Part shown: piece after piece, positions 1 through 64,000 of the stretch | Layout: each line of letters starts with the position of its first letter | Position numbering within the stretch: the first letter of the stretch is position 1 | Assembly (NCBI GenBank): GCA_031269685.1 | Contig: JAISYU010000030.1 | Span: forward strand, 729-64,728 | From: Dysgonamonadaceae bacterium | GTDB taxonomy: Bacteria > Bacteroidota > Bacteroidia > Bacteroidales > Azobacteroidaceae | Direction of reading: 5' to 3' | Length of the DNA: 64,000 nucleotides | Notes under the pieces: generated by a model | Database searches by the model: none | The model's input: the letters and a program-made list of their open reading frames with translations, nothing else | What the model was told of the DNA's origin: nothing | Position numbers and translations under genes: made by a program

Positions 1-996
<996 letters not shown>

Positions 997-1222
997 TTAA
1001 GTTTATAGTATTATAAAATAAATTTACAAAAAAACAACCTTGCTTTTTTTGCGCTGCAAAGGTAGTAATTTTTAAGTATTTATGCAAATCTTCGAGGCAT
1101 TTTCCAAAAATAATTCCGAAATGCCTTAACAACCGCAAGGGGTTGCACAGGCAACAAGAAAAATTAAAAGTATTATTGCTAAGAAATAGCGGTTTATATT
1201 GTTCATTTGTTTTCAAAAGAAT

Positions 1223-2131
1223 TTATTCGTCTTTATATTTTTCAAATTCGTCCGCGATTCCAGCCTCTTTGAAATCTCCCGCATGGACAAGCACACGATA
1301 GCGGAGCCGTATGACCTCGCCTTTTTTCAGTTGTGTTTCTTTGTCATCTTCCGGCCAGTACATCGGTGTTGGTGAGATGAACCCATAATCACGCGTAAAC
1401 CATGGCGAAGGGTACCATTTATTGGAAGGATGCTGCATGAGAGCAATTCCTTCAACGCCCGCCCTGCGTGTGCCGTAACAGTCTATCCACGGAGAAGCCT
1501 CCCCGAAGGTGGCTTTTTCGCCTTCCCTGCCAGCGGAATTTATCATGACACCTCCCTGTTTGACGCTCAGGGCAGGGTCGATACGGGCGCTGAAAAGCGA
1601 ATGATTAGTCTTTAAAATAGTAACATCCATCAACATTTCTATTTCTATGTCGAAATCTATCACGAAAAGGCTGTCCGACGGCGCCGAAATAAGAATTTTC
1701 CTCCGGTCTATAATCGGCGAAGGAGCATCCGGGCGTTTCCAAATACATTCGTCTTCGATAACGACTCGTTCACCTTGCCCTTCAATAATACGCGCACCTA
1801 TGGAGACGATACGTCCGCGTTCCAGCCCTTCCTGCCAGTAATTACCCCCGTTCACCATGTCGCAGCCGAAAAACAGTGAACTGTGATGCGGATATTCGCC
1901 ATTGCGCATGGAAGTAACGCTATTCCCGGAAAAAGGAGCGTTTACGGGATAAAAGAATGGATATTTCTCATTATCCGCAAAATGATAGCTTGTAAAAAAC
2001 GTATTCCCGATCGTAACGTCAATCCGGTTGCCGATTTTAGTCGCAGAAATATTTTTCCCATGGGCAGGCAACCCACAAACTCCAAGTAATAACAGGGTAA
2101 CAAGTAGGTATTTTCTATGTTGTTTGTACAT
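1223..2131 (-). CDS. DUF6807 / 'PmoA-family' secreted protein, 302 aa
   Basis: Signal peptide; motifs KYPFFYPV and YPHHSSLFF, a WFTRDYG-type segment, and C-terminal LRYRVLVH typical of DUF6807. Confidence 0.7.
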   Translation of the reverse strand: MYKQHRKYLLVTLLLLGVCGLPAHGKNISATKIGNRIDVTIGNTFFTSYHFADNEKYPFFYPVNAPFSGNSVTSMRNGEYPHHSSLFFGCDMVNGGNYWQEGLERGRIVSIGARIIEGQGERVVIEDECIWKRPDAPSPIIDRRKILISAPSDSLFVIDFDIEIEMLMDVTILKTNHSLFSARIDPALSVKQGGVMINSAGREGEKATFGEASPWIDCYGTRRAGVEGIALMQHPSNKWYPSPWFTRDYGFISPTPMYWPEDDKETQLKKGEVIRLRYRVLVHAGDFKEAGIADEFEKYKDE

Positions 2132-2152
2132 GATTTTATGTAAATTATGAAG

Positions 2153-3385
2153 TTAATTATCTATCACGACATTCACCGGATGAGCAAAGTCATTCCATAA
2201 CCGGTCTGCCTTTTCTTTTGTCATTTCACCTTCGTACGACAGGATCCGGTAGCGCAACAGATAACGTTCGCCGGGTTTAAGTTCCCAGTCTTTGTTTTTC
2301 GTCGGCGCGAAATTGATAAACGCATCGCCTCTGCCTCCGTTTGCATTCTCATCCCAGATACGTAGCGGTTCGGGAAAGTTGTAATTACCGGGATGTCCCA
2401 TAAAAAGCAATCCCGAACGTCCGGTCTCCGTCGCGCCCGTAATGAAAATCCAGCGTGCGGTAGAGCCGTCTATATGCTGTCGTGTTTTTCCTTCTGAGGT
2501 GAGCATCTCGCAATTTTCTTTCGTCCACTTTTCCGTAGCACGGTATCCGAAACCGGCATAACGGTATTCTTTTAACAATACAGGTAACGGCGTCGATGGG
2601 TACAGATGCGACTCAAAATCCCAAAGGAATCCTTCCGGCACGTTCCATGCACTAACTTTCCAGCACTCGTTCATAATAACTTTTTCTTCCTCCGGCATGA
2701 AGATGTAATGATCAAGATTTGCCACATATCCACTAAAAACATTTCCACAGTACGTCGCTTCAATATCTTTTGCTCGCACGGTTCCCTGTTTGTCCGCGAG
2801 GTTCCAGAGGTCGTACATTTTCCCATCATACAGCACTCTTGTCCACGGGTTCCATATTCCGTAATGATGGTAATGATCTTTAGGCTGTATCGTTGTAAGG
2901 ATATTACCGCCGGGCGAATAGGCAGGATGTATAAAGCCACTCCTGCCGTACGATTTGTCTATGCCGGCGGGTGATTCGACGTGCGCGTAATTGTATTGAA
3001 GGATGTTTTTATCTCCTTTTTTCAATATCAGCGCCTTTTGGTTGTCCTCCACATGCATCAGTTCGCCGTCCTGTTTTCTTTTTACCTTTTCAGCAACGAA
3101 AGTCCGGGCAATGCCGGCAGGGGTTTTGCCGTCGAGTATCCAGTATAAACGGGGAACTTTTCCCGCTTCCGTCACGAGCTGACTCGGTACTGGTTTCTTT
3201 TGTTTACCGGAAGTTTCAAACAGCCCAACGGCAGAAGAAGTACTCAGGTTGAGGGCGGAAACATCGGTTGAGACGACACAGTTTTCTCTGTCGTATACTC
3301 CGGCTTGAACGGTTATTTTAATTTTACCGGCTGCACCAGCGTTTATGGCAAGGAAGCATATTAGTGAAATGATAAGAGTTCTCAT
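2153..3385 (-). CDS. DUF6807 / 'PmoA-family' secreted protein with N-terminal extension, 410 aa
   Basis: Signal peptide; RSGFIHP, HYHHYGIWNPW and LRYRILSY motifs. Confidence 0.7.
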   Translation of the reverse strand: MRTLIISLICFLAINAGAAGKIKITVQAGVYDRENCVVSTDVSALNLSTSSAVGLFETSGKQKKPVPSQLVTEAGKVPRLYWILDGKTPAGIARTFVAEKVKRKQDGELMHVEDNQKALILKKGDKNILQYNYAHVESPAGIDKSYGRSGFIHPAYSPGGNILTTIQPKDHYHHYGIWNPWTRVLYDGKMYDLWNLADKQGTVRAKDIEATYCGNVFSGYVANLDHYIFMPEEEKVIMNECWKVSAWNVPEGFLWDFESHLYPSTPLPVLLKEYRYAGFGYRATEKWTKENCEMLTSEGKTRQHIDGSTARWIFITGATETGRSGLLFMGHPGNYNFPEPLRIWDENANGGRGDAFINFAPTKNKDWELKPGERYLLRYRILSYEGEMTKEKADRLWNDFAHPVNVVIDN

Positions 3386-3397
3386 ATTGTTATGGAA

Positions 3398-4762
3398 TTA
3401 AAAGTTATACGGAGGCCGGTGTGGTCGTGCTATCATGGCGTTTGCCTCGTCATCATTTTTGAACCGTTCCAGTATAGGATCCCAATAAAGTTTCCTGTTC
3501 AGTTTCATGGCAATGTGCTGAAGGAGGCATGATGTGCAGGAACGGTGGGCAACTTCGGCGGGCGTAATGTTCATTTTTCGCGTACGGACGCTTTCGAGCC
3601 AGTTACCATGATGATCCGTACTTACATAAAGGCGGACGGAATCGTTGTCCGTCAGTGTAGAGAGAATCTTAGGGTCGGAAGCTTGTAATGATTTTGATGT
3701 TGTACTTATCGGTTCGTTTATTGAAGCTGCGTATGAGCCTCGGCTTACGAAAATCCAACCATCCGTGCCGGTAAAAAGTATTCCGTTGGGTTTTTCGGGG
3801 CTGTCGGTCGTTCCCGTTACTATGACGCCGTTGTCATAAAGCATTTCCGTCTCATATAAGCCATGAACGTCCCAAAGCCCGCCTGTTGCGAACTCCGCCT
3901 TGCCATAGATTTCGACAGGACCTGAGTATTCTTTGTCCATTGCCCAGTGAGCGATGTCGAAGTGGTGCGTTCCCCAGCCTGTTATCATTCCTGCGCCGAA
4001 CTGTTCGCAACGTAGCCAGCCTGGGCGTCCGTATCCTTTCTGCGGATGTACCCGTTCTTCGGTATAATATAGGTATGGTGTTTGTCCCAGCCATTTGTCG
4101 TAGTTCAGGTTTTTCGGCACGGGCATTGGTTCTGTTGTTCCGCCGGGAGGATCGCCTGGCAGGCGGATTTCTATTTTTTTCAATTGCCCTATACGTCCGT
4201 TTCGGACAAGTTCACATGCTACGCGGAACTGTTCCATTGAACGTTGCTGGCTTCCTATTTGCAGAATTCGCCCGGAAGCGTTCACCGCATTACTCATTTT
4301 ACGTCCTTCTTCGATCGTAAGTGAGGTTGGTTTCTGCAGGTAAACATCTTTTCCTGCGCGAACTGCGTCGATTGCGTTTTTTGCATGCCAGTGGTCGGGC
4401 GTACTTATCAGTACGGCGTCAATATCTTTGTTTGCAAGAAGTTCTTCGTAATGTTCGTAAGTGCTTACGCCACTGTATGGGTTACCTGTTTTCAGTGAAT
4501 AATAATCTTCCACCAGTTTTTTGGCGTCGGCAAGCCGGTTTGCGTCCAGGTCGGATACGGCTATGATACGGGCATGGTCATATTTCCATATGCCGGGCAT
4601 ATCATGGTCTCGTGAGATACGCCCTGTACCGATAGCGCCTATGTTAATACGTTTCGACGGGGCATGGGGTCCGAATACTGATGCCGGAACGACAGTCGGG
4701 GCGGCAATTAACCCTGCACCTGCGGTTAATGTTCGTTTAATGAAACTTCTTCTGGTAATCAT
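3398..4762 (-). CDS. Gfo/Idh/MocA family oxidoreductase with Tat signal
   Basis: ITRRSFIK twin-arginine motif; GAIGTGRI Rossmann motif; ISTPDHWH, YLQKP and GSQQRS motifs. Confidence 0.9.
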   Translation of the reverse strand: MITRRSFIKRTLTAGAGLIAAPTVVPASVFGPHAPSKRINIGAIGTGRISRDHDMPGIWKYDHARIIAVSDLDANRLADAKKLVEDYYSLKTGNPYSGVSTYEHYEELLANKDIDAVLISTPDHWHAKNAIDAVRAGKDVYLQKPTSLTIEEGRKMSNAVNASGRILQIGSQQRSMEQFRVACELVRNGRIGQLKKIEIRLPGDPPGGTTEPMPVPKNLNYDKWLGQTPYLYYTEERVHPQKGYGRPGWLRCEQFGAGMITGWGTHHFDIAHWAMDKEYSGPVEIYGKAEFATGGLWDVHGLYETEMLYDNGVIVTGTTDSPEKPNGILFTGTDGWIFVSRGSYAASINEPISTTSKSLQASDPKILSTLTDNDSVRLYVSTDHHGNWLESVRTRKMNITPAEVAHRSCTSCLLQHIAMKLNRKLYWDPILERFKNDDEANAMIARPHRPPYNF

Positions 4763-4826
4763 AGTAGTTTAAATTTAAAAAATAGGATATCTTCAACATA
4801 TAGAAAGGCTTTTTCGGGATAATTAA

Positions 4827-5828
4827 TTAGTTGAGTAATTTTCTTGCGAGTTCTATTATGGTATCTTTTCCTTTTTGTATGTCACCGGCTTCGAGTTCGG
4901 CGTGAATATCGGGAGATATTCCAAATTCGAGGTGGTTCATTTCGGCGTCAAATAAGGGGCTTGCGGAAAAGCGGACCATCCAGCCGTTAGGGATTTCGGA
5001 ACTGAAAGGGAGACCGCTACCGCCGCCGGTTTGATCGCCTATTATTGTGACGTTCGGAGCGTACCGCATGGCATTGACGAAGTCGTTAGTAGCGCTGAAG
5101 CACCTACGGTTGGTCAGTATTACTACCGGTTTGTAATAGTGTAGATGTTTCGAGGGTTCGGTGTATCGGGGGTATGGTTTGGAGAAGTCGTCGTGATTTT
5201 TGCCGGTCTTGTGTTTGATGTATCCTACGAGGGTTTTTTCTTCTACGAATCGCGATGCTAAAATTTCGACGTTTGAGAGGTATCCACCGCCGTTATTTCT
5301 GACGTCGATTATTATACCTTTACATTTCTCCATTATGCTTAGGATATAGTTTAGCCCCTGTTCGCTGATCGCGGAGGAAAAGTTACCGTAGCGGATGTAC
5401 CCTGTATTATCGTCAAGGATTTTGTACTGTAATCCGCCTGCTATTGCGTAGTCTGTTTGCAGATAATTGTTTATCAGGTCCTGGTCGAAATTTTCGGGGA
5501 AGTCTTCGTACCATTTCCAGTACCGTCCGACGTTGAACGGTGAGGTCAGGTTGACATGCCCGTCTTTTAGTTCCTGCAGCATAAGGTTCAGTAAGTTAAA
5601 TAATTCTTCATCTGTTTTTACAGCGCCTGTCAGTTTTGCATATTCGCGGTGTATTTTGTCCCAGTCGACATTTTTGTAATCGAAAAAGCAGTAATGTTCG
5701 TCAATGATTCTCCATAGTGCCTCGAAGTTTCCCTGCGGGCTGTCGGGAAATTCCTCTATTTTAATGCAGGATGAGTGCAGGATGAGGCAGAGGATTAGCA
5801 GTGCGGTGTATATTCTATTGAAAGACAT
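4827..5828 (-). CDS. S41 family peptidase, probable lipoprotein
   Basis: ATG at 5828 gives MSFNRIYTALLILCLILHSSC (lipobox-like); DGHVNL, IIDVRNNGGG, FSATN and TGGGSG motifs. Confidence 0.85.
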   Translation of the reverse strand: MSFNRIYTALLILCLILHSSCIKIEEFPDSPQGNFEALWRIIDEHYCFFDYKNVDWDKIHREYAKLTGAVKTDEELFNLLNLMLQELKDGHVNLTSPFNVGRYWKWYEDFPENFDQDLINNYLQTDYAIAGGLQYKILDDNTGYIRYGNFSSAISEQGLNYILSIMEKCKGIIIDVRNNGGGYLSNVEILASRFVEEKTLVGYIKHKTGKNHDDFSKPYPRYTEPSKHLHYYKPVVILTNRRCFSATNDFVNAMRYAPNVTIIGDQTGGGSGLPFSSEIPNGWMVRFSASPLFDAEMNHLEFGISPDIHAELEAGDIQKGKDTIIELARKLLN

Positions 5829-6729
5829 GCTGGTATTTGTTAAGTTTTCTCCCCGGCACCATAAGGATATTTTTCGATAAGCCCACATAAAATGTATTAG
5901 TGCGGATCTGCGTTTGAAGGCTGTTTATTTTCGTCTGGTATAGACTGTGGAGGTATCCGAAGCGGAATGTTGTATTTCCGGCGGGAACTTCGATTGTTAT
6001 CATTCCTTTCAGGTTTATGTAATTTTGGGGCGTTGAAAAGTAAATCAGGTTATTATTATCCCCAATACCGATTTCGTAATATGACTGCCCGTATTCGGGA
6101 GAGTACATGATGCCTGTCATGGGAGCGCTTACCTGCAAGGAGAATCTGATTGGGCAAGTTTCTACAGGAATTATCACGCTCGTTATTGCCGACAGGTTAA
6201 TGCCTGCATGAAATTTGCCTGTGACCGGATTATTGGTATTCCTGTTGTTATGAATGAATCCCAGCAGTATTTCCGGCTGTGCACCGAGGTATAAGCGTAG
6301 CCTACGGTAAGGTTTAAACCTGTAAAAGAGTCCGTAATTATACTGTAACATTCCTGCGCGGCTGACAGCGGTTGCTGTACGATTGCCTGCCTGCCGGAAT
6401 GAGATGTCTATCTGCTGTTGCGAGATGACTTTACCTCCGGCAATGGATAGCGTTTTCATCAACTCTGAGGTCAGCGAAAGGTTTATTCCGCCGTACTGTA
6501 ACGGGGAGAGGTAAGTGTCGTATATACTTGAGGTACCGATTCCCGCCATCATTGATTCGTAAGTCAGGCGGGCAGGCGGATCATGAGCGGAGGCGGAAAT
6601 GCTTACTGTAATAAGGAGCAGGCATCTTGTTATCCGTCTTATAATCTTCCCTGTGAGGTCGCTGTGTTTCTCATTTACGTTAATGCGTTTTAGAGTGACC
6701 TCGCTTAGAACACCCAAGGCAGATGTCAT
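5815..6729 (-). CDS. DUF3316-family putative outer-membrane protein
   Basis: DTYLSPLQYGG and YSPEYGQSYYEI motifs; beta-rich; the ATG overlaps the upstream TGA (ATGA at 6726-6729); adjacent to S41 peptidase as in other Bacteroidales. Confidence 0.7.
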   Translation of the reverse strand: MTSALGVLSEVTLKRINVNEKHSDLTGKIIRRITRCLLLITVSISASAHDPPARLTYESMMAGIGTSSIYDTYLSPLQYGGINLSLTSELMKTLSIAGGKVISQQQIDISFRQAGNRTATAVSRAGMLQYNYGLFYRFKPYRRLRLYLGAQPEILLGFIHNNRNTNNPVTGKFHAGINLSAITSVIIPVETCPIRFSLQVSAPMTGIMYSPEYGQSYYEIGIGDNNNLIYFSTPQNYINLKGMITIEVPAGNTTFRFGYLHSLYQTKINSLQTQIRTNTFYVGLSKNILMVPGRKLNKYQHVFQ

Positions 6730-7244
6730 TTTTCTATTATCTTCGATAGAATATCCTTACCGGTAATGGTTATCCATCCGAACAGCAAACCGATGAAACC
6801 GTAAGTCAGTTCTACGATTGCCGCCGTTCCAAAATCCGCCGCAGGGACGTAAGTCATGATGCCGAAGTAGCAGCCGGAAGCGACAAACATGGCTGGAATA
6901 AGGTCTACCCAGGGTACTTTTTCGAGGTACAGTACGAGGAAGACGACGATAAAGACTGCGACCGGTACGGCAAAGAATGAGGTGAGCGCTGCAACAGAGT
7001 TGGCAATGAGGATTATCCCTATGGAAAAACCAATGCCTACCGCATAACCGATCATCGCCCGTATGCCACCCTTCAACGTGCATCCCGAAAAGAAATAGAC
7101 CGCCCACGCTACGAAAGCTATGTAAGTAAAACCCTTGTCTGCGCCTATGGGCATGTGTGACTTGAGTATCTGGTCGATACAAACGATGATAAACGCCAGA
7201 AACGCGGTCCACGCAGAACCGACTGCAAATGTTACTTTCTTCAT
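6726..7244 (-). CDS. DUF1097-like small membrane protein
   Basis: 172 aa, about five hydrophobic segments, FVAWAVYFFSG motif. Confidence 0.6.
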   Translation of the reverse strand: MKKVTFAVGSAWTAFLAFIIVCIDQILKSHMPIGADKGFTYIAFVAWAVYFFSGCTLKGGIRAMIGYAVGIGFSIGIILIANSVAALTSFFAVPVAVFIVVFLVLYLEKVPWVDLIPAMFVASGCYFGIMTYVPAADFGTAAIVELTYGFIGLLFGWITITGKDILSKIIEK

Positions 7245-7272
7245 GATTAATTGAATGTTTTTAGATTATAAA

Positions 7273-8758
7273 TTATTTTCTTGATTGTTCCAATCCATAT
7301 CCTTTACGTCTATCCTCAATCTTCAAGAGGTATGCGACGAAAATCGCTAATATCCCGAAAAGAGCGAAGATAAGCATTGGTAATGTGTAGTCGTACGTTG
7401 CGGCGCCTTTATCGTCCGCTCCGGTTACGCACCACCTGTTTAACACCCAACCGATAAGGTAAGGCACTCCCGCAAGCCCTATGTTTTGTACCCAAAAGAT
7501 GAGTGCGTATGCTGTGCCGAGCTGTTTTTCGGGGATTATCTTCGGTACGGAGGGCCACATAGCCGATGGGACAAGCGAAAACGCTATTCCTAACAGTATG
7601 ACAACGATTATCGCAAACCATACATAATTCAAGAAAGGCGCGGCAAACAGCAAATGTACAACGACAAGCAGTAATGACCCGATAAGCATTAATGTCGCCC
7701 CGTGCCCCCTCTTATCATATATCCAACCGAAAAATGGAGTCATCAGCATGTTACCGAATGGCAGCAGGCTGGGTACTATTCCCGCGAATTCCTTTTCCAC
7801 TCCGTATTTGTTGACCATTAAAGATGCTGCAAACTTCAAGAACGGAAACACTGCCGAGTAAAAAAGAACACACAGTATCGCTATCAGCCAAAAGCCTTTG
7901 TTTGCAAATACTACGCCTACATCGCGCATCTTAAATTCATCTTCTTTGGTTTTTACCGAAACCGTTGCGTCTTCGCGGTCAAGTTTTCTGTCCATCACAC
8001 AGTAAACAAGGAATACCAGCAGACCGATTGTCAACATGGCAAGCGAAAAGAGAAAAGGCGATGACATTGAGAAATTACGGGCAATGATCGGACTGAATGC
8101 CATTGCAAAGGCTGTTCCGAGTCTTGCTATTGCTACCTGGATACCCATTGCAAGGGCTAGTTCACCGGTCTTTCCAAACCATTTAACAATGATCTTGGAA
8201 ACAGTGATTCCCGTTATTTCCGAACCCATGGCAAAGACCGCAAAACCACAGCAGGCAACCAGAATCTGTGTGCGTATCCCGAAAATACTCCCTGCGTCGG
8301 GCGATATATACTCAATCGCATAGTACTTTATCGCACATCCTATTACCATCAGCGCTGCCGACATCGTACCGGTAAACCGGACCCCCATCTTATCAAGTAT
8401 GATACCTCCGAAAAACAACATTAGCAGTATCACGTTCAGCCAGCCGTAAGCGCTGTTGAAGAGACCGAATTCATCGCTCGACCACGAGAGTCGTTGCGTG
8501 TCTGCATACTTTGTCGTTGTATGCCTGCATACATTGTCGTTGCGTGCCTGCATACATTGTCGTTGTATGCCCGCATACATTGTCGTTGCATGCCTGCATA
8601 CATTGCAAAGGTTTCTCCCCGAGCATGTCCATCAAAGGCGACATTGCGTCGTTGAGGAAGTATCCCCACATCATGGTGAAGGATACTATTAATAACGCTA
8701 TCCAGCGCATCTTCCCGTTATTTCTTACATTTCCCTTTACAATACCTTGTATTTTCAT
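7273..8758 (-). pseudogene. MFS transporter interrupted and frameshifted by a 115-bp tandem array (456 aa if the array is removed)
   Basis: The N-terminus (MKIQG...RWIALLIVSFTMMWGYFLNDAMSPLMDMLGEKPL, from 8758) and the body (LSWSSDEFGLFNSAYG...GGIILDKMGVRF, to 7273) are in different frames. Deleting 8491-8605 joins them in frame (1486-115=1371 nt). Confidence 0.85.
8491..8605. repeat. 5 x 23-bp tandem array, consensus TCGTTGTATGCCTGCATACATTG
   Basis: TCGTTG recurs at 8491, 8514, 8537, 8560 and 8583; the consensus unit contains the dyad TGTATGC-N2-GCATACA. Confidence 0.97.
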
Positions 8759-8875
8759 ATCTATTGTGTTTATTTTCAGTCTGTTTAGTCATTGATTATT
8801 GCCTTGCCGTACGGTTATATATCTTGCCTTCTGTAGCCATAAAGTAATCGTGAAAAGGCGTTTATTTTCGGGTGT

Positions 8876-8906
8876 CAAAGGTATGATATTTTTTCGTAAA
8901 AACAAA
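8876..8906 (-). promoter_or_regulatory. Bacteroidetes primary-sigma promoter for the MFS/DUF1097/DUF3316/S41 run
   Basis: Minus strand TTTG(8906-8903)-N19-TACCTTTG(8883-8876). Confidence 0.7.
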
Positions 8907-8907
8907 A

Positions 8908-9951
8908 TCAGGATTGACTGTTTACATTCCTGTGTACATGCTTTTGAAAATGGTTCACTTTGATGAGGTATTCCGCTATCTGTACCGCATTCAATGCCGC
9001 CCCCTTCTTTATCTGGTCGCCTACGCACCAGAATGACAGTCCATTGGGGTGGGAAATATCTTTTCTTATCCTGCCGACATAAACAGGATCGGATGAGGCA
9101 ACGAAAAGCGGCATCGGATAGCGTTTTTCCAAAGGACTGTCCTCGACAATCACACCTTCCGCAGCGGAAAGGGCTGCTGTTGCCTCTTCTACCGAAATCG
9201 GGCGCTCGGTCTCAACCCAAACAGCTTCCGAATGTGCCCGAAGTGCAGGTACACGCACACATGTAGCGCTGACATCTACCGTCGAGTGCATAATCTTCCG
9301 CGTCTCGTTGTGCATCTTCATCTCCTCTTTCGTGTAACCGTTATCCAAGAAGACGTCAATATGGGGTATAACATTAAAAGCCAACTGATGAGCGAAACTT
9401 TTCACTGTCGGCTCTTTGCCTGCTACAATCTGTTCGTGTTGGCGGATAAGCTCCGACATTGCCGCTGCCCCTGCTCCCGAAGCCGACTGGTACGTCGCTA
9501 CGTGTATCCGGCGAATATGTGAAATATCGTCCAAAGGCTTCAATACCACAACCATCTGAATGGTTGAACAGTTGGGGTTGGCGATTATTCCCTTCGGATG
9601 AACCAATGCATCTTCGGGATTGACTTCGGGAACGACTAGTGGAACGTCATCATCCATACGGAACGCACTCGAATTGTCAATCATCACCGCGCCATGTTTT
9701 GTGATGGTTCCGGCATATTCCTTCGACGTGCCTGCCCCAGCCGATGTGAAGGCAATGTCTATACCCATGAAATCATCGTTATGTTGCAGTTCACCGACTG
9801 TATATGATTTGCCGCGGAACTTGTATTCGCTTCCCGCGCTACGCGACGAACCGAACAGTTTCAATTTGTCAATCGGGAAATTTCTCTCTTCTAAAACTCT
9901 TAAAAACTCCTGCCCTACGGCGCCACTGACGCCAACAATTGCTATATTCAT
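8908..9951 (-). CDS. asd: Aspartate-semialdehyde dehydrogenase
   Basis: [36 protein letters not shown] and [13 protein letters not shown] motifs. Confidence 0.97.
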
Positions 9952-10057
9952 TAAAATAATTTGTGTATTTGGAAAATATTACCGTAACTTTGCAAATCAG
10001 ATTACTATTTTGCGACTGCAAAAGTAATCATTAATTAAATACAATTATAGAAAAACA

Positions 10058-11575
10058 ATGAAGAACGTTATTTTAAGTATTTTTTTCCTGCTTCCTGCCA
10101 CCTTGTTCTCGCAGTTTCGTGATGATTTTGGTGACGGTATTTTTCAGGGCAGTCCCGTGCAGACCCGTGACGTAGAATGGACAGGAGATACAGGTCTGTT
10201 TACAGTCAATGACTTAATGCAGCTACAATTGAACGCTACCGAAGCCGGCACGGCTCAATTGCGGACGTCATCAACCCTTTCAGCCAATGCTTGCTGGGAA
10301 TGGTGGATTGGATTAGACTTTAACCCAACCGTAAACAATTATGTCCGCATTTACCTTGTCAGTGACACGGAAGATTTTACTTCTCCCGAACTGAATGGAT
10401 TGTTTGTCCGTATCGGATATACCGATAAAAACATCTGCCTTATTCAGCAATCGGCGGGAAAAAACAATAAAACCCTGATCAAGGGGAGTGAAAAGCGGCT
10501 TAACGCAGAATTCAGTTCTATCTATCTGAAAGCAACTATTGACAGACAGGGTGTATTCAGCCTCTATTCCAGAATGTCGAACGAAAGCGACTATATTAAG
10601 GAAGGCGCTTGTACGATAAAGGAGATATTTACGGGTCAATACTTTGGTCTGTCCTGTATTTTTACTGAAACCCGCAGTAAAAAGTTCTTCTTTGATGAGT
10701 TTGTTGTGCGCGAACTGCGTGACGATGAGCAGGAGGATGCTGAAGATCCCATTTTGGAGGGTGACGTATTAGTAAATGAAATAATGTTCAATCCTCCTAC
10801 AGATGGCAGTGAGTGGATAGAGATTTGTAATTATTCTGAAAAGGCGATTGATCTCAGGTTTTTGAGTATTGCGACAAGGAAACCCTCTGACGGTTCACTC
10901 AACAAGGCATACCCACTTGCTACGAGCTCTGTTTTGCTGAACCCTGACGAATACCTTGTTATCACAAAAGACCGCGAGGGCATCTGTAAGCATTTCAACT
11001 GCCGCGAAGACGCTTTATACGCGGAACTTGCCATATTTCCAGCCTTAGCAAACGGATTCGGTACGATTGTTATATTGAACAACCTGAACGGTGAGATACT
11101 GGACGAGGTATCATACAATAACGACTGGCATTCTGCCGGTATCAACGATACGAAAGGCATTTCCCTTGAGCGCACTAATTCTGACTATCCGTCTAACGAC
11201 CCTTCAAACTGGCATTCTGCTTCTGACGACAGCGGATTTGCTACTCCGGGCTACGAAAACTCCATTCGCAAGAGCAACAATGCAATAGAAGAGTTTACGA
11301 TAGTATATCCACAATTTATAATAGGCAACTGTATCATCCGTTATAGGTTGGACAAGCCCGGATTACGCTGCAACGCCAAGCTATTTGACACTTCCGGCAG
11401 GCTTGTTTCTATCATCTCGGACAACAGTATCTTAGGCGCGGAGGGTGTTTTAACATGTAAGACCAACGGGAAGACGGGCATTTTAATCCTTCACTTGGAA
11501 ATTTATGACATTGACGGTAATGTCCGTTACTTTAAGAGACCCGTTGTGGTAAATATGAAGTCCCAGATTCCCTGA
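10058..11575 (+). CDS. Secreted lamin-tail-domain protein
   Basis: Signal peptide; VNEIMFNPP...SEWIEICN and GISLER...WHSAS...ATPGYENS LTD motifs; 3' end overlaps convergent miaA by 49 bp. Confidence 0.75.
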   Translation: MKNVILSIFFLLPATLFSQFRDDFGDGIFQGSPVQTRDVEWTGDTGLFTVNDLMQLQLNATEAGTAQLRTSSTLSANACWEWWIGLDFNPTVNNYVRIYLVSDTEDFTSPELNGLFVRIGYTDKNICLIQQSAGKNNKTLIKGSEKRLNAEFSSIYLKATIDRQGVFSLYSRMSNESDYIKEGACTIKEIFTGQYFGLSCIFTETRSKKFFFDEFVVRELRDDEQEDAEDPILEGDVLVNEIMFNPPTDGSEWIEICNYSEKAIDLRFLSIATRKPSDGSLNKAYPLATSSVLLNPDEYLVITKDREGICKHFNCREDALYAELAIFPALANGFGTIVILNNLNGEILDEVSYNNDWHSAGINDTKGISLERTNSDYPSNDPSNWHSASDDSGFATPGYENSIRKSNNAIEEFTIVYPQFIIGNCIIRYRLDKPGLRCNAKLFDTSGRLVSIISDNSILGAEGVLTCKTNGKTGILILHLEIYDIDGNVRYFKRPVVVNMKSQIP

Positions 11576-12435
11576 ACGTCATCTGGGTTAAACCATGTAA
11601 TATCCTTGTCTTTTTTTAGCCAAGACATTTGCTTTCTGGCATATATCCTCGTGTTCTTTTTAATTTTCTTCACGGCAAAACTCAGAGTACACTCTCCTGC
11701 GAGGTAACTGAACAGTTCTTTATATCCGACAGTGTTTAGTGCGTTAAAATTCCTGAAGGGATACATCTTTCGCGCTTCTTTCAGGAAGCCGGTATCCATC
11801 ATCTTGTCCACCCGCCTGTTAATTCTTTCGTACAATTCTTCTCTTTCGCGCGTCAGTCCGATTTTTATAATCTTGAACGGGCGGTATTTTATCACATTTT
11901 TCCTCATCAAAGAATAAGGCTGGTTAGCTGTCAGGCATACTTCGAGGGCATGAATCACGCGCTTATGATTTTTACCTTCTACATGCCGGAAAAAAATCGG
12001 ATCCACAACTTCCAGTTTATCGAGTATTGGATTTATGCCTTTTTCTTCGTAAAGTTTTTTCAGTGTCATGCGAATTTCGGGATCGATTGCTGGAATCTCG
12101 TCAATACCTTTGCATACTGCATCGAGGTACATCATTGATCCGCCGGTTATGATGACAACATGATGTTTACTGTACAGTTCCGTAAGCAGGTCCATCACCT
12201 CTTCTTCAAACATACTTGCGTTATAGTAGTCTTTCACAGAAAGATTTCCTATAAAATAATGTTTCACCCGCTTCATTTCCGACTTCTTTGGGGCGGCTGT
12301 ACCTATCGGTATCTCGCGATAGAATTGCCTGGAGTCGGCAGAGATTATCGGCACGCCAAGTTTTTTGGCAAAATCGACGCTCAGGGAGGTTTTTCCCACT
12401 CCCGTCGGACCTGTGAACACGAGCAATGTATTCAT
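11527..12435 (-). CDS. miaA: tRNA dimethylallyltransferase
   Basis: GPTGVGKT, ISADSRQFY, GGSMMY, LNTVGYKE and TRIYARKQ motifs. Confidence 0.95.
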   Translation of the reverse strand: MNTLLVFTGPTGVGKTSLSVDFAKKLGVPIISADSRQFYREIPIGTAAPKKSEMKRVKHYFIGNLSVKDYYNASMFEEEVMDLLTELYSKHHVVIITGGSMMYLDAVCKGIDEIPAIDPEIRMTLKKLYEEKGINPILDKLEVVDPIFFRHVEGKNHKRVIHALEVCLTANQPYSLMRKNVIKYRPFKIIKIGLTREREELYERINRRVDKMMDTGFLKEARKMYPFRNFNALNTVGYKELFSYLAGECTLSFAVKKIKKNTRIYARKQMSWLKKDKDITWFNPDDVQGIWDFIFTTTGLLK

Positions 12436-12436
12436 C

Positions 12437-12976
12437 TCAGCTCCACGGATCGCTTTCGTTCAAGTCATTAAAATCTTCATCGTTATATCCGTCGTCAAAG
12501 TTATCATCTTCGGCGAAAATACCAGCTTTTGCATTTTCAACAACCGATTGGGTATCAAAATCTTCAAAATCGGTAAACTGTTTTGGTGGTACACCTTCAG
12601 AACGGACACACAGTGGATCGAACGGGGGATCATCGTAGGTAATTTCCTTCAATTCGACCATGAATGCCCTTTCGGTCAGTTCTTCAAACACAAACAATAG
12701 CCGTTGATCTTCCTCGTCGATCAGTTCATCGAGCCTTGTTGAATCCATCACGAAACAATCAATGTCGGATGAGGTATTCTTTTCGACGAGAGTTACTTCC
12801 GTATCTTTTTCCCAGTTTTCATTACACAGGAAAAACGATGTAATTTCACTCTTTGTGAATCCTACTGATTCAAGGATAGCATTATTCAGGGCAAAGAAAG
12901 ACGCTTCTCCGTCAATAACTATATCCCTTCTGAATTCTTCAGTTTCATCTGATAAAACAATAAATCTATAAACCAT
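12437..12976 (-). CDS. Conserved Bacteroidetes protein, pRiA4b ORF-3-like, with acidic tail
   Basis: 179 aa; MVYRF...FRRDIVID...SFFLCNENWEK pattern; D/E-rich C-terminus. Confidence 0.65.
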   Translation of the reverse strand: MVYRFIVLSDETEEFRRDIVIDGEASFFALNNAILESVGFTKSEITSFFLCNENWEKDTEVTLVEKNTSSDIDCFVMDSTRLDELIDEEDQRLLFVFEELTERAFMVELKEITYDDPPFDPLCVRSEGVPPKQFTDFEDFDTQSVVENAKAGIFAEDDNFDDGYNDEDFNDLNESDPWS

Positions 12977-13166
12977 GATTTTTCAAAAAATATTGGGTGC
13001 AAAGGTACAAAAGAAAAAAATATATACAACATCTTTTGTGTATTAATACTGTAAAATAAAAATCAACATAACTGCGTTCTCTGTTGTTTTTAAAAGATAC
13101 CTATGGTAAGATATTTTTGCAGGTCGGATGTAAATAAATGCACTTGTCATACCATTTTAACGAAAA

Positions 13167-13198
13167 TTTGTTGCTTTTGAAAAAAATATCTATCTTTG
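13167..13198 (+). promoter_or_regulatory. Primary-sigma promoter of thrS-infC
   Basis: TTTG(13167-13170)-N20-TATCTTTG(13191-13198). Confidence 0.75.
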
Positions 13199-13226
13199 CA
13201 CGCTTTTTTGAGACTAACAAGCACTT

Positions 13227-15167
13227 ATGATTAAAATAACTTTTCCAGACGGTTCGGTCCGCGAATACGAAAAAGGCGTGACCGCAATGCAAATCGCAGA
13301 AAGTATCAGCCCACGACTTGCTCAGGATGTCCTTGCAGCAAGCGTTAACGGTGAAACGCGCGACCTGACGCAACCTGTCGAAGATGATGCTACCGTCCGG
13401 CTCTACAAATGGGACGACCCAGAAGGTAAACATACTTTCTGGCATTCCTCTGCTCACCTTATGGCTGAAGCATTGCAGGCGATTTACCCGAATATCAGGT
13501 TCGGTATCGGTCCGGCTATCGAAAACGGGTTCTACTACGATGTTGACCCCGGTAAAGATATTACAATAAAAGATTCCGATTTGCCGGTGATAGAAAAGAA
13601 AATGCAGGAACTTGCATCGCAGAAGAACCCCATCCGACGTACAAGTATCGCGAAAAAAGATGCTCTCGACATGTTCGGTAAACGGAATGAAACGTATAAA
13701 ACCGAACTAATTGACGAACTCACCGACGGAACTATCACAACCTATACGCAGGGCGACTTTACCGACCTCTGCCGCGGTCCGCACTTGCCGGATACTTCAT
13801 ACATTAAGGCTGTCAAACTGATGTCGGTAGCCGGTGCATACTGGCGCGGCGACATCAACCGTCCACAACTTACCAGAATATACGGTATAACATTTCCAAA
13901 AAAGAAACTACTCGACGATTACCTTATCCTGCTCGAAGAGGCAAAGAAACGTGACCACCGCAAAATCGGCAAGGAAATGGAACTGTTCACATTCTCGCAA
14001 AACGTGGGACAAGGCTTACCGCTCTGGTTGCCAAAAGGTACCCAACTGCGCCTGAAACTTGAAGAGTTCCTGAAAAAGATACAACAGCAATATGGTTATC
14101 AACAAGTAATCACGCCTCATATAGGTAACAAACTGCTATATGTAACTTCCGGTCATTACGCCAAATACGGCAAAGATTCGTTCCGTCCTATCACAACACC
14201 GGAAGAAGGCGAAGAATTTCTGTTGAAGCCTATGAATTGCCCTCACCATTGCGAAATATACAAGGCTTTCCCACGCTCCTACAAGGAACTGCCGCTTCGC
14301 CTCGCTGAGTTCGGTACCGTATATCGCTACGAACAGAGCGGCGAACTTCACGGACTTACCCGCGTGCGAGGCTTTACACAGGACGATGCACATATATTCT
14401 GCACTCCCGAACAGGTTAAAGGTGAATTTATCAAGGTGATGGATATTATCAATACTATTTTCAAGGCTTTGAACTTTACCGAATTTCTGACACAAATATC
14501 ACTCCGTGATCCCGAAAACAAAGAGAAATATATCGGTTCGGAAGAAAATTGGCAAGCAGCGGAACAGGCAATTATAGAAGTTTGTAATGAAAAAGGTGTT
14601 GAGGCTAAAATAGAACTCGGCGAGGCTGCATTCTATGGACCAAAACTTGACTTTATGGTGAAAGATGCACTCGGTCGCCACTGGCAACTCGGTACTATCC
14701 AAGTTGATTACAATCTTCCCGAACGGTTTGAACTCGAATACACCGGCGCAGATAACCAAAAACATCGTCCGGTAATGATTCACCGTGCGCCATTCGGCTC
14801 TATGGAACGCTTTGTGGCTGTGCTGATAGAACATACCGCAGGGAAATTCCCGCTGTGGCTGACTCCCGACCAGGCTGTATTGATTCCGGTAAGCGAGAAA
14901 TTCAATGACTATGCTTATGAAGTCGCAAAAGAATTGAAACAACAGGATATTCGCGTCATTATCGACGACCGAAACGAAAAGATAGGACGCAAAATAAGGG
15001 ATAATGAACTGAAAAAAATCCCATATCTGCTGATAGTAGGAGAGAAGGAAGTTGAGACAAACGAAATTTCCGTCAGGAAACAAGGTGAAGGCGATGCAGG
15101 TTCAATGAAAATTACTGCATTTGCCGACCACTTAAAGAAGGAGATAGAAAACCAAAGTATCGTATAA
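13227..15167 (+). CDS. thrS: Threonine--tRNA ligase
   Basis: TGS domain; [40 protein letters not shown] and AFYGPKLD motifs. Confidence 0.98.
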
Positions 15168-15176
15168 AAATGTTTA

Positions 15177-15743
15177 ATGAAGAAAGATAATCTTAAAGAC
15201 CAATTCAGGATTAATGAACAAATCCGAGCCAGAGAAATCAGATTGGTAGGCGACAATGTCCCGCCGGGCATTTATTCAATTTATGACGCCTGCCGTATCG
15301 CTAATGAACAGGGGTTAGACCTGATAGAAATTTCCCCTAACGCAGTCCCGCCGGTGTGCAGGGTGCTTGATTACCAGAAGTTCATCTACCAACAGAAAAA
15401 ACGTCAGAAAGAACTAAAGGCAAACTCCGTTAAAATCGTTGTCAAAGAAATTCGTTTCGGACCTCAAACCGACGATCATGACTATGATTTCAAACTGAAA
15501 CATGCAAGAAGTTTTCTCTCGGAAGGAGCAAAAGTAAAGGCTTATGTCTTCTTCAAAGGACGTTCAATTCTCTTTAAGGAACAGGGTGAAGTCCTTTTGT
15601 TGCGCTTTGCAACTGACCTTGAAGATTACGGAAAAGTTGAACAGATGCCTGCCCTTGAAGGTAAGAAAATGATAATAATGCTTTCGCCAAAGAAACAGGC
15701 AGCGCCAAAGAAAACGGTAAAAAAAGAAGGGGAAGAATATTAA
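15177..15743 (+). CDS. infC: Translation initiation factor IF-3
   Basis: [23 protein letters not shown] and [14 protein letters not shown] motifs. Confidence 0.97.
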
Positions 15744-15766
15744 CCTGACAAACGTATTCCTGTTAG

Positions 15767-16960
15767 TTATTCCAGCGCCAGTAGAGCGGTTTTCACGCGC
15801 TTCATAGCTTCGACAAGATTTTCATCGGAAGTAGCATACGAGAAACGCACACAGTCAGGCGCACCAAAAGCGAGTCCTCCAACCGACGCAACGTGACCTT
15901 CTTCAAGCAAATACATTGCCAAATCGGCAGAATGAGCAATTTTCCTGCCTTTGAATGATTTACCGATGTATGCGCTGCAATCGGGAAAGATATAGAAAGC
16001 GCCATCTGGTATTGCGACTTTTAGTTCGGGAATATCTTTAGCCAGGTTTATTATCAGGTTGCGGCGGCGGTGAAAAGCGTCACGCATTATCTTTACGCAA
16101 TCCTGCGAACCGGTATAAGCGGCTTCGGCAGCCTTTTGAGCGATACTGCTTGGACCTGATGTGTATTGTCCCTGGAGTTTATTGCATGCAGAAGCGATCC
16201 ACTGTGGGGCTGCAATCCAACCTAATCGCCATCCGGTCATTGCATAAGATTTCGACACACCGTTTACGATCACTACCTGCTCGCGTATATCGTCGAACTG
16301 TGCAATACTTTCGTGTTGTCCAACATAATTGATATGTTCATAAATCTCATCTGCAATTACAATAATATCTGTATATTTCACCAAAACATCTGCAAGACCT
16401 CTCAATTCTTCACGCGAATAGACGCTGCCGGTTGGATTTGATGGTGAGCAGAGAATTAGTGCTTTGGTGTTGGGTGTTATAGCGGTTTCCAATTGTGCCG
16501 GAGTAATTTTAAAGTCCTGTTCAATTCCTGCTGAAACAATTACATTTGTGCCTCCTGCAAGTTTCACCATTTCGACATAGCTCACCCAGTATGGTGCGGG
16601 AACAATAACTTCATTACCAGGACCGATAATTGACAGTAATACATTACACACCGACTGTTTAGCGCCATTTGAGCAGACGATTTGTCCGGTATTGTAATTG
16701 AGATTATTTTCGTTTTTAAGTTTTTCTGTTATTGCTTTACAAAGAGAAAGGTAACCGGGGACGGGGGAATAGAACGAAAAATTGTCATCTACGGCCTGTT
16801 TTGCCGCATATTTTATGTGATCTGGGGTAAAAAAGTCCGGTTCACCGACGCTCAGGTTAATTACATCTATTCCTTTTGCTTTAAGTTCGTTACTTTTTTG
16901 AGACATAGCCAAGGTCTCGGAGGGGGATAGGGCTGCAAGTCTTTCGGATAATTGAAACAT
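15767..16960 (-). CDS. PLP-dependent class I aminotransferase (aspartate aminotransferase-like)
   Basis: Start MFQLSERL at 16960; GEPDF, SPSNPTGS, DEIYEH and SKSYAMTGWRLG motifs; promoter TAATTTTG at 16995-16988. Confidence 0.92.
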   Translation of the reverse strand: MFQLSERLAALSPSETLAMSQKSNELKAKGIDVINLSVGEPDFFTPDHIKYAAKQAVDDNFSFYSPVPGYLSLCKAITEKLKNENNLNYNTGQIVCSNGAKQSVCNVLLSIIGPGNEVIVPAPYWVSYVEMVKLAGGTNVIVSAGIEQDFKITPAQLETAITPNTKALILCSPSNPTGSVYSREELRGLADVLVKYTDIIVIADEIYEHINYVGQHESIAQFDDIREQVVIVNGVSKSYAMTGWRLGWIAAPQWIASACNKLQGQYTSGPSSIAQKAAEAAYTGSQDCVKIMRDAFHRRRNLIINLAKDIPELKVAIPDGAFYIFPDCSAYIGKSFKGRKIAHSADLAMYLLEEGHVASVGGLAFGAPDCVRFSYATSDENLVEAMKRVKTALLALE

Positions 16961-17046
16961 AATGTATTTTTGATTCTTTTTGGGCTGCAAAATTAATAAA
17001 AAATAATAGAAAAGCAATTCTCCGGGTTGAATAATTTCTTTGAAGT

Positions 17047-17077
17047 TTTGTTTATTGGAAAAAAATTCTTACCTTTG
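17047..17077 (+). promoter_or_regulatory. Primary-sigma promoter of rplS
   Basis: TTTG(17047-17050)-N19-TACCTTTG(17070-17077). Confidence 0.7.
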
Positions 17078-17164
17078 CGCCCGCTTTACGTAACCGCTGA
17101 TAGGAAAAAGAGAGACCTGTGAATGTTGCGTTTGGTTATTTACAAACTATTAAAAGCCAAGAAA

Positions 17165-17518
17165 ATGGATTTAATTAAAGTTGCAGAACAGGCATTTACC
17201 AATTCCGAAGAGCGTGCCTTCCCGAAGTTCAAGAGTGGTGATACGGTCACGGTTGCTTACCGTATTAAGGAAGGGAACAAGGAGCGTATCCAGCAATATC
17301 GCGGGGTAGTGATTAAGATTTCCGGTCATGGCGACCGTAAGCGTTTTACTGTCCGCAAGATGTCGGAAAATGTTGGTGTTGAGCGTATTTTCCCTTTAAA
17401 TTCGCCGTTCATTGACAGCATTACCCGGAACAAGGTTGGAAAAGTTCGTCGCGCGAAGCTTTATTACTTGCGCAAGCTTACCGGAAAGAAAGCGAGGATC
17501 AAGGAGAAAAGAGTTTGA
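17165..17518 (+). CDS. rplS: 50S ribosomal protein L19
   Basis: [33 protein letters not shown] and [12 protein letters not shown] motifs; likely start MDLIK at 17165. Confidence 0.97.
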
Positions 17519-17531
17519 TTTCCGCAAATTG

Positions 17532-17572
17532 AATTTAACCCCAAAATTACACAGTGATTTTGGGGTTAAATT
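17532..17572. terminator. Intrinsic terminator after rplS, possibly bidirectional
   Basis: Perfect 16-bp stem AATTTAACCCCAAAAT / ATTTTGGGGTTAAATT, 9-nt loop, T-rich tail; lies between convergent genes. Confidence 0.8.
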
Positions 17573-17754
17573 TTATCCATTTTCCGCCGGCAGATTTATT
17601 GTTACGGTCAAATTTCGTAGCATTGGAATTAATATAACCAATCCAGGATAAAGTTTGGAACTGACTACGACGGAATCGCCGGCTTCTCTGTGCAAAATTC
17701 TCTGAGATAGAAGTTATTAACAGGAATATAGTGCGATACGGTGGTTTTAACTTT

Positions 17755-18426
17755 TCACGGTATAATTGCAAAGTATATTTCCGTCCAGGGACCTTTTATG
17801 CCTCTGGTGTTAATCCACCTGGCTGCGAACCACACTCTTTTCCCGCGATCTTCTTCTGTGAAAGTCAGGTCCAGAGGCGGGTTGGTATCTAATTTAACGA
17901 CAGTAAGTTGTGCTATGTCCGTAGGTTTTTCGTTTGCGATGACATATACAAGTTCCAATGTGTGTTGACCTTCCGGTTTAGCCCGTTTAGTTTCGGATTC
18001 ACCGTATTCTATTATCAGGTGACGGATAAGTTTTGTCAAGACTTTCAGCCATGGGAATGTTTTTGCCACCGGCGACGGAGTTAGTGTCTTTTTTGGTACA
18101 GTCAAACCCATGTCTGATTTATCGTCATCGGTAACATTTGGGTTGAACCGTATGTATTGATTGACGAAATTCCTCGTTGCTTTTTGCGCTGCTGCGGCTT
18201 TCAGTCGCCTGTCGAGGCGATCTGTCTTACCTGCGTTTTCGCGTTCGGCGATCTGGTTAGAGATGTGAAAGTCTGCTACGATAATCCGCAGAGTTTCAAA
18301 GGCTTTTAACGTGATACCGAATCTTTTCCTCCGTTCAGCTACAACATCTATGAAGTTAACGAGCCACATTGCAAGTTCAAGGAACGAATGTGGAATGTAA
18401 TCATAGTTTCTTGGTTTTGTTGCCAT
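17755..18426 (-). CDS. Hypothetical protein, 223 aa, helical N-terminus plus beta-sandwich (FN3-like) C-terminus
   Basis: Long ORF with an A-rich ribosome-loading region; DYIP near the N-terminus and C-terminal RGKRVWFAARWINTRGIKGPW..IIP, which I recall as a family of unknown function (not verified by search). Confidence 0.75.
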   Translation of the reverse strand: MATKPRNYDYIPHSFLELAMWLVNFIDVVAERRKRFGITLKAFETLRIIVADFHISNQIAERENAGKTDRLDRRLKAAAAQKATRNFVNQYIRFNPNVTDDDKSDMGLTVPKKTLTPSPVAKTFPWLKVLTKLIRHLIIEYGESETKRAKPEGQHTLELVYVIANEKPTDIAQLTVVKLDTNPPLDLTFTEEDRGKRVWFAARWINTRGIKGPWTEIYFAIIP

Positions 18427-18462
18427 AAATTTTTGGTTTTTTAATGAGTTATTTATAAATAA

Positions 18463-18996
18463 TTAACTAATATTTGCGTAAATTCCGCTACAAATTATAT
18501 CTTTGCCTCTGCAAGTTGCGTAAATTCCGCTACAAATTATATCTTTGCCTCTACAAGTTACGTAAATTCCGCTACAAATTATATCTTTGCCTCTACAATT
18601 TGCGTAAATTCCGCTACAAATTATATCTTTGCCTCTACAAGTTGCGTAGATACCTCTGCACTTTGCAGAGATGCCGCTGCACTTTGCAGAGATGCCGCTG
18701 CATTTTGCAGAGATGCCGCTGCGTTTTGCAGAGATGCCGCTGTACTTTGCAGAGATGCCGCTGTACTTTGCAGAGATGCCGCTGCATTTTGCAGAGATGC
18801 CGCTGCATTTTGCAGAGATGCCGCTGCATTTTGCAGAGATGCCGCTGCGTTTTGCAGTGGAATGGATACAACTTGTGTGGACTCCGCTGCATTTTGCAGT
18901 GATGCCGCTGCGTTTTACGGTGATGCATCTATAAAATGCTGTGATACAACTGAAATCTGTATCTGTATCCTTATAATATGTGGAGTTTACTCTCAT
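18463..18996 (-). CDS. Putative Gly/Cys heptad-repeat peptide (upstream ORF spanning the array), 177 aa
   Basis: ATG 8 nt after a consensus -7 element; (SGISAKC)n followed by (RGKDIICSGIYATC)n; stop 36 nt before the 18426 gene. Expression unproven. Confidence 0.45.
   Translation of the reverse strand: MRVNSTYYKDTDTDFSCITAFYRCITVKRSGITAKCSGVHTSCIHSTAKRSGISAKCSGISAKCSGISAKCSGISAKYSGISAKYSGISAKRSGISAKCSGISAKCSGISAKCRGIYATCRGKDIICSGIYANCRGKDIICSGIYVTCRGKDIICSGIYATCRGKDIICSGIYANIS
18467..18928. repeat. Compound array in one 21-bp phase: 4 x 42-bp units (18474-18641), then 9 near-identical (18656-18844) and 4 degenerate (18845-18928) 21-bp units
   Basis: 42-mer TTGCGTAAATTCCGCTACAAATTATATCTTTGCCTCT(G/A)CAAG; 21-mer CTGCA(C/T)TTTGCAGAGATGCCG with dyad CTGCA-N3-TGCAG; the first half of the 42-mer matches the 21-mer at about 14/21. 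Confidence 0.95.
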
Positions 18997-19004
18997 ATCT
19001 GCGG

Positions 19005-19036
19005 CAAAATTAATACAAAGTTTTCAGACTGCCAAA
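19005..19036 (-). promoter_or_regulatory. Primary-sigma promoter of the repeat-ORF/hypothetical cassette
   Basis: Minus strand TTTG(19036-19033)-N20-TAATTTTG(19012-19005). Confidence 0.7.
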
Positions 19037-19139
19037 TATTTATGGTAGAAATCGTGAAAAAAGTGATATGACTGGATCTATTATGCAGAGAATACAAATT
19101 TTTGCCGATAGTAATATGACGAAATTTTATTTAAGGTTT

Positions 19140-19170
19140 TTTGTTTTTTGATGAAATTGTATTACCTTTG
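19140..19170 (+). promoter_or_regulatory. Primary-sigma promoter of the GHL10 gene
   Basis: TTTG(19140-19143)-N19-TACCTTTG(19163-19170). Confidence 0.7.
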
Positions 19171-19195
19171 CGGACTCTAAATACATAAATTTTGT

Positions 19196-20722
19196 ATGAA
19201 TAAGCAAATAAAACGTAGCCTGATGTTAATTATTGCGATTACTATCGCTGTAACGTCTGTAGCGCAAATTGACAAAAAGCGTGAGTTCCGCGGCGCATGG
19301 ATTCATGTCATAAATCAAAGTCAATACGCGGGTATGAATGTGTCGCAGATGCGTAAATATTTTACAAAAATGCTCGATAACCTGAATGAAAACAACGTAA
19401 ATGCGGTTATCTTCCAGGTTCGCCCTGCTGCTGACGCTTTTTACCGTTCAAAACTCGAACCGTGGAGTCGATACCTTACCGGTGTACAGGGGAAGGCGCC
19501 TGATGAAGGGTTTGACCCACTGGATTTTATGGTTACCGAATGTCATAAACGGGGAATGGAAATTCATGCCTGGATGAACCCGTACCGCGTAACGGCTTCC
19601 AAAAATGATGTATTGTCTGACAAACATCTGTACCATAGTGACAAAGACCGATTCGTACATTACGACAACCGTATATTTTTTGACCCGGGATTACCACAGA
19701 ACAGGAAATTTATTTGCGCGGTAGTCAAAGATATTGTCACTCGATATGACATTGATGCAGTGCATTTTGACGACTATTTTTATCCATATCCCGTCGCCGG
19801 CGAACGATTCGACGATGATTTCAGTTTCGAGGTGTACGCAAGCCGTCAAGGTTTCACATCAAACAGGCGCGCAGACTGGCGACGAAATAATGTTAATTTG
19901 CTGATAGAACAGGTTCATAATACGATAGTTGCAACCAAACCCTGGGTACGGTTCGGGATAAGCCCGTTCGGGATTTACCGCAACAAACGCAGTACCGCTG
20001 ACGGTTCTGGAAGCGAAACCAACGGACTTCAAAATTATGACGACCTTTATGCCGATGTAATCCTGTGGGCGCAAAAGGGTTGGATAGATTATCTCGTGCC
20101 ACAAATATATTGGGAGATTGGCTACAAGCCCGCAGATTATGAAACGCTCGTTAAATGGTGGAGCAAACACGTGAAAAATGCGGAACTGTACATCGGTCAG
20201 GATATTGCACGCACCGTGAAAAAGCCCGACCCGCAAAATCCCGCTATAAACCAACTTCCACGTAAAATGGCGCTCGAAAGGAATTTACATGAAATCGGCG
20301 GGCACTGTTGGTGGCCCGGATATGAAATACTTAACAACATGGCGGGAGTTGCAGACAGCCTGAAAAATAATTGCCAACGATACCCCTCCCTAATCCCCCC
20401 ATATTCAAGGCTTCATGACCGGAAACCAAAAGAGGTTAAGGCGCTGCGGGCGGAATGGACTGCCGAAGGTTATTTGCTTTACTGGGAACAAAACGGGGAT
20501 ACAAACAACCCGGAAAGCGCTCAGTACTACGTAGTTTATCGCTTCGCCAAAAAACAAAAGCGTAACCTCAATAATCCTGCAAATATAGTGGCTAAAACCC
20601 GTGATACGTACTATAAATTGCCTTACGAGAACGGCGCGCAAAAGTATAAGTACGTCGTAACCGCTGTTGACCGCTTTCACAACGAGTCAAAACGCGGAAA
20701 ATCAAAGAATGTGAAATTGTAA
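19196..20722 (+). CDS. Glycoside hydrolase-like family 10 (DUF187/YddW-DigH-like) with C-terminal FN3-like domain
   Basis: Signal peptide; EFRGAWI, FQVRP, EIHAWMNPYR, DAVHFDDYFYPY, GISPFG and WIDYLVPQIYW motifs; YVVTAVDRFHNES tail. Confidence 0.88.
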   Translation: MNKQIKRSLMLIIAITIAVTSVAQIDKKREFRGAWIHVINQSQYAGMNVSQMRKYFTKMLDNLNENNVNAVIFQVRPAADAFYRSKLEPWSRYLTGVQGKAPDEGFDPLDFMVTECHKRGMEIHAWMNPYRVTASKNDVLSDKHLYHSDKDRFVHYDNRIFFDPGLPQNRKFICAVVKDIVTRYDIDAVHFDDYFYPYPVAGERFDDDFSFEVYASRQGFTSNRRADWRRNNVNLLIEQVHNTIVATKPWVRFGISPFGIYRNKRSTADGSGSETNGLQNYDDLYADVILWAQKGWIDYLVPQIYWEIGYKPADYETLVKWWSKHVKNAELYIGQDIARTVKKPDPQNPAINQLPRKMALERNLHEIGGHCWWPGYEILNNMAGVADSLKNNCQRYPSLIPPYSRLHDRKPKEVKALRAEWTAEGYLLYWEQNGDTNNPESAQYYVVYRFAKKQKRNLNNPANIVAKTRDTYYKLPYENGAQKYKYVVTAVDRFHNESKRGKSKNVKL

Positions 20723-20765
20723 ATACTGTTAGAACGCAGGCTTTTAAGATCTTCCAAAATAAAAG

Positions 20766-22163
20766 TTACTCGCTTTTGCGAGCCAGTTCGGAAACCTCCT
20801 GGATAGTTATCGGCAACCGGTCCTCATGCGTGTGACGACAGCCCTCATTGGTGATAACTATATTATCTTCAAGGCGTATCCCACCAAATTTCTTGTAACC
20901 CTCCAACTTTTTGAAGTTAATAAAATTACGGCATATTTTATTCTCGTACCACTTGTCAATAAGTTCGGGAATAAAATAAATACCCGGCTCAACGGTCAGG
21001 ACATGTCCGGGTTCAAGCCGCCTTCCAAATCGTAAACTCTTGTAACCAAACTGAGTATCGCGCGTCGTAGTTTCATCGTAGCCGACCAGCGTCTCATCAA
21101 GATTTTCCATATCGTGAACGTCCAAACCTAACGCGTGACCAAGCCCGTGAGGCATAAACAAAGCCGGCGCACCCTCGTGCAAAGCCTCCTCAGTATCGCC
21201 TTTTGTTATGCCAAGATCGCGTAAACCCTCGAAGATAATGCGGTAAGCGTTGCGATGTATGCTCTTATATGTGACATCAGGACGAGCCAGGCTAATAGAC
21301 TCGTTTATAGTCTTTAAGACAATGTTGTAAATCTCTTCCTGCTTGGTCGTGTACAGACCGCCAACAGGAGTAGTGCGCGTAAAATCAGACGCATAATGAC
21401 TTACAGTTTCTGCACCGGCGTCGCAAAGCATTAATTGCCCGAAACTAAGTTTTCCACCATGATCGTGATTGTGAAGGATCTGACCCTTAGTGGAAAGTAT
21501 AGTGGGAAAAGATGTTCTGCAATGCTGCGTAATTAAAATCGCTTCGATAGCCCCGACTATATTTATCTCCTTTTCGCCCGGCTTGCACATGTCCATTGCT
21601 ATAGAATGCATAAAATGACCCATACTGGCGGAAACCTTTATATGGTGCAACTCTGCCGGTGATTTTATCAGGCGCATGGAAATAATTGCCTCCGCTAACT
21701 CCTTTGAATTGCCGGCTATTATTTCATTATGCGTTTTTCCTGTAAGTTCGCTCAGAAGTATCACGCCGTAACTTCTGTAAGGCTTTAAAAAATGTATCTT
21801 CCTGTCCGATTTTACCGCCTTCTCAACGTACTTGTAAGTATTACGAATCGGCTCTACCCTGCTGATACCAACTTCCAGCGCGTAATGCTTTAATGAAGGC
21901 TTGACGCCCATCCATATAACATCCTCCAATGTAGCCTCTTCGCCGAACAAATATTCTTTATCATTGTCAATGTCAAGTAGATATATCAAACTCGGCTTAT
22001 CAATGCCAACATAATACAAAAAAGTACTGTCTTGCCTGAATGGATATTCATTTGCCTCGTAATTGATGGCAATATTATCATTTCCAACCAGGATAATCAA
22101 TCCTGATTTTACTTTCTTCTTCAACTCATTACGGCGCTTAACGTAAGTTTCTCTTTCAAACAT
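20766..22163 (-). CDS. pepP: Xaa-Pro aminopeptidase (M24B)
   Basis: YPFRQDSTFLYY, DAGAE, SDFTRT, HGLGHALGLDVHD, TVEPGIYF and GGIRLEDN motifs. Confidence 0.9.
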   Translation of the reverse strand: MFERETYVKRRNELKKKVKSGLIILVGNDNIAINYEANEYPFRQDSTFLYYVGIDKPSLIYLLDIDNDKEYLFGEEATLEDVIWMGVKPSLKHYALEVGISRVEPIRNTYKYVEKAVKSDRKIHFLKPYRSYGVILLSELTGKTHNEIIAGNSKELAEAIISMRLIKSPAELHHIKVSASMGHFMHSIAMDMCKPGEKEINIVGAIEAILITQHCRTSFPTILSTKGQILHNHDHGGKLSFGQLMLCDAGAETVSHYASDFTRTTPVGGLYTTKQEEIYNIVLKTINESISLARPDVTYKSIHRNAYRIIFEGLRDLGITKGDTEEALHEGAPALFMPHGLGHALGLDVHDMENLDETLVGYDETTTRDTQFGYKSLRFGRRLEPGHVLTVEPGIYFIPELIDKWYENKICRNFINFKKLEGYKKFGGIRLEDNIVITNEGCRHTHEDRLPITIQEVSELARKSE

Positions 22164-22187
22164 ATTATTGATTTTTTTAGTTTCCTG

Positions 22188-23498
22188 CTATTTCTCCCTC
22201 ATAAAGATATTAACCGGCGTCCCTGTGAGATTCCAATTCTTCCGTATCTGATTCTCCAAGAACCTCCTGTAAGGCTCTTTGACCCATTGCGGAAGGTTAC
22301 AGAAGAAGACAAAACTCGGCACCGCCGTTTTCGGTAATTGTGTGATGTATTTGATTTTAACCACCTTCCCCTTATACATCGGCGGCGGCGTGTTCTCTAT
22401 AATCGGCAACAAAACATCATTGAGTTTGTGCGTCGAAATCTTTGTCCTGCGATTATCGTAAACCTGTTTAGCCGTTTCCAATATCTTGAAAATACGCTGC
22501 TTAGTGAGCGCAGAGGTAAATATAACGGGAATGTCCGTAAACGGAGCCGTCCGCTCGTGAATGGCAGCCTCAAAAGTCTTTACCGCAGCAGGTGTCTTAT
22601 TCTCAACCAAATCCCATTTGTTAACCGCAATTACTACGCCTTTGTGATTCTTATTAATCAACGAAAAGATATTAATATCCTGTGCCTCAATACCGCGCGT
22701 GGCATCAAGCATAAGAACACACACATCCGCATTTTCAATTGAACGTATTGCACGAACTATCGAATAATACTCAAGATCTTCGTTCACTTTATTCTTCTTG
22801 CGTATGCCCGCTGTGTCAATAAGAGTGAACCTCATGCCAAACTTGTCGTAAGTAGTGTTAATCGAGTCGCGCGTTGTGCCGGCAATATCAGTCACTATAT
22901 TACGCTCTTCGCCGATAAAGGCATTGAGTAACGATGATTTACCGGCATTCGGACGTCCTACAATAGCAATGCGCGGAATATCCTCCTCAATCTCCGGTAG
23001 CGGATTATCTTTTATTCTCGATACGGCAATGTCAAGCATATCACCGGTGCCTGAACCGTTTATCGCGGAAATACAGACAGGTTCCCCAAGCCCAAGTCCG
23101 TAAAACTCGGCTGAGAGCGGGTGAAGATTAAACGTATCCGCCTTGTTTGAAACAACGATCACAGACTTTCCCGAACGACGAAGAGTTCCGGCAATCTGCA
23201 TATCAAGGTCTGTGACGCCGGTATTTATATCCACAACAAAAAGCAGCAAATCAGCCTCTTCACATGCAATCTTTACCTGCTTGTTAATCTCCTCTTCAAA
23301 GGTATCCCCCGAATTTAGAACCCAACCGCCTGTGTCTATGATAGAAAAATTATAACCGTTCCACTCAACCCTTCCGTATTGACGATCGCGCGTAGTACCA
23401 GCCTCTTCGTTTACAATCGCTCTACCGGTCTGTGTCAAGCGGTTAAAAAGGGTCGATTTCCCTACATTCGGACGTCCAACTATTGCAATAATACTCAT
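22188..23498 (-). CDS. der: Ribosome biogenesis GTPase Der
   Basis: Two tandem G domains ([12 protein letters not shown] and [12 protein letters not shown]) plus KH-like tail; own promoter TACTTTTG at 23525-23518. Confidence 0.98.
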
Positions 23499-23610
23499 AA
23501 GTTTATTATTTTAATTGCAAAAGTACAACAAATTTCCGACAAGTCTCCTAAATAACGGTTTTTTCTCGTATGGCAAACAAACAAAATAATAATGTTTTTC
23601 TGCTATCGGT

Positions 23611-24252
23611 TTAACCAATAACATTATCATTATTGAGCGCATCACCAACCAACCCGAATGTATATCCCTGCTCCAAGAGCCAGTCTATCGCATGTGGCAA
23701 TGACTGCTGCATCCTTTGACCCGCCTTAACGGAGTCGTGGAAGACGATTATAGAGCCGCTGCGGGTGTATTGCTTAACGTTGTTGATGACGTCGTGTGCG
23801 GTTCTCAGGTAACTGTAATCGCGCGTAACTACGTCCCACAACACCATTTGATATTTCCTGCGCAAAGCATAAAACTGCGGGAGGCGTATGTGTCCGTGCG
23901 GAGGACGGAAAAGAGTACTGTCGATCAGCCGTGCAGCCATTTCGACATCCTGAAGGTAAGTCTCGGTGGCGACCTTCAATCCCTGTAAATGATGATACGT
24001 GTGATTGCCTACCCCGTGACCGCGCATTATAATTTCATGGTAAATCGCAGGGTATTTCCGTACATTATCGCCAATGCAGAAAAAGGTAGCCTTGATGCCG
24101 TAGCGGTCAAGCAAATCAAGCACCCACGGGGTAATTTGTGGTATGGGTCCGTCATCGAATGTTAAGTAAATAACCTTGCCGGTGGTATTAAGTCGCCAAT
24201 GTGCGCCGCGAAAGATGCACCGGTATAGTTGCGGGGGAGATTCTATCAGCAT
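23611..24252 (-). CDS. Polysaccharide deacetylase (CE4/NodB)
   Basis: LTFDDGP, GNHTYHH, FRPPHG and IIVFHDS motifs. Confidence 0.92.
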   Translation of the reverse strand: MLIESPPQLYRCIFRGAHWRLNTTGKVIYLTFDDGPIPQITPWVLDLLDRYGIKATFFCIGDNVRKYPAIYHEIIMRGHGVGNHTYHHLQGLKVATETYLQDVEMAARLIDSTLFRPPHGHIRLPQFYALRRKYQMVLWDVVTRDYSYLRTAHDVINNVKQYTRSGSIIVFHDSVKAGQRMQQSLPHAIDWLLEQGYTFGLVGDALNNDNVIG

Positions 24253-24258
24253 CGCGCG

Positions 24259-27200
24259 TTAATTCCTTGCACCACGTTGCGAAGGTCTGCTCTCAAACTG
24301 CTTGAACTGTGCGTAATACCTGTCCAACAGTTGATCAATCTCCGCAAACCTGGTAGCGTCGGTCTTTTCATAGTAGCCTGCAAGGTTGCTCAGTATGTAA
24401 ATGCTTTCATGTACGTCCCGTAATATCGATGCATAATGCTTAACGCTAAGCCGTGAGTACCACTCCAGGTCGCCAAGCGTGGACGCAGTCAGTGTATCGT
24501 ACACCTGCTTCGCCTTCGCAGTATCGCCCGCAAGGAGGTAGGTCTTCGCTATCTCTCCCGTTGACTGGTAGTCGTAGGGCACGTTGAAGTCAGGGATTGA
24601 CCTTAGCGCGTAATCCATAGCCTTAACCGCATCTTCTTTTCTGCCGTCCGCAACTAACCGCTGCCCTAACGTGCCGAACAACGAGCGGAACGTACGCGCT
24701 AACCGGCATGTGTTCTCATCTACATACAACCCCTCACGCTCAAGGTTGCCCCAACGGTACTTATTCATTAGATTGTCGTACAGTGTATCCGTATCGTACC
24801 GCAAGTGCTCGCTATCAGTCCGGTAAGGCACTACCCGGTACGCAACACCGTCCTGTCGGAAGTAGCCGCTGAGACGCACGTGCTCGTCAGGTGAAACGGT
24901 AATAGCATAATACACAGGTCGCTTCCAGTCTCTGTTGTTGCTCAGAATGTCCAGCACCATCATCTCCTGCTTCCCAAGACGATTCTTAGCCTTCGCCAAT
25001 ACGTTACCTTTCGCATCCTTATGTTCACCAAGGTAGATATACATTGTGTCAACTATCTCATTAGCGTACGCAGGCTTGACCGTCCCCGACGCAACTGCCG
25101 CACGGCGATCCACAGGCAAAGCAAGCGCGTATGTAGGGATGTTATCTATTTCTATGGAGTAATTAGGGATGCGCTTAGTCCTTGGATCGTTCGACTTGAC
25201 ACGGTTCAACGCACGTGACACATCCCACGCTTCGTCGGTATGAGGAAACAACCAACCAACATCGTGCTTACCATTAATGTACTCCGAACGTGTCCACGAA
25301 ATAGGCAACGCATCAGACTCATACGACTGACGCTTCATCTGGTCTATGTACCAGTCCGTTTGCAGGTACGAAAGGTTGCAAACACGAACATCAGTCCTAT
25401 AACCTTCAACCTCTTGCGCATACCACAGCGGGAACGTATCGTTGTCTCCCATAGTAAATATAATGGCGTCACGTTCACAGGTAGCAAGGTAGTTACGCCC
25501 GAAATCACGCGTAGTGTACCTGTTAGAACGATCGTGGTCGTCCCATGTCTGTGATGCCATCTGAAGCGGGACAAGCAAACAAAGAACACTACCAACAAGC
25601 GCACCTGTAACACCTTTGAGTTTAATATGCCTTTCTATGAGGCGGATAATGTATGCCGTACCTATACCAATCCATATACAAAAAGCATAGAACGACCCCG
25701 CATAAGCGTAGTCACGTTCGCGTGGCTGATATGGTGTCTGGTTAAGGTAGACAACGATCGCTAAGCCAGTCATAAAGAACAGTAGAAACGTAACCCAAAA
25801 CCCTTCAATGCCCTTCCTTCCTTTGGATACCTGAAAGGCAATACCAAGCAGTCCAAGTATCAACGGTAACATGTAATATACATTGTGTCCTTTATTCTTC
25901 ACTATGAAGTCAGGTAGATTATCCTGCGGACCGGCAAGGAAATGATCAATAAAGCGTATACCGGTAATCCAGTTCCCATTCGAGACCTCACCGTGACCCT
26001 GAATATCGTTCTGTCGACCTGAGAAGTTCCACATAAAGTACCGGAAATACATAAAGTTAACTTGATAGTTGAGGAAGAAACGTATGTTCTCAATGAATGT
26101 GGGTTTCATTACTACCTTCGACTCACCGTTAGGATCCGTCACTACCACACGCTGACCCTTTATGTTTGCCCATGACTTATAAGCCGCTACGTGCGCACGT
26201 TCCATACTGTACATACGTGGAAACAACATGTTCAATTCGTCTCTGTAGATCGATTTCTCCTTACGCATCGACTCGAAATAACGGTCTTTCTCCTCGTCCT
26301 GATTCTCTTTAGATACCCTCGTCCATACCGGACCAAGATCCTTCCTGGCATATTCGTAAGAGTTTCCCTTTACTACATATTTTGGTTCGGAGACGTAAGT
26401 CTGTCCGTACAATAAAGGAGTATCGCCGTACTGTTCCCGCGAAAGGTAAGTCCTCAGCGTAAAGATATCCTTAGGTGAATTCTCATCCATCGGTGCATTA
26501 GCCGAAGAGCGTATCATTATCAGTGCGTAAGACGAATACCCTATTGTAATTACCAGCAGTCCTGTCAGTATGGCGTTAAATGCAACAGGATTAAACTTCT
26601 TTACAGAGAATAGATATACGCCAAGCCCTATTAATATTATAATTCCTAACCATGGGCTATTACCAAGAAACGGGATACCGAGCAGTGCGACGGCAAGCAT
26701 GAAAGCAATCTTCACCCTCAATACCGATTTCCCGCTTAACGTTTCCAGGATTCCACAAATCAACGCTCCAGCGACAAGGACAGTGTACAATATGACGCCT
26801 GAGTTATAAGGCAAGCCGAATGAATTGACACACAACAGTTCAAACCAGCCTGCAACTTTCACTACACCTTGAATTATACCGAACAGCAAGACCGCCACTA
26901 TCAGGAACGACACTAAGAGCGCAACTAACGAGCCTTTCAGGTTGGCATTAGGATTCTTTTTGAAATAATACACAAGTACGATAGCCGGTATACAAAGTAG
27001 ATTCAGGAGGTGTACGGCAATAGATATTCCCATCAGGTAAGCTATCAGGATTAGCCACCTGTCTGCGTGAGGTTCATCTGCGACATCTTCCCATTTCAGG
27101 ATGAGCCATACAACAACGGCGGTCATCAGCGACGAAAAGGCGTAAACCTCACCCTCGACCGCTGAAAACCAGAAAGTATCCGAGAATGTGTAGGCGAGCG

Positions 27201-27585
27201 CCCCGACCGCACCGCAGGATATAATAATTATTGCCTGCGAGATGGAAACCGTACCGCTTTTACTGCCTGCGACAAGTTTTTTGACCATAAACGTAATCGT
27301 CCAGAAGAGGAATAATATAGTCAATGCGCTGAATATAGCCGACATTGAGTTAACCATCGCCGCTTTCAGTTCGGGATTTGCGGTTAATTGCGTAAATAGA
27401 TTTGCTGTCATCATAAATATCGGGCTTCCGGGTGGATGTCCGACTTCGAGTTTGTAAGCTGACGCGATAAACTCACCGCAATCCCACAAACTTGCAGTAG
27501 GTTCGATAGTTAGGAGGTAAACGACGGCAGCGATTGCAAATACGATCCAGCCGGAAATGGCGTTTAACAACTTATATTTTTTCAT
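24259..27585 (-). CDS. DUF2723 family polytopic membrane protein (GT-C-like), about 1108 aa
   Basis: Start MKKYKLL at 27585; SLWDCGEF, HPPGSP, SAVEGEVY, PRERDYAYAGSF and GDNDTFPLWY motifs; promoter TATCTTTG at 27639-27632. Confidence 0.88.
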   Translation of the reverse strand: MKKYKLLNAISGWIVFAIAAVVYLLTIEPTASLWDCGEFIASAYKLEVGHPPGSPIFMMTANLFTQLTANPELKAAMVNSMSAIFSALTILFLFWTITFMVKKLVAGSKSGTVSISQAIIIISCGAVGALAYTFSDTFWFSAVEGEVYAFSSLMTAVVVWLILKWEDVADEPHADRWLILIAYLMGISIAVHLLNLLCIPAIVLVYYFKKNPNANLKGSLVALLVSFLIVAVLLFGIIQGVVKVAGWFELLCVNSFGLPYNSGVILYTVLVAGALICGILETLSGKSVLRVKIAFMLAVALLGIPFLGNSPWLGIIILIGLGVYLFSVKKFNPVAFNAILTGLLVITIGYSSYALIMIRSSANAPMDENSPKDIFTLRTYLSREQYGDTPLLYGQTYVSEPKYVVKGNSYEYARKDLGPVWTRVSKENQDEEKDRYFESMRKEKSIYRDELNMLFPRMYSMERAHVAAYKSWANIKGQRVVVTDPNGESKVVMKPTFIENIRFFLNYQVNFMYFRYFMWNFSGRQNDIQGHGEVSNGNWITGIRFIDHFLAGPQDNLPDFIVKNKGHNVYYMLPLILGLLGIAFQVSKGRKGIEGFWVTFLLFFMTGLAIVVYLNQTPYQPRERDYAYAGSFYAFCIWIGIGTAYIIRLIERHIKLKGVTGALVGSVLCLLVPLQMASQTWDDHDRSNRYTTRDFGRNYLATCERDAIIFTMGDNDTFPLWYAQEVEGYRTDVRVCNLSYLQTDWYIDQMKRQSYESDALPISWTRSEYINGKHDVGWLFPHTDEAWDVSRALNRVKSNDPRTKRIPNYSIEIDNIPTYALALPVDRRAAVASGTVKPAYANEIVDTMYIYLGEHKDAKGNVLAKAKNRLGKQEMMVLDILSNNRDWKRPVYYAITVSPDEHVRLSGYFRQDGVAYRVVPYRTDSEHLRYDTDTLYDNLMNKYRWGNLEREGLYVDENTCRLARTFRSLFGTLGQRLVADGRKEDAVKAMDYALRSIPDFNVPYDYQSTGEIAKTYLLAGDTAKAKQVYDTLTASTLGDLEWYSRLSVKHYASILRDVHESIYILSNLAGYYEKTDATRFAEIDQLLDRYYAQFKQFESRPSQRGARN

Positions 27586-27721
27586 ATAAAAGAATAGTTT
27601 AATTAAGATAAATTGTATACGAATTGGGGTGCAAAGATATGGAAAAATAATTGATAATTGAGAAATATCCGGCAAAAGTTGTTTTATAGAAGTAACAAAG
27701 AATTTTTCTTACCTTTGTAAA

Positions 27722-29152
27722 ATGAAGCAAATAATTGTGACGATTTCTTTGGCGGTCATGTTTTGCATGAATATTTCCGCGCAGCACAAACGTGAAATTA
27801 GGGCAGTGTGGTTAACGGTCAACCACAACCTCGACTGGCCCGATACTCCGGCGGTCAGTAAGCAGGGGATAGAAAAACAGAAAACCGCTCTCGACAATAT
27901 GCTTGACAGGCTTAAGGAGGCAAATATTAACATGGTATTTTTTCAAGTGCGTATCCGTGGCAGCGTTACCTACAGTTCGGCAATAGAGCCGTTTTCCGAA
28001 TTAATCAAATCCAGGCGGTGTACTGAGGATTTTGATGCTTTGGGGTACGCAATCGAAGGATGTCACCGTCGTGGAATGGAATTACATGCCTGGTTTGTTG
28101 TCTATCCTTTGGGAAAAAATCCCGGTAATAATTCATTGCGCAGTATATCCGTGAAGTTCAAAAACGAGTGGTATATTAATCCCGGAAATCCTGGTACTAC
28201 GCCATACTTGGTAAATCTTGTCCGCGAATTGGTTGAGAAATATGACATTGACGGCATACATTTCGATTATATCCGTTATCCTGACGGCTCTGCTAAATTT
28301 CCTGACGACAGGGAATTCAAGCTTTATGGAAACGGTAAAACTAAGGATCAGTGGAGGCGAGGGAATATAAACCGCTTTGTTTATGAAGCCTATGACGCTG
28401 TGAAGGCTTTAAAGCCGTGGGTTATTGTCAGCAGCGCCGTGGTGGGAATGTATAACACCTTGGCGGAAGTTAACCGGAAACACTGGACTGCTTATAACTC
28501 TGTTTTTCAAGACCCTGTAGACTGGATAACAAAGGGGAAGCATGATTTTATTGTTCCCATGCTTTACAGTAAGGATAATCTGTTTTTTCCATTTATAGAT
28601 GACTGGGTAGAGCGTTGCGGCAGGGAAAGGGTTGTCCCCGGGCTTGGTATATATATGATCAGCGACGCATCCTGGTCTCCGGACATTATTACCGGGCAGG
28701 TACGGTATTTGCGGGACAATAAGCTGCCTGGTTGCGCTTTTTTCCGTGTAAGGAATCTAACCGACGATGCCGGTTTTTATAAACTTGTTACTTCCGGTTA
28801 TTTTCCGGATCCGGCGCTTTTGCCCGCTGTTGAGGTATCTCGGCAGGCGCCATGTACTCCTGGCAGTTTCAGGGTATGGGGCAGTGGTGGTTCCATGAAT
28901 CTTTCATGGGACAGGTTTTCGGATGCCGATGATATTTTTTACAATGTTTACTGTTCGGAATCGTTTCCCGTAGATACGGATAATCCCAAAAACCTGATAG
29001 TTGCCAGGCTCGACGATACCGAATGCAAACTGAACGTGAGTCATTGCAACCACGGTCTCTATTATTGCACCGTCACCGCTTACGACAGGTACCATAACGA
29101 GAGCATGATTTCAGAGACCGCCTTGTTTGTTGTCGGTGAATATGAGAAATAA
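27722..29152 (+). CDS. Second GHL10/DUF187 family hydrolase with FN3-like tail
   Basis: EIRAVWLT, FFQVR, ELHAWF, DGIHFDYIRYP and VTAYDRYHNES motifs; signal peptide. Confidence 0.85.
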   Translation: MKQIIVTISLAVMFCMNISAQHKREIRAVWLTVNHNLDWPDTPAVSKQGIEKQKTALDNMLDRLKEANINMVFFQVRIRGSVTYSSAIEPFSELIKSRRCTEDFDALGYAIEGCHRRGMELHAWFVVYPLGKNPGNNSLRSISVKFKNEWYINPGNPGTTPYLVNLVRELVEKYDIDGIHFDYIRYPDGSAKFPDDREFKLYGNGKTKDQWRRGNINRFVYEAYDAVKALKPWVIVSSAVVGMYNTLAEVNRKHWTAYNSVFQDPVDWITKGKHDFIVPMLYSKDNLFFPFIDDWVERCGRERVVPGLGIYMISDASWSPDIITGQVRYLRDNKLPGCAFFRVRNLTDDAGFYKLVTSGYFPDPALLPAVEVSRQAPCTPGSFRVWGSGGSMNLSWDRFSDADDIFYNVYCSESFPVDTDNPKNLIVARLDDTECKLNVSHCNHGLYYCTVTAYDRYHNESMISETALFVVGEYEK

Positions 29153-29153
29153 T

Positions 29154-30029
29154 TTACCTCAAGGACGCTTCCAGGAACCGGTCTTTGCCGGAAATATCCT
29201 TCTGTAAACAGATTCTGCGATAGCCTGCCTGTTTCGCCATTGCTTTTATTTCCCCCGCATACACCGGATTAATCTCGAAAAACAGTTGCCCTCCTCCGGC
29301 AAGGTGTCGCGTGCCGAGTTCTGCTATGCGATTATAGAAAACCAGTGGATTATTTTGTGGTACAAACAGCGCTTCTGCGGGCTCGTAATCAATGACGTTA
29401 CTGTTCATGCCTGCGACTTCTGACGGTGGAATGTATGGCGGGTTGCTGACAATTATATCGAATCGCGCAGGTAAACCTTCCGGCAAATCTTCCATTATAT
29501 CATGATCTGCAAAGTCAATACAGACCTTGTTCAACGCAGCATTTTCGCGTGCAACTTCAAGCGCTTTACCGGAAATATCAACCGCATAAACCTTAGACCT
29601 GAGACGTTTGGCAATCGTTATTGCAATACACCCTGAACCGGTACCGACATCAAGACATGTCAATATTTTGTCTCCATATTCATTACTTTGTTCTCGGATG
29701 CGATCTCCTGTACGCCTGATTATCAGTTCGACAAGTTCTTCTGTTTCCGGTCGCGGGATAAGCACGTTCTGATTGACCTTGAAAGACATTCCGAAAAATT
29801 CGGTTTCGCCGATTATGTACTGTATGGGTTTATATCGGCGAAGATCGGTTATTATATTCCTTACGGTAATCTCTTCGCTGCGTGACAACCGCCTTTCCTT
29901 TCCGCTTAGAATCTCCTGCCGCCCGGTATTGAAACATTTTTCCATAACCAGGAAAAAGAATGTCCTGATCTCCTGTTCTGGATAATAATCCGATAACTGT
30001 TTCCTGAATGAATTGTAGATCTCTTTCAT
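29154..30029 (-). CDS. prmC: Release factor glutamine methyltransferase
   Basis: PIQYIIG, LIPRPETEEL, DVGTGSGCI, SNPPY and DISGKDRF motifs. Confidence 0.95.
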   Translation of the reverse strand: MKEIYNSFRKQLSDYYPEQEIRTFFFLVMEKCFNTGRQEILSGKERRLSRSEEITVRNIITDLRRYKPIQYIIGETEFFGMSFKVNQNVLIPRPETEELVELIIRRTGDRIREQSNEYGDKILTCLDVGTGSGCIAITIAKRLRSKVYAVDISGKALEVARENAALNKVCIDFADHDIMEDLPEGLPARFDIIVSNPPYIPPSEVAGMNSNVIDYEPAEALFVPQNNPLVFYNRIAELGTRHLAGGGQLFFEINPVYAGEIKAMAKQAGYRRICLQKDISGKDRFLEASLR

Positions 30030-30146
30030 GCCTGCAAAATTACTCTTTTTATTTACTTCCTTACATCAGATTTATATGATACAAATAAAACTGTTACCTT
30101 TGCCTGCAATATCAGTTGTGGAAAATCCACATACTAAATAAATCTT

Positions 30147-30287
30147 ATGAAAACATTATTTTTTTACTTACTGGAAAACGGTCTGTTATTCCTGTTATTA
30201 ATCTTTTCTTTTATAAAAGAGCGACAGTCATACTTCAATTATGAAGATTATAAAATCAAAAAATCCGCCGGATTTTGGATGATATAA
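30147..30287 (+). CDS. Putative 46-aa small membrane peptide
   Basis: Manual translation MKTLFFYLLENGLLFLLLIFSFIKERQSYFNYEDYKIKKSAGFWMI; downstream of TACCTTTG (30095-30102) with A-rich leader; below the ORF-track cutoff. Confidence 0.35.
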   Translation: MKTLFFYLLENGLLFLLLIFSFIKERQSYFNYEDYKIKKSAGFWMI

Positions 30288-30291
30288 TTAT

Positions 30292-30550
30292 GAACCAAGT
30301 CCGAACCAACTCCGTTGCAAGTCCGTTGCAAGTCCGAACCAACTCCGTTGCAAGTCCGAACCAACTCCGTTGCAAGTCCGAACCAACTCCGTTGCAACTC
30401 CGAACCAACTCCGTTGCAACTCCGAACCAACTCCGTTGCAACTCCGAACCAAGTCCGTTACAACTCCGAACAAAATCCGTTGCAACTCCGAACCAACTCC
30501 GAACCAACTCCGTTGCAACTCCGAACAAAATCCGAACAAAATCCGAACAA
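30292..30550. repeat. 11-bp two-monomer array (A=GAACCAACTCC, B=GTTGCAACTCC), 23 full units plus a partial unit
   Basis: Order read directly: AABBABABABABABABABAABAA, then GAACAA running into the ATG at 30551. Confidence 0.95.
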
Positions 30551-32596
30551 ATGAAGATAATAACAGTAATAATCTTGTCACTAAACTTACTGCAAATTCA
30601 CGCACAGGAAAATCCCAAAAATACCGAATGGATGGATTTCCTCGAAGAACTCTATATGACGGAAGACGCAGACCCTGCAAGTATCGAACAACTGTATGAC
30701 GATCTGTCATACATCAGTGAACGCCCCTTTAACTTGAGAACCGTTACCCGGAAGGAACTCGAAAGATTACCATTCCTTTCTTCCATACAAATCGAAAACC
30801 TGCTTTACTATGTTTACAGGTTTGATCTGGTCGATATCTACGAATTAAAGAACGTGAAAAGCCTGGACTTTGTGACAATTAACCTTCTTTTGCCGTTTGT
30901 ATACGTCGGCGAGGCAAAAAAGACACCGCTCAACTTGAAAAATACGTTGCCTCACGTAAAACATGACGTCATTCTGCGCACCGGATACACTCTGCAACAA
31001 AAAGCCGGATACAAAAAATCTACCGAAGAAGATAAAGCCGCCAGACCAAACAAATACTACCTTGGCAACCCTTATTATATGTCTCTTCGATATGGTTTTA
31101 GGACGAATGATGATATTCAGTTTGGTTTTGCAGGAGAGAAAGATGCCGGCGAATCTTTCTGGAATAAGCACCACAAAGGGTTTGACCACTACACCTTCAA
31201 CCTCAACCTGAAAAACCGCGGGATCCTCGAAGACCTTCATATTGGCGATTACCGTCTGTCTTTTGGGCAGGGGCTTGCTATGAACACAAATTTTATAATG
31301 GGGAAAACTACCTTTATTACTAATATCGCTCAAATGAATGAAGGAATAAAACGACATGCCACAACCGACGAAAATAATTACTTCAGTGGTGCAGCTGCAA
31401 GCCTGAAAATTAATAATTTACAGTTTACCTGCTTCGGATCACACAGATTGCACGACGCCAATGCCGACAGTTTAACTGTTTTCTCCTTCAAAAACGACGG
31501 CTATAACCGCACACTGAACGATATGGAGAAACGCAATTCCGCTACGGTCAATACGGGTGGCGGGCATATACGCTGGAGAACGGAATCGGTGAATATCGGC
31601 TTAACTGCGGTCTATTATTCATTTGCAGGGAAGCAGTTAAATCCCAAGCGTCAACCGTACAATATCTTTTATCTACGGGCTAAAGACTTTTTCAATACGG
31701 GAATTAATTACGGTATGCATGGAAAATGGTTTGCGTTCCAGGGAGAGACTGCTATTGACAGGAACAGTAAATTTGCGACAGTAAATAACTTGTTGCTTAA
31801 TCCGTCTTCGCTGTTTGACCTGGCTATCTCTTATAGATCCTATGCCCGTGACTATAATGCCTTTTACGCACGCGCATTTTCAGAATCTTCGACGGTAAGT
31901 AATGAGAGTGGGTTTTACTTTGGTTGGAAGATTTACCTGTCTACTTGTTGGGAATTGTCGGGCTACATTGATTGTTTCAAATTTCCATGGTTTAAGTATG
32001 GTATTGATTCGCCTTCGGAAGGTAGTGAGAGTGTACAGAAGATGACTTTCAAGCCAAACGATAAATGGGAATTGCAGGCAAGGCACAAGTATAAGAGTAA
32101 AAGCAAAAACAAAAACAAAGATTACAATGAAGGCAGTGAGACGTTTGTCAAGCCGTATTATCAGGATCAATGGCAGTTCAGGATTACCACTGACCTGAAT
32201 AACTGTCTACAGTTGAAAACTCGGGTGGATTACAGCCGATATACGTTTCTTGAAATATTAGAGAAGGGCTGGTTTATTAGTGAAACGCTTTCCTGGTCAC
32301 CGAAATATAAATTCCACATTGACGCCTGTGCGGGATATTACGACACCGGGGGATATAATACCCGCATAAGTGTTTATGAGAAAAGCCTTCTCAATGCTTT
32401 TTCGTTCCCAAGTTTTTACGGAGAAGGATTTCGCATGTACATGGTTGTCAGGTGGAATGTTTCGATGCGGGCAAGTGTTTGTATGAAGATCGGTAATACC
32501 CGTTATTTTGACCGTACGACGATTAGTTCCGATCTTGAGGCGATTGAGGGCAGGGATAAAACGGATATAAGTTGTTTATTAAAGTGCAATTTTTAG
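30551..32596 (+). CDS. Secreted helix-hairpin-helix (ComEA-like) domain protein of Bacteroidetes, probable C-terminal beta-barrel
   Basis: Signal peptide MKIITVIILSLNLLQIHAQE; PFNLRTVTRKELERLPFLS HhH; GEKDAGE and GDYRLSFGQGL motifs; C-terminal aromatic residue. Confidence 0.8.
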   Translation: MKIITVIILSLNLLQIHAQENPKNTEWMDFLEELYMTEDADPASIEQLYDDLSYISERPFNLRTVTRKELERLPFLSSIQIENLLYYVYRFDLVDIYELKNVKSLDFVTINLLLPFVYVGEAKKTPLNLKNTLPHVKHDVILRTGYTLQQKAGYKKSTEEDKAARPNKYYLGNPYYMSLRYGFRTNDDIQFGFAGEKDAGESFWNKHHKGFDHYTFNLNLKNRGILEDLHIGDYRLSFGQGLAMNTNFIMGKTTFITNIAQMNEGIKRHATTDENNYFSGAAASLKINNLQFTCFGSHRLHDANADSLTVFSFKNDGYNRTLNDMEKRNSATVNTGGGHIRWRTESVNIGLTAVYYSFAGKQLNPKRQPYNIFYLRAKDFFNTGINYGMHGKWFAFQGETAIDRNSKFATVNNLLLNPSSLFDLAISYRSYARDYNAFYARAFSESSTVSNESGFYFGWKIYLSTCWELSGYIDCFKFPWFKYGIDSPSEGSESVQKMTFKPNDKWELQARHKYKSKSKNKNKDYNEGSETFVKPYYQDQWQFRITTDLNNCLQLKTRVDYSRYTFLEILEKGWFISETLSWSPKYKFHIDACAGYYDTGGYNTRISVYEKSLLNAFSFPSFYGEGFRMYMVVRWNVSMRASVCMKIGNTRYFDRTTISSDLEAIEGRDKTDISCLLKCNF

Positions 32597-32661
32597 TGGT
32601 GTTCACCGATTTTGTATTAATTTTGCGCACTGTTTATATTACTTACAAAAAAATATTATCT

Positions 32662-34491
32662 ATGCAATTAAGAAATTTAATTTTTGCGTTGCTTTTTATT
32701 TTGTTCTCCAGCAATGCAATGTCTCAGGAAAAGAAAACGGTTAAGAATGACGGTTATCCTCTGGCTAATTTTGCCTTGACTGCCAATGCGGGTCGGAATG
32801 GCGATCTTTTTGGTGAAATAATGCAGAACACCGGCAAACTTGGGGGATGGTTGCAGGCTCGCGGCAAGGTTGAGGTCTTCATTGAGAAGGGCGGTAGAGA
32901 CCATAAATTCTCGGAGTTCGGCAAAAAGACGATAATACGCAACTTTCCCTTTGTGGAGGGCGTTTATGGGAAGTCGCCGTTGAGCCCTGTGAATGTAACT
33001 TCGCGCGCTTTTTGTCCACTTGGAGTAAATAATGTGGAAACTTCCGCATTACCGGTCTTGATGCTTGAACTAACATTAGGATCGGCTAAGGAAGAGGTAT
33101 TTAACTTGAAGATTCCCGCGTCGGATGCTACGAGATCTGCGAAGATTTTGTTTTCGGAAGGTGATAAAGTAAAAGAACCTTTGGAAAATGACGGTTACAT
33201 GGTGATTCCGGTCAAGTTAGAGCCGGGATTTGAAAAGACAATACGCATTTCCGTCGCTTTTTATGATGACCTGTGGTACAGTGCCAAACAGTTTGGCGGC
33301 GCGGGTGAAATTTCCCTTTACGCACAGGCTAATTGGGAAAGGTTATACAGTGAAACTGAGGACTTCAGCCGTCAAATCCCTGCAACGGGCGACAGAAAAC
33401 TCGACGAATACCTGCGTTGGTACATGGTACCTGGCATTGCTCTCACCCGCGTCACCAAAAGCGGCGAAGCATTGACCATGGGTTATTGCGAATTGAACCA
33501 GCGGGACAGTTATTGGACTTCGTGGCTTCACTTAGTTTTGTACAGGGATCTCGAACGTCGGATGTTGGAGGAGAGTGTTGAGTGGCAGCAGCCCGATGGC
33601 AAGATTCCGACCACGATATTGCCGCTTATTGAGCGCAGTGACGACCTTGACATCAACGCATTCTTCATTTTGCGCGAGGCTCGTTACTACCGTTACTACC
33701 GTGACAGGGAATCGTTAGCCGCTGACTGGGAATCGGTTAAGAAGGCTATGGATTGGCTTCTTTCCCGCGATAAGAAAGGTAACGGCTTGCCGGAGCAGGT
33801 GTCCTTTTGGGGTGATTGGAAAGACGTTCAGGGCGTGAAAGATCGCCTTTATTCGCCTTTTTCCGGTCTTATTTACCTTTCCGCCCTCAAGGAAATCATT
33901 TTCCTTGCCAATGAGTTGGGGGATGTTGACGCGGTTCGGAAATATGAAGTTTTTTTCAGGAAAGGGTATGACTTTATCAATAAACATGTTTCGGAGGGTG
34001 GTCTTTGGAACGGCAACTATTACTGCCAGGTCTGGAAAGACGGCTCGGTTAACGACCGTCTGTTGCAGGATCAGACCATTGGCATCCTGTTTGGCGTTGT
34101 ACCTGAGGATCGGGGCGAGGCTATTATAAAGTCGCTTAACAAGCAGAGCCTTACTCCTTTCGGAACTGCCGAGACTTATCCTTATTATCCTGAAAGTTTT
34201 GGTCTAAAGCCCGCCACGTACCACAATGGCGCTGTTTGGCCCTGGCTAAGTTTCATGGATGACTGGTCGCGTATCACTTTGGGTAAGAAGAAGGAAGCGA
34301 TACGGCTCATAAAAAGGGTTGCGAAAGCCGATCTGGTTGATTCGGGCGACTGGTCGCCTAATGAGCACATCAACAGCCTGACCGGGGAGAACCTTGGTTT
34401 CATATTGCAGGGCTGGAATGCAGGACTTTACGGTCTTATTTACTTCGGGGTTTTACATAATGAGATCAATATTACCGGAATCCCTGAATAG
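32662..34491 (+). CDS. Secreted six-hairpin glycosidase (GH116/amylo-alpha-1,6-glucosidase-like)
   Basis: Start MQLRNL at 32662 with signal peptide; FCPLG...SALPV N-terminal segment; DKKGNGLPE and YHNGAVWPWL motifs. Confidence 0.6.
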   Translation: MQLRNLIFALLFILFSSNAMSQEKKTVKNDGYPLANFALTANAGRNGDLFGEIMQNTGKLGGWLQARGKVEVFIEKGGRDHKFSEFGKKTIIRNFPFVEGVYGKSPLSPVNVTSRAFCPLGVNNVETSALPVLMLELTLGSAKEEVFNLKIPASDATRSAKILFSEGDKVKEPLENDGYMVIPVKLEPGFEKTIRISVAFYDDLWYSAKQFGGAGEISLYAQANWERLYSETEDFSRQIPATGDRKLDEYLRWYMVPGIALTRVTKSGEALTMGYCELNQRDSYWTSWLHLVLYRDLERRMLEESVEWQQPDGKIPTTILPLIERSDDLDINAFFILREARYYRYYRDRESLAADWESVKKAMDWLLSRDKKGNGLPEQVSFWGDWKDVQGVKDRLYSPFSGLIYLSALKEIIFLANELGDVDAVRKYEVFFRKGYDFINKHVSEGGLWNGNYYCQVWKDGSVNDRLLQDQTIGILFGVVPEDRGEAIIKSLNKQSLTPFGTAETYPYYPESFGLKPATYHNGAVWPWLSFMDDWSRITLGKKKEAIRLIKRVAKADLVDSGDWSPNEHINSLTGENLGFILQGWNAGLYGLIYFGVLHNEINITGIPE

Positions 34492-35077
34492 GGCTTCAAA
34501 TTCTCTGAATTGGGGATCAAATTCTCTGAATTGGGGACCAAATTCTCCAAATTGGGGACCAGATTCTCCAAATTGGGGATCAAATTCTCTGAATTGGGGA
34601 TCAAATTCTCCGAATTGGGGATCAAATTCTCCAAATTGGGGATCAAATTCTCCAAGAATGGCGTCAATTTCTCCGAGAATGGCGTCAATTTCTCCAAGAA
34701 TGGCGTCAATTTCTCCAAGAATGGCGTCAATTTCTCCAAGAATGGCGTCAATTTTTCCAAGAATGGCGTCAATTTCTCCGAGAATGGCGTCAATTTCTCC
34801 AAGAATGGCGTCAATTTCTCCAAGAATGGCGTCAATTTCTCCGAAACTGTCGACAAATTCTCTGAAACTGTCGACAAATTCTCTGAAACTGTCGACAAAT
34901 TCCACGAAACTGTCGACAAATTCTTCCAGACGGGAGACAAATTCTCCGAAACGGGAGACAAATTCTCCGAAACGGGAGACAAATTCTTCCAGACGGGAGA
35001 CAAATTCTTCCAGACGGGAGACAAATTCTCCGAAACGGGAGACAAATTCTCCGAAACGGGAGACGATTTTTCCAACT
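34490..35077. repeat. 28 x 21-bp array in four consecutive sequence blocks (8+9+4+7 units)
   Basis: Blocks TGGGGATCAAATTCTCCAAAT, ATGGCGTCAATTTCTCCAAGA, CTGTCGACAAATTCTCTGAAA and CGGGAGACAAATTCTCCGAAA share a CAA(A/T)TTCTC core; units counted from the translated frame. Confidence 0.95.
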
Positions 35078-35097
35078 AAGAAACCATAATTCAATAG

Positions 35098-36387
35098 ATG
35101 ACTGCGGCTTATTATACTTTGGGATGCAAATTGAACTTTGCCGAAACCTCATCCATCGGTAAGCAGTTGGAAGCGCTCGGAATAGAGAAAGAAACCGGCG
35201 GAAATGCCGACATTTGTATCGTAAATACATGCTCTGTGACCGATATTGCCGACCGTAAATGCAGGCAGGCTATCAGGCGTATCAAATCCCTTAACCCGCG
35301 GGCAATGATTGTCGTGACAGGCTGTTACGCTCAACTCAATCCCGCAGCAGTGGGCGGCATTGACGGTGTAGATCTTGTCCTCGGTACCGGCGAAAAGGCT
35401 AAACTTGCGGAATATATCGCCGATTACATGAGGTCGGAAAAGAAAACGAATCTTAGTGGCGTCAAGGCTGGTGCGGCGGAAGACATTGTGGAATTTTCGC
35501 CATCCTGCTCGCGCGGAAACCGTACCAGATATTTCCTCAAAGTCCAGGATGGATGCGATTATTACTGCTCTTACTGCGCAATCCCCTTCGCACGCGGCAA
35601 AAGCCGTAACGGGTCGATAAAAGATATTGTCAAAATGGCGGAATCGGTCGCCATCGAAGGCGGAAAAGAAATCGTACTGACCGGTATTAACATCGGAGAC
35701 TTCGGAAAATCTACCAATGAAGACTTTTTTCAACTCATTCGTGCGCTCGATAAAGTCGATAAAGTCGAAAGATTTCGCATATCCTCAATAGAGCCTAACC
35801 TTCTGACAGGCGAAATCCTCGAATTTATCGCCTCGTCCGGCAAATTCGCGCCGCATTTCCACATTCCCCTACAATCAGGCTCCGATAATGTGCTAAAACT
35901 TATGGGAAGACGGTACAAAAAAGCATTATTTGCGGAAAAAGTCTCACATATCAGGAAATTAATCCCCAATGCGTTTATCGGGGTCGACGTAATAGCCGGC
36001 TCGCCTGGCGAAACCAACGAATTTTTTAAAGAAAGCCTGCTATTCCTTAAAGAATTGCCCGTCGCAAAACTCCATGTCTTCACTTACTCCGAACGAAAAG
36101 GAACAAAAGCGCTCGAAATCAACCACAGGGTTAGCCCGGAAGAGAAAAAAGATCGCAGCCGGCAACTTATTGACCTCTCATCAAATAAAACCCTCGATTT
36201 TTACCGCTCACAGGTCGGCAAACAGCAGCAGGTGATCTACGAACATTCCGTCAAGGGCGGCAAAATGCACGGATTTACCGGAAATTACCTCAAAATTGAG
36301 TCCAATCATGATGATTCTTTGGTAAATCAATTAGTTTCCGTAACTTTGAACGTTCTTAGCGAACAGGATCTTCAATTTATTGTATGA
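35098..36387 (+). CDS. mtaB: tRNA t6A37 methylthiotransferase
   Basis: TLGCKLNFAET, NTCSVT, VTGCYAQL and KVQDGCDYYCSYCAIP radical-SAM motif. Confidence 0.95.
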   Translation: MTAAYYTLGCKLNFAETSSIGKQLEALGIEKETGGNADICIVNTCSVTDIADRKCRQAIRRIKSLNPRAMIVVTGCYAQLNPAAVGGIDGVDLVLGTGEKAKLAEYIADYMRSEKKTNLSGVKAGAAEDIVEFSPSCSRGNRTRYFLKVQDGCDYYCSYCAIPFARGKSRNGSIKDIVKMAESVAIEGGKEIVLTGINIGDFGKSTNEDFFQLIRALDKVDKVERFRISSIEPNLLTGEILEFIASSGKFAPHFHIPLQSGSDNVLKLMGRRYKKALFAEKVSHIRKLIPNAFIGVDVIAGSPGETNEFFKESLLFLKELPVAKLHVFTYSERKGTKALEINHRVSPEEKKDRSRQLIDLSSNKTLDFYRSQVGKQQQVIYEHSVKGGKMHGFTGNYLKIESNHDDSLVNQLVSVTLNVLSEQDLQFIV

Positions 36388-37265
36388 TACATTTTGTAAG
36401 TTTACTGATATATCGGTCATTTTGCCTCCTTTCGGCTCTGCCTTTACACGTGTTGTACGTTATTTCCGATGTGGCTTATTTCTTTGTTTACCGGGTAATC
36501 CGTTACCGTCGCAAACTTGTCAGGGAAAATATCCAAACCTCATTCCCCGACAAAGAAGAAAAAGAAATTCTAACCATAGAAAAAGGATTTTACCACCACT
36601 TCTGCGATACTTTCTTTGAAACCGTCAAAATGCTTAACTTTTCCGAAGCAAGGATGAAACGACATTTCATTTTGAAAAACCATGAACTGGTAGAATACTT
36701 CCTATCCAACGAAAAGGACGTCATTCTTATGGCAGGACACTACGGAAACTGGGAATGGGGAGCCTCAGCCGGTCTATGGATAAAGCCGGAACAAAACAGA
36801 GTCTTCGGATATATTTACAGACCACTCAAAAATCGCGCCTTCGATGAACTGTTTATCCGAATCCGTGAAAAATTCCGCTCCAAAGGATTCCCAAAAAACA
36901 ATATCTTTCGCGAAATAATAAAACTTGACCGCGAAAAGAAAAAATTTATGATAAGTTTCCTCTCAGACCAGAAACCTTCGACAGGAATTGCTACCATGAA
37001 TGTGAATTTCCTTAACCGCGATACAGAAGTTATGACCGGAACCGCAAAAATCGCTCGACATACCGGCGCAGTAGTGTGCTATGTCGAAATAACTAAAATC
37101 AAACGTAGTTTTTATGAAGGAAAAGTTAAACTGATAACAGATAATCCTGCCGAATTGACGGAAGAAGAAATAACAGAACGATACATGAAACTGCTCGAAA
37201 AGAACATAATGAAGCATCCGTCATACTACCTCTGGTCACATGACCGCAAACAGATAAACATCTGA
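36384..37265 (+). CDS. Lipid A / lysophospholipid acyltransferase (LpxL-like)
   Basis: GHYGNWEW, LSDQKP and YYLWSHDR motifs. Confidence 0.88.
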   Translation: MIHFVSLLIYRSFCLLSALPLHVLYVISDVAYFFVYRVIRYRRKLVRENIQTSFPDKEEKEILTIEKGFYHHFCDTFFETVKMLNFSEARMKRHFILKNHELVEYFLSNEKDVILMAGHYGNWEWGASAGLWIKPEQNRVFGYIYRPLKNRAFDELFIRIREKFRSKGFPKNNIFREIIKLDREKKKFMISFLSDQKPSTGIATMNVNFLNRDTEVMTGTAKIARHTGAVVCYVEITKIKRSFYEGKVKLITDNPAELTEEEITERYMKLLEKNIMKHPSYYLWSHDRKQINI

Positions 37266-37269
37266 AGGA

Positions 37270-38307
37270 ATGATGAAGATTGCAATAATCATACTCAACT
37301 GGAACGGTCGCCGGTTGCTTGAACAATATCTCCCTTCTGTCATCAAAAACTCCCCTCACGAGAAAACAGAAATCATTGTCGCCGATAACGGTTCAACGGA
37401 TGACTCCATCCAATTCCTTAATCAATACCCTGACGTAAGAAAAATAATACTTGACAAAAACTACGGGTTTGCAGGCGGATATAATCGCGCAATAGCCGAA
37501 GTTAGCAACGAATACCTTGTCCTGCTCAACTCCGATGTCGAAGTAACCGAAGGATGGCTAACCGCAGCCGACTTCCTCGCCGCCAACCCCGAATACGCAG
37601 CCGTACAACCCAAAATACTTTCCAGCCGCAACAGGAACTTTTTTGAATATGCCGGCGCGGCAGGCGGATACATCGACCAATATGGATACCCATTCTGTCG
37701 GGGTCGCGTATTATCCGTCACGGAAAAAGACGAAGGACAATACAATGCCGCATCCGAAATCTTCTGGGCATCCGGAGCCTGCATGTTCATACGCCGAAAA
37801 GACTACATATCCGCCGGAGGGTTCGATGAATATTTCTTTGCACACCAGGAAGAGATCGATCTTTGCTGGCGTCTAAGGGCACGCGGGCATAAAATCCTCT
37901 GCCTGCCACAATCAGTAGTCTATCACGAGGGAGGAGCGACGCTTGCGATGGAAAATCCCAGGAAAACATACCTCAATTTCCGCAATAACTTACTGATGCT
38001 ATACAAAAATGCACCGGAAAAACACTGCCGGAAAATATTCCTTCTACGTATAGTTACCGATATAATCGCCGCGCTCACATTCCTTATAAAAGGGTATCCG
38101 AAGAACGCACTGTCGGTATTGTCTGCGTACTGCGAGTTTTACAGGAAGAAGAAAGATTTCAAAGCCGCGCGGCAAAAGAATCTCATGCTCTCGACCGATG
38201 ACGATTTCCCGACAGGTGTTGTGCTAAGGAAATGCCTGCCGGTGGAATTTTACCTTAAAGGCAGGAAATATTTCTCACAGATTAAACAATCCCCGCGAAT
38301 GTATTGA
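37270..38307 (+). CDS. Family 2 glycosyltransferase
   Basis: IIILNWNG, VADNGSTD, NYGFAGGYN, LLNSDVEV, WASGACM and EEIDLCWR motifs. Confidence 0.92.
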   Translation: MMKIAIIILNWNGRRLLEQYLPSVIKNSPHEKTEIIVADNGSTDDSIQFLNQYPDVRKIILDKNYGFAGGYNRAIAEVSNEYLVLLNSDVEVTEGWLTAADFLAANPEYAAVQPKILSSRNRNFFEYAGAAGGYIDQYGYPFCRGRVLSVTEKDEGQYNAASEIFWASGACMFIRRKDYISAGGFDEYFFAHQEEIDLCWRLRARGHKILCLPQSVVYHEGGATLAMENPRKTYLNFRNNLLMLYKNAPEKHCRKIFLLRIVTDIIAALTFLIKGYPKNALSVLSAYCEFYRKKKDFKAARQKNLMLSTDDDFPTGVVLRKCLPVEFYLKGRKYFSQIKQSPRMY

Positions 38308-38404
38308 TATTATCAAGAATACCGTAAAGGCTTTCCAATGTTTAAGTATCAATAAAATAATAAATAATTATTATCTTTGCACCTGATTTTTTAAAATAGA
38401 TACT

Positions 38405-39766
38405 ATGGACAGAAGAAAATTCATCAAAAAAGGAGTAATTGCATCCGCCGGAATCGCAACAGGATTCGGAATATTACTTGGAAACCCATCCTGCAAAGGA
38501 GCTAACGAACGTATAACACTCGCTCTCGTCGGATGCGGAAGCAGAGGACTCGGCTGTATTATAAGTTGCTGTAAACTAAACGCAAATGTGGTCATCAAAA
38601 CAGTCTGCGACGTCAATCGTACAAAACTCGGCAGAGCAGTTTCTGAGGTGGAAAAACAACTCGGATACGCACCCGCAAAAGTGGAAAATATGGAGGCGAT
38701 TTTTGCAGATAAAGACGTCGATGCAGTATGGATCGCTACACCGGAACATTGGCACATGCCCGCTACAGTAATGGCTTGCAGAGCGGGAAAAGACGTATAT
38801 GTAGAGAAAAACCCCTCAATAAACATCTGGGAAGGTAGAAAGATGGTGGAAGCAGCCACTAAGTACAAGCGGATAGTACAAGTCGGTTTCCAAAACCGAA
38901 GCGCACCGTATGCACTTTCCGCACGGGAGTATATAAAAAGCGGCAAACTCGGAAAAATCGTAACAGTCAAGTGTTATAACATGCTCGGAGGCGGCAAATG
39001 GCAGGAAGAGCCGGAAACACCCGTCCCTGAATGGCTCGACTGGGACAAATGGCTCGGTCCGGCACCCATGAGAGGCTTCAGCCCATCAATTGTCCACGAA
39101 AACGGACGCGGTGACTGGCTTAGTTACTGGGCTTACTCCGGCGGAGGACTCGCTGACGACGCATCACATGTGATGGACCTCGCACGATTCGTTATCGGAG
39201 ACCCGGACCATCCAATATCGGTTTACGGATGGGGCGGAAACCATATTTTCGGAGGCACTCGCGAGACTCCGGAATTTCAAACGCTCGTTTATGATTTCGG
39301 AAAATTCACCCTATCCTGCGATAACGCCTGCGCAACTAACTATATGACCAAAACGCCGGGCGATGTCAGAATGGACCCAACGAAATTCCCAAACTGGAGA
39401 AATAATGCTACACGTACGGAAATTTACGGCACGAACGGATTAATGTATCTCGGAAGGCACGGTGGCGGATGGCAAGTTCTCGGACCGGATAACGAAATCG
39501 TAGCACAGGAAGGCGGTATTCATCCCGACAAAGAACACTTTGTTAATTTCATAGACAGCCTCAGATCCCGGAAACGACCCAACGGAGACCCCGAAGAGTG
39601 CCACCGGAGCGCAACACTCGTCCACCTCGGAAATACAGCATACCGCGTAGGAAACAAACAACTGCTGTTCGACCCCGCTTCCGAAAAGTTTACCAACAGT
39701 GAAGAGGCTAATATCCTCGCAAGGGGTACTTATAGAAAAGGATACAAAATTCCTGAAACAGTTTAA
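38405..39766 (+). CDS. Gfo/Idh/MocA oxidoreductase with Tat signal
   Basis: MDRRKFIK; LVGCGSRG, ATPEHWH, YVEKN and VGFQNRS motifs; promoter TATCTTTG at 38372-38379. Confidence 0.9.
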   Translation: MDRRKFIKKGVIASAGIATGFGILLGNPSCKGANERITLALVGCGSRGLGCIISCCKLNANVVIKTVCDVNRTKLGRAVSEVEKQLGYAPAKVENMEAIFADKDVDAVWIATPEHWHMPATVMACRAGKDVYVEKNPSINIWEGRKMVEAATKYKRIVQVGFQNRSAPYALSAREYIKSGKLGKIVTVKCYNMLGGGKWQEEPETPVPEWLDWDKWLGPAPMRGFSPSIVHENGRGDWLSYWAYSGGGLADDASHVMDLARFVIGDPDHPISVYGWGGNHIFGGTRETPEFQTLVYDFGKFTLSCDNACATNYMTKTPGDVRMDPTKFPNWRNNATRTEIYGTNGLMYLGRHGGGWQVLGPDNEIVAQEGGIHPDKEHFVNFIDSLRSRKRPNGDPEECHRSATLVHLGNTAYRVGNKQLLFDPASEKFTNSEEANILARGTYRKGYKIPETV

Positions 39767-39769
39767 CCA

Positions 39770-41026
39770 ATGGCAATAAAGAATAAAGTTAAACTCGCCC
39801 TGATAGGCGCCGGCGGACGAGGCTCGGCTGTCATAAAGAATATGGTGCGCTGTACGGAAAATGTCGAAGTGAAGTATGTATGCGACGTGGATGACACCCG
39901 TGGCGGCGCAGTTATCCGGGAATTATCCAAAGACCAGGGCTATGAACCAATGCCGGTCCGCGATATGCGTGATGTATTCGCCGATAAAGATGTTGACGCC
40001 GCCGTAATTACTACTCCCGAACACTGGCATGCACTTGCTACCGTTTGGGCTTGCCGTGCGGGAAAAGATGTTTACGTGGAGAAAAATGTATGCCTGACAA
40101 CCGGAGAAGGATATGAAATGCTTGCCGCAGCAAAACAGAATAACTGCATAGTACAGTGCGGAACACAAAACCGTAGCGCCGATTACGCCTTTTCTGCACG
40201 CGATTATATCGCACAGGGTAAGCTCGGGGAAATTGTTACCGTAAAAGCGTACTGTATGCTCCCCGATTCCAGACCGTGGATACTGAAAGAAGACACCGAA
40301 ACTCCCGCAGGTCTCGACTGGGAAATGTGGCTCGGTCCTGCTCCACTCGTTCCCTACAATGTTTCACGACATAAGGGATGGTATGACTGGTGGGCGTACT
40401 CCGGAGGCGCCGCAATGACCGGTGACGCTTCGCATGTCATCGATCTCGCAAGGATGGTGCTCTGTGATCCCCCACTGCCCCGCAATGTGTTCTGCGCAGG
40501 AGGCAGAGTTATCTTTAACGATGAACGGGAAATCCCCGATAACCAGACTGCCGTATTTGATATGGGCAGTTATGTAATTAGCCTCGAATCTTCACAATAC
40601 GGTGGATACATGAAAAAAACACCGCATGAAGTGCGATTCGGCGATCGCTTCCCGGAATGGCGTAATAACTCTACCCGTATAGAGATTTACGGTACTAAGG
40701 GTGTAATGTTTGTCGGTCGGCACGGCGGAGGCTGGCAGGTGTTCGGGGGTGATAGTTTTGAAGTAGTCGCCCAAGGCATCGGATATTTCCCGGACGAAAA
40801 ACATCACCGCAATTTTATCGATTGCATACGCTCGCGCAAAAATCCGAATGCACCACTCGAACAGGGTATCCTGAGCGCGGCGATGGTTAACCTTGCTAAC
40901 CTGTCGTATAGAAGCGGTAAACGTTTGCTCGGAATCAATCCCATTACCGGCGCAATTACCGATAACGATGAGGCAGTAAGACTCGACAAAAAAGAACCTC
41001 GCAGTATATATACAATAAAACCGTAA
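39770..41026 (+). CDS. Gfo/Idh/MocA oxidoreductase, paralog without signal peptide
   Basis: LIGAGGRG within 10 residues of the start; TTPEHWH, YVEKN and GTQNRS motifs. Confidence 0.9.
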   Translation: MAIKNKVKLALIGAGGRGSAVIKNMVRCTENVEVKYVCDVDDTRGGAVIRELSKDQGYEPMPVRDMRDVFADKDVDAAVITTPEHWHALATVWACRAGKDVYVEKNVCLTTGEGYEMLAAAKQNNCIVQCGTQNRSADYAFSARDYIAQGKLGEIVTVKAYCMLPDSRPWILKEDTETPAGLDWEMWLGPAPLVPYNVSRHKGWYDWWAYSGGAAMTGDASHVIDLARMVLCDPPLPRNVFCAGGRVIFNDEREIPDNQTAVFDMGSYVISLESSQYGGYMKKTPHEVRFGDRFPEWRNNSTRIEIYGTKGVMFVGRHGGGWQVFGGDSFEVVAQGIGYFPDEKHHRNFIDCIRSRKNPNAPLEQGILSAAMVNLANLSYRSGKRLLGINPITGAITDNDEAVRLDKKEPRSIYTIKP

Positions 41027-41083
41027 CTCCGACGTTTATTACAAAGAATTAATGTTTAATATAAAAATGATAATAAAATAGTC

Positions 41084-43036
41084 ATGAAGAAGCATTTCTA
41101 TTTGATTCTTTTTCTGCTCGTGTCGCCATTCGCGACCAATGCACAAATTCAGGGCGATGACCCTGTAGTTATGACCGTTAACGGAAAAGATGTCCGTAAG
41201 TCGGAATTCCTTTACAGCTACGGTAAAAACAATACCGAGGAAACCGTCGAAAAGAAAACTATTGACGAGTATGCAGAGTTGTTTAAAAACTTCAAATTGT
41301 GGATTGCCGAAGGCGAAGCGCAGAAGATAGACACTACACAGGCTTTCCGTACGGAACTTGCCGATTACCGGGAACAGTTGGCAAAACCTTATCAAGAGGA
41401 ACTCAGCATTGATGAATCTCTCGTCCGTCAGGAATATGAGCGTATGGGACAGATAATCAAAATTAGCCATATTCTCCTCGCTTTTCCAGGTTATCCGAAT
41501 AACATCAAACCTCTTCCGTCAGATACCGTAGACCTTTACAAAAAAGCGCAGGATATTCAAAAGCAACTAAAAAAAGGTGAAAAATTCACCAATCTGGTTG
41601 ATAAATATTCCGACGACTCACGGAGCAAAGCACAAGGTGGCACAATAGGCTGGTTTTCCGGTATGAACCTCAATTATCAATTTGAACAGGGGGCGTTTAG
41701 TGTTCCTGAGGGAAAAGCAGGTATAATACGTACCAACTGGGGGTATCATATATTGAGGGTTGACGAAAAACAACCGTACCAAGGCGAATATCACGTTGCA
41801 CATATCCTTGTCAGGGTAGATAAACATGCGGATACGGTAAAAGTCGCCGATGCGGAAAAGAAAGTTCTGGAAGCGTATGATAAAGTTGCGGGAGGAGCAA
41901 ATTTCGGCGAAATTGCCAAAGAGTATTCCGATGATAACAAAACGCCTGAGGGTGATCTTGGATGGATTGATCTCCATCGTACCGTTCCTGAATTCTGGAA
42001 TACTGTTAAAAAAATGAAGGAAGACGAAATATCTCGTCCTTTCCGTACCGATTTTGGATTTCATGTGGTAAAGCTACTCGAAACAAAAGAGCCTGCTTCT
42101 TATGAAGAAAAAAAGCCAATTATAGAAGATATGTTTTCCAATTACGGCTATTTTATCCCGTTACACCGCCATGCTATTGAACAATTGAAACGGAAATATG
42201 ATCTCCGAAAGAATGAAACTTCTTATCGGAATCTACAAGAACTCGCTAAAACAATATACCCTTCCGAGACAGAATATTATGATGCTGTTAGTAACGATGA
42301 TAATGAGTTGTTTAGTCTTAAGAGTAAATCTTTTACTATTGCCGATTTTGCCGAATATCTGAAAGCAAACAGTCAATCACCGTACAAACTCTCAACCGAA
42401 TTTCTTACAGACCGTTTGGAAAATTATGAATATTACATAATTAGTAAGGAAAAGGCAGCAACCCTCGAAAATGAATATCCTGAATTTCGCAATCTTATGC
42501 AAGAATATCGTGACGGAATAATTCTTTTTGAGGTAAAAAATCGCGAAATATGGGATAAGGCATCTACCGATTCGGCTGGATTGGCTGACTTCCTTGCCGC
42601 AAACCGCGAAAAATATGCTTGGGATTCGCCTCGTTTTAAGGGTTATGTTGTTTTGACAAAGGACGCAAAGACTACAAAGCAGATTCGGAAACAAACCACC
42701 AAAATGCAGCCGGAAGAAGCTGTTAGGTATGCTCTCGAAAATTTCAAGGTAGGCGAGGTAGAATATGTGAAGGTCGAAAAGGGCTTGTTTGCCAAAGGTG
42801 AAAATGCTTTTGTGGACCAGAAAATTTTCAAATCGGGCAAAGCCGAATTTCCGGAAAATTTCGGTGACTTTTTCCTGATAGGAAAAACTCTGAATCTTCC
42901 TGAATCACCGGAGGATGTTAAAAGTCAAATTATTACCGACTATCAGGACTATCTTGAGAAAATCTGGATAAAACGCCTTAATGAAAATTATTCGGTGAAA
43001 ATATATCAGGAAGTCCTTAAGTCAATTTATAATTAA
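41084..43036 (+). CDS. Periplasmic PpiC-type peptidyl-prolyl isomerase with two rotamase domains
   Basis: SHILL...YSDD..GGTIGW...WGYHILRV and AHILV...YSDD..GDLGW...FGFHVVK. Confidence 0.88.
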   Translation: MKKHFYLILFLLVSPFATNAQIQGDDPVVMTVNGKDVRKSEFLYSYGKNNTEETVEKKTIDEYAELFKNFKLWIAEGEAQKIDTTQAFRTELADYREQLAKPYQEELSIDESLVRQEYERMGQIIKISHILLAFPGYPNNIKPLPSDTVDLYKKAQDIQKQLKKGEKFTNLVDKYSDDSRSKAQGGTIGWFSGMNLNYQFEQGAFSVPEGKAGIIRTNWGYHILRVDEKQPYQGEYHVAHILVRVDKHADTVKVADAEKKVLEAYDKVAGGANFGEIAKEYSDDNKTPEGDLGWIDLHRTVPEFWNTVKKMKEDEISRPFRTDFGFHVVKLLETKEPASYEEKKPIIEDMFSNYGYFIPLHRHAIEQLKRKYDLRKNETSYRNLQELAKTIYPSETEYYDAVSNDDNELFSLKSKSFTIADFAEYLKANSQSPYKLSTEFLTDRLENYEYYIISKEKAATLENEYPEFRNLMQEYRDGIILFEVKNREIWDKASTDSAGLADFLAANREKYAWDSPRFKGYVVLTKDAKTTKQIRKQTTKMQPEEAVRYALENFKVGEVEYVKVEKGLFAKGENAFVDQKIFKSGKAEFPENFGDFFLIGKTLNLPESPEDVKSQIITDYQDYLEKIWIKRLNENYSVKIYQEVLKSIYN

Positions 43037-43040
43037 TAGT

Positions 43041-43511
43041 TTGCAAAAAAATATTTTGATTGACTTAAGGGTAATATTTGGTTTCATTGCCGTGTTTTTT
43101 CTGCTCGTTTCGTGTAGCATCGAAACAACGGATGAGATACCGATAGCTAAAGTCGGAAATTCGGTTTTATATCGCTATGAATTGGAACAGAATATACCGC
43201 AGGGATTATCACCAAATGACAGTACCATTGCAGTTGAACATTTTATCCGCCGCTGGATTACCGATGCGTTGGTGTATGATATTGCCCGGAAGAATGTCCG
43301 CGATATAGACCAAATTAATATGATGGTTGAGCGTTATCGGCGTTCGTTGCTCATTTTCCGTTATCAGGAACAACTGCTCAATGAGCGTTTCAAAGGCAAT
43401 GCTGCGGATTCTGCATTTTTTGAGAAAAGAAACGAATTTATGCGGAAAACGGAAAACGAAATATATGAGCGGGCTCTTAACAGGGGAGAAATACAGTTAT
43501 ACAAGGATTAA
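43041..43511 (+). CDS. Short lipoprotein of the ppiC-surA cluster, 156 aa
   Basis: TTG start; LVSC lipobox; IAKVGNSVLY..EL...DS..AVEHFIRRW. Confidence 0.65.
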   Translation: MQKNILIDLRVIFGFIAVFFLLVSCSIETTDEIPIAKVGNSVLYRYELEQNIPQGLSPNDSTIAVEHFIRRWITDALVYDIARKNVRDIDQINMMVERYRRSLLIFRYQEQLLNERFKGNAADSAFFEKRNEFMRKTENEIYERALNRGEIQLYKD

Positions 43512-43581
43512 AAAAAAGTCTCCAACATTGCTTTTTGCCGAATTTATCGTACTTTTGCAGTCAGAATAACAATTTCAAAAG

Positions 43582-44958
43582 ATGAAAAGATTTTTAGTTA
43601 CATGCTTCCTGGTGATCTGTAGTTTGTTGGTTGCCGTAGCACAAGAGAATACCGTAGATCAGGTTATATGGGTAGTTGGTGACGATGCTATACTGCTGTC
43701 TGACGTTGAATACATGCGTCTTCAGATGCAAACATTCCGTCAAGAAATCAATGGAGATCCATATTGTAAGATTCCCGAACAGATTGCTATACAAAAACTG
43801 TTTCTACATCAGGCGAAAATAGACAGTATTGATGTACCTGATTCAAATGTATTTCAATATGTTGAGCAAAAACTCAATAACGATATAAGAAATGCCGGTT
43901 CGCAGGAAAAACTTGAAGAATGGCTTGGTAAAACCATTAATCAGTACCGTGACGAACTGCGGGTGTCGGTTAAAGAGCAGTTTCTTGTACAGAAGATGCA
44001 AAGTACTTTGGTTGAGAATGTAAAGGTAACTCCTTCGGAAGTAAGAACCTTCTTTAAACGTATTCCACAGGATAGTTTGCCATATATTCCCACTACGGTT
44101 GAAGTGGAAGTTATTACTTTTGAGCCGAAAGTCTCGCTCGAAGAAATAGACGACATTAAGCGAAAATTGCGCGAATACACCGAGCAGGTTACTAAAGGCG
44201 AAAAACCGTTTTCTGCTCTTGCCCGTCTTTATTCGCAAGACAAAGGTTCGGCGCCTTTCGGTGGAGAACTTGGGTTTCGTGGCAAAGGGCAGTTTATTCC
44301 CGAATTTGCTGCTGTAGCCTTCGATATGAATGATCCGAAACGAGTTTCACGAATTGTGGAAACAGAATATGGTTTTCATATTATTCAACTTATTGAAAAG
44401 CGCGGCGACCGCATTAATTGCCGGCATATTCTTCTCAAACCTTATGTTGCCCCTGAAGAGCTTGAAGAGTCGAAGTTAAGACTGGATACTTTGCGCAATA
44501 GCGTTATTGAAGGCAAACTTACTTTTGAAGAAGCGGCTGGATTCTATTCACATGATCGTGATACGCGCAACAGCAAAGGACTTATGGTCAATACTTCACA
44601 AGATGAAAGCCTGGTCTCGGAACGTACCGGAACTTCGCGTTTTGAGATGGACGAACTTCCTCCCGAAATCGGTAAAACTATTAATACGATGCAGGTCGGT
44701 GACGTTTCAAAACCGTTTATCCTGCTTAATAAGCGGGGTAAGGAAGTTGCCGCCATAGTCAAACTCAAGTCGCGAATATCGGGTCATAAGGCGAGCCTTA
44801 CCGAAGATTTTCAGGCTCTCAAGTCAATGGTTATAAATGAAAAGCAGGACAAGGTTATCAGCGAATGGATCGACAAAAAAATTAAAGAAACCTACGTTCG
44901 TATTAACGACAACTGGAAAAACTGCGACTTTGAACACGAGGGATGGGTACAGAAATAG
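43582..44958 (+). CDS. surA: SurA-like peptidyl-prolyl isomerase
   Basis: DQVIWVVGDDAILLSDVE, ARLYSQDKGSA..GGELG, TEYGFHIIQL and CRHILLKP motifs; promoter TACTTTTG at 43550-43557. Confidence 0.8.
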   Translation: MKRFLVTCFLVICSLLVAVAQENTVDQVIWVVGDDAILLSDVEYMRLQMQTFRQEINGDPYCKIPEQIAIQKLFLHQAKIDSIDVPDSNVFQYVEQKLNNDIRNAGSQEKLEEWLGKTINQYRDELRVSVKEQFLVQKMQSTLVENVKVTPSEVRTFFKRIPQDSLPYIPTTVEVEVITFEPKVSLEEIDDIKRKLREYTEQVTKGEKPFSALARLYSQDKGSAPFGGELGFRGKGQFIPEFAAVAFDMNDPKRVSRIVETEYGFHIIQLIEKRGDRINCRHILLKPYVAPEELEESKLRLDTLRNSVIEGKLTFEEAAGFYSHDRDTRNSKGLMVNTSQDESLVSERTGTSRFEMDELPPEIGKTINTMQVGDVSKPFILLNKRGKEVAAIVKLKSRISGHKASLTEDFQALKSMVINEKQDKVISEWIDKKIKETYVRINDNWKNCDFEHEGWVQK

Positions 44959-44995
44959 GGTTACCTGTCGTTACGATACTCTGTTTAAATTATTG

Positions 44996-46642
44996 ATGAC
45001 GGGATTCACAAATAAGACTCTTTATACTGCGGGCTTCATTTGCCTGGTTGTTATCTTTGCTTTTCCTGCCTTTTCACAGGAATCGCAACAAGAACAGGGA
45101 AAGGCGACTCGTATCATAGTTGAACACGCTGATTCTTCTCTCGTTCCCAAAGAGTTTGATTTCAAGGTACAAATCTTAATGGACAGTGTAGTTTTTCGTC
45201 ATGACGATGCTACGATGTTTTGTGACAGTGCACGTCTCAACAGTTTGGATAATACGCTTGATGCTTATGGGCGTATTGTTATGAATCAGGGAGATACTTT
45301 GATAATAAGGGGAGATTATCTCCGTTATGATGCTAACGAAAAGATTGCCAGGCTACGTCATAACGTTATTATGGAAAATGGGGAGGTTACACTCACGACC
45401 GATAGTTTTGATTACGATCGCGAACTTAACATTGGCTTTTATTTTGGGGGTGGTATGCTGGTTGATTCGTTGAATGTGTTAACTTCTGACTACGGGGAAT
45501 ATTCGCCTGAGACAAAGATGGCGGTGTTTATAGACCGAATAGATTCCGTACATCTTGAAAACAGGACTGATAATTTTATTTTGACGACCGATTCGCTTGA
45601 GTATAATACCGAAACAAAGATAGCATGTTTTGTCAGCCGCACTACCATTGTTTCTGATAGTGGTTATATTTTTTCGGACGATGGTTGGTATAATACTGAC
45701 AGTGGGTATTCTGTTTTGTATAACCGTTCCATAGTTACTTCAAGGGATGGGTCGAAACATATCACTGCTGACTCGTTGCATTACGACCGTACGAATAACT
45801 ACACTGAGGCTTTCGGCAACATGTTTCTCAATGACACACTCAGGAAGGCTATTATCACGGGCAATTATGGATTTTACGAAGGGGTTACCGAACATGCTTT
45901 TGCCACTGATTCTGCTCGGTTGATTGAGTATTCACAGGGGGATTCGCTTTACTTACATGCAGATACGCTGTTTATGTTGACTGTTGATACTGTCAGGGAA
46001 ATTATAGCCTATCATGGTGTTCGCTTTTACAGGACGGATTTTCAGGGAGTTTGTGATTCGATGTATTTCAATACTAAGGACTCTACGCTTTCGCTTTACC
46101 GTGATCCTGTGATATGGAACGCAGGTTATCAAATATTTGGCGACACTATCCACATTCTTATGAACGACAGCACGGTGGAGAAGATGACGGTCAGAGACTT
46201 TTCCTTTGCTGTCCAGGAGGTTGACACTGCTCATCATAACCAGTTAAAAGGTAAGATAATGACTGCTTTTTTTCGTGCGGGAGAAGTCTATCTGTTGGAT
46301 GTTGAGGGCAGTGCTGAGTCGCTTTATTATCCGATAGACGAAAAGGATGGGTCATATATCGGACTTTTGCGGACAGTTGGCAGTTATATTACCTTTGACA
46401 TCGCCAATCGCAAGCCTGTACGCATCAAATGGACCGACGAGACTGACATGAAAATGCTACCGATTCCTGATTTGACGCGCAAGGACAAATTTCTTCAGGG
46501 ATATGTGAATTTCGATTACCTTCGTCCGAAAGATAAATCGGACATTTTCTTTCGTGTTGAGATGAAGACGGAAGACAAGCATGAACCTGAGAAGCGTAAG
46601 TCGAGGAGGTCGGGAAGCATCCGGCGGGAGGAAAATAATTAA
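44996..46642 (+). CDS. OstA-like (LptA/LptD N-terminal) protein
   Basis: Likely ATG 44996 with signal peptide; FRHDDATMFCDSA, MNQGDTLII.GD, repeated ADSL/ADTL beta-jellyroll segments, QGVCDS. Confidence 0.85.
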   Translation: MTGFTNKTLYTAGFICLVVIFAFPAFSQESQQEQGKATRIIVEHADSSLVPKEFDFKVQILMDSVVFRHDDATMFCDSARLNSLDNTLDAYGRIVMNQGDTLIIRGDYLRYDANEKIARLRHNVIMENGEVTLTTDSFDYDRELNIGFYFGGGMLVDSLNVLTSDYGEYSPETKMAVFIDRIDSVHLENRTDNFILTTDSLEYNTETKIACFVSRTTIVSDSGYIFSDDGWYNTDSGYSVLYNRSIVTSRDGSKHITADSLHYDRTNNYTEAFGNMFLNDTLRKAIITGNYGFYEGVTEHAFATDSARLIEYSQGDSLYLHADTLFMLTVDTVREIIAYHGVRFYRTDFQGVCDSMYFNTKDSTLSLYRDPVIWNAGYQIFGDTIHILMNDSTVEKMTVRDFSFAVQEVDTAHHNQLKGKIMTAFFRAGEVYLLDVEGSAESLYYPIDEKDGSYIGLLRTVGSYITFDIANRKPVRIKWTDETDMKMLPIPDLTRKDKFLQGYVNFDYLRPKDKSDIFFRVEMKTEDKHEPEKRKSRRSGSIRREENN

Positions 46643-46660
46643 TAACGAAAGAATAATACA

Positions 46661-47854
46661 ATGCCTAAAATTTCAGAACGCGGGATTGAAATGCCTGCAT
46701 CGCCAATCAGGAAACTTGCTCCGTTGTCGGATTCGGCGAAAGCGAGAGGGTTAAAAGTCTATCATCTTAACATTGGACAGCCGGATATTCCGACGCCTCC
46801 GGTTGCTTTGGACGCGGTACGCAATATTGACCGCCGGATACTTGAATACAGTCCGAGTAATGGATTCCGCAGTTACAGGGAGAGGCTTGTGCATTACTAC
46901 TCAAAGTTTAAGATTAACGTCAGTGCGGACGATATAATCATCACGACGGGTGGTTCGGAGGCGGTACTTTTCGCCTTCATGGCATGTCTTAATCCGGGAG
47001 ACGAAATAATCGTACCAGAGCCTGCGTATGCGAATTACATGGCGTTTGCTATTTCAGCCGGTGCGGTTATAAGGACTGTAGTTGCGGACATTGAGAATGG
47101 CTTTGCGTTACCGCCGATTGAAGATTTCGAGGCATTAATTAACGAACGCACTAAGGGGATATTGATATGCAATCCTAACAATCCGACCGGCTATTTGTAC
47201 ACTCGCAAGGAGATGAATAAGATTCGCGACCTGGTAAAGAAGTACGACCTGTACCTTTTTTCCGACGAGGTTTACCGTGAGTTTATATACACTAACTCAC
47301 CGTACATCAGCGCTTACCATTTAACGGGAATAGATGACAACGTGGTCTTAATCGACTCGGTATCGAAGCGGTACAGCGAGTGTGGAATACGCGAAGGGAT
47401 GCTTATAACGCGCAACAGGGAGTTATATCGGACAGTGATGAAGTTTTGTCAGGCACGGTTAAGCCCACCGTTGCTTGGGCAAATCGTAGCGGAGGCATCG
47501 CTTGACACTTCTCCTGACTACATGCAGGATGTATATGATGAATATCTTGCGAGGCGTAATTTTCTTATAGACTCTCTCAACAAGATACCGGGCGTGTATT
47601 CGCCGATACCTATGGGTGCGTTTTACACTATCGCCCGTTTACCTGTCGACGACGCTGATAAGTTCTGCGAATGGTGTCTTTCGGACTTTGAATATGACGG
47701 TCAGACTATCTTTATGGCGCCTGCTTCCGGTTTCTACACACATCCGGGACTTGGACGGAACGAGGTGCGCATCGCTTACGTATTGAAGAAGGAGGAACTT
47801 CAGAAAGCGATGACAGTTTTGGAAAAGGCGTTGGAGGAATATAACAGGAAATAA
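46661..47854 (+). CDS. PLP-dependent class I aminotransferase
   Basis: SPIRKLAP, LNIGQPD, NPNNPTG, SDEVYREF and DSVSKRYSECG motifs. Confidence 0.92.
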   Translation: MPKISERGIEMPASPIRKLAPLSDSAKARGLKVYHLNIGQPDIPTPPVALDAVRNIDRRILEYSPSNGFRSYRERLVHYYSKFKINVSADDIIITTGGSEAVLFAFMACLNPGDEIIVPEPAYANYMAFAISAGAVIRTVVADIENGFALPPIEDFEALINERTKGILICNPNNPTGYLYTRKEMNKIRDLVKKYDLYLFSDEVYREFIYTNSPYISAYHLTGIDDNVVLIDSVSKRYSECGIREGMLITRNRELYRTVMKFCQARLSPPLLGQIVAEASLDTSPDYMQDVYDEYLARRNFLIDSLNKIPGVYSPIPMGAFYTIARLPVDDADKFCEWCLSDFEYDGQTIFMAPASGFYTHPGLGRNEVRIAYVLKKEELQKAMTVLEKALEEYNRK

Positions 47855-47944
47855 CAAAAGCAGACTGTTTCCAAACAAAATCCTGGCAATTTCGGCTTAT
47901 TTTATAGCATCCGGTGTAATAACTGCATTTTTTCCGCAAAGCGT

Positions 47945-47975
47945 GTTGCTTGTTTCAAAAAAGTATGTAACTTTG
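47945..47975 (+). promoter_or_regulatory. Primary-sigma promoter of the repeat-ORF/FISUMP cassette
   Basis: GTTG(47945-47948)-N19-TAACTTTG(47968-47975). Confidence 0.65.
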
Positions 47976-47983
47976 CAATCGCT

Positions 47984-48370
47984 ATGAATACAAAAGTAAT
48001 ATATAGCATAGGGAAGAGGACGCAGGATACGGAAAAATATCCGACAGAATATTACATTTCCACATACCTGAAAAGAAATATGGAAGGGACTCCTTGCGTG
48101 ACTAAAGGGACTCCTTGCGTGACTAAAGGGACTCCTTGCGTGACCGAAGGAACTCCTTGCGTGACTAAAGGAACTCCTTGCGTGACCGAAGGAACTCCTT
48201 GCGTGACGGAAGGAACTCCTTGCGTGACGGAAGGAACTCCTTGCGCGACGGAAGGAACTCCTTGCGTGACTAAAGGGACTCCTTGCGTGACCGAAGGAAC
48301 TCCTTGCGTGACTAAAGGGACTCCTTGCGCGACGGAAGGAACTCCTTTACACCGGAAAATCTGTTGGTAA
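47984..48370 (+). CDS. Putative Gly/Cys heptad-repeat peptide (upstream ORF), 128 aa
   Basis: ATG 8 nt after the -7 element; 12 x (E/K)GTPC(V/A)T; stops 92 nt before the 48463 gene. Expression unproven. Confidence 0.45.
   Translation: MNTKVIYSIGKRTQDTEKYPTEYYISTYLKRNMEGTPCVTKGTPCVTKGTPCVTEGTPCVTKGTPCVTEGTPCVTEGTPCVTEGTPCATEGTPCVTKGTPCVTEGTPCVTKGTPCATEGTPLHRKICW
48083..48347. repeat. 12.6 x 21-bp array, consensus (G/A)AAGG(A/G)ACTCCTTGCG(T/C)GAC(T/C/G)
   Basis: Read directly; the consensus unit contains the dyad AAGGA-N2-TCCTT. Confidence 0.97.
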
Positions 48371-48462
48371 TAAGTCTTTAATGTCCTTAAAGTCTTGAAA
48401 TTCCTTACGGGAGAGACAAGAAATAAACAAAACAATACATAACAAAATTAATTATTACAAAA

Positions 48463-49914
48463 ATGAGAAGTGCTTTTTTTACATTCATGGTACTTTTAAT
48501 CCTGAGCGCAGGCGTCACAAAGGCGCAAATAACAGTAGGATCGTCAATTTCTCCACAGAGTTTCTCGGTCTTGGAAATGATAAGCAACGGTGAACGCGGG
48601 TTACGACTGCCTCAATTAACCGGCGCCCAGCGGGAAACCCTCACTGCGCAACTGAAATCTCTTACTGTAGCAAATGCGGCAAAAGCAGAAGGATTGCAGA
48701 TTTTTAATACGACTACTTTCTGTGTCGAAACGTGGAACGGTACGAAATGGATTGCCTCATGTGCAGACAATCCTGACCCATGGATAGAAATTCCCCTGCC
48801 AGATCCCGGATGCAACGAGCCTGTCCCTCCGGTGCGCTTCGCAAGATCCAACCTCGGAGCAGACCCTGCCCTCAATACTCCGAAGAAGCAGTTGGAATAT
48901 CTTGCTACTCATCCTTTTGACCCTGAAGATGCCCGCGTCTACGGAGGGCATTTCCAGTGGGGGCGCAAAGACCATGAGCATACGCTCGATGGTACATCTT
49001 TTAGGAGGTACAGTGTCACAGAAGACCCTGTATCAGTATACACCCCTGAGAATGGGTGGGAATGGACATGGGATGGTGGTGGCGGAAACAAGACTGCAAT
49101 TGACGTAAATGGACAGCCTGACGGCGATGCTGCCGGCAAGTTTGTTTATGGGGATTATCTAATAGATAACGAATGGAACTGGTATCCTGACTTGACCAGT
49201 GTCCAGGCAGATACCCTTTGGGGTAACGGTTATCCGACAAACTATGATTTTTTAACTGCCGATGGCGGATCTATTCCTTATACGAATACATTTGGGATAC
49301 TCGGATATTACCAAAAGCCTCATAAGACCATCAATGACCCGTGCCCTGCGGGATTCCGTGTTCCGACGCAGGATGAATGGGAGCGGCTGGGTAATTATGA
49401 CTGTAATCCTTCATTTGCGGAAACAAATGGTGCTACATCGAATATTAACGGAGTCGTGACGCCTGTTAACAGCGATCCGACGGTAGAAAGTTTTATGTGG
49501 GTTCCTGTTGTATGCAGTAACAGTACCGGTAAATGTGTCCCGAACAAAGACTGGTCAATACTGTCGGGTCAGGAGACTGCTTCCGGTTATGTTATTTATA
49601 CCAAATATGTGTGGGAGAATGCCGGCAGCGAGTACAAAAAGATTGATGGAACAGGTCGTTCCCTTCATGAAGCCAGCGCTCCCGAACCGGTGATATTCCT
49701 TCCTTCGGCAGGGTTACGAGATAATGTCTCGTCCGGTCCGACGCTTGCTACCGGACTTGACGGAAGGTACTGGAGCAGTACGATCGCAATAGGCAGTATA
49801 AATAGCCAACCCGTCGATGTCTCTTACGCACTGTATTTCACCAGTGACTACATATTCACTAACGGCGCCGGATACCGGTGTGCGGGTCTTAGCGTGCGCT
49901 GCGTGGCGGAATAA
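48463..49914 (+). CDS. Secreted protein with C-terminal FISUMP (Fibrobacter major paralogous)-like domain, 483 aa
   Basis: Signal peptide; GLRLPQL...GLQIFNTT N-terminal module; FQWGRK, DPCPAGFRVPT..EW, FLPSAG, YWSST and terminal GLSVRCV motifs. Confidence 0.75.
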   Translation: MRSAFFTFMVLLILSAGVTKAQITVGSSISPQSFSVLEMISNGERGLRLPQLTGAQRETLTAQLKSLTVANAAKAEGLQIFNTTTFCVETWNGTKWIASCADNPDPWIEIPLPDPGCNEPVPPVRFARSNLGADPALNTPKKQLEYLATHPFDPEDARVYGGHFQWGRKDHEHTLDGTSFRRYSVTEDPVSVYTPENGWEWTWDGGGGNKTAIDVNGQPDGDAAGKFVYGDYLIDNEWNWYPDLTSVQADTLWGNGYPTNYDFLTADGGSIPYTNTFGILGYYQKPHKTINDPCPAGFRVPTQDEWERLGNYDCNPSFAETNGATSNINGVVTPVNSDPTVESFMWVPVVCSNSTGKCVPNKDWSILSGQETASGYVIYTKYVWENAGSEYKKIDGTGRSLHEASAPEPVIFLPSAGLRDNVSSGPTLATGLDGRYWSSTIAIGSINSQPVDVSYALYFTSDYIFTNGAGYRCAGLSVRCVAE

Positions 49915-49931
49915 GTGAAAATTAATGATTG

Positions 49932-49965
49932 ATAAGGGTGTGCGAAATGTGCGCCCTTATTCGTT
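49932..49965 (+). terminator. Intrinsic terminator after the FISUMP gene
   Basis: ATAAGGGTGTGC-GAAAT-GTGCGCCCTTAT hairpin (three G-U pairs) followed by TCGTTT. Confidence 0.6.
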
Positions 49966-50076
49966 TATAAAAGCGCTTTCCCTGTGTAAATACCGCGATT
50001 TAAGGCAAATTTACGCCCGCCATTGCATAATATAAACGATTTCACGTAACTTTGCAGTAAAATAGAAAGTATTATT

Positions 50077-52197
50077 ATGTCATTCTCCCATCAGGAAATA
50101 AAGTCCTATTCCGAACAGTTGGCGGAATCCCTCGAAAACAAAAGACTTAAACAAACTTTTGATACGCTAACCGTACTGCTTGACGAAACGCAAGACTGGC
50201 AACTTAAAGAACATCTCTCGCTGTTAGAAAATAATTACAGGATGATGCTGAGGTACATAACCGACGGCGTGAAAGACCCGAGCCAGACAAAGATTTACCA
50301 TAACCTGTTGCGGGAAGTGTACGAAGTTGCCGACTTGACTGTTGCCGAAATTAAAGCACAATCAAACTGGTCCGTTGCCTATGATTACCGGAAAAATCTA
50401 AGCCGGTATTATCCAGAACCCACCGCACAACTTATTAATGAACAGGACGAACGAAAACTGTTCAATGTCTTGCGTAGCGATTCAATCTGGAACGCCGACC
50501 AGCAACGCGACTGGGCTGATTATATCGCCGACGGTATTTATCCTGATTCCGGTCGATGCCTGGCGGTGACTGCCATTACTTTTAATCTTGAGGAACTTTT
50601 CGATGAACGTAAAATAGACCTTCTAATGGAGGTTGCGGAAAATCCTAACGAAGAAATAAGACAGCGCGCCATGACCGGATTGCTGCTCGCACTACGTCGA
50701 TATGACCGCCGGCTATATCTCTATCCCGCTATTAAAAACCGGCTGGAATACCTTGCCGAAGACCCGCAATTCGTACGTGATATGAGGAATATTATACTGC
50801 AATTTATACTTAGCCGGGAAACGGAAAAAGTTTCACGGATAATGAAAGATGAAATCATTCCCGAGATGATGAAAATAAGCCCTATCCTGAATCGGAAAAA
50901 CAATATTGAAGACATTTTTGGGGAAACCGGCATCGACGAGAAAAATCCCGAATGGCAAAACCTGATCGAAGAATCCGGTATTGCCGACCGCCTGAGGGAA
51001 TTTTCCGAGATGCAAATGGACGGAGTAGATGTCATGCTTTCATCCTTCCTGCACTTGAAAAATTTTCCGTTCTTCGGCGAAATGCAAAACTGGGTCGTAC
51101 TGTTTAATAAGACCAATAAAGCGCTCGAAGGGAAGGAATTTAACGGGTTTGCCGATATTCTTGCCGATTCCGAAATGCTCTGCAATTCAGATAAATATTC
51201 CTTCTTTTTTAGTATAGACAGGATGCCCGAAGAATTCCGTAAAGTGATGATGGGGCAATTCTCGTCCGAGACCGATTCAATTAAGGAAATGATGAAGGAA
51301 GAGATGCAAAATGCCGGAAAGAATGACCGCGCACATCCCGCAGCCCGTCAATATATTCAAGACCTTTACAGATTCTACAAACTATATCCAAACAGGACGA
51401 ATATAGAAGACATATTTGATGCCGAACCCGAATTTTACCGTGTTCCGGTCATCGCAAACCTGATCGCCGGTACGGATAATCTGCGGCTAATCGGAGAACA
51501 TTATTTCAACCGTAACTATTTTGAAGAAGCCGCCGACATTTTCTCACAACTGCTTACCGCCGGCGAATCGGACGAGACCCTTCTCCAGAAACGCGGATAC
51601 TGTTACCAGATGCTCGACAATCTTCCTTCGGCGCTCGACGACTATCTTAAAGCCGACCTTTTCAATGAAAATAATTCGTGGACAAACAAGAAAATCGCAT
51701 ACTGCTACCGGGCTTTACGGAAACCCGGAGAGGCTCTCGTTTATTACCGGAAAGCAGGACAACTCAATCCCAATAACCTCTCCCTCGAAATAAGTATCGG
51801 GCACTGTTTACTCGAAATGCACCGCTACGAGGAAGCGCTTAAACAATATTTCAAGGTCGAATATCTGTCCGATTCAAACAAGGAAAAGGCGTGGCGACCG
51901 CTCGCATGGTGTTCGTTCCTGTGCGGCAAATACGAGCAGGCGCTGGATTATTTCAGGAAAATAATTAACACGAACCCCAATGCGACAGACTATTTAAACG
52001 CCGGACATGCCTGCCTTGCAATGGGTAACAATCGGGAAGCGTTGAAATATTACGCATCTTCACTTGCCTCGCATGAAGGTTCATACGAGAAATTCCTCAC
52101 TACATTCACTCCCGATATTCCAGACCTTATCACCGCCGGTGTGAAGGAAGAAGATATTCCGGTTTTCCTCGATAGCGTGATATATGGGGAGGAATGA
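50077..52197 (+). CDS. Tetratricopeptide repeat protein, 706 aa
   Basis: C-terminal TPR motifs (GYCYQMLDN..SALDDY, AYCYRALRK, GHCLLEMHRYEEA); promoter TAACTTTG at 50047-50054. Confidence 0.85.
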   Translation: MSFSHQEIKSYSEQLAESLENKRLKQTFDTLTVLLDETQDWQLKEHLSLLENNYRMMLRYITDGVKDPSQTKIYHNLLREVYEVADLTVAEIKAQSNWSVAYDYRKNLSRYYPEPTAQLINEQDERKLFNVLRSDSIWNADQQRDWADYIADGIYPDSGRCLAVTAITFNLEELFDERKIDLLMEVAENPNEEIRQRAMTGLLLALRRYDRRLYLYPAIKNRLEYLAEDPQFVRDMRNIILQFILSRETEKVSRIMKDEIIPEMMKISPILNRKNNIEDIFGETGIDEKNPEWQNLIEESGIADRLREFSEMQMDGVDVMLSSFLHLKNFPFFGEMQNWVVLFNKTNKALEGKEFNGFADILADSEMLCNSDKYSFFFSIDRMPEEFRKVMMGQFSSETDSIKEMMKEEMQNAGKNDRAHPAARQYIQDLYRFYKLYPNRTNIEDIFDAEPEFYRVPVIANLIAGTDNLRLIGEHYFNRNYFEEAADIFSQLLTAGESDETLLQKRGYCYQMLDNLPSALDDYLKADLFNENNSWTNKKIAYCYRALRKPGEALVYYRKAGQLNPNNLSLEISIGHCLLEMHRYEEALKQYFKVEYLSDSNKEKAWRPLAWCSFLCGKYEQALDYFRKIINTNPNATDYLNAGHACLAMGNNREALKYYASSLASHEGSYEKFLTTFTPDIPDLITAGVKEEDIPVFLDSVIYGEE

Positions 52198-52323
52198 GTA
52201 AAGTTGCATACCACAAAAATTGATGAGGTTACGCTGCTTTTTATAAATTATTTGCAACTTTCCGTTTTTTGACGTACCTTTGCAGCCCCGAACGTTGGAC
52301 TAATATAAACTCTGTAAATAAAT

Positions 52324-52992
52324 ATGTATTGGCTATTAAATTCATCTATCGGCAGGAAGGTAATTATGAGTGTCTCTGGTATCTTCCTCATTTTGTTTTT
52401 GCTGTTCCACATGTCGATGAACCTCACACTGCTCTTTTCGGCAGAGGCTTATGATATGATATGTGGACTGCTGGGAGCAAACTGGTATGCTATTGCCGGA
52501 ACACTTGTCCTTGTGGCTGGTGTCGCGGTGCATATCCTGTATGCCTCCCTCCTTACTCTGCAAAACCGCAGAGCACGTGGAAGTAAGGGTTACCTCGCTT
52601 CCTCGAAAACAGACACGGAATGGTCGGCTAAAAACATGTATGTGCTTGGAATTATCATAGTGCTCGGCTTGCTGTTGCACCTGTGGAACTTCTGGTACAA
52701 GATGCAGTTTGCCGAACTGACCGGTATTCACACCGGCGAACATCTGCCTCATGAAGGCGCCGCCTATGTATCGGAACTGTTTGCCTGCCCATGTTACTGT
52801 GTTATCTACCTCGTGTGGCTCGGCGCAATCTGGCTGCATCTTACGCACGGTGTATGGAGTGCATTCCAGAGTGTCGGCTTGAGTAACAAAACATGGTATC
52901 CTCGCTGGAAAACGATCTCGTATGTCGTTTCAACCATTATCGTACTCGGCTTCGCTGCCGTACCAATCAAATTCTTATTGTTTAATGTTTAA
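52324..52992 (+). CDS. sdhC: Succinate dehydrogenase/fumarate reductase cytochrome b subunit
   Basis: [25 protein letters not shown] and LHLTHG heme-ligand His residues; promoter TACCTTTG at 52275-52282. Confidence 0.92.
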
Positions 52993-53003
52993 AAGAATTA
53001 TCT

Positions 53004-54968
53004 ATGGCAACTGTAAACTTAGATGCAAAAACCCCACAGGGCGCGCTCGCCGAGAAGTGGGCAAATTATAAGGCACACCAGAAACTTGTCAATCCTGCCA
53101 ATAAGCGCCGCCTTGACATTATAGTAGTCGGTACGGGACTTGCCGGCGCTTCGGCAGCCGCATCGCTCGGCGAACTCGGTTTCAACGTGCTTAACTTCTG
53201 TATTCAGGATTCTCCACGCCGCGCACATTCGATCGCTGCTCAGGGAGGAATCAATGCAGCTAAAAACTATCAGAACGACGGTGACTCGGTTTACCGTCTT
53301 TTCTATGACACAATCAAGGGAGGCGACTATCGGGCTCGTGAAGCAAACGTCTATCGCCTTGCCGAAGTATCGGTCAATATCATTGACCAGTGTGTAGCCC
53401 AGGGTGTTCCTTTTGCTCGCGAGTACGGAGGACTGCTTGACAATCGTTCTTTCGGCGGCGCACAGGTCTCGCGAACGTTCTACGCTAAAGGTCAGACAGG
53501 TCAGCAGTTACTGCTCGGTGCATATTCAGCCCTGAGCCGTCAGATACACAAAGGCTCGGTAAAGATGTTTACCCGTCACGAAATGCTTGACATTGTCCTT
53601 GTCAAGGACGAAAACGGTACTGAACGCGCACGCGGTATCATTGCCCGCAACCTCGTTACAGGATCTATCGAACGCTTTGCCGCTCACGCCGTTGTTATAG
53701 CAACCGGAGGCTACGGCAATGCCTATTTCCTCTCGACCAACGCAATGAATTCCAATGGCTCGGCAGCAATTCAGGTCTATAAGAAAGGCGCATTGTTCGC
53801 CAATCCTGCCTACGCGCAGATTCACCCTACCTGTATTCCCGTTCACGGTGAGTTCCAGTCAAAGCTGACTTTGATGTCCGAATCGTTACGTAACGACGGG
53901 CGCATCTGGGTGCCAAAGAAGAAGGAAGATGCCGAAGCGATCCGCGCAGGCAAACTCAAGCCGACCGACATAAAAGAAGAAGACAGGGACTATTACCTTG
54001 AGCGCCGTTACCCTGCTTTCGGCAATCTCGTTCCCCGCGACGTAGCTTCACGGGCAGCGAAGGAACGCTGTGATGCAGGCTTTGGGGTAGCGTCTTCGGG
54101 ACTTGCAGTCTATCTCGACTTTTCGGAAGCCATCAGGCGGCTTGGGGAAAAGACCGTAGAGGCGCGTTACGGTAACCTGTTCCAGATGTACGAAAAGATC
54201 ACCGACCAGAATCCCTACAAGACACCGATGATGATCTATCCTGCTATACATTACACGATGGGCGGCGTTTGGGTAGATTACGAATTGATGACGACCATTC
54301 CCGGCTGCTTCGCTATCGGGGAAGCAAACTTCTCCGACCACGGCGCCAACCGGCTTGGTGCATCGGCGCTTATGCAAGGCTTGGCGGACGGTTATTTTGT
54401 CTTGCCTTATACTATCCAGAATTACCTGTCGGATCAGATTCGCGTGCCGCGTTTCTCTACCGACCTGCCGGAATTTGCAGAAGCGGAAAAGACCATTAAG
54501 GACAAGATAGCCACCTTGATGAGCATACGGGGAAAGCGCTCGGTGGACAGTATCCACAAAGAACTTGGTCATATAATGTGGGAATACGTCGGAATGGGAC
54601 GCACCAAAAAGTCACTTGAGACGGCTCTCGAACGGCTTAAGGAAATAAGGAAGGAACTGTGGAGCAACGTACGCATTCCGGGTGAAGCGAACACGCTGAA
54701 TATAGAGCTTGAAAAAGCCCTCCGTGTAGCAGACTTCATCGAAATAGGACGCCTTATGGCGCTTGACGGTCTTAACCGCAACGAGTCCTGTGGCGGGCAC
54801 TTCCGCGAAGAGTACCAGACCCCCGAAGGTGAAGCCCTGCGCGACGACAGCAGCTATTCATACGCTTCCTGCTGGCAGTATGAAGGGGAAAACACGGATC
54901 CTACTCTTATCAAGGAAGCGTTAGACTATGAGTTTATCGTCCGTCAGCAACGTAATTATAAATCTTAA
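53004..54968 (+). CDS. sdhA: Succinate dehydrogenase/fumarate reductase flavoprotein
   Basis: [38 protein letters not shown] and ESCGGHFR motifs. Confidence 0.97.
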
Positions 54969-54973
54969 GGAAA

Positions 54974-55729
54974 ATGGAAAAGACTATCAATATCACATTA
55001 AAAGTATGGCGTCAGAAAGGACCCAAAGAACAAGGACGCTTCGAGACCTATAAGCTTAACGGCATTTCCGGCGACACATCCTTTCTTGAGATGCTTGACA
55101 TATTGAACGAGCAGCTGGTCAATGAGGGCAAGGAACCTGTTGCCTTTGACAATGACTGCCGCGAAGGCATCTGCGGCATGTGTTCGCTCTACATCAACGG
55201 TCACCCGCACGGACCCGACAACCTGATAACGACCTGCCAGTTGCACATGCGTCACTTCAACGATGGCGACACGATCTCCGTAGAGCCGTGGCGGTCGGCG
55301 GCATTCCCAGTTATCCGCGACCTGATGGTGGACCGTTACGCCTTCGACAAGATCATACAGGCAGGTGGATATGTATCCGTCAACACGGGAGGTGTGCCGG
55401 ACGCCAATGCCATCCCTATCGCCAAGCCCATAGCCGACGAAGCGATGGATGCGGCATCGTGCATCGGTTGCGGCGCCTGCGTAGCAGCCTGCAAGAACGG
55501 TTCGGCGATGCTGTTTGTATCCGCGAAAGTCAGCCAGTTGGCGCTGTTGCCGCAGGGCAAGGTAGAAGCAAAGGAACGTGCGCGGGCTATGATAGCCAGG
55601 ATGGACGAACTTGGGTTTGGCAACTGTACCAATACCCGCGCCTGTGAGCAGGAGTGTCCGAAAGGGGTATCTATCAGCAATATTGCGCGGCTGAACCGTG
55701 AGTTCCTGAAGGCGAAGTTTGCGGAATAA
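54974..55729 (+). CDS. sdhB: Succinate dehydrogenase/fumarate reductase Fe-S subunit
   Basis: [21 protein letters not shown] and [12 protein letters not shown] motifs. Confidence 0.97.
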
Positions 55730-55761
55730 AACGATTATCGATCGACATTTAAATAGGTAAT

Positions 55762-55781
55762 AGGGGGGCGTAAGCCCCCTT
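55762..55781 (+). terminator. Terminator hairpin after sdhB
   Basis: GGGGGC-GTAA-GCCCCC stem-loop followed by T-rich TTGTTAGTTT. Confidence 0.7.
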
Positions 55782-55840
55782 GTTAGTTTAATAACTTTGA
55801 GTCTGGTCTATACCCATAAAGTTTTGGGTTAGTGCATCAA

Positions 55841-55973
55841 CACTGTAAGCCGGCACACAACGACAATGTATGCTGGCTTACAACGACAATGTATGCTGGC
55901 ATGCAACGACAATGTATGCTGGCTTACAACGACAATGTATGCTGGCATGCAACGACACTGCAAGCCGGCACAC
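55841..55973. repeat. About 5.8 x 23-bp array, same family as 8491-8605 in the opposite orientation
   Basis: Units CAATGTATGCTGGC(TTA/ATG)CAACGA alternate; terminal units are CACTG(T/C)AAGCCGGCACAC. Confidence 0.95.
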
Positions 55974-55975
55974 TG

Positions 55976-56012
55976 TAAAAAAACAGAGGGGGACGCATCG
56001 CTGCATCCCCCT
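55976..56012 (-). terminator. Intrinsic terminator of the cyd operon
   Basis: Minus strand GGGGGATGCA-GCGA-TGCGTCCCCC (GNRA loop) followed by CTGTTTTTTT. Confidence 0.8.
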
Positions 56013-56049
56013 GACACCATTAATCTTTAACCTCTAATAATTACCCGTT

Positions 56050-57150
56050 TTATTTCCTGTCCATCTTACGCCATACATACCATATATAGGCAAGTACAAA
56101 GGGGATAAACAGGGATACGATTGACATTGCAGTGAGCGTGAAATGGCTCGAACTGCTGTTGAAGATTGTCAGTGAAGAGGACGGCGTTGACAGTGAACGG
56201 TAATAGACCGTGCCGTCCACACCGGCGATAAACAGGAGACTCAGTACGGTCAGAACCGTGCCGATGCCTGCATACCATATCCCATTGAGACTCTTTGTCA
56301 GAGCCCCCTTGTAGATGCCGTACAGTACGCCAAGTACGCCGACAAGGAGCGTGGCAAGCGTCCATGGCGCTGCAAGCAAGTTGTCGAAGTATGTCCCTGC
56401 TGCTGTGTTTATTATTCCGTTATCGAACTTCCATACCGGATGAAGGAAGAGCAGGTTGACAAGGTATGTGAGGAAGGCTACAAGGAAAAAGACGGCATTG
56501 CTTAATACCTGCCGGCGGGCGCTTCTGCGGATGTTGTCCGACTGAAGGTTGTTGATGATGTAAAGTGCTCCAAGCGTGCGGGAAAGGAAGAAGATTGCCG
56601 CGCCGAGTATGACATTGAACGGCGTAAGCCATATTGCCTCTATCCCGAAGAAAGCGCCTTCCCAATGGGAGAACGTGGGATTGACCGTATCGGTCAGGTT
56701 GATGGGATCGTACTGGAACTGCGCGCCGAAGAAGAGAGTCGATACGGCTGTCCCAAGCAGTATCGGTCCAAGTAGCCCGTTGAGGAAGAGGAACGTTTTG
56801 TATGTTCCTTTTCCAAGGAAGTTTCCCTGCTTGGATATAAATTCGTAGGATACAGCCTGTATCACGAAACTGAACAGAATAAGCATCCATACCCAGTACG
56901 CGCCGCTGAAACTGATAGTATAGAACAGCGGGAAGGATGCGAAAAAGGCTGCGCCAAAAGTGACAAGCGTGGTGAAGGTTAATTCCCACTTACGCCCCAA
57001 TGAGCCGATTAACTGCCGCAGGTCGTCCTCTTTCCTGCCGAGCGTGTATATAAGTGACTGTCCTCCCTGTACAAACAGCAGGAATACAAGTAATCCGCCG
57101 AGAAGGGATAGGAGAAACCACCAGTAATGTTGAAGTATTGAGTAATCCAT
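56050..57150 (-). CDS. cydB: Cytochrome bd ubiquinol oxidase subunit II
   Basis: LQHYWW, GRKWELTFTTLVTFG.AFFASFP and NSSSSHFTL motifs. Confidence 0.93.
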   Translation of the reverse strand: MDYSILQHYWWFLLSLLGGLLVFLLFVQGGQSLIYTLGRKEDDLRQLIGSLGRKWELTFTTLVTFGAAFFASFPLFYTISFSGAYWVWMLILFSFVIQAVSYEFISKQGNFLGKGTYKTFLFLNGLLGPILLGTAVSTLFFGAQFQYDPINLTDTVNPTFSHWEGAFFGIEAIWLTPFNVILGAAIFFLSRTLGALYIINNLQSDNIRRSARRQVLSNAVFFLVAFLTYLVNLLFLHPVWKFDNGIINTAAGTYFDNLLAAPWTLATLLVGVLGVLYGIYKGALTKSLNGIWYAGIGTVLTVLSLLFIAGVDGTVYYRSLSTPSSSLTIFNSSSSHFTLTAMSIVSLFIPFVLAYIWYVWRKMDRK

Positions 57151-57174
57151 ATTATTTGCGATTAATGATTAACG

Positions 57175-58719
57175 TTAATATTGTTCGTCTTCCACACTCT
57201 CTACCGGACCCGTCTGTATCGCTTTGAGGATAATCTTTATCTCAGCGATAAGCAATGTGGTGAACAGGAGCAGGAATATGAAGAATGTGAGGATGACGGA
57301 ACTTGCATTGATATTCGTGACCGCTGCCTGTACCGGAAGTATGTCCTGAATTGCCCATGGCTGGCGACCAACCTCTGCCACTATCCAGCCTGCCTGCGAT
57401 GCGATGTAGGCAAACGGGATCGCCCAGAGGCATGTTTTCTGTAGCCACCTTGCAGCGGTGAATTTGTTTTTGCCGATGTAATATATTACAACAACAAAGA
57501 GGATAAGGAACAGTAAACCAAGACAAACCATGATACGGAAGGAATAGAATACGAGGCTGACGGGAGGTATGGTATCGGCTGCAGAGTTGAAGAACGAGTA
57601 GCCGAAGTATTTACTGTTGGCTTTGAAAAAGGCTTTCGCTGTCTCTTTGTCTTCTTCGTTCGTAGCGGTCTTGTATAACCTTAACTGCTCCGACGCTTCT
57701 TTCCCGCGTGCTATCTTTTCCTCGACCGGCACTGCGATATTGCCTTCCTGCGTCGTGTAGCCTCCTTTGATGATGTCGTTTATCCCCGGTACGTAACCGT
57801 TGATGTCCCTTGTAGCAAGGAAGGAAAGCATCTTCGGCACAGAGATGTCGAACAGGTACGGGTCTTTGCCGTCGTTGTATGTTTTATCGTGATTAAGGAT
57901 ACCTATCCCGACCAGTCCAACACCATTTGCCCCGTCATACAGACCTTCCATCGCGGCAAGCTTCATCGGTTGGGTCTTAGCGACCTGGTTGCCGGTTATG
58001 TCACCGGTAATGATCGAGATGACGATGCCGGTAACGCCTACCACCGACGCTATCTTTATACTGTCCAAAGCAAAAGTCTTTTCCCTGTTCTTCAACATAT
58101 ACCACGACGCGATGCCGATGACTACCGCCGCACCGAGCATCCATGAGGAGATTACGGTATGGAAGAACTTCATAATTGCTACCGGGGAGATAACCGCCCA
58201 GAAGTCATTAAGTTCCGTCCTTACCAGGTCAACGTTAAATTCACCCATGCCGACCGGATGCTGCATCCAGGCATTGGCGACAAGTATCCACACCGCAGAT
58301 AGTGTCGCGCCGCCTACCGTGAGCCATGTGGAGGCTAAGTGAAAGCCTTTACTGACCTTGTTCCAGCCGAAAAACATTACGGCTATGAAGGTCGCTTCCA
58401 TGAAGAATGCGAAGATACCTTCGATTGCAAGTGGAGCGCCAAAGATGTCGCCCACGAACCAACTGTATTTCGACCAGTTAGTTCCAAATTCAAACTCCAG
58501 GATGATACCGGTAGCGACGCCCACTGCGAAGTTTATACCGAAGATCTTCATCCAGAATTTGGCTGTTTTCTTCCATTTAGCGTTTTTCGTTTTCAGGTAA
58601 AGCGTTTCCATGATAGCCATGATAAAGCCCAGCCCTAACGTAAGCGGAACGAACAGCCAGTGATACATGGCGGTTAGCGCGAATTGCGCCCTCGACCAGT
58701 CAATTACACTTTGTTCCAT
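57175..58719 (-). CDS. cydA: Cytochrome bd ubiquinol oxidase subunit I
   Basis: SRAQFALTAMYHWLFVPLT, FEFGTNW, EGIFAFFMEA, QPMKLAAMEG and EVGRQPW motifs. Confidence 0.96.
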   Translation of the reverse strand: MEQSVIDWSRAQFALTAMYHWLFVPLTLGLGFIMAIMETLYLKTKNAKWKKTAKFWMKIFGINFAVGVATGIILEFEFGTNWSKYSWFVGDIFGAPLAIEGIFAFFMEATFIAVMFFGWNKVSKGFHLASTWLTVGGATLSAVWILVANAWMQHPVGMGEFNVDLVRTELNDFWAVISPVAIMKFFHTVISSWMLGAAVVIGIASWYMLKNREKTFALDSIKIASVVGVTGIVISIITGDITGNQVAKTQPMKLAAMEGLYDGANGVGLVGIGILNHDKTYNDGKDPYLFDISVPKMLSFLATRDINGYVPGINDIIKGGYTTQEGNIAVPVEEKIARGKEASEQLRLYKTATNEEDKETAKAFFKANSKYFGYSFFNSAADTIPPVSLVFYSFRIMVCLGLLFLILFVVVIYYIGKNKFTAARWLQKTCLWAIPFAYIASQAGWIVAEVGRQPWAIQDILPVQAAVTNINASSVILTFFIFLLLFTTLLIAEIKIILKAIQTGPVESVEDEQY

Positions 58720-58960
58720 ACTTTTTTATTTTTACGTTAATATTATGACCTTTTGTTAACTCATTATATATATACTCGCTTTTTTCTTTTTCGGAATCAA
58801 ACTCATTTAGCGGATTACGGAAAAAGAATACTTTAAGCACAGCGAACATTATGAACAGTTTAACGAGAATTATCACCCACAGGGGCTTACCCCACGACAG
58901 GTTTTTGAAACCGTCCACATACATCCTGAAAAAATCTCCTATATTACGTATCCTTTCCAT
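58700..58960 (-). CDS. DUF4492 family protein (cydAB-associated)
   Basis: FFRMYVDGFKNLSWGKPLWVIILVKLFIMFAVLKVFFF; directly upstream of cydA. Confidence 0.85.
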   Translation of the reverse strand: MERIRNIGDFFRMYVDGFKNLSWGKPLWVIILVKLFIMFAVLKVFFFRNPLNEFDSEKEKSEYIYNELTKGHNINVKIKKYGTKCN

Positions 58961-58980
58961 CGGTATTCTTTTTCACAGTG

Positions 58981-59004
58981 CAAAGATAAGCAATTGTGCA
59001 CAAT
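58981..59004 (-). promoter_or_regulatory. cyd operon -7 element with adjacent 12-bp palindrome
   Basis: TATCTTTG (58988-58981); ATTGTGCACAAT at 58993-59004. Confidence 0.6.
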
Positions 59005-59092
59005 AACTATTATATAACTTTACTTATCTTTTGTATATTCATTAAATGATGCAAGAAATTTTCTTATACGTATAGGGGAATTTCCCACACGC

Positions 59093-59260
59093 GGGAACAA
59101 ACTGTACACGCGCAGGAACAAATCGTACACGCGCAGGAACAAACTGTACACGCGCGGGAACAAACTGTACACACGCGGGAGCAAACTGTACACGCGCAGG
59201 AACAAACCATACACGCGCGGGAATAAACTGTACACGCACGGGAACAAACTGTACACGCGC
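59093..59260. repeat. 8 x 21-bp array, consensus (G/A)GGAACAAACTGTACACGCGC, with degenerate flanks
   Basis: Units start at 59093, 59114, 59135, 59156, 59177, 59198, 59219 and 59240. Confidence 0.95.
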
Positions 59261-59370
59261 AGAAGCAAACTTCCCATAGGTGCGGGAGAAATTCTTATTG
59301 ATATGTGAAACGTTTATATACACAATGAATTATTTTTATTACCTTTGCAACTCATTTTATATATCATAAT

Positions 59371-60288
59371 ATGGAAATAAGTAGAAGACATTTTATTAGG
59401 AAATCAGGCGCCGGAATCGCTGTCACCGCCATAGCCGGAAGCCTGCCGTTTGCCTGTGCAACACCTTCGCAAAAGGATAACAGGAAAAACACGGCTACTC
59501 TGAAACTGTCGTTTCAGGAAGGTGTTGCTCCGGGTAAAACACTCTCCGAAAAGTTTGACCTGATGGAAAAACTCGGCGTGGTGGGATTTGAACCAGGTGG
59601 CGGACGACTCAATGAACGTGTGACAGAAATTAAAGACGCCCTGAAAGGTAGAAACATTCAAGTGAGCGCTATCTGTGCAGGTTTCGGGGGATTTATCCTC
59701 TCCCTTGACGATGCCGTAAGGAAGCAGTTTTTCGATACCATAAAGCCTATAATTGCCGCTGCCGGCGAACTCGGCTCTACAGGCGTAGTAATGGTTCCCG
59801 CTTTCAATGGTCAACAACCCTGCATGGCGCATACGAAAGAAACACGCGCGTTCCTGGTCGAACAACTGCGTGAACTCGGTAACTATGCCAAGGAACAAGG
59901 AACAACGGTTATCCTCGAACCACTTAACCGCGGCGAAGCGTTCGTCCTTCGACAGGTAGCCGACGCAGCCTCGATTTGCCGCGATGCAGAAAGTGACGGA
60001 GTGCGTTGCATGGGAGATTTCTGGCACATGACGTATGAAGAAACATCCGATAAAGGCGCATTCTTCTCTGCCGGCAATTACCTGCAACACGTACATATCG
60101 CCAGCAGACGCAGACGCAGTATTCCCGGAGAAGACGGTGAAGCGGATAACTATATAGAAGGATTCTCAGCGCTTAAAACACTCGGTTATGACAAGTTTAT
60201 CAGCTACGAATGTGGTTGCCAGGGCGATCGCAATATTGTTGTCCCAAATTCGGTCAATCTACTGAAAGAGCAATGGGAAAAAGCCTGA
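59371..60288 (+). CDS. Tat-exported sugar phosphate isomerase/epimerase family (xylose-isomerase-like TIM barrel)
   Basis: ISRRHFIR Tat motif; ILEPLNRGE, MGDFWHM, HVHIAS and SYEC motifs; promoter TACCTTTG at 59340-59347. Confidence 0.88.
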   Translation: MEISRRHFIRKSGAGIAVTAIAGSLPFACATPSQKDNRKNTATLKLSFQEGVAPGKTLSEKFDLMEKLGVVGFEPGGGRLNERVTEIKDALKGRNIQVSAICAGFGGFILSLDDAVRKQFFDTIKPIIAAAGELGSTGVVMVPAFNGQQPCMAHTKETRAFLVEQLRELGNYAKEQGTTVILEPLNRGEAFVLRQVADAASICRDAESDGVRCMGDFWHMTYEETSDKGAFFSAGNYLQHVHIASRRRRSIPGEDGEADNYIEGFSALKTLGYDKFISYECGCQGDRNIVVPNSVNLLKEQWEKA

Positions 60289-60983
60289 TAGCATCTTATC
60301 GTACAACTGTCGCCATGCTCGCGGTATTTGCCGTGATCATGGCGATAGCTACGTTTGTAGAGAAATTCTACGGGACTACCGCCGCCAAAGTATTCTTTTA
60401 TTATAACCCCTTCTTCTTTATCCTCCTCTTACTGCTGGTAATAAACCTTATAGCCTCTTCCGTCGAAAACAGGCTCGTAAAACAAGGCAAAACAGGCTAT
60501 ATCGTTCTTCATTCGGCTATAATAGTTATCCTTGCAGGAGCATTGACATCGCACATCACCGGACAGGAAGGATTCGTTCATCTACGGAACGGTGAGACAG
60601 TCAACAATATGCAATCCACCTCCAACAAAGGTCATTTATCATACACATTGCCTTTTGAAATAGAACTCGTAAAGTTTACCTTAAAGCGCTATCCTGGTTC
60701 AGACAGCCCATCGTCGTATGAAAGCCTCGTCCGTATCCACGACAAAGGTAAGGTGATGGAACGGCTGATCTCGATGAATAATACCCTCGACTATCGAGGA
60801 TACAGGTTCTTTCAGATGTCCTACGACAAAGACGAACAGGGCAGTAATTTATCCGTCAATAGAGATCTTGCAGGCAGGAGTATTACTTATGCAGGCTATG
60901 GACTGCTTGTCGCAGGGTTTGCATTGAGTTTTGCAGCAAAGGGAAGCAGGGTCAGACGCCTGATAACCAAACTCGGAGACTAA
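60273..60983 (+). CDS. ResB-like cytochrome c biogenesis N-terminal module, possibly truncated, 236 aa
   Basis: ATFVEKFYG, LHSAIIVILAGALTS, PSSYES and ISMNNTLDYRGYRFFQMSYD motifs; no CcsA/WWD part follows. Confidence 0.7.
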   Translation: MGKSLIASYRTTVAMLAVFAVIMAIATFVEKFYGTTAAKVFFYYNPFFFILLLLLVINLIASSVENRLVKQGKTGYIVLHSAIIVILAGALTSHITGQEGFVHLRNGETVNNMQSTSNKGHLSYTLPFEIELVKFTLKRYPGSDSPSSYESLVRIHDKGKVMERLISMNNTLDYRGYRFFQMSYDKDEQGSNLSVNRDLAGRSITYAGYGLLVAGFALSFAAKGSRVRRLITKLGD

Positions 60984-60988
60984 GCCCG

Positions 60989-61624
60989 TCAATACCGACT
61001 CCGGCTGATACAAAATTGCGCCAGTCCACATTCCTCACATCCAGGCTTGCGAGCAGTACAAACGTATCGCCCGTGTAGAATCAGCCAGTGATGCGCTATC
61101 GACCACAGTTCACGCGGTATGTGCTTCGTGAGTTCCCGTTCCGTTTCTGCGGGAGTCTGGGAATTATCCGTCAATCCTATACGGTTAGCCACACGGAAAA
61201 CATGGGTGTCGACCGCTAATGCAGGTATGTCAAATGCAACCGAAGTAATAACATTCGCAGTCTTTTGCCCAACACCAGGCAATTTCATTAAATCATTAAC
61301 CGATGACGGTATCTTTCCCCCATAATCACTTATAACTTTTTGCGCCATGCCTATCAGATGCGCTGCCTTACTGTTGGGATAAGAAACGGATTTGATATAC
61401 TCAAAGACAGTTTGTTTATCGGATGCAGCCAGAGATTCCAGTGTCGGACAGGCTTTGAAAAAGGCGGGCGTTATCATATTCACACGCTTGTCGGTGCACT
61501 GCGCGGAAAGGATTACCGCTACCATCAATTCATACGGGTTATTGTAGTGCAATTCCGATTTGGCAACCGGCATATTCGCCTGAAACCACGCGATAACGTT
61601 TCTATATAACTGCTTTTTATTCAT
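60989..61624 (-). CDS. nth: Endonuclease III
   Basis: ILSAQCTD, LPGVGQKTA, VDTHVFRV and C-x6-C-x2-C-x5-C cluster motif; start MNKKQ at 61624. Confidence 0.96.
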   Translation of the reverse strand: MNKKQLYRNVIAWFQANMPVAKSELHYNNPYELMVAVILSAQCTDKRVNMITPAFFKACPTLESLAASDKQTVFEYIKSVSYPNSKAAHLIGMAQKVISDYGGKIPSSVNDLMKLPGVGQKTANVITSVAFDIPALAVDTHVFRVANRIGLTDNSQTPAETERELTKHIPRELWSIAHHWLILHGRYVCTARKPGCEECGLAQFCISRSRY

Positions 61625-61743
61625 AGTCCGGGATGGCAAAGTTACAAAATAATCCGTGTTACGCAAAATACACTGCGACAAAGACAGCAGACAATTTGGA
61701 GTAATCTCGAAAAAAGTTGTATCTTGCAACACATTATATTCCT

Positions 61744-62322
61744 ATGATACTTCTTACTTCTGCATATCTTGCGCCGGTGGAATATTATCGGCAAATGAAT
61801 ATTGACGGAAAAGTTATCGTCGACCGGTATGACAAATACGTTAAACGGACTTATCGTAACCGCTGTGTGATTGCAACTGCCAATGGGTTGCAAGTGTTGA
61901 CCGTTCCTGTTGAAAGACCTGATTCACACGGGTGTATGATGAAAGATATCCGCATCGCCGATCATGGTAAATGGCAACATTTACACTGGAACGCTATTGT
62001 TTCGGCATACGGTTCTTCTCCGTTTTTTGAGTTCTATGCCGACGATTTTCGTCCTTTTTTTGAGAAGAAAGTTGATTTTCTTTTCGACTTTAACGAACGG
62101 TTGAGGGAGACGGTTTGCAGTTTACTTGACATATCGCCTGAAATTCATTATACTCCGAAAGAAGAGATAGGGATTCTTGATCTGCGTGAGACAATTAAGG
62201 ATGCTACCTGTTTGAAACCTTATTATCAGGTGTTTGCTTTCCGGCATGGTTTTCAGCCGAATATCAGTATTGTGGATTTGCTGTTTAATATGGGACCGGA
62301 GTCTCTGTTGTATCTGAAATGA
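61744..62322 (+). CDS. WbqC family protein
   Basis: SAYLAPVEYY, QTYRNR-like RTYRNRC, LTVPV, SAYGSSPFFE and YYQVF...GFQPNISIVDLLFNMGPES motifs. Confidence 0.9.
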   Translation: MILLTSAYLAPVEYYRQMNIDGKVIVDRYDKYVKRTYRNRCVIATANGLQVLTVPVERPDSHGCMMKDIRIADHGKWQHLHWNAIVSAYGSSPFFEFYADDFRPFFEKKVDFLFDFNERLRETVCSLLDISPEIHYTPKEEIGILDLRETIKDATCLKPYYQVFAFRHGFQPNISIVDLLFNMGPESLLYLK

Positions 62323-62323
62323 T

Positions 62324-63652
62324 TTACCGGCAACAGCCTCTGCACGTTGCAAGTTCTCCTCGGAAACGTTTTTCGACAAGCATTTTCAGTCTGTCGCGCA
62401 ACCCTTCCATTCTTACGCCTCGTATTACATCGCTCATAAAAACAGCCTTCAGCATCAGAACAACCTCATCATGAGGTATACCGCGTGAACGCATGTAAAA
62501 CAGTGCATTTTCGTCTAATTGTCCGGTCGTCATCCCGTGGGAACATTTCACATCATCGGCGTAGATCTCAAGTTGAGGTTTGGAATACATCCGGCATCGG
62601 CGGCTACCAAGCAGGTTACGGTTACTCTGAAAAGCCTCTGTGCGTTGCGCGCCTTTCTCCACTATAATCCGTCCGCTAAAAACGCCGGTTGCTTCGTCGT
62701 CCAGTACATATTTAAACAGTTCATCGCTCCGGCACGACGGTACGGAATGGTTTATCAAGGTATGATTATCTACCGTTTGCCGTTCGTCGGCTATTGCCAT
62801 CCCGCAGAGATTGACGGTAGCATGTTCGCCGGTCAGATCGACGGAAGTATTATTGCGTGTCGTACCGTTGCTAAGAGTTATATTGTTAATTCTCAATTCC
62901 GAACATGCAGCCTGATGTACAAAGTTCTCGGCAAGCCTGATAGTATTGCGGCTACTTTCCTCAAGTTCGCAGAAATCGAATTTTGCTCCTTCTCTTGCAA
63001 AAATCTCTGTGACTTGAGTTGCAGCCGAGACAGGTTTTTCGTCGTAAGCGTGATCACAGACGAGTAATTTAGCCTGTGCGCCACGTTCAAGAACGACAAG
63101 CATCCGGCGATTGACTAACGAAACGGCATTACCTCCTGCTATGTTAGTCAGTTGGACAGCCTTTTCGAGAATAGTGTTTTCGGGAACGTAAAGCATATAT
63201 CCACCTTGTGCGAAAGCGGTATTGAAAGCCGTCAATCCGTCACCTTTTTCTGCTGCCAGGCGGTTGTAGTATTTTGAGAAAACGTCAGGATATAGAGTAG
63301 CAAACTCATTCATATCCCCGGAAAATACGTTGCCTGCAAGTTGTGTTTCGGTGTTGTCTTTGAAAAAGTGACCGTTTACCGCAAAACATTTATATGAATC
63401 AAGGTTAGGCACGTCGCAATGAAACACGTGACGGGGATTGAATCCGGCGTCGGACGGTTGCAGGTAGAACCCGAAATCGGTATCCAGAAGTTTTTCTATA
63501 TTAACATGCTGATAATTCTCCGTTTTATATTTCGGAAAACCGAGCGCACGGAACGTTTCAAAAGCCTTGTCACGGCAGTTATTCAGCATCCGGTTACAAT
63601 TAGCATCAATTTCCGCGCGGTACGAGGTGAAAAAGTTTGTGTACTGGTTCAT
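62324..63652 (-). CDS. sufD: Fe-S cluster assembly protein SufD
   Basis: PQLEIYADDVKCSHGMTTGQLD and LFYMRSRGI motifs. Confidence 0.95.
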   Translation of the reverse strand: MNQYTNFFTSYRAEIDANCNRMLNNCRDKAFETFRALGFPKYKTENYQHVNIEKLLDTDFGFYLQPSDAGFNPRHVFHCDVPNLDSYKCFAVNGHFFKDNTETQLAGNVFSGDMNEFATLYPDVFSKYYNRLAAEKGDGLTAFNTAFAQGGYMLYVPENTILEKAVQLTNIAGGNAVSLVNRRMLVVLERGAQAKLLVCDHAYDEKPVSAATQVTEIFAREGAKFDFCELEESSRNTIRLAENFVHQAACSELRINNITLSNGTTRNNTSVDLTGEHATVNLCGMAIADERQTVDNHTLINHSVPSCRSDELFKYVLDDEATGVFSGRIIVEKGAQRTEAFQSNRNLLGSRRCRMYSKPQLEIYADDVKCSHGMTTGQLDENALFYMRSRGIPHDEVVLMLKAVFMSDVIRGVRMEGLRDRLKMLVEKRFRGELATCRGCCR

Positions 63653-63681
63653 CTTTTTATCCTTAAATTACTTTTTGAGGA

Positions 63682-64000
63682 TTATTTCACCCAATCGTAA
63701 CCTTTTGCTTCCAGTTCGAGGGCGAGTTCCGGACCCGCCGTTTTAATAATCCGTCCATCATAGAACACGTGAACGATGTCCGGTTTAATATAGTCGAGCA
63801 GTCTTTGGTAATGAGTTATCACCATTGTTGCTGTTTCGGGTTTTTTCAGCATGTTCACGCCTCTGGCGACAATTCTCAGGGCATCAATATCGAGACCGCT
63901 GTCCGTTTCGTCGAGGATAGCGAGTTTTGGTTCCAGCATTGCCATTTGGAAAATCTCGTTACGTTTCTTTTCCCCTCCCGAAAATCCTTCATTAACCGAC
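63682..64000 (-). CDS. sufC: Fe-S cluster assembly ATPase SufC, 3' part only (cut by the window edge)
   Basis: [37 protein letters not shown] and [10 protein letters not shown] motifs. Confidence 0.95.

Follow-up and report, generated by a model that had tools for sequence, protein, structure and literature searches.

A 21-bp rhythm at silent codon positions, in register with intergenic tandem arrays, suggests an undescribed process that makes bacterial DNA self-similar at a fixed offset

Introduction

Bacterial genomes carry an AT-dinucleotide 'structural code' with a helical period of ~10-11.8 bp (Herzel, Trifonov, Mrazek; Lehmann et al. 2014, PMC4132750). The rhythm described here resembles it as a DNA-level periodic signal that extends over genes, resides mainly at third codon positions and varies in strength between lineages (PMC4132750). 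The two differ in period, since the rhythm here has one of exactly 21 bp and lacks a 10.5-bp component, in the nature of the signal, which is base identity here and A/T tracts there, and in coherence, which exceeds 800 bp here compared with ~100 bp there. In addition, the patterns reported here are domain-specific and in register with tandem arrays that spell the same pattern. Because peaks occurred only at multiples of 21, and not as A/T dinucleotides at 10-11.8 bp, we rejected the helical-period AT code as the identity of the signal.

BrickBuilt is a minisatellite-bearing MITE of Porphyromonas gingivalis (Klein et al. 2015, PMC4596501). Its 23-nt units form intergenic arrays at ~20 loci, with conserved leader and tail flanks and IS5-like terminal inverted repeats, and it breaks assemblies; the same study also mentions tandem repeats of 41, 23 and 22 nt in strain W83 (PMC4596501). 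A 23-bp family in the genome studied here (~32 arrays) looks like the same kind of element. Membership by unit homology was rejected, since the BrickBuilt consensus AGAYCATARTATCCTCTCRTRTG is unrelated both to our 23-mer GTCGTTGCATGCCTGCATACATT and to our 21-mers; as for the leader and tail, conserved modules flank some of our arrays, and no parent IS was found. The 21-bp arrays differ further in having at least 50 different units, in that neither terminal inverted repeats nor a parent IS were identified for them, and in imprinting their pattern on neighbouring genes, nothing alike having been described for BrickBuilt.

REP, BIME and REPIN sequences are short, often palindromic intergenic repeats that occur in hundreds of copies and are mobilised by RAYT (Y1) transposases. 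Our arrays are likewise short, often palindromic intergenic repeats in hundreds of copies; unlike REPs, their units are direct and head-to-tail instead of inverted pairs, and share no sequence. The concerted evolution of satellites and the 'cryptic simplicity' arising from slippage-like turnover reportedly go back to Dover and to Tautz, Trick and Dover in 1986. With these our case would share a sequence-independent homogenisation of units and a spilling of repetitive motifs into coding DNA; it differs in that the register reaches kilobases into non-repetitive conserved genes, and in that a single fixed period is found in few lineages only. Our literature search returned no published description of a 21-base rhythm.

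Results

We analysed with Tandem Repeats Finder (TRF) a stretch of 64,000 nt, hereafter the window, in whose coordinates all features are given, without strand. All seven tandem arrays of the original prediction were recovered at their places, and the ~2 kb or 3% of sequence ascribed to them came to 1,966 bp, or 3.1% of the window. The ORF map agreed with the contexts that had been listed (intragenic, leader, intra-operon, between terminators and between divergent promoters). As had also been predicted, the 23-mers were the exception among otherwise largely unrelated sequences: the array at 8490-8605 (5.0 copies of GTCGTTGCATGCCTGCATACATT) and that at 55840-55957 (5.1 copies) belong to one family and are reverse complements of each other. 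The former runs into an MFS-transporter ORF, at or within its 5' end, with ORFs 7273-8580 and 8471-8758 in different frames on either side; the MFS_1 match of the transporter begins at profile position 25. The latter lies between convergent genes and has G+C hairpins on both sides.

The remaining arrays were built of 21-, 22- or 42-bp units. Between divergent genes, a 42-bp array (18474-18648, 4.2 copies), whose unit consists of two diverged 21-mers, abuts a 21-bp array at 18648-18926 (13.2 copies of AGATGCCGCTGCATTTTGCAG, a unit with the dyad CTGCA-N3-TGCAG). A 22-bp array with an 11-bp sub-period (30292-30551, 11.8 copies) has a small ORF on one side and on the other a signal-peptide gene starting at 30553, which leaves 2 nt from array end to ATG. 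Two 21-bp arrays lie between co-directional genes, one at 34497-35064 (27 copies of CAAATTCTCCGAAACTGGCGA), between a GH116-like gene and mtaB, and one at 48083-48347 (12.6 copies of GAAGGAACTCCTTGCGTGACT), just after which a 9/18-bp array follows at 48372-48407. Contig C66 carries an array 90% identical to that at 48083, and the orthologous site in 18 relatives held heptamer arrays only and no 21-bp array. The last array (59086-59271, 8.9 copies of CACGCGCGGGAACAAACTGTA) separates the divergent cydA and a gene for a sugar-phosphate-isomerase-like protein. An Rfam search of the window and of five composite repeat regions yielded nothing beyond chance miRNA-like matches.

The genome to which the window belongs (G000, 2.23 Mb) is a MAG of 125 contigs, and its arrays are known from the assembly. 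TRF detected 427 of them, covering 3.3% of the genome, a density equalled only by its closest relative, G012. The histogram of periods was neither flat nor merely biased towards multiples of three: 145 arrays had a period of exactly 21 bp, compared with 4 at 20, 7 at 22, 14 at 18, 3 at 24 and 4 at 15 bp. This strongly upheld the proposal of a process that acts across the genome to generate or select arrays of such a size, and an ordinary slippage VNTR, with its broad or 3n-biased spectrum, was rejected on the same numbers. The proposed link to the helical pitch proved too loose; periods of 10-11 bp and 31-32 bp were not over-represented. Exact tandem duplications with periods of 13-60 bp fell at 21 (178), 22 (7), 23 (28), 41 (7), 42 (35) and 46 bp (4), the only others being four single cases at 14, 15, 18 and 33 bp.

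The 21-bp arrays comprise at least 50 unit families when families are cut at no more than 5 mismatches, and pairs of units at 6-8 mismatches were in excess, so that the families form a network. The dyads quoted in the original prediction were present in the units, but its statement that most units carry one was only half borne out, since perfect arms of at least 5 bp were found in 22 of 50 unit families (44%) against ~5 expected. Dyad strength bore no significant relation to copy number. Classification as REP/BIME/REPIN by a single palindromic unit was rejected on this share of families and on the at least 50 unrelated units. The same unit recurs at 2-4 loci, and many arrays end contigs. Conserved modules adjoin arrays of differing units; they are of (TG)n type (26 copies), of hairpin type, or 9-mer arrays. 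Flanks that are 90-95% conserved adjoin arrays at a random-level distance from each other. Within arrays the ratio of substitutions to indels was ~23:1. The 23-bp arrays are one dispersed family with a single sequence. An iteron or operator array was rejected as well, there being no shared consensus among the 21-bp arrays; the genes beside them are unrelated and of housekeeping type.

The third codon positions of 787 long ORFs, all arrays excluded, showed a rhythm of 7 codons (21 bp). With arrays masked, base identity at lags of 21, 42, 63 and 84 was raised by ~+0.009, and the median window was shifted too. In the ORFs, identity at codon position 3 was 0.2845 instead of 0.265 (+0.019), the shift at positions 1 and 2 being +0.003, and shuffling of synonymous codons erased the signal, lowering the period-7 chi2/df from 2.47 to 1.00; the placement mainly at synonymous third positions is one that the structural code shares. 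Among codon periods from 2 to 21, only 7, 14 and 21 stood out. Same-base pairs (A-A, C-C, G-G, T-T) were in excess by +29 to +59 x 1e-4, with A-T and C-G cross terms of about 0. The 10.5-bp harmonic was absent, lags 9/12 and 30/33 reaching at most ~10% of the lag-21 amplitude. Protein heptads were rejected as the source of the rhythm, given its location at position 3, its loss on synonymous shuffling and its absence from orthologs in other species. The rhythm was flat out to 280 codons (840 bp), without decay. This near-flat autocorrelation, which does not fall from the nearest neighbour, fits a domain-wide attractor, and selection for a local pattern would give the same.

Silent-site patterns were largely gene-specific, and a 7-letter pattern common to all genes showed only a marginal excess over permuted controls. 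The rhythm follows DNA coordinates and not the strand of the gene: read on the + strand, the column preferences of neighbouring genes agreed for pairs on the same strand (r 0.59) and on opposite strands (r 0.55). A single chromosome-wide 21-bp lattice was rejected, since coherence was lost by 10 kb. The rhythm persisted in genes lying over 5 kb from the nearest array (chi2/df 2.32). In the window, two convergent genes at 10058-12435, with no 21-bp array within 6 kb, gave period-7 chi2/df values of 5.38 and 3.47 (0.5-1.4 for periods 6 and 8), and the strongest rhythm was found in three genes at 19196-23498 (6.95, 5.58 and 3.92).

Arrays and flanking DNA were in register. The flanks matched the array consensus at shift 0 only, with a summed score of 13.9 compared with -3.5 to +1.8 at other shifts, and the excess, 0.095 at 0-50 bp, faded across ~6 kb and was down to 0.005 at 6-8 kb. 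By site, it amounted to +5.2% at 4-fold sites, +4.3% at position 3, +1.5% at position 1 and +0.9% at position 2. At 100-1500 bp and in the true register, the flanks matched the consensus of the 18648 array at 0.309 and 0.282 against 0.25 (z 3.4 and 2.5), and that of the 34497 array at 0.315 and 0.351 against 0.245 (z 4.0 and 3.4). The flanks of the 59086 array were also in register (z 3.1 and 2.1; bins at 58-62 kb, z 2.3 and 3.3). Around the 34497 array, four genes form a periodic domain (32572-38307) whose silent-site preferences are in genomic register with its consensus. Their chi2/df at period 7 was 6.84, 5.99, 3.30 and 2.10, compared with ~1 at periods 6 and 8; mtaB agreed with the array at 5 of 5 called columns and the gene at 37270-38307 at 6 of 6, and z in 2-kb bins was 3.9, 4.1 and 2.9.

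The imprint was reproduced in G012, and arrays whose units recur elsewhere imprinted their flanks as strongly as singletons did. It was absent for 23-mers, 41-mers and the 22-mers of a third genome, G006. In the window, there was no in-register imprint beyond 300 bp from the 8490 array, none beside the 55840 array and no clear one beside the 30292 array. Flanks of the 48083 array had no imprint either (z about 0), and because of this the array is possibly a recent copy. Most of the genome consists of kilobase-scale domains, in each of which the 21 columns (coordinate mod 21) have their own favoured base. In genes this pattern is almost confined to silent codon positions; in intergenic DNA, where it keeps its register, identity rises to 85-100% and the pattern becomes visible as a 21-bp (or 42/63/84-bp) array.

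We compared 33 genomes, G000 and 32 other sampled ones. The rhythm was present in 2 of the 32, G012 and G006, which are also the only ones with 21/22-bp arrays, those of G006 being 22-mers. Silent-site patterns were no better conserved in G012 orthologs than in non-periodic species. No strains closer than 65% protein identity are on record.

The enzymes suggested in the original prediction did not account for the arrays. A search for Y1/REP-associated transposases (PF01797) gave no match in G000 or G012, which also rejects REP/BIME/REPIN by RAYT gene; several array-poor relatives had 3-13 matches. The single reverse transcriptase of G000 (C60:2629-3891) belongs to a canonical DGR with bAvd and a lectin-fold target, and none was found in G012. 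Templated repeat addition by a reverse transcriptase of DGR, retron or DRT type was rejected, since no such gene is associated with arrays in G000 and G012 has none. As for the suggested mismatch-repair defect, G000 has MutS and MutL; XseA is present in all three periodic genomes, and RecJ was found in G000 and G006 and not in G012, which is 74% complete. With MutS, MutL, RecJ and XseA present, a simple repair defect is not the cause. Genome searches for Argonaute/Piwi and for multi-copy transposase ORFs were negative.

Discussion

The rhythm suggests an undescribed process that makes DNA self-similar at a fixed 21-base offset. We give about even chances to a homogenising, that is copying, process which would act independently of sequence at 21-bp offsets, its copies being filtered by selection in genes and going to completion between them. 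Of the two mechanisms on offer in the original prediction, one based on replication, repair or templating fits better, the array pattern being imprinted in register on flanking silent sites for kilobases. The arrays would not be separate elements: DNA throughout the chromosome would tend towards identity with itself at 21 bp and multiples of it, and arrays would be the state in which this tendency, free of constraint, has reached saturation. The process would act in cis, in effect as concerted evolution beyond pre-existing repeats; its probable route is templated synthesis or repair that is out of register by +/-21n and converts short patches. Purifying selection would weed out most amino-acid changes, and synonymous sites would therefore drift to the local 21-bp consensus while intergenic DNA completes it. 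Homogenisation would explain how an exact period exists without a common sequence, and why arrays occupy all intergenic contexts.

The origin of the ruler is the weakest link of this reading. Since genes more than 5 kb from arrays are rhythmic, the process can do without arrays as seeds and calls for an intrinsic ruler of 21 bp. This ruler may measure ~21-22 bp, or two helical turns, of which only a multiple of three would be able to spread in coding DNA. It counts against copying that the candidates checked included no enzyme or intermediate for it, and that an out-of-register heteroduplex with many mismatches is normally aborted by mismatch repair. The dyads and the 41-bp arrays, a separate class, fall outside its account. 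The 23-bp family, which looks like a dispersed minisatellite similar to BrickBuilt, has no part in the 21-bp process. A more specific form, which from the sequences we regard as tentative and rather doubtful, is a dedicated, horizontally acquired activity in some Bacteroidales that, with a two-helical-turn ruler, would copy DNA in cis to 21 bp away, making minisatellites de novo out of arbitrary sequence and steadily overwriting synonymous sites in ordinary genes, which would amount to concerted evolution of non-repetitive DNA throughout the genome.

The main rival is a packaging or structural code, in which a nucleoid protein or filament would contact DNA every two helical turns and selection would keep a phased signal in codon choice and arrays. 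We consider it unlikely, even though 21 bp is 2 x 10.5 bp, the phase is coherent over kilobases and across genes of both strands, the signal sits at third positions like the published ~11-bp 'structural code' (PMC4132750), its distribution is limited to lineages, and a flat autocorrelation suits a fixed local target. Against these points, lags 9/12 and 30/33 carry hardly any 10.5-bp harmonic, the signal is one of base identity and not of A/T versus G/C class, and patterns are not conserved in orthologs of the other periodic species, G012. Moreover, every gene has its own 7-letter pattern, and therefore no single reader could recognise all of them. The lack of a 10.5-bp harmonic, the dependence of the imprint on base identity, the differences between genes and the at least 50 unrelated families spoke against the one-face protein-binding platform of the original prediction.

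Mobile composite elements, with minisatellites carried into intergenic DNA on MITE-like modules of BrickBuilt type, their period being inherited and their sequence diverging later, are a still less probable source. Units recurring at 2-4 loci, conserved modules beside arrays of different units and contig ends at many arrays would suit them, as would the 23-bp family, which behaves in this way and leaves its flanks without imprint, and the unimprinted 48083 array with its 90% identical copy elsewhere. They leave unexplained, however, the silent-site rhythm, its register with the arrays and the periodic genes distant from arrays. Nor was a Y1 transposase or a multi-copy transposase ORF found; recurring-unit arrays imprint their flanks as singletons do, and 90-95% conserved flanks beside arrays at random-level distance go beyond what divergence alone would give. 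Plain replication slippage (a process that can expand whatever tandem duplication is present) on duplications that arose by chance, or a metagenome-assembly artefact, conceivable for arrays seen in a 125-contig MAG, is very improbable, because duplications of 13-60 bp are confined, barring four single cases, to 21, 22, 23, 41, 42 and 46 bp, the rhythm leaves protein sequences intact, and it is present in three independently assembled genomes and absent from 30 others.

Whichever explanation applies, the rhythm offers a testable handle on the long-open question of helical-period signals at prokaryotic silent sites, with three positive genomes and thirty negative relatives open to comparison, and the finding also explains the poor assembly of such genomes. 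If selected, it would amount to a chromosome 'code' much stronger and more specific than the known ~11-bp signal. If made by copying, it would be a new mutational force that shapes codon usage and creates repeats from nothing, and under which synonymous sites in these bacteria would cease to behave as a neutral clock and in-frame 7-codon indels would arise. Between G000 and G012 orthologs we counted 5 gaps of 7 amino acids, compared with ~0.75 expected.

Tandem arrays in the window and genome-wide

Tandem Repeats Finder (TRF) recovered all the arrays named in the original prediction, which together account for 1,966 bp (3.1 % of the window). They are a 23-bp array of 5.0 copies (8490-8605), a 42-bp array of 4.2 copies (18474-18648) abutting a 21-bp array of ~13 copies (18648-18926), a 22-bp array of 11.8 copies with an 11-bp sub-period (30292-30551), 21-bp arrays of 27 copies (34497-35064), 12.6 copies (48083-48347) and 8.9 copies (59086-59271), and a second 23-bp array of 5.1 copies (55840-55957). 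The 23-mers at 8490 and 55840 belong to one family and are mutually reverse complement, the quoted dyads are seen in the units, and the arrays occupy the contexts that had been described: running into an MFS ORF, preceding an ATG, or lying between co-directional, convergent or divergent genes. The flanking genes are ordinary housekeeping genes (MFS transporter, asd, GHL10 hydrolase, prmC, GH116-like gene, mtaB, aminotransferase, Fe-S subunit, cydAB and TIM-barrel isomerase).

We then extended the census to the whole genome (G000), a draft MAG of 2.23 Mb in 125 contigs (43.9 % G+C, 93 % complete, gene calls being uncurated long ORFs) from a large uncultured Bacteroidales genus, whose nearest species shows 77 % DNA identity in one shared gene. 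TRF detected 427 array clusters, which make up 3.3 % of the genome, with periods of 21 bp (145 arrays), 23 bp (32), 42 bp (29), 9 bp (38), 2 bp as (TG)n (38), 18 bp (14), 22 bp (7), 20 bp (4) and 24 bp (3), and a 41-bp class of 17 loci (e.g. C36:5266-5863 and C17:3443-3964) with at least eight unrelated units; among nearby periods, 43 bp is represented by only two arrays and 40 bp by none. Tandem repeats of 41, 23 and 22 nt are likewise reported for P. gingivalis W83 (PMC4596501). Exact tandem duplications of 13-60 bp were found at 21 (178), 22 (7), 23 (28), 41 (7), 42 (35) and 46 bp (4), and otherwise as four single cases only, at 14, 15, 18 and 33 bp. Because they concentrate at these few lengths, with 21 bp dominating, the period histogram is clearly neither flat nor merely biased towards multiples of three, in agreement with the proposal that a genome-wide process generates or selects arrays of this size. 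At least 88 % of the 21-bp arrays lie outside long ORFs, and the others are mostly in short frames made by the arrays themselves.

Those 21-bp arrays that have three or more copies (n = 120) form about 50 families at five or fewer mismatches, a distance at which a shuffle control gave ~1 expected pair. Unit pairs at 6-8 mismatches were also in excess, and the families therefore constitute a loose network and not fully independent inventions. The claim that most units carry a dyad held only in part: the enrichment is real, as 22 of the 50 family representatives carry perfect arms of 5 bp or longer compared to ~5 expected, but dyads cover only half of what had been claimed.

A 21-bp rhythm at silent sites

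When all TRF arrays and 100 bp on either side were masked, base identity at lags of 21, 42, 63 and 84 bp remained ~0.009 above neighbouring multiples of 3. A few outliers do not explain the effect, as the median 210-bp window was itself shifted at 21n lags. The 787 ORFs that have 300 or more codons and contain no array (1.23 Mb) gave an identity of 0.2845 versus 0.265 at the third codon position, while positions 1 and 2 gained only ~0.003; 4-fold sites spaced 7 codons apart were identical at a rate of 0.291 versus 0.264. The third-position signal did not decay to 126 bp nor to 280 codons, and the DNA-level signal faded over 1-4 kb and was gone by 10 kb. Chi-square analysis of third-position composition against codon index modulo P (P = 2-21) gave chi2/df values of 2.47 for P = 7, 1.69 for P = 14 and 1.42 for P = 21, all other P from 2 to 20 giving 0.92-0.99. 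Shuffling synonymous codons within each gene reduced the value for P = 7 to 1.00. The rhythm exceeded 3 sigma in 39 % of long genes, and in the strongest a single base occupied 60-70 % of a given phase (e.g. C-A-C-G-A-T/A-N in a 2.1-kb gene). Its phase is independent of the start codon. Same-base terms reached +29 to +59 x 1e-4 and the A-T and C-G cross terms were ~0; the rhythm depends on base identity. Lag analysis of the 787 ORFs revealed no 10.5-bp harmonic.

The 7-letter patterns vary by gene (best-shift correlation 0.42 versus 0.38 in permuted controls), with a small tail common to several genes. In adjacent periodic genes, + strand column preferences agreed in true register both on the same strand (r 0.59, n = 47) and on opposite strands (r 0.55, n = 16), compared to r -0.1 at other registers, and the rhythm was lacking from the corresponding orthologs of non-periodic relatives (chi2 close to the degrees of freedom). 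Because of this agreement irrespective of strand, and of the lack of rhythm in orthologous proteins elsewhere, the rhythm is a property of the DNA and not of mRNA, translation or protein.

Arrays and flanking genes share one register

Silent-site preferences in 46 gene-array neighbours matched the array consensus at the true register (coordinate modulo 21) only, with a summed score of 13.9 versus -3.5 to +1.8 at the 20 other shifts. Considering all flanking bases around 77 arrays, the excess match fell smoothly with distance, from 0.095 at 0-50 bp to 0.051 at 100-200 bp, about 0.033 at 300-1000 bp, 0.023 at 1-2 kb, 0.011 at 3-4 kb and 0.005 at 6-8 kb; among site classes, 4-fold sites showed +5.2 %, position 3 +4.3 %, position 1 +1.5 % and position 2 +0.9 %. 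This imprint was replicated in the relative G012 (17 arrays). As internal controls, the 23-mers and 41-mers, together with the 22-mers found in another relative, G006, left no imprint beyond 300 bp. In the window, the pattern of the 34497 array continues through four genes (32.5 to 38.3 kb), matching 5/5 called columns in mtaB and 6/6 in the gene at 37270, and the 18648 and 59086 arrays imprint both divergent flanks. No imprint was seen on the flanks of the 48083 array, which recurs at 90 % identity on a different contig. Genes <2 kb from a 21n array had a chi2/df of 3.6 versus 2.3 for genes >5 kb away, where the rhythm persists, including in window genes at 10058-12435. Within domains on the kilobase scale, every column (coordinate modulo 21) favours a particular base locally, and the arrays are the stretches of these domains where the order is most regular. 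Searches of the literature gave no description of a 21-bp rhythm at silent sites, nor of arrays imprinting their flanks; closest are a roughly 11-bp AT 'structural code' (PMC4132750) and BrickBuilt, a minisatellite MITE with a unit unrelated to the 23-mer and 21-mers here (PMC4596501).

Distribution among relatives and possible origin

Among 32 other genomes (22 of the same genus, 10 from other families of the order; 7-200 kb sampled each), only G012 (chi2/df 2.11; 15 21-bp arrays over 183 kb) and G006 (chi2/df 1.40; five arrays of palindromic 22-bp units over 99 kb) displayed the rhythm. The G006 arrays (L109-L113) have unrelated palindromic units (GAGTTCTGAACTC, GTTTCACCTGATGAAAC, GAAACAAAGTGTTTC and others), and its coding rhythm is still 21 bp. 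The remaining genomes gave chi2/df of 0.83-1.12 and had heptamer, 15-mer or few arrays. The trait has a patchy distribution in the genus, as other relatives are closer to G000 than G006 is. None of the genomes in the collections is a close strain of G000. Patterns in G000/G012 orthologs agreed no better than those of G000 and non-periodic species. Their alignments contained five 7-residue gaps versus ~0.75 expected, and 0-1 gaps of 5, 6, 8 or 9 residues, an excess that fits insertion or deletion of 21 bp within genes.

The main rival explanation, a packaging code maintained by selection, agrees with the long coherence and flat autocorrelation of the rhythm but not with the missing common motif, the missing 10.5-bp component or the absence of conservation from species to species; we rate it as rather unlikely. 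We give about an even chance to a cis-acting process that would homogenise DNA at offsets of 21n bp, whatever the sequence. Selection would admit its action mainly at silent sites, and unconstrained intergenic DNA would proceed to an end-state of perfect arrays, the unit being whatever the local consensus happens to be. Homogenisation of this kind would account for the identical period of arrays that are unrelated in sequence, their occurrence in all kinds of context, the in-register gradient, the base-identity dependence, the small effect at positions 1 and 2, the gene- and species-specific patterns and the surplus of 7-residue indels in G000/G012 orthologs. The combination in G006 of 22-bp intergenic arrays with a 21-bp coding rhythm hints, speculatively, at a ruler some two helical turns long, of which coding DNA would admit only a multiple of three.

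The arrays sit within mosaics of dispersed modules. A module of ~100 bp (26 copies, e.g. C101:1100-1260, C50:760-920 and C105:190-420), with the layout ...GAACTTTCTTGCGTATGAAATATTTTTTTATTATCTCGCG...TAATATAATAAGGTATGAATAGG, then (TG)8-20, then TTAACAAAATATTTGACA, is the source of the majority of dinucleotide arrays (38 in all) and is frequently adjacent to 21/42-bp arrays of differing units. A two-hairpin module, AACCCGCAGGGTT GAATATAAATAA CCCCCAATGAAGCGCAGCGATTGGGGG (C111:1450-1750, C108:4640-4710, and contigs C14, C23, C29 and C91), is itself in tandem every 96-112 bp, varies by compensatory changes (AAT/ATT to AGT/ACT) and had no match in Rfam. The 9-bp arrays, (CTTTAAAGN)n, e.g. 48372-48407 in the window, usually lie directly beside 21-bp arrays and the hairpin module. 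Modules conserved at 90-95 % adjoin arrays whose units differ at random-level distance. Mobile composite elements probably account for these mosaics, the recurrence of certain units and the 23-bp family, but they leave the rhythm in genes unexplained, and as a general explanation we hold them to be improbable. Plain slippage or an assembly artefact is very unlikely.

Candidate enzymes and side observations

None of the enzymatic sources put forward for the arrays was borne out. A Y1/RAYT transposase was not found in G000 or G012, and several array-poor relatives have 3-13; the sole reverse transcriptase of G000 is part of a standard, complete DGR (C60:86-4228, L174; lectin-fold target, reverse transcriptase and bAvd) ~2 kb from dnaA; and MutS and MutL are present in all three periodic genomes, contrary to a mismatch-repair defect. 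XseA is found in all three, and RecJ in G000 and G006, not in the 74 %-complete G012. Searches for a Piwi domain and for multi-copy transposase ORFs found none, and among the enzymes searched no candidate machinery for the rhythm was identified. The array-poor relatives G013, G001 and G011 carry several Y1 transposase genes, missing from G000 and G012, and are rich in heptamer (7/14-bp) arrays, some of which form inverted pairs on either side of a gene end.

In the window, the 8490 array (116 bp) extends into the MFS-transporter ORF. ORFs 7273-8580 and 8471-8758 differ in frame, and a hydrophobic 51-codon N-terminal piece upstream of the array is in a different frame from the remainder of the MFS ORF. 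Because each 23-bp unit shifts the frame by 2, array copy number could switch the MFS gene on or off; alternatively, the gene may be broken. The 30292 array ends 2 nt upstream of the ATG of a signal-peptide gene (start 30553), and directly before the array is a small ORF (30148-30291) of ~47 codons, encoding a hydrophobic peptide and preceded by a Bacteroidetes-type -7 box.

Follow-up and report, generated by a model that had tools for sequence, protein, structure and literature searches.

A 23-bp minisatellite array out of frame within a conserved MFS transporter gene of a Bacteroidales genome

How does a conserved transporter gene come to be divided between two reading frames by a tandem repeat, and is the repeat a device that turns the gene ON and OFF or the trace of an event that broke it? 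In the window, by which we mean the whole 64,000-nt stretch of DNA analysed here, five head-to-tail 23-bp units (8491-8605) lie within a gene for an MFS_1 transporter on the minus strand, and the 5' part of the gene (8758..8471) and its body (8580..7273) are in different frames. The original prediction, made from the letters of the sequence, offered both answers, a candidate ON/OFF switch set by the number of repeats and a very recent inactivating insertion. We find that the array belongs to a dispersed family of repeats that are otherwise intergenic, that the orthologues of the gene are array-free, and that the gene itself shows no decay. These observations favor the second answer, and we consider it probable (roughly 0.7) that a BrickBuilt-like, ‘naked’ minisatellite recently inserted into the MFS gene and inactivated it.

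The array and its host gene

The body ORF matches Pfam MFS_1 (PF07690) with E=4.6e-33 over body residues 29-370; the motif A GGIILDKMGVR, located between TM2 and TM3, is kept in all orthologues, and the profile match extends over both six-helix halves. None of the NCBIfam equivalogs compared with the MFS protein reached its cut-off, and no substrate could be assigned. The gene lies in the order asd-MFS-DUF1097-DUF3316-S41, which is also found in a sister species (P0001, on two independent contigs), and the ORF list and Pfam matches agree with the prediction that the last three genes follow closely downstream (Table 1). Based on the length of the sister-species gene, which encodes 314-335 aa, the S41 gene probably starts further downstream than 5888. 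Upstream of the MFS gene, at the position proposed for its promoter, there is a promoter motif of the Bacteroidetes type, and 15 such motifs occur in the window compared to 2.4 expected.

Table 1. Coordinates of the MFS locus, its neighbours and related repeat arrays (window positions unless a contig is given).
Feature	Position	Strand	Basis or context
S41 peptidase gene (Tricorn_C1 + Peptidase_S41)	4827..5888	-	Pfam
DUF3316 gene, 4-nt overlap with the DUF1097 stop	5815..6729	-	Pfam PF11777; synteny
DUF1097 membrane-protein gene, 28 nt downstream of the MFS stop	6726..7244	-	Pfam PF06496; same gene order in sister species
MFS gene body: TM2-TM12, motif A GGIILDKMGVR, single intact frame	7273..8488	-	Pfam MFS_1 E=4.6e-33; 89% identity to intact orthologues, no stops
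TGA stop closing the frameshifted 95-aa N-terminal product, 18 nt past the array	8471..8473	-	ORF list, sequence
Net 118-nt insertion: G + five 23-bp units (8605..8491) + CT; junction ambiguous by 1 nt (one T)	8489..8606	-	TRF, unit matches, orthologous DNA of L032, L067/L068, L069/L070
Two in-array ATG codons (8580, 8553), in frame with the gene body	8551..8580	-	ORF 8580..7273 (435 aa); 426-aa product P0002
5' part of MFS gene: start codon, TM1, start of TM1-TM2 loop (...DMLGEKP + TT of Phe codon)	8607..8758	-	ORF 8758..8471 (95 aa); aligned to N-termini of 12 intact orthologues; hydrophobic residues 17-38
Bacteroidetes-type promoter motif (-33 TTTG, 19-nt spacer, -7 TAccTTTG; TTTG-N19-TAccTTTG)	8876..8906	-	Pattern search; 118 nt upstream of ATG 8758
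Second array of the same 23-bp family: four canonical units (55864-55955) + two degenerate flanking units	55841..55978	+	Intergenic, between terminator-like hairpins of convergent sdhB-like and cydB-like genes
Five further window arrays, unrelated units	18474-18926 (42/21 bp), 30292-30551 (22), 34497-35064 (21, 27 copies), 48083-48347 (21), 59086-59271 (21)		
CCGACGC-NN-GCGTCGG family in G000	C8 (~24794-24840), C22 (14612-14670), C44 (10431-10498), C99 (20056-20119), C111 (7475-7537)		

Tandem Repeats Finder (TRF) reports the array at 8490-8605 with a period of 23 bp, 5.0 copies, 88% matches and 0% indels, and this result and the ORF list together bear out the prediction that five 23-bp units separate two gene parts that are out of frame. 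The array unit, CAATGTATGCNGGCATACAACGA, is made up of a 7+2+7 palindrome (TGTATGC-NN-GCATACA, a 16-bp dyad) and a 7-nt spacer, ACGACAA. All five units are distinct, with 1-5 pairwise mismatches and about 5 private substitutions in the 115 nt, and no exact repeat within the array exceeds 21 nt, the lowest such maximum in the 17-array family described below. TRF also detects a superperiod of 46 bp, at 94%, and units 2-3 resemble units 4-5, a pattern of internal duplication. The array is free of stop codons, as had been noted for its coding strand, and this holds in all six frames.

The orthologues allow the insertion to be placed. MFS orthologues are widespread and 450-470 aa in length, and intact, array-free orthologues are found in G012 (89% identity, with a 453-aa open frame), as P0001 (89% identity, on two independent contigs) and as P0003 (82% identity). 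The site encodes EKP-F-x-W in all 12 aligned orthologues, with exactly two codons between Pro and Trp: the codons are CCG TTC CTG TGG in G012, CCG TTT TCA TGG in P0001 and CCC TTT GTA TGG in P0003, and the window reads CCT TTG, the 115-nt array, and CTC TCG TGG. At the level of DNA, the empty site of G012 consists of AAACCGTTC joined to CTGTGGTCG, and the empty sites of L067/L068 and L069/L070 read CCGTTTTCATGG and CCCTTTGTATGG, respectively; compared to the site DNA of each of these three, the window has an additional 118 nt. Removal of the 115-bp array had been predicted to restore the gene. Such a removal does keep the frame, but it is not an exact excision, as it leaves one codon beyond any orthologue, and the net gain amounts to 118 nt. 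Judged by hydropathy, the insert follows residue 50-51 and separates hydrophobic segments at residues 17-38 and 59-91, which is just past the first TM helix as originally described. The insertion has no target duplication of more than 1 nt, no inverted ends, and neither leader nor tail. The MFS locus is in this respect a natural experiment, in which a conserved coding target makes the insertion junction readable to the base.

We also considered the left junction, GAAACCTTTGCA (window 8604-8615, minus strand), which is one mismatch from GAGACCTTTGCA, the terminal inverted repeat (TIR) of the IS5 family and BrickBuilt. We rejected the junction as a TIR of the IS5 type: conserved native MFS codons account for 9 of its 12 nt, and the other arrays are without such a word. 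Genome-wide, IS5-type TIR words occur at chance level, and the only one associated with an array is this junction. The likeness is probably a coincidence.

The net insert has a length of 3+23k nt, and computation confirmed the expectation that only k=0, 3 or 6 units preserve the frame; the in-frame net inserts are 72 nt (3 units) and 141 nt (6 units). With five units, translation from the native start would proceed through the array and end at a stop codon 18 nt beyond it, because 118 = 3n+1, yielding a 95-aa product with only TM1, and the remaining eleven helices would be left without a start codon. The body frame is open from 8631, and the array contributes two ATG codons to it, including the one at 8580 that had been pointed out previously and that opens ORF 8580..7273. 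The public gene call, a 426-aa ‘MFS’ protein (P0002, window 7273-8553), starts at the second in-array ATG. This start inside a repeat is an artefact that conceals the disruption of the gene, and it serves as a warning for annotation.

Apart from the insert, the MFS gene shows no decay. With the insert set aside, the protein departs from columns that are otherwise invariant by 2 private changes, both conservative, compared to 0-5 in intact orthologues, and Tajima-type relative-rate counts are 15 versus 17 and 12 versus 16. Codon changes on the branch leading to the window are 5 non-synonymous to 42 synonymous, similar to the ratios of 2:15 and 3:22 in the intact sisters, in agreement with the view that both gene halves are undecayed. 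This means that the gene was disrupted recently or that selection still acts on it.

The comparison of orthologues for alleles with three or six units, which had been suggested as a check, found every examined orthologue to be array-free. No array or large loop insert is present at the site among the orthologues of 47 relatives or among the best 120 of 8000 database candidates. In a search of 5.8 billion proteins, the only match above 89% identity among the matches listed was the window's own product, P0002; the names of the nearest proteins point to a Dysgonomonadaceae bacterium. When the neighbouring DUF1097 and asd proteins were looked up by exact match to find conspecific alleles, there was no match, and a 23-mer common to the window and the sister species had no match in metagenomes.

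A dispersed family of 23-bp arrays

The original prediction missed that the unit recurs at 55864-55955 in the same window (Table 1), a recurrence that changes the meaning of the array in the MFS gene. The window contains 9 unit matches, compared to 0 in 100 shuffles. We scanned the whole assembly, a metagenome-assembled genome of 2.23 Mb in 125 contigs that is 93% complete, and found 73 units at ≤3 mismatches, which form 17 arrays of 3-14 units on 16 contigs. Based on ORF context, the other 16 arrays are intergenic and occupy the spaces that separate long ORFs. Convergent 3'-3' gaps hold about seven of these 16, one of them following the groEL terminator, and further arrays of the family lie upstream of ackA, argG and pgi. 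Long ORFs that seem to cross the intergenic arrays are artefacts of the stop-free array sequence. Two of the five units in the MFS gene are identical to units of the C41 array, and the best match outside the MFS array is 33 nt in length.

The 23-bp unit family is absent from 60 relatives. In metagenome contigs, the unit pattern was matched by 16 isolated chance hits and by no array; similarly, it had one chance hit only among GTDB species representatives. The genes that flank the second window array lie on separate contigs in G012, and a different, 21-bp array follows sdhB there.

A common leader, tail or TIR was not found in the flanks of the 17 arrays. No match to a Y1/RAYT transposase (PF01797) was obtained in the 93%-complete genome, in which the positive controls were found, and the assembly also gave no DDE_Tnp_1 transposase. 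Because IS elements are often missing from metagenome-assembled genomes, these two results are weak negative evidence. We rejected a REP/RAYT origin of the array, no Y1 transposase having been found, as well as an origin as a MITE mobilised by IS5, with no DDE_Tnp_1 found and no TIRs at the arrays.

Additional repeat types lie next to some arrays of the family. Several of these arrays adjoin, with no change of the 23-bp register, a second 23-bp family whose palindrome is CCGACGC-NN-GCGTCGG (Table 1), and other kinds of brick, among them CACGGAAAGCCGGCATTCAATGA and CATTGGATGCCAAGGCTCTGTGA, are repeatedly found as flanks that are common to the C18, C121, C24 and C8 arrays.

Genome-wide, there are 562 non-redundant tandem arrays, which amount to 68 kb (3%), with dominant periods of 21/42/63/84 and 23 bp. 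For approximately 196 of these arrays the period is 20-24 bp, and they can be sorted into approximately 79 sequence families; the 20-24-bp units are enriched for internal palindromes, with 76 having stems of ≥5 bp compared to approximately 21 expected. ORFs ‘span’ 26 of the approximately 196 arrays, a count that is ambiguous, as 21-bp periods create spurious open frames. Five of the window's arrays have units unrelated to the 23-bp family (Table 1). The 42-bp unit at window 18473-18631 holds a complete Bacteroidetes promoter motif, TTTG-N21-TAtcTTTG, and this array has at least 2 identical promoter-like sites, 126 bp apart.

Relatives carry arrays of their own with unrelated unit sequences. 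In the sister genome G012, a 21-bp palindromic unit, ACCATTTCCGTTGTTACGGAA, is present in 9 copies in the asd-MFS spacer (L032 2969-3163), and another, AACGCATTTACGTAAATATGA, is present in 8 copies downstream of sdhB (L064 2658-2822). Between G012 and the genome of the window, array positions are reused and unit sequences are unrelated.

A probable recent insertion and its alternatives

We propose that the array in the MFS gene is one copy of this species-specific, dispersed and normally intergenic minisatellite family, and that an array piece comprising five units and 3 nt (+118 nt) would have landed in the codons of the TM1-TM2 loop. With eleven helices lacking a start codon, the allele is therefore most likely null, as judged from the reading frames, and there may be an effect on the downstream DUF1097, DUF3316 and S41 genes through polarity. 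Outside the insert, the gene cannot be told apart from intact orthologues, and the event therefore appears to be recent; any death of the gene would date to roughly the final few per cent of the branch between this species and its nearest sequenced relatives. The gene is absent from 6 of 29 high-quality relatives, which argues that it is dispensable and is consistent with its loss. The array arrived ‘naked’, as units and 3 nt with no inverted ends and no target duplication, which suggests that arrays can spread by copying of array DNA via template switching or gap repair and not by classical transposition. We infer that the MFS copy was derived from another array by such a route, and not by the action of a transposase.

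Several observations weigh against a recent insertion. The complete absence of decay is also expected of a gene that is still functional. Moreover, the private substitutions and the 46-bp duplication hint that the array has some age or that its unit number changed in place, and a 3-unit, in-frame predecessor is conceivable; the substitutions and the likeness of units 2-3 to units 4-5 may, however, have been inherited from the donor array as well as having arisen by change in place. Finally, neither of the two transposase families was found, subject to the frequent loss of IS elements from metagenome-assembled genomes.

If the array were instead a contingency locus, slipped-strand mispairing would alter the unit number, such that alleles with 3 or 6 units, which add 24 or 47 residues to the loop, would be ON and all others OFF; such switching would be heritable, reversible and perhaps polar on the downstream genes. 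We regard this as unlikely. In favor of a switch, the 23-bp unit is not divisible by 3, the array is stop-free in every frame and inserts of 72 and 141 nt are in frame, and the insert falls within an extracytoplasmic loop, the TM1-TM2 loop, whose length varies slightly among orthologues (it is 4 residues longer in P0063). Neither the promoter nor either half of the gene is damaged, and purifying selection has acted along the whole branch. That unit number changes over time is indicated by the range of 3-14 units in arrays of the family and by the 46-bp (2-unit) pattern in the MFS array; likewise, the unit number of BrickBuilt differs between strains of Porphyromonas gingivalis (PMC4596501). 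On the other side, the five units differ at 1-5 positions (88% match) and have a longest repeat of 21 nt, making this array the least homogeneous of its family. Known translational phase-variation tracts consist of identical units of 1-9 nt. In addition, the intergenic location of the other 16 arrays argues that the family is not a device of coding regions, and the searches described above found no array or large loop insert at this site in other orthologues. The argument for a switch is one of arithmetic and of an intact gene, and a reversible switch is not supported. More unlikely still is the specific form in which 3- and 6-unit alleles would encode a working transporter with a Cys-rich loop insert of 24 or 47 residues, all other unit numbers being OFF. 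If true, one copy of a dispersed intergenic minisatellite would have been domesticated as a translational ON/OFF switch, the first of its kind, and this in a phylum that is otherwise known for phase variation by invertible promoters.

The absence of decay would also be expected if the gene works as two polypeptides, a 95-aa fragment with TM1 and a fragment with TM2-TM12 translated from an in-array ATG (8580 or 8553), which would assemble in the membrane like split lactose permease. Indeed, complementation is reportedly possible with LacY that is split in loops and expressed as contiguous fragments, in work attributed to Bibi and Kaback and to Zen et al., and the in-frame ATG codons of the array, together with the frame that is open from 8631, would provide for the second fragment. 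However, these ATG codons lie about 100 nt upstream of the stop of the N-terminal fragment, and simple coupling of termination to reinitiation is therefore inapplicable. They are also in a G+C-rich stretch with strong predicted folding (RNA z-score -3.3), whereas the native start has an A-rich leader. We consider a split transporter very unlikely.

Least likely among the readings that we weighed is an assembly artefact or the consensus of a minor variant, in which the dominant allele would be array-free or in frame and the 5-unit path would be a mis-count or a rare strain variant. The genome is a metagenome-assembled genome in 125 contigs with no second assembly of the species for a cross-check, and tandem repeats are a classic cause of errors in copy number. 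Against this, all units of the array are distinguishable, such that any k-mer longer than its longest exact repeat of 21 nt defines a unique path, and more homogeneous arrays, with exact repeats of 29-87 nt, were assembled in the same genome. Furthermore, both insertion junctions must exist in real reads, because the ancestral MFS site and the array have no k-mer in common. A mis-count of units by the assembler is unlikely. We rejected programmed +1 frameshifting, for which no supporting signal was found.

Comparison with known repeat systems

In simple-sequence contingency loci, such as the tetranucleotide tracts in genes of Haemophilus or Neisseria, slipped-strand mispairing changes the number of units. 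The MFS array resembles these loci as a coding tandem repeat near the 5' end of a gene, with a unit that is not a multiple of three and a frame that is set by unit number, but it differs in that its units are 23 bp and not 1-9 bp, are non-identical, and are a copy from an intergenic dispersed family. REP and BIME sequences, which are associated with RAYT transposases, are short palindromic dispersed units that are mostly extragenic and often found at the 3' ends of genes. The present units differ from these in being strictly head-to-tail direct repeats with a fixed 23-bp step, in a genome in which no Y1/RAYT was found. Rickettsia palindromic elements (RPE) can insert inside coding sequences, where they are in frame and tolerated; in contrast, the MFS insertion shifts the frame.

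Dispersed 21-23-bp palindromic minisatellites are numerous in Bacteroidales and little understood, and our literature search yielded no description of this class of repeats beyond BrickBuilt, its sole described example. The MFS locus adds an out-of-frame copy caught in a conserved gene, with a junction that is exact to the base and an apparently ‘naked’ movement of array DNA. If MFS function has been lost, as the reading frames suggest, copies of such minisatellites are able to disrupt genes. The near-exclusively intergenic location of the repeats then probably reflects selection and not targeting.

BrickBuilt of P. gingivalis consists of 23-nt repeats without spacers, in 19 dispersed copies of species-specific sequence (Klein et al. 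2015; PMC4596501). Its arrays form long stem-loops, vary in unit number between strains and are always intergenic, and it was named a MITE for its flanking inverted repeats (PMC4596501). The family described here is similar in several respects: both occur in Bacteroidales as spacer-less tandem 23-nt units of species-specific sequence, both comprise approximately 17-19 dispersed, imperfect arrays per genome of approximately 2.3 Mb, and in both the arrays are mostly located beside terminators or promoters. The two differ in that the units are unrelated in sequence (compared to the BrickBuilt unit AGACCATAGTATCCTCTCATATG, the best of 46 rotations and strands has 11/23 mismatches, which is the chance level, with 22% of shuffles doing equally well), in that the present arrays lack a shared leader or tail as well as inverted ends of the IS5 kind, with no DDE_Tnp_1 found, and in that the MFS copy lies inside a conserved gene. 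The present family is BrickBuilt-like in behaviour and does not belong to BrickBuilt itself.

What the first reader, a model, noticed from the sequence alone, without database searches (positions are those of the whole stretch)
17755..19036. Cassette architecture 1: promoter - 8 nt - ATG - Gly/Cys heptad-repeat ORF - accessory gene
Seen (minus strand): TTTG-N20-TAATTTTG, then exactly 8 nt (CCGCAGAT), then the ATG of a 177-aa ORF that reads through the whole 21/42-bp array and stops 36 nt before a 223-aa hypothetical gene, which converges on the rplS terminator. The same layout, including the 8-nt gap, occurs at 47945-49960 with an unrelated repeat and an unrelated cargo gene. Both cassettes sit between housekeeping genes with their own promoter. 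Inference: a recurrent, possibly undescribed expression module in which a near-leaderless, length-variable repeat peptide or repeat-RNA leader precedes and may control an accessory gene, for example by ribosome-coupled anti-termination or redox/metal sensing through Cys, or is itself the product.
Basis: partly seen in the sequence, partly recalled or inferred. Interest (0 to 1): 0.85.

Follow-up and report, generated by a model that had tools for sequence, protein, structure and literature searches.

The report
Portable promoter–repeat leader cassettes
The reported layout is real: it is one copy of a many-times-repeated "promoter + start codon + 21-base tandem repeat" module that a termite-gut Bacteroidales bacterium places in front of accessory and housekeeping genes, most often one uncharacterised gene family, and it probably ties expression of the downstream gene to translation of a fast-changing leader, though this has not been shown.

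Summary
Every detail of the observation checks out. On the minus strand there is TTTG-N20-TAATTTTG, 8 nt, ATG, a 177-codon frame through a 21/42-bp array, a stop, 36 nt, then a 223-aa gene ending at the shared rplS hairpin. A second copy sits at 47968-49914.

It is not a private oddity. The 2.23-Mb genome holds 185 arrays with a 21-bp-multiple period. It also holds about 45 copies of a homologous promoter/leader, usually carrying an (AC)n tract, and 28 paralogs of the 223-aa cargo (a three-helix bundle plus an FN3 domain, no Pfam match). About 20 of those paralogs have an array 45-95 nt upstream. The array-then-gene pairing recurs in other Bacteroidales genera with unrelated unit sequences. 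Long 21-bp arrays were common only in the sampled genomes that carry this gene family.

The "heptad protein" is not a conserved protein. Frames are equally open on both strands of the 3n-period arrays.

My best reading (about 40%) is a portable leader that ribosomes translate from a near-leaderless AUG up to the cargo start, with (AC)n slippage acting as a switch in sister copies, as in the streptococcal pil1 locus. The main rival (about 33%) is DNA-level minisatellites with accidental ORFs. Expression data were unavailable.

The parts
19033..19036 (-). -33-like TTTG of the cassette-1 promoter
   Evidence: Read directly. It lies 20 nt upstream of the -7 box.
19005..19012 (-). -7 box TAATTTTG (Bacteroidota TAnnTTTG type)
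   Evidence: It is homologous to the promoter variant ...AAAACTTTATGTAATTTTG... of sister cassettes C56, C88, C124 and C113.
18997..19004 (-). 8-nt gap CCGCAGAT between the -7 box and the ATG
   Evidence: The gap of 8 is enriched genome-wide (72 vs a mean of about 42).
18463..18996 (-). Leader reading frame (177 codons) from the near-leaderless ATG through the whole array
   Evidence: The stop lies 36 nt before the cargo ATG. The peptide is not conserved between sister cassettes.
18474..18926 (.). Tandem array: about 13 x 21 bp (unit GCAGCGGCATCTCTGCAAAAT on the minus strand) followed by 4.2 x 42 bp
   Evidence: TRF. The same unit family is found on contig C99 with a different copy number. The unit contains a short dyad, GCAG...CTGC. 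The leader RNA folds at -162 kcal/mol, z = -4.1.
18427..18473 (-). A/T-rich spacer between array and cargo ATG; no TAnnTTTG
   Evidence: It is homologous to the spacers of the C67 and C99 copies.
17755..18426 (-). Cargo: 223-aa protein with an N-terminal three-helix bundle and a C-terminal FN3 domain, no signal peptide
   Evidence: AlphaFold2 pLDDT 91.6. Foldseek finds FN3 domains, E = 6.5e-5. No Pfam, NCBIfam or PHROG match. It has 28 paralogs in the genome and 5944 representative clusters in the profile search.
17531..17573 (.). 20-pair hairpin shared by the convergent rplS and cargo genes (bidirectional terminator candidate)
47968..47975 (+). Cassette 2: -7 box TAACTTTG, then 8 nt (47976-47983)
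47984..48370 (+). Cassette 2 leader frame (128 codons). Its first 56 nt are homologous to the conserved multi-copy leader 'mod1'.
   Evidence: BLASTN to mod1: 76.8% identity over positions 1-56, E = 3e-5.
48083..48347 (.). Cassette 2 array, 12.6 x 21 bp (GAAGGAACTCCTTGCGTGACT)
   Evidence: The same unit occurs in inverse orientation upstream of an FN3-family paralog on contig C66.
48372..48407 (.). Short 9/18-bp TTAAAGTCC-type repeat that commonly flanks the 21-bp arrays in this genome
48463..49914 (+). Cassette 2 cargo: 483-aa secreted protein with a weak FISUMP/Fib_succ_major match
   Evidence: both matches below the curated cut-offs. Five paralogs lie downstream of arrays.

Best explanation
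Cassette 1 is one copy of a portable expression module of a termite-gut Bacteroidales (same GTDB genus as a 1,114,206-bp genome that I recall to be Candidatus Azobacteroides).

The module has four parts:
- a sigma-ABfr-type promoter (TTTG / TAnnTTTG);
- an ATG fixed 8 nt after the -7 box, so the transcript is leaderless or nearly so (inferred);
- a leader kept open for translation that contains a fast-evolving tandem array with a 21-bp-multiple period;
- the cargo start codon, at most about 100 nt after the array.

The array is part of the cargo's 5' leader. This is shown only to the extent that no other TAnnTTTG lies between array and cargo.

The repeat 'protein' is not the product. Ribosomes starting at the 5' AUG read through the array and terminate beside the cargo start. 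This keeps the long leader covered, which would counter Rho or hairpin termination, and allows re-initiation on the cargo (inferred).

In most sister copies an (AC)n tract inside the leader ORF sets the reading frame, so slippage would switch the cargo on or off, as in the pil1 leader-peptide/attenuation switch of Streptococcus gallolyticus (inferred). Cassettes 1 and 2 lack (AC)n. There the frame is fixed, and only array length, always a multiple of 3 nt, can vary.

The 21-bp period itself is set at the DNA level, not by codons.
For: Recurrence and portability:
- 72 TAnnTTTG-N8-ATG sites; 17 have arrays within 400 nt and 13 have the ATG frame spanning the array.
- About 45 copies of a 125-nt leader, mod1.
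- A homologous promoter plus array on C99 drives a UbiA-like gene.

No TAnnTTTG lies between array and cargo.

Leader frames of 280-900 nt stop within -39 to +20 nt of the cargo ATG in about 15 of 26 FN3 paralogs, including an ATGA overlap in C119. In the DUF6261 cassette C103 the arrangement is stop, 1 nt, ATG.

The 450 nt upstream of the cargo are fully open in one sense frame in 6 of 20 cassettes, against 0 of 20 on the antisense strand. The longest open run is greater on the sense strand in 16 of 20 (Wilcoxon p = 0.006).

Arrays whose period is not a multiple of 3 (41/83 bp) must be open in all frames to be translated. All 5 of known orientation are nearly stop-free on the transcribed strand: 0.34 vs 4.71 stop trinucleotides per 100 nt.

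The mod1 ORF is intact in 19 of 21 full copies, and variation is concentrated at third codon positions (45/62/96 for positions 1/2/3).

All 43 (AC)n tracts of 8 or more units but two follow the mod1 end. The ATG frame ends at the same mod2 stop at (AC)n lengths of 10, 23, 29 and 35.

Other species carry poly-C or (AG)n at the same place. In L037 the ATG frame passes through poly-C, leader and array in frame; in L041 it is off by one base.

The pil1 mechanism is established (PMC3894217).
Against:
- For the 90 oriented 3n-period arrays, stops and open frames are the same on both strands (4.3 vs 4.3 per 100 nt; at least one open frame in 76 vs 70 arrays).
- The antisense strand also shows long open runs (mean 330 vs 380 nt), so most of the 'ORF' comes from low sequence complexity.
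- Arrays also lie in convergent gaps (22 of 117) and ahead of housekeeping genes.
- In other metagenomic relatives the N8-ATG opens only 2-17 codons, and in L036-L042 there is no ATG at N8.
- Every assembled (AC)n copy is in the short frame. That would equally fit a small (Thr-His)n peptide as the real product.
- Cassettes 1 and 2 have no frame-shifting repeat, so they cannot switch this way.
- I found no clear terminator in the leader.
Confidence: 0.4

Rival explanations
1. The arrays are non-coding, DNA-level minisatellites of a BrickBuilt-like repeat element (leader, array, tail). They spread through intergenic DNA and happen to carry a promoter. The ORF and the N8-ATG are by-products of low complexity and shared descent. 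Any effect on the cargo comes only through the promoter or DNA structure.
For: - There are 185 arrays with a 21n period, and others at 20, 22, 23, 41 and 83 bp. The period clusters around two helical turns rather than around codons.
- Arrays lie in gaps of every gene orientation and ahead of housekeeping genes.
- 3n-period arrays show no strand asymmetry of stops.
- Arrays are strongly self-complementary, but equally so on both strands (22:22, p = 0.99), which points to a DNA-level dyad with no G.U signature.
- BrickBuilt has a leader, a 23-nt array and a tail, is intergenic, has promoter activity, and its called ORFs are not expressed.
- Alternating purine-pyrimidine tracts, (AC)n plus CGCGCG, follow the promoter.
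Against: - It does not explain the stop-free transcribed strand of the 41/83-bp arrays.
- It does not explain the sense-only fully open 450-nt leaders or the stop-next-to-ATG junctions.
- It does not explain the third-position bias in mod1.
- Unit sequences differ between copies, unlike BrickBuilt.
- No terminal inverted repeats were seen.
Confidence: 0.33
2. The arrays are docking platforms, or products, of the array-associated proteins. The three-helix+FN3 family, and perhaps DUF6261, would recognise, organise or propagate period-21 arrays. Gene and array would then form one functional or selfish unit.
For: - 16 of 24 called FN3 genes have an array within 250 nt upstream, against 73 of 1584 other genes (odds ratio 41, p = 1e-15).
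- The same pairing, with unrelated units, occurs in other termite-gut MAGs, JGI contigs and other genera.
- Long 21n arrays per Mb were 0 and 11 in two genomes without the family, against 40-87 in four genomes with it.
- A second multi-copy helical family, DUF6261, shows the same layout.
Against: - Paralogs 87% identical have unrelated array units, so recognition cannot be sequence-specific.
- The N-terminal domain has no structural match to DNA-binding folds (Foldseek E > 1).
- Most arrays are not next to such a gene.
- The correlation rests on six genomes, partly sampled near the genes.
Confidence: 0.12
3. The repeat ORF encodes a real repetitive (7-aa period) protein that works with the downstream gene as a two-gene operon.
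For: - Gene callers call these ORFs in public contigs.
- The ATG-initiated sense ORF spans the array in 16 of 20 cassettes, against 4-5 on the antisense strand.
- The spacing to the next gene is operon-like.
Against: - The peptides share no sequence, composition or heptad a/d pattern.
- The same unit is used in both orientations.
- No Pfam family matches cassette 1's ORF; cassette 2's ORF gives only low-complexity matches.
- Some cassettes have no open sense frame: C101b, C119a, C64, C120 and L007.
Confidence: 0.07
4. The array is a structured non-coding RNA leader (a chain of small hairpins) that binds a factor or sets mRNA stability.
For: - The cassette-1 leader folds 4 SD better than shuffles.
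- 36 of 44 arrays have z < -2.
Against: - There is no sense/antisense energy difference.
- There is no Rfam family in the window.
- Units are unrelated between copies, so there is no common loop or motif.
Confidence: 0.06

Closest known systems
pil1 leader-peptide phase variation with attenuation, Streptococcus gallolyticus (Danne et al. 2014, PMC3894217)
   Same: A short repeat inside an upstream leader ORF changes how far ribosomes travel, and that decides transcription of the downstream surface-structure genes. The sister cassettes here carry (AC)n inside a 41-codon leader ORF ahead of accessory or surface genes.
   Different: - The phylum differs, and the mRNA here is leaderless or nearly so.
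- The repeat is a dinucleotide, or poly-C in relatives.
- A 200-450-nt period-21 minisatellite follows the leader ORF instead of a single terminator hairpin.
- There are tens of copies per genome.
- Cassettes 1 and 2 lack the frame-shifting repeat.
- Nothing has been shown experimentally.
BrickBuilt minisatellite MITE of Porphyromonas gingivalis (Klein et al. 2015, PMC4596501)
   Same: Both are in Bacteroidales. Both are intergenic and multi-copy, with a conserved leader plus a tandem array of about 2 helical turns. Both show promoter activity, and both have spurious-looking ORFs called across the array.
   Different: - BrickBuilt uses one 23-nt unit in all 19 copies and has terminal inverted repeats.
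- Here the unit differs from copy to copy while the 21-bp step is kept.
- No TIRs were seen here.
- The leader carries an N8-ATG and (AC)n.
- There is a strongly associated gene family.
- A separate same-unit 23-bp family in this genome (28 arrays) is the closer formal analogue of BrickBuilt.
Tandem repeats of Borg extrachromosomal elements (from my own knowledge: Schoelmerich et al. 2023, PLoS Biol; not read here)
   Same: Both show pervasive, fast-evolving tandem repeats with private unit sequences, between genes and at gene starts, which create repeat peptides when in frame.
   Different: Borg repeats are in archaeal elements, have no fixed period and no associated portable promoter or gene family.
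SSR contingency loci with dinucleotide repeats in the 5' coding region (e.g. Helicobacter pylori oipA CT repeats; from my own knowledge)
   Same: The length of a dinucleotide tract sets the reading frame at the start of a gene.
   Different: Here the tract lies in an upstream leader frame, not in the cargo itself, and is followed by a minisatellite.

Membership tests
BrickBuilt-type minisatellite MITE | Tandem array flanked by a conserved leader (and tail) shared by all copies | tested here: met
   A conserved promoter/leader (mod1, about 45 copies) and mod2 precede the arrays. 9-bp TTAAAGTCC repeats often flank them. No conserved tail was defined.
BrickBuilt-type minisatellite MITE | The same repeat unit in all copies | tested here: not met
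   Units differ from array to array; only the period is shared.
BrickBuilt-type minisatellite MITE | Terminal inverted repeats / empty versus filled sites | not tested
   No TIRs were noticed in the alignments. Synteny with relatives was too poor to find an empty site.
Leader-peptide SSR switch with attenuation (pil1 type) | Slippage-prone repeat inside an upstream leader ORF | tested here: inconclusive
   Met in sister copies: (AC)n of 8-44 units follows a 41-codon ORF. Not met in cassettes 1 and 2, whose only repeat has a 3n period.
Leader-peptide SSR switch with attenuation (pil1 type) | Premature terminator that the longer leader frame overruns | tested here: inconclusive
   No canonical stem plus U-run was found in cassette 1's leader. 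The arrays are hairpin-rich. Terminator-like hairpins can be seen in some metagenomic leaders.
Leader-peptide SSR switch with attenuation (pil1 type) | Repeat length varies within populations and changes expression | not testable with these tools
Most of the 42 mod1 copies, about 30, lie at contig ends, typically running into (AC)n.
Leaderless mRNA | AUG at or within a few nt of the transcription start | not testable with these tools
   Inferred from the fixed 8-nt gap after the -7 box. About 3.7% of B. thetaiotaomicron mRNAs have 5' UTRs under 10 nt (PMC7366714).
Fibronectin type III domain (cargo C-terminal half) | Seven-strand beta-sandwich with FN3 topology | tested here: met
   AlphaFold2 pLDDT 91.6. 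Foldseek against PDB finds FN3 domains, E = 6.5e-5 and probability 1.0. No sequence-profile match.
FISUMP / Fib_succ_major (cassette-2 cargo) | Score above the curated cut-off of PF09603 / TIGR02145 | tested here: not met
   28.7 bits against a 33.9 cut-off, and 21.7 against 41.65. It is a distant relative at best.
Iteron / centromere-like protein-binding array (e.g. sopC) | Phased dyad-symmetric units plus a cognate binding protein | tested here: inconclusive
   The 21-bp period and the self-complementarity are met. There is an adjacent conserved gene, but paralogs 87% identical have unrelated units and no DNA-binding fold was found.
Coiled-coil heptad-repeat protein | Hydrophobic a/d positions conserved across repeats and homologues | tested here: not met
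   The units are Gly/Pro/Cys/charged-rich and unrelated between copies.

The most novel reading that the evidence does not exclude
Period-21 tandem arrays and the three-helix+FN3 protein family (with DUF6261 as a second partner) form a previously unrecognised functional pair in Bacteroidales. The protein would read or organise arrays by their two-helical-turn geometry rather than by sequence, or would take part in making them. The promoter, leaderless-ORF and (AC)n leader would then be a new slipped-strand switch that gates this pair and other surface genes. Such a switch type is unreported in an order where phase variation is thought to run on DNA inversion.
Probability: 0.15. Interest if true: 0.9.

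Novelty: new variant of a known kind. Interest (0 to 1): 0.7.

Why it matters
In the literature I could search, phase variation in Bacteroidales is attributed to invertible promoters and shufflons. A repeat-slippage switch built into a translated, near-leaderless leader would be a second, unreported route.

Such a switch would also be directly testable in Bacteroides thetaiotaomicron reporters.

This work ties together three things. The first is the unexplained "21-bp arrays" already flagged in several uncultured Bacteroidota genomes. The second is a portable promoter/leader. The third is two uncharacterised gene families: a three-helix+FN3 family with 5944 representative clusters, and DUF6261. 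That gives the arrays a first genetic handle.

There is also an annotation point. The repeat ORFs are routinely called as hypothetical proteins and are probably not protein products in their own right.

Tried and rejected
- Functional heptad or Cys-rich peptide: rejected. The peptides are unrelated between copies and the same unit is used in both orientations.
- Known RNA family: none found in the window at Rfam gathering thresholds.
- RNA-level hairpin selection: no sense/antisense difference.
- Known protein families for the 223-aa cargo: Pfam, NCBIfam, PHROGs and a PDB sequence profile gave nothing. Foldseek on the N-terminal domain alone gave nothing with E < 1.
- Mismatch-repair loss as the cause of the repeats: MutS1 and MutS2 are present. 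MutL was not checked.
- Empty-site comparison at the rplS locus in relatives: synteny is not conserved.
- Strain comparison through identical proteins or DNA words: nothing was returned, and near relatives are withheld.
- Arrays as a strictly 5'-of-gene feature: rejected. Convergent gaps are not depleted.
- N8-ATG as a general leaderless signature of bona fide genes: after removing the cassette family, the number of long ORFs at gap 8 is no higher than at neighbouring gaps.
- First genome-contig scan with the single cargo protein: no relatives found. An 18-sequence alignment was too divergent for pattern search.
Full report
**1. The observation**

Reading the minus strand confirms every element of the reported layout.
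- TTTG lies at 19036-19033, followed by 20 nt.
- TAATTTTG lies at 19012-19005, followed by CCGCAGAT and ATG at 18996.
- A 177-codon frame runs to 18463. It covers the TRF array 18474-18926, which has 21-bp units followed by 42-bp units.
- After 36 nt comes the ATG of a 223-aa ORF (18426-17755).
- A 20-pair hairpin at 17531-17573 is shared with the convergent rplS.

The second cassette is built the same way: -7 box 47968-47975, 8 nt, ATG 47984, a 12.6 x 21-bp array, and a 483-aa secreted protein at 48463-49914.

Five of the six frames across the cassette-1 array give listed ORFs of 87-177 aa, so an open frame there means little by itself.

**2. What it belongs to**

The window is part of a 2.23-Mb, 125-contig genome with 43.9% G+C.
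- TRF finds 421 tandem-repeat loci, 3.6% of the genome.
- 185 of them have a period of 21 bp or a multiple. There are 34 more at about 20/22/41/83 bp, 52 of the 23-bp class, 55 built from the 9-mer TTAAAGTCC, and 38 (AC)n tracts.

TAnnTTTG followed by exactly 8 nt and ATG occurs 72 times, against about 42 on average for other gaps. Seventeen of those sites have an array within 400 nt, and in 13 the ATG frame spans the array.

The excess comes from one homologous family, built as follows:
- a promoter;
- a conserved 125-nt leader (mod1, about 45 copies, 85-100% identical);
- an (AC)n tract; 41 of the genome's 43 (AC)n tracts of 8 or more units follow the mod1 end TTTTGTTA;
- a second conserved piece rich in alternating CG (mod2);
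- a 21/41/42/63-bp array, and finally a gene.

Most copies lie at contig ends, which suggests the repeats break the assembly.

Cassette 2 starts with the first 56 nt of mod1. Cassette 1 uses the second promoter variant of the same family.

A sister of cassette 1 on contig C99 has the homologous promoter, leader, array (15.5 x the same 21-bp unit) and trailing spacer, but a UbiA/MenA-like membrane protein as cargo. The module is therefore portable relative to its cargo.

**3. The cargo**

The 223-aa protein has no Pfam, NCBIfam or PHROG match.
- AlphaFold2 with a paralog alignment gives a confident model (pLDDT 91.6) of an N-terminal three-helix bundle plus a C-terminal FN3 domain.
- Foldseek finds only FN3 domains.
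- The helical domain alone has no significant structural neighbour.
- There is no signal peptide.
- A profile of the paralogs finds 5944 representative clusters at E <= 1e-3 in 1.84 billion proteins, so this is a large uncharacterised family.

The genome has 28 paralogs, and about 20 have a 21n array ending 45-95 nt upstream of the ATG. In a crude gene catalogue, 16 of 24 called paralogs have an array within 250 nt upstream, against 73 of 1584 other genes (odds ratio 41, p = 1e-15).

The same array-then-gene layout, with unrelated units, appears in:
- other termite-gut MAGs, labelled Prevotellaceae, Odoribacteraceae, Dysgonomonadaceae or Bacteroidales;
- two JGI contigs;
- other genera of the order, where one copy has (AC)19 instead of an array.

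Within the order the family is sparse: 9 of 201 genomes, with 1-3 copies outside this clade.

In a small survey, arrays of at least 100 bp with a 21n period had these densities:

| Genome | Family copies | Long 21n arrays per Mb |
|---|---|---|
| G003 | 0 | 0 |
| G013 | 0 | 11 |
| G081 | 3 | 40 |
| G024 | 6 | 41 |
| G012 | 12 | 87 |
| G000 (this genome) | 28 | about 70 |

A second multi-copy helical family, DUF6261 (PF19775, E = 2.4e-36), shows the same layout in seven copies.

Arrays also precede FISUMP-like and large surface proteins, and many housekeeping genes. They occur in gaps of every gene orientation.

Two FN3-family paralogs that are 87% identical have unrelated arrays. This argues against sequence-specific recognition between protein and array.

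**4. Is the repeat frame translated?**

Evidence for translation:
- ATG-initiated sense ORFs span the array in 16 of 20 FN3 cassettes, against 4-5 on the antisense strand.
- Leader frames of 280-900 nt stop within -39 to +20 nt of the cargo ATG in about 15 of 26 paralogs, including an ATGA overlap. In the DUF6261 cassette the arrangement is stop, 1 nt, ATG.
- The 450 nt upstream of the cargo are entirely open in one sense frame in 6 of 20 cassettes and in 0 of 20 on the antisense strand.
- Arrays whose period is not a multiple of three are almost free of stop trinucleotides on one strand (about 13 of 17). In all five of known orientation, that strand is the transcribed one (0.34 vs 4.71 per 100 nt).
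- The 41-codon mod1 frame is intact in 19 of 21 full copies, and variation is concentrated at third positions (45/62/96).
- In L037 an ATG frame runs through poly-C, leader and array. In L041 it is out of frame by one base.
- In L048 a diverged leader still reads ...ILL(TH)n into (AC)22.

Evidence against translation:
- For 90 oriented 3n-period arrays there is no strand difference in stops or open frames.
- Antisense open runs are nearly as long as sense runs (330 vs 380 nt).
- The repeat peptides are unrelated, and the same unit is used in both orientations.
- Some cassettes have no open sense frame.
- In related metagenomic leaders the N8-ATG opens only 2-17 codons.
- Every assembled (AC)n copy has the ATG frame ending at the same mod2 stop, about 40 nt after the tract. 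That is either a uniformly OFF state or a genuine small (Thr-His)n peptide.

**5. RNA or DNA?**

No Rfam family matches in the window.

The arrays are strongly self-complementary. The cassette-1 leader has z = -4.1, and 36 of 44 arrays have z < -2. Sense and antisense fold equally well (22:22, p = 0.99), so there is no G.U signature of selection on the RNA.

The period distribution (21, 42, 63 and 84, but also 20, 22, 41 and 83) centres on two helical turns rather than on codons.

I conclude that the period is set at the DNA level, by mechanism or by protein/structure phasing. The open frame is a secondary constraint imposed on arrays that sit in translated leaders.

**6. Mechanism and comparison with known systems**

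The closest working analogue is the pil1 switch of Streptococcus gallolyticus. There, GCAGA repeats change the length of a leader peptide, and ribosomes translating the longer form destabilise a premature terminator (PMC3894217).

An earlier agent of this scan reached the same reading for an (AC)23 tract in a leader ORF of a type V pilus operon in another Bacteroidales genome, and reported length differences between strains (e1-4205877). My metagenome scan found about 29 further promoter-leader-(AC)n-(CG)n elements, without arrays, ahead of fimbrillin-like lipoproteins, a BspA-type LRR protein, a SusC-like receptor and an O-antigen-ligase-like protein.

The closest structural analogue is the BrickBuilt minisatellite MITE of Porphyromonas gingivalis: leader, 23-nt array and tail, intergenic, with promoter activity (PMC4596501). 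It uses one unit sequence throughout and has terminal inverted repeats.

The papers returned by my searches describe Bacteroidales phase variation only as DNA inversion. I found no paper on 21-bp arrays or (AC)n switches in this order.

Five earlier notes of this scan describe clade-wide 21-bp arrays in uncultured Bacteroidota as unexplained. The present genome fits that picture. It adds the links to a portable leader and to two gene families.

**7. Verdict**

The specific ideas of a functional Gly/Cys heptad peptide or Cys-based sensing are not supported.

I rate the translated-leader model at about 0.40: coupling and anti-polarity, with an (AC)n switch in sister copies. I rate a purely DNA-level minisatellite element with accidental ORFs at about 0.33, and a protein-array partnership at about 0.12.

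**Limits**
- The orientation of many arrays is inferred.
- Paralogous copies are not independent observations.
- The identity of G003 as Candidatus Azobacteroides pseudotrichonymphae rests on my memory of its chromosome length (1,114,206 bp).

Noticed in passing
window 8490-8605 and 55840-55957: Two 23/46-bp arrays with the same unit (GTCGTTGCATGCCTGCATACATT) in opposite orientation. Genome-wide there are 28 arrays with a 23-bp period, many sharing one palindrome-bearing unit (GTATGCCGGCATGCAACGACAAT). A same-unit 23-bp minisatellite is formally much closer to BrickBuilt than the 21-bp arrays are.
   Followed up: partly
window 30292-30551: A 22-bp x 10.5-11.8 array abuts the real start (ATG at about 30553, signal peptide MKIITVIILSLNLLQIHAQ) of a 769-codon ORF. 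It is free of stop trinucleotides on the + strand, so the called ORF begins at 30290, upstream of the array.
   Followed up: partly
window 34497-35064: 27 x 21 bp fills the whole 606-nt gap between two co-directional genes. Five of six frames are open. The + frame ends 8 nt before the next gene's ATG (a MiaB/RimO-like protein).
   Followed up: partly
window 59086-59271: An 8.9 x 21-bp array is open in all three frames on the minus strand, and no plus-strand ORF of at least 40 aa covers it. It lies upstream of a minus-strand 86-aa ORF and a 515-aa gene, although a plus-strand gene starts 100 nt away.
   Followed up: no
contig C52 65337-65486 (just past the window's 3' end; (AC)30 at window coordinate 64699 onward): Another mod1 leader with (AC)30 ends the contig. 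Most of the 42 mod1 copies (about 30) lie at contig ends, typically running into (AC)n, so these elements fragment the assembly and their true number is probably higher.
   Followed up: partly
genome-wide; window 48372-48407: There are 55 short arrays built from the 9-mer TTAAAGTCC (also as 18-, 27- and 36-mers). They often flank 21-bp arrays on both sides in direct orientation (e.g. C31 11485-12049, C91 7803-8404).
   Followed up: no
mod2 in G000 (e.g. C114, C121); L048 5416-5560; L039; L064: Directly after the promoter-proximal (AC)n there are further alternating purine-pyrimidine runs (TATATATTACGCGCGCGC, GCGCACACGCACACACACAGACGCGCGCACG), which are Z-DNA-prone sequence. Related species carry C8-14 or (AG)n at the equivalent place.
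   Followed up: no
G000 C3, C25, C31, C64, C71, C103, C119 (e.g. L206 546-1472): Seven paralogs of a DUF6261 protein (about 310 aa, helical, no signal peptide) each sit directly behind a 21n/41-bp array. In C103 the leader-frame stop is 1 nt from the DUF6261 ATG.
   Followed up: partly
L051, L064, L063, L076, L088, L065, L089, L082 (public metagenome contigs): A promoter-leader-(AC)n-(CG)n element without 21-bp arrays lies ahead of fimbrillin-like lipoproteins, a BspA-type LRR protein, a SusC-like receptor and an O-antigen-ligase-like protein in other Bacteroidales. One genome (Ga0316613) carries at least 9 copies.
   Followed up: partly
L045 (contig JAIRKR010000063, labelled Puniceicoccales): A weak relative of the FN3-family protein (29% identity, E = 4e-11) is reported in a Verrucomicrobiota-labelled termite-gut MAG. 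This could be horizontal transfer or a binning error.
   Followed up: no

Follow-up and report, generated by a model that had tools for sequence, protein, structure and literature searches.

The tract studied here lies between two convergent transcription units in a 64,000-nucleotide window (the whole stretch of DNA that was analyzed) of a termite-gut Bacteroidales MAG (2.23 Mb, 125 contigs, 43.9% G+C, 93% complete). On one side sdhB/frdB closes a three-gene cluster (52324-55729), and on the other are the genes for subunits II and I of cytochrome bd oxidase. Terminator-like hairpins bound the intervening pocket on both sides, as the preliminary description had it, and the pocket holds 5.8 head-to-tail units of 23 bp (Table 1), the last of which is separated from the T-tract of the strong cydB terminator by 2 nt. 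An array in such a position, between convergent terminators, should be neither transcribed nor harmful. A CRISPR array was ruled out because the units abut without spacers. The only Rfam matches to the array were two to microRNA models, both below the gathering scores (29.5 versus 105 bits and 20.6 versus 50 bits), and these were set aside as artefacts of hairpin repeats and not taken to indicate a structured RNA family.

Table 1. Features of the sdhB-cydB pocket and of the second, inverted repeat copy (window coordinates)
Feature	Position	Strand	Remarks
sdhB/frdB, Fe-S subunit, succinate dehydrogenase/fumarate reductase	54974..55729	+	Upstream neighbor; Pfam Fer2_3 and 4Fe-4S dicluster domains
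Intrinsic-terminator-like hairpin of sdhB	55762..55781	+	GGGGGGCGTAAGCCCCC, then T-rich tail
Family-A 23-bp minisatellite array	55840..55973	+	5 full units and a 19-nt sixth; non-coding; TRF period 23/46, sequence inspection
First unit, ACACTGTAAGCCGGCACACAACG, GCCGGC core	55840..55862	+	Pairs with next unit as hairpin with 16-nt arms
Four internal units, GCTTACAACG / GCATGCAACG in alternation	55863..55954	+	46-bp higher-order period (TRF, unit listing)
Sixth unit, cut to 19 nt, ACACTGCAAGCCGGCACAC	55955..55973	+	Variant identical to that of first unit
Intrinsic terminator of cydB	55976..56012	-	Stem 55987-56012, 11 pairs; T-tract 55976-55986 = CTGTTTTTTT; also found as inverted repeat
cydB, cytochrome bd oxidase subunit II	56050..57150	-	Downstream convergent neighbor; Pfam Cyt_bd_oxida_II, 9e-62
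MFS gene, 3' piece (SWSSDEFGLF... to stop codon)	7273..8488	-	Otherwise intact
Second window copy of family A, inverted	8489..8606	-	118-nt insertion (5 units + 3 nt) in MFS gene; shifts reading frame
MFS gene, 5' piece (MRWIALLIV...GEKPF)	8607..8710	-	Aligns with start of G012 orthologue

Over positions 55840-55957, TRF reported 5.1 copies of a 23-bp period (88%) and 2.6 copies of a 46-bp period (93%); the higher score of the longer period reflects the A-B-A-B alternation of the four internal units that had been described from the start, and which can also be read as ACAATGTATGCTGGCTTACAACG / ACAATGTATGCTGGCATGCAACG. Two near-identical 18-bp words, CACTG(T/C)AAGCCGGCACAC, had been taken for the ends of the array. 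Their spacing of 115 bp is exact (starts at 55841 and 55956), but it arises because the words belong to units 1 and 6 of a 23-bp array (5 x 23), and the same unit variant is present in other arrays, so the words are not termini. Units 1 and 2 contain an inverted repeat with 88% complementarity (55844-55859 and 55867-55882), and the tract as single-stranded DNA folds better than its shuffles (z = -3.9). The 23-mer occurs eight times in the window at up to three mismatches, compared with 0.00 expected from 100 shuffles. The relationship between the two window copies was likewise reproduced: the reverse complement of 8583-8605 (CAATGTATGCAGGCATGCAACGA) matches 55887-55909 (CAATGTATGCTGGCATGCAACGA) at 22 of 23 positions, the single difference falling at the center of the dyad. 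Rearrangement seeded by this inverted pair, which had been suggested, is a small risk; the longest exact run the copies have in common is 22 nt.

The second window copy interrupts a gene for an MFS transporter. The two pieces of the gene are in different frames, and with the repeat removed, they form one ORF of ~440 aa with a full MFS_1 domain. Orthologues are uninterrupted in at least 17 relatives, the closest being that of G012 (Dysgonamonadaceae bacterium Cc175_bin86), with 89% aa identity over residues 1-439. DNA alignment with the orthologues of G012 and G015 opened one clean gap of 118 columns, which corrects the length of 115 first given for the insert; TRF found 5.0 copies of a 23-bp period at 8490-8605. 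The junctions lie between ...GAGAAACCTTT (CCTTT) and CTCGTGGTCG... (CTCGTGG) and have no more than 1 nt in common, so the target duplication is at most 1 nt, and the same alignments revealed no terminal inverted repeats, leader, or tail on the insert. Judged by these alignments, a bare five-unit block (118 nt) was inserted at least once into a conserved MFS transporter gene, and the suggestion that the repeat can land inside genes is upheld by the empty sites in two sister species. Relative to G012, pN was 0.06 and pS was 0.77 (with synonymous sites saturated), a pattern indicating that the gene is otherwise under strong purifying selection; as it has no other defect, the insertion is young relative to the split from G012. 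No close donor array for the insert was found in the assembly (best match, 2.4 mismatches per unit), and its unit variants are exclusive to it within that assembly, a point against misassembly. This is the one clear-cut insertion event documented. For the sdhB-cydB copy no empty site is available, because the gene order is not conserved in relatives: cydB was not found beside sdhB in the sdhB orthologue loci from 80 genomes, nor in the closest relatives G012, G015, and G017.

The insert also supplies an in-frame ATG (window 8514-8580; ORF 7273-8580). This ORF could, by prediction, be expressed as an MFS protein that lacks the first transmembrane helix and carries a 30-residue repeat-encoded leader in its place at the front.

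A mismatch-tolerant scan of the MAG extended the repeat well beyond the two copies first noticed, to 16-17 arrays on 15 contigs, each with 3 to 13 in-register units. These arrays, which we refer to as family A, span 115-300 bp with unique sequence on both sides and contain 118 in-register units, with 84 units at up to three mismatches (chance expectation, 0). As the MAG is 93% complete and in 125 contigs, insertion sequences and further arrays may be missing from this census. Family A is dispersed, non-coding, and private to the lineage, and its arrays vary in unit number and have 46-bp higher-order structure; together with the bare insertion in the MFS gene, this sustains the original characterization as a dispersed, probably mobile, non-autonomous tandem repeat. 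All loci are intergenic except the MFS copy, and several lie 3-50 nt from an intrinsic terminator. Units are head-to-tail in every array, and the predominant unit variant differs from array to array. The arrays occur in either orientation, which across the family does not consistently follow GC skew or gene-strand bias; a strand-specific single-strand mechanism therefore gains no support.

The family-A consensus is ACAATGTATGCTGGCATACAACG, with the pattern ACAATGTATGC-N-GGC-W-T-R-CAA-Y-G, in which positions 1-11, 14, 15, 19-21, and 23 are nearly invariant and positions 12, 16, 18, and 22 vary. The repeat is therefore built from a conserved 16-nt block, which spans the boundary from one unit to the next (CAAYG-ACAATGTATGC), and a 7-nt block that varies. 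The two make up a 7-2-7 dyad (TGTATGCnnGCATACA), and hairpins with 12- to 16-nt arms can arise between adjacent units. Conservation of the dyad is confined to its left arm: positions 16 and 18 in the right arm are free to vary, and their pairs are kept in 41% and 67% of units, respectively, with no compensating changes. Units with a GCCGGC core, which occupy both ends of the sdhB-cydB array, were considered as array termini and rejected as such, since they show a mere edge tendency (9 of 32 edge units versus 15 of 98 inner units; p = 0.12, not significant).

Flanks are unique at about half of the family-A loci, namely both window copies and seven other arrays. The remaining loci are composites, a subset of which have modules of 38-153 bp in common. 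Loci C18 and C121 have the same 153-bp leader (96.7% identity) in front of arrays that differ in unit number and variants, which implies that arrays turn over faster than flanks mutate; a ~45-bp tail is common to C22 and C121, and a 38-bp linker and degenerate 23-bp units lie upstream of some arrays. At five or six loci family A is adjoined by a second 23-bp repeat, family B (tCCGACGCttGCGTCGG plus linker), which shares its architecture but not its half-sites (CCGACGCttGCGTCGG and a linker of 7 nt) and is likewise confined to the source genome. A 21-bp "brick" resembling GAAGAACTAAGAGTGAAG was also seen between gene ends or promoters and composite A/B arrays (C18:9860-10020 and C121:3701-3860; also C22, C44, C90, C99, and C53). 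In C18 and C121 it encodes the last codons and stop (GVKN*) of two unrelated genes, and in C16, C91, and C100 the same word makes tandem arrays of its own.

Beyond the source genome, family A was absent from all 40 relatives tested. The closest relatives by sdhB are termite-gut MAGs labelled Dysgonamonadaceae, Candidatus Azobacteroides, and Candidatus Symbiothrix. A two-unit pattern had no match in GTDB species genomes or JGI metagenomes, and a looser one-unit pattern gave only single chance-level matches, with no tandem copy, in JGI metagenomes and viral contigs (IMG/VR). BLAST against phage and plasmid collections returned nothing, as did exact-protein look-ups of sdhB and asd for other strains, and a literature search retrieved no description of such repeats in termite-gut Bacteroidales. 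Across these collections, family A appears private to its source lineage.

Family A is found in a genome rich in tandem repeats. TRF reported 272 arrays in the whole MAG (minimum period 15, minimum length 60 bp), amounting to 62.7 kb or 2.8% of the genome; the sdhB loci of relatives (612 kb) gave 11 such arrays. Arrays with 69- and 108-bp periods are coding repeats, and those with 21-, 23-, 41-, and 42-bp periods are almost all non-coding; by sequence they form ~50 or more families, several of which occupy multiple loci, with many units built around a short palindrome. The 64-kb window itself contains five more arrays, whose periods are 21, 22, or 42 bp and whose units are unrelated in sequence (18474-18926, 30292-30551, 34497-35064, 48083-48347, and 59086-59271), and several contigs of the MAG end in tandem arrays. 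In G012, sdhB is directly followed by a duplicated segment of 126 bp and by eight tandem copies of a 21-bp unit, AACGCATTTACGTAAATATGA, with a palindromic core; sister species thus carry arrays of the same style and of unrelated sequence. Cumulative GC skew has its minimum at about 28000-32000 of the window, where long ORFs switch from mostly minus to mostly plus strand, as is expected at a replication origin; no dnaA lies near this minimum, the 22-bp array at 30292-30551 does, and the two family-A copies flank it on opposite sides and in opposite orientation.

All other arrays were screened for genes restored by removal of the array, and the methionine synthase gene metH alone looked real; ten other candidates proved to be non-coding or separate genes. 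In metH (C36:14087-14200, minus strand), the linker that joins the homocysteine domain to the pterin domain is filled by 3.3 units of a related 23-bp repeat, ACACGGAAAGCCTGCATACAGAG. The gene halves on either side differ in frame, which the loss of one unit would correct. Short tandem repeats of other, unrelated sequence occupy this linker and the loop after it in six relatives, always in frame.

How such arrays reached their sites can be examined against described repeat families. BrickBuilt, a 23-nt minisatellite of Porphyromonas gingivalis and P. gulae with the unit AGACCATAGTATCCTCTCATATG (given in the supplement), was proposed to be a MITE because of its ends and was reported to be always intergenic, with no insertion into a gene for which empty sites are documented (Klein et al. 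2015, PMC4596501). Family A shares with it the 23-nt units in spacer-less tandem arrays, a similar number of dispersed loci (~17 versus ~19 for BrickBuilt), units that are half conserved and half variable, predicted stem-loops, a frequent position beside terminators, a species-restricted distribution within the order Bacteroidales, and flanking modules on some copies only. Family A might on this basis be a classical MITE of the BrickBuilt type, with leader, tail, and terminal inverted repeats, moved in trans by an IS5-family transposase, of which the bare arrays are decayed remnants. The period and the dispersed intergenic arrays agree with BrickBuilt (PMC4596501), many copies of which also lack leader, tail, or both, and common modules are present on some family-A copies (the leader, tail, and linker described above, and family-B units); in addition, the junction between MFS coding sequence and insert (window 8604-8615, GAAACCTTTGCA) matches the BrickBuilt/IS5 terminal repeat GAGACCTTTGCA at 11 of 12 positions. 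We nevertheless consider this origin unlikely. The two units, AGACCATAGTATCCTCTCATATG and ACAATGTATGCTGGCATACAACG, are without sequence similarity, the window copies and about half of all family-A copies have neither leader nor tail, and family A lacks IS5-like terminal inverted repeats. The sole dated insertion is sharply bounded and made of units only, lacks inverted ends, and duplicates no more than 1 nt of its target. BrickBuilt is reported to be always intergenic, whereas this insertion disrupts a conserved gene and the metH linker contains a related array. DDE_Tnp_1 transposases (IS4/IS5 type) are absent from the MAG in a search that does match control genomes. Motifs of the GAGACCTTTGCA type are at chance level genome-wide (14 versus ~10 expected) and none bounds any array, which makes the junction match probably a coincidence.

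REP/BIME systems of Enterobacteria and Pseudomonas, which combine REPs in alternating orientation, linker motifs between them, and the gene for a Y1 transposase (RAYT), offer a different model, in which a RAYT/IS200-type enzyme would recognize single-stranded unit hairpins and cut and paste blocks between any two of them with no target duplication. Like REPs, family-A units are short imperfect palindromes with many intergenic copies, often 3' of genes and near terminators; adjacent units form 12- to 16-bp hairpins, and the MFS insertion lacks a target duplication. The units are, however, strictly head-to-tail, unlike alternating BIMEs, and their orientation bears no consistent relation to GC skew or gene strand. 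No Y1_Tnp domain (PF01797; IS200/IS605/RAYT type) was found in the MAG, although the same search matched 6 of 14 control genomes, so a linked transposase of the kind that the preliminary description had proposed to look for was not found there. The chance that family A is such a system is slim, and the early label "REP/BIME- or MITE-like" holds by analogy only, since the repeat has neither inverted ends nor a target duplication and no RAYT or IS5-type transposase was detected in the MAG. Both absences (Y1_Tnp and DDE_Tnp_1 were the profiles searched) are suggestive, not final, in a MAG that is 93% complete, as multicopy insertion sequences are often lost from bins. A cellular role is conceivable as well: the arrays might be functional cis elements, either phased sites (operator, centromere, or nucleoid-organizing) to which a dimeric protein would bind or back-up bidirectional terminators or insulators. 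In geometry the 7-2-7 dyad is like parS and the repeat core of sopC, family B repeats the 23-bp architecture with other half-sites, and most of the 272 arrays in the genome have 21-, 23-, or 42-bp periods. Against this, the left dyad arm alone is conserved, the right arm varies without compensation, the copies are absent from all relatives, so that no conserved function is implied, and one copy destroys a gene; copy number and positions resemble those of tolerated insertions, and no partner protein is known. We rate this role as quite improbable. Repeat-induced chimeric joins could be suspected in a short-read MAG of 125 contigs, several of which have other tandem arrays at their ends. Such an assembly or binning artefact is very unlikely indeed here: both window copies are deep in the interior of a 65-kb contig, the MFS insert is flanked by the two exact halves of a single gene in correct order and on the correct strand, the unit variants of the insert are unique in the assembly, and the arrays have unique sequence on either side.

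Two further repeat families invite comparison. The mycobacterial interspersed repetitive units (MIRUs) reportedly consist of 40- to 100-bp units inside operons, in the orientation of the genes, with small ORFs overlapping neighboring stop and start codons. Family A is like them in its tandem units spread over some tens of intergenic loci in one genome, its variable unit number, and an unexplained route of spreading, yet its units are 23 bp, non-coding, in either orientation, and mostly behind terminators. BOX elements of Streptococcus pneumoniae have the structure boxA-(boxB)n-boxC, with distinct boxA and boxC ends always and a repeated unit of 45 bp. They too are dispersed, non-autonomous, modular intergenic repeats with variable tandem internal units and stem-loop potential, but the window copies of family A have no end modules. 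Family A thus behaves like BrickBuilt, MIRU, BOX, and REP/BIME, yet lacks the defining features of each.

In our judgment the tract at 55840-55973 is likely to be an array of a lineage-private, non-coding, selfish or neutral minisatellite that lengthens through slippage and, on occasion, spreads as a copied bare array. It most likely has no cellular function and is DNA of a kind able occasionally to inactivate genes. Arrays would lengthen and shorten in steps of 23 and 46 bp through slipped-strand or unequal exchange, which fits the A-B-A-B pattern and the array-specific unit variants. New loci may be seeded rarely, when a multi-unit fragment is copied into a break or stalled fork; the agent could be a candidate trans-acting enzyme that reads unit hairpins, or the route could be independent of transposases, for example by template switching or by capture of a popped-out repeat circle. 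Selection would then retain copies chiefly in harmless 3' intergenic pockets, typically just past terminators. A bolder proposal, which we put forward tentatively and regard as somewhat improbable, is that bare hairpin minisatellites are copied to new sites by a route not previously described for bacteria, and that family A is one product of a wider Bacteroidales process behind the ~270 arrays (periods near 21, 23, and 42 bp), in which whole repeat families are replaced from one sister species to the next. Such a route might involve an enzyme for which any pair of 7-2-7 dyad units can serve as ends, or a transposase-free insertion of blocks of about five units by rolling circle or template switching.

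BrickBuilt, MIRU, and other dispersed minisatellite families are long known, and their route to new sites is still unexplained. What is new here is a documented genic insertion, dated and with empty sites in two sister species, in a Bacteroidales lineage distant from that of BrickBuilt. That a units-only array lies inside a conserved gene, with empty sites in sisters, shows that movement or copying of the repeat block itself can take place with neither inverted ends nor a target duplication. In practical terms, lineage-private repeats help to confirm that the contigs of a MAG belong together, and they account for breaks in short-read assemblies. The MFS case shows that such repeats can inactivate genes in gut symbionts, and a dated, units-only insertion makes the copying mechanism directly testable.
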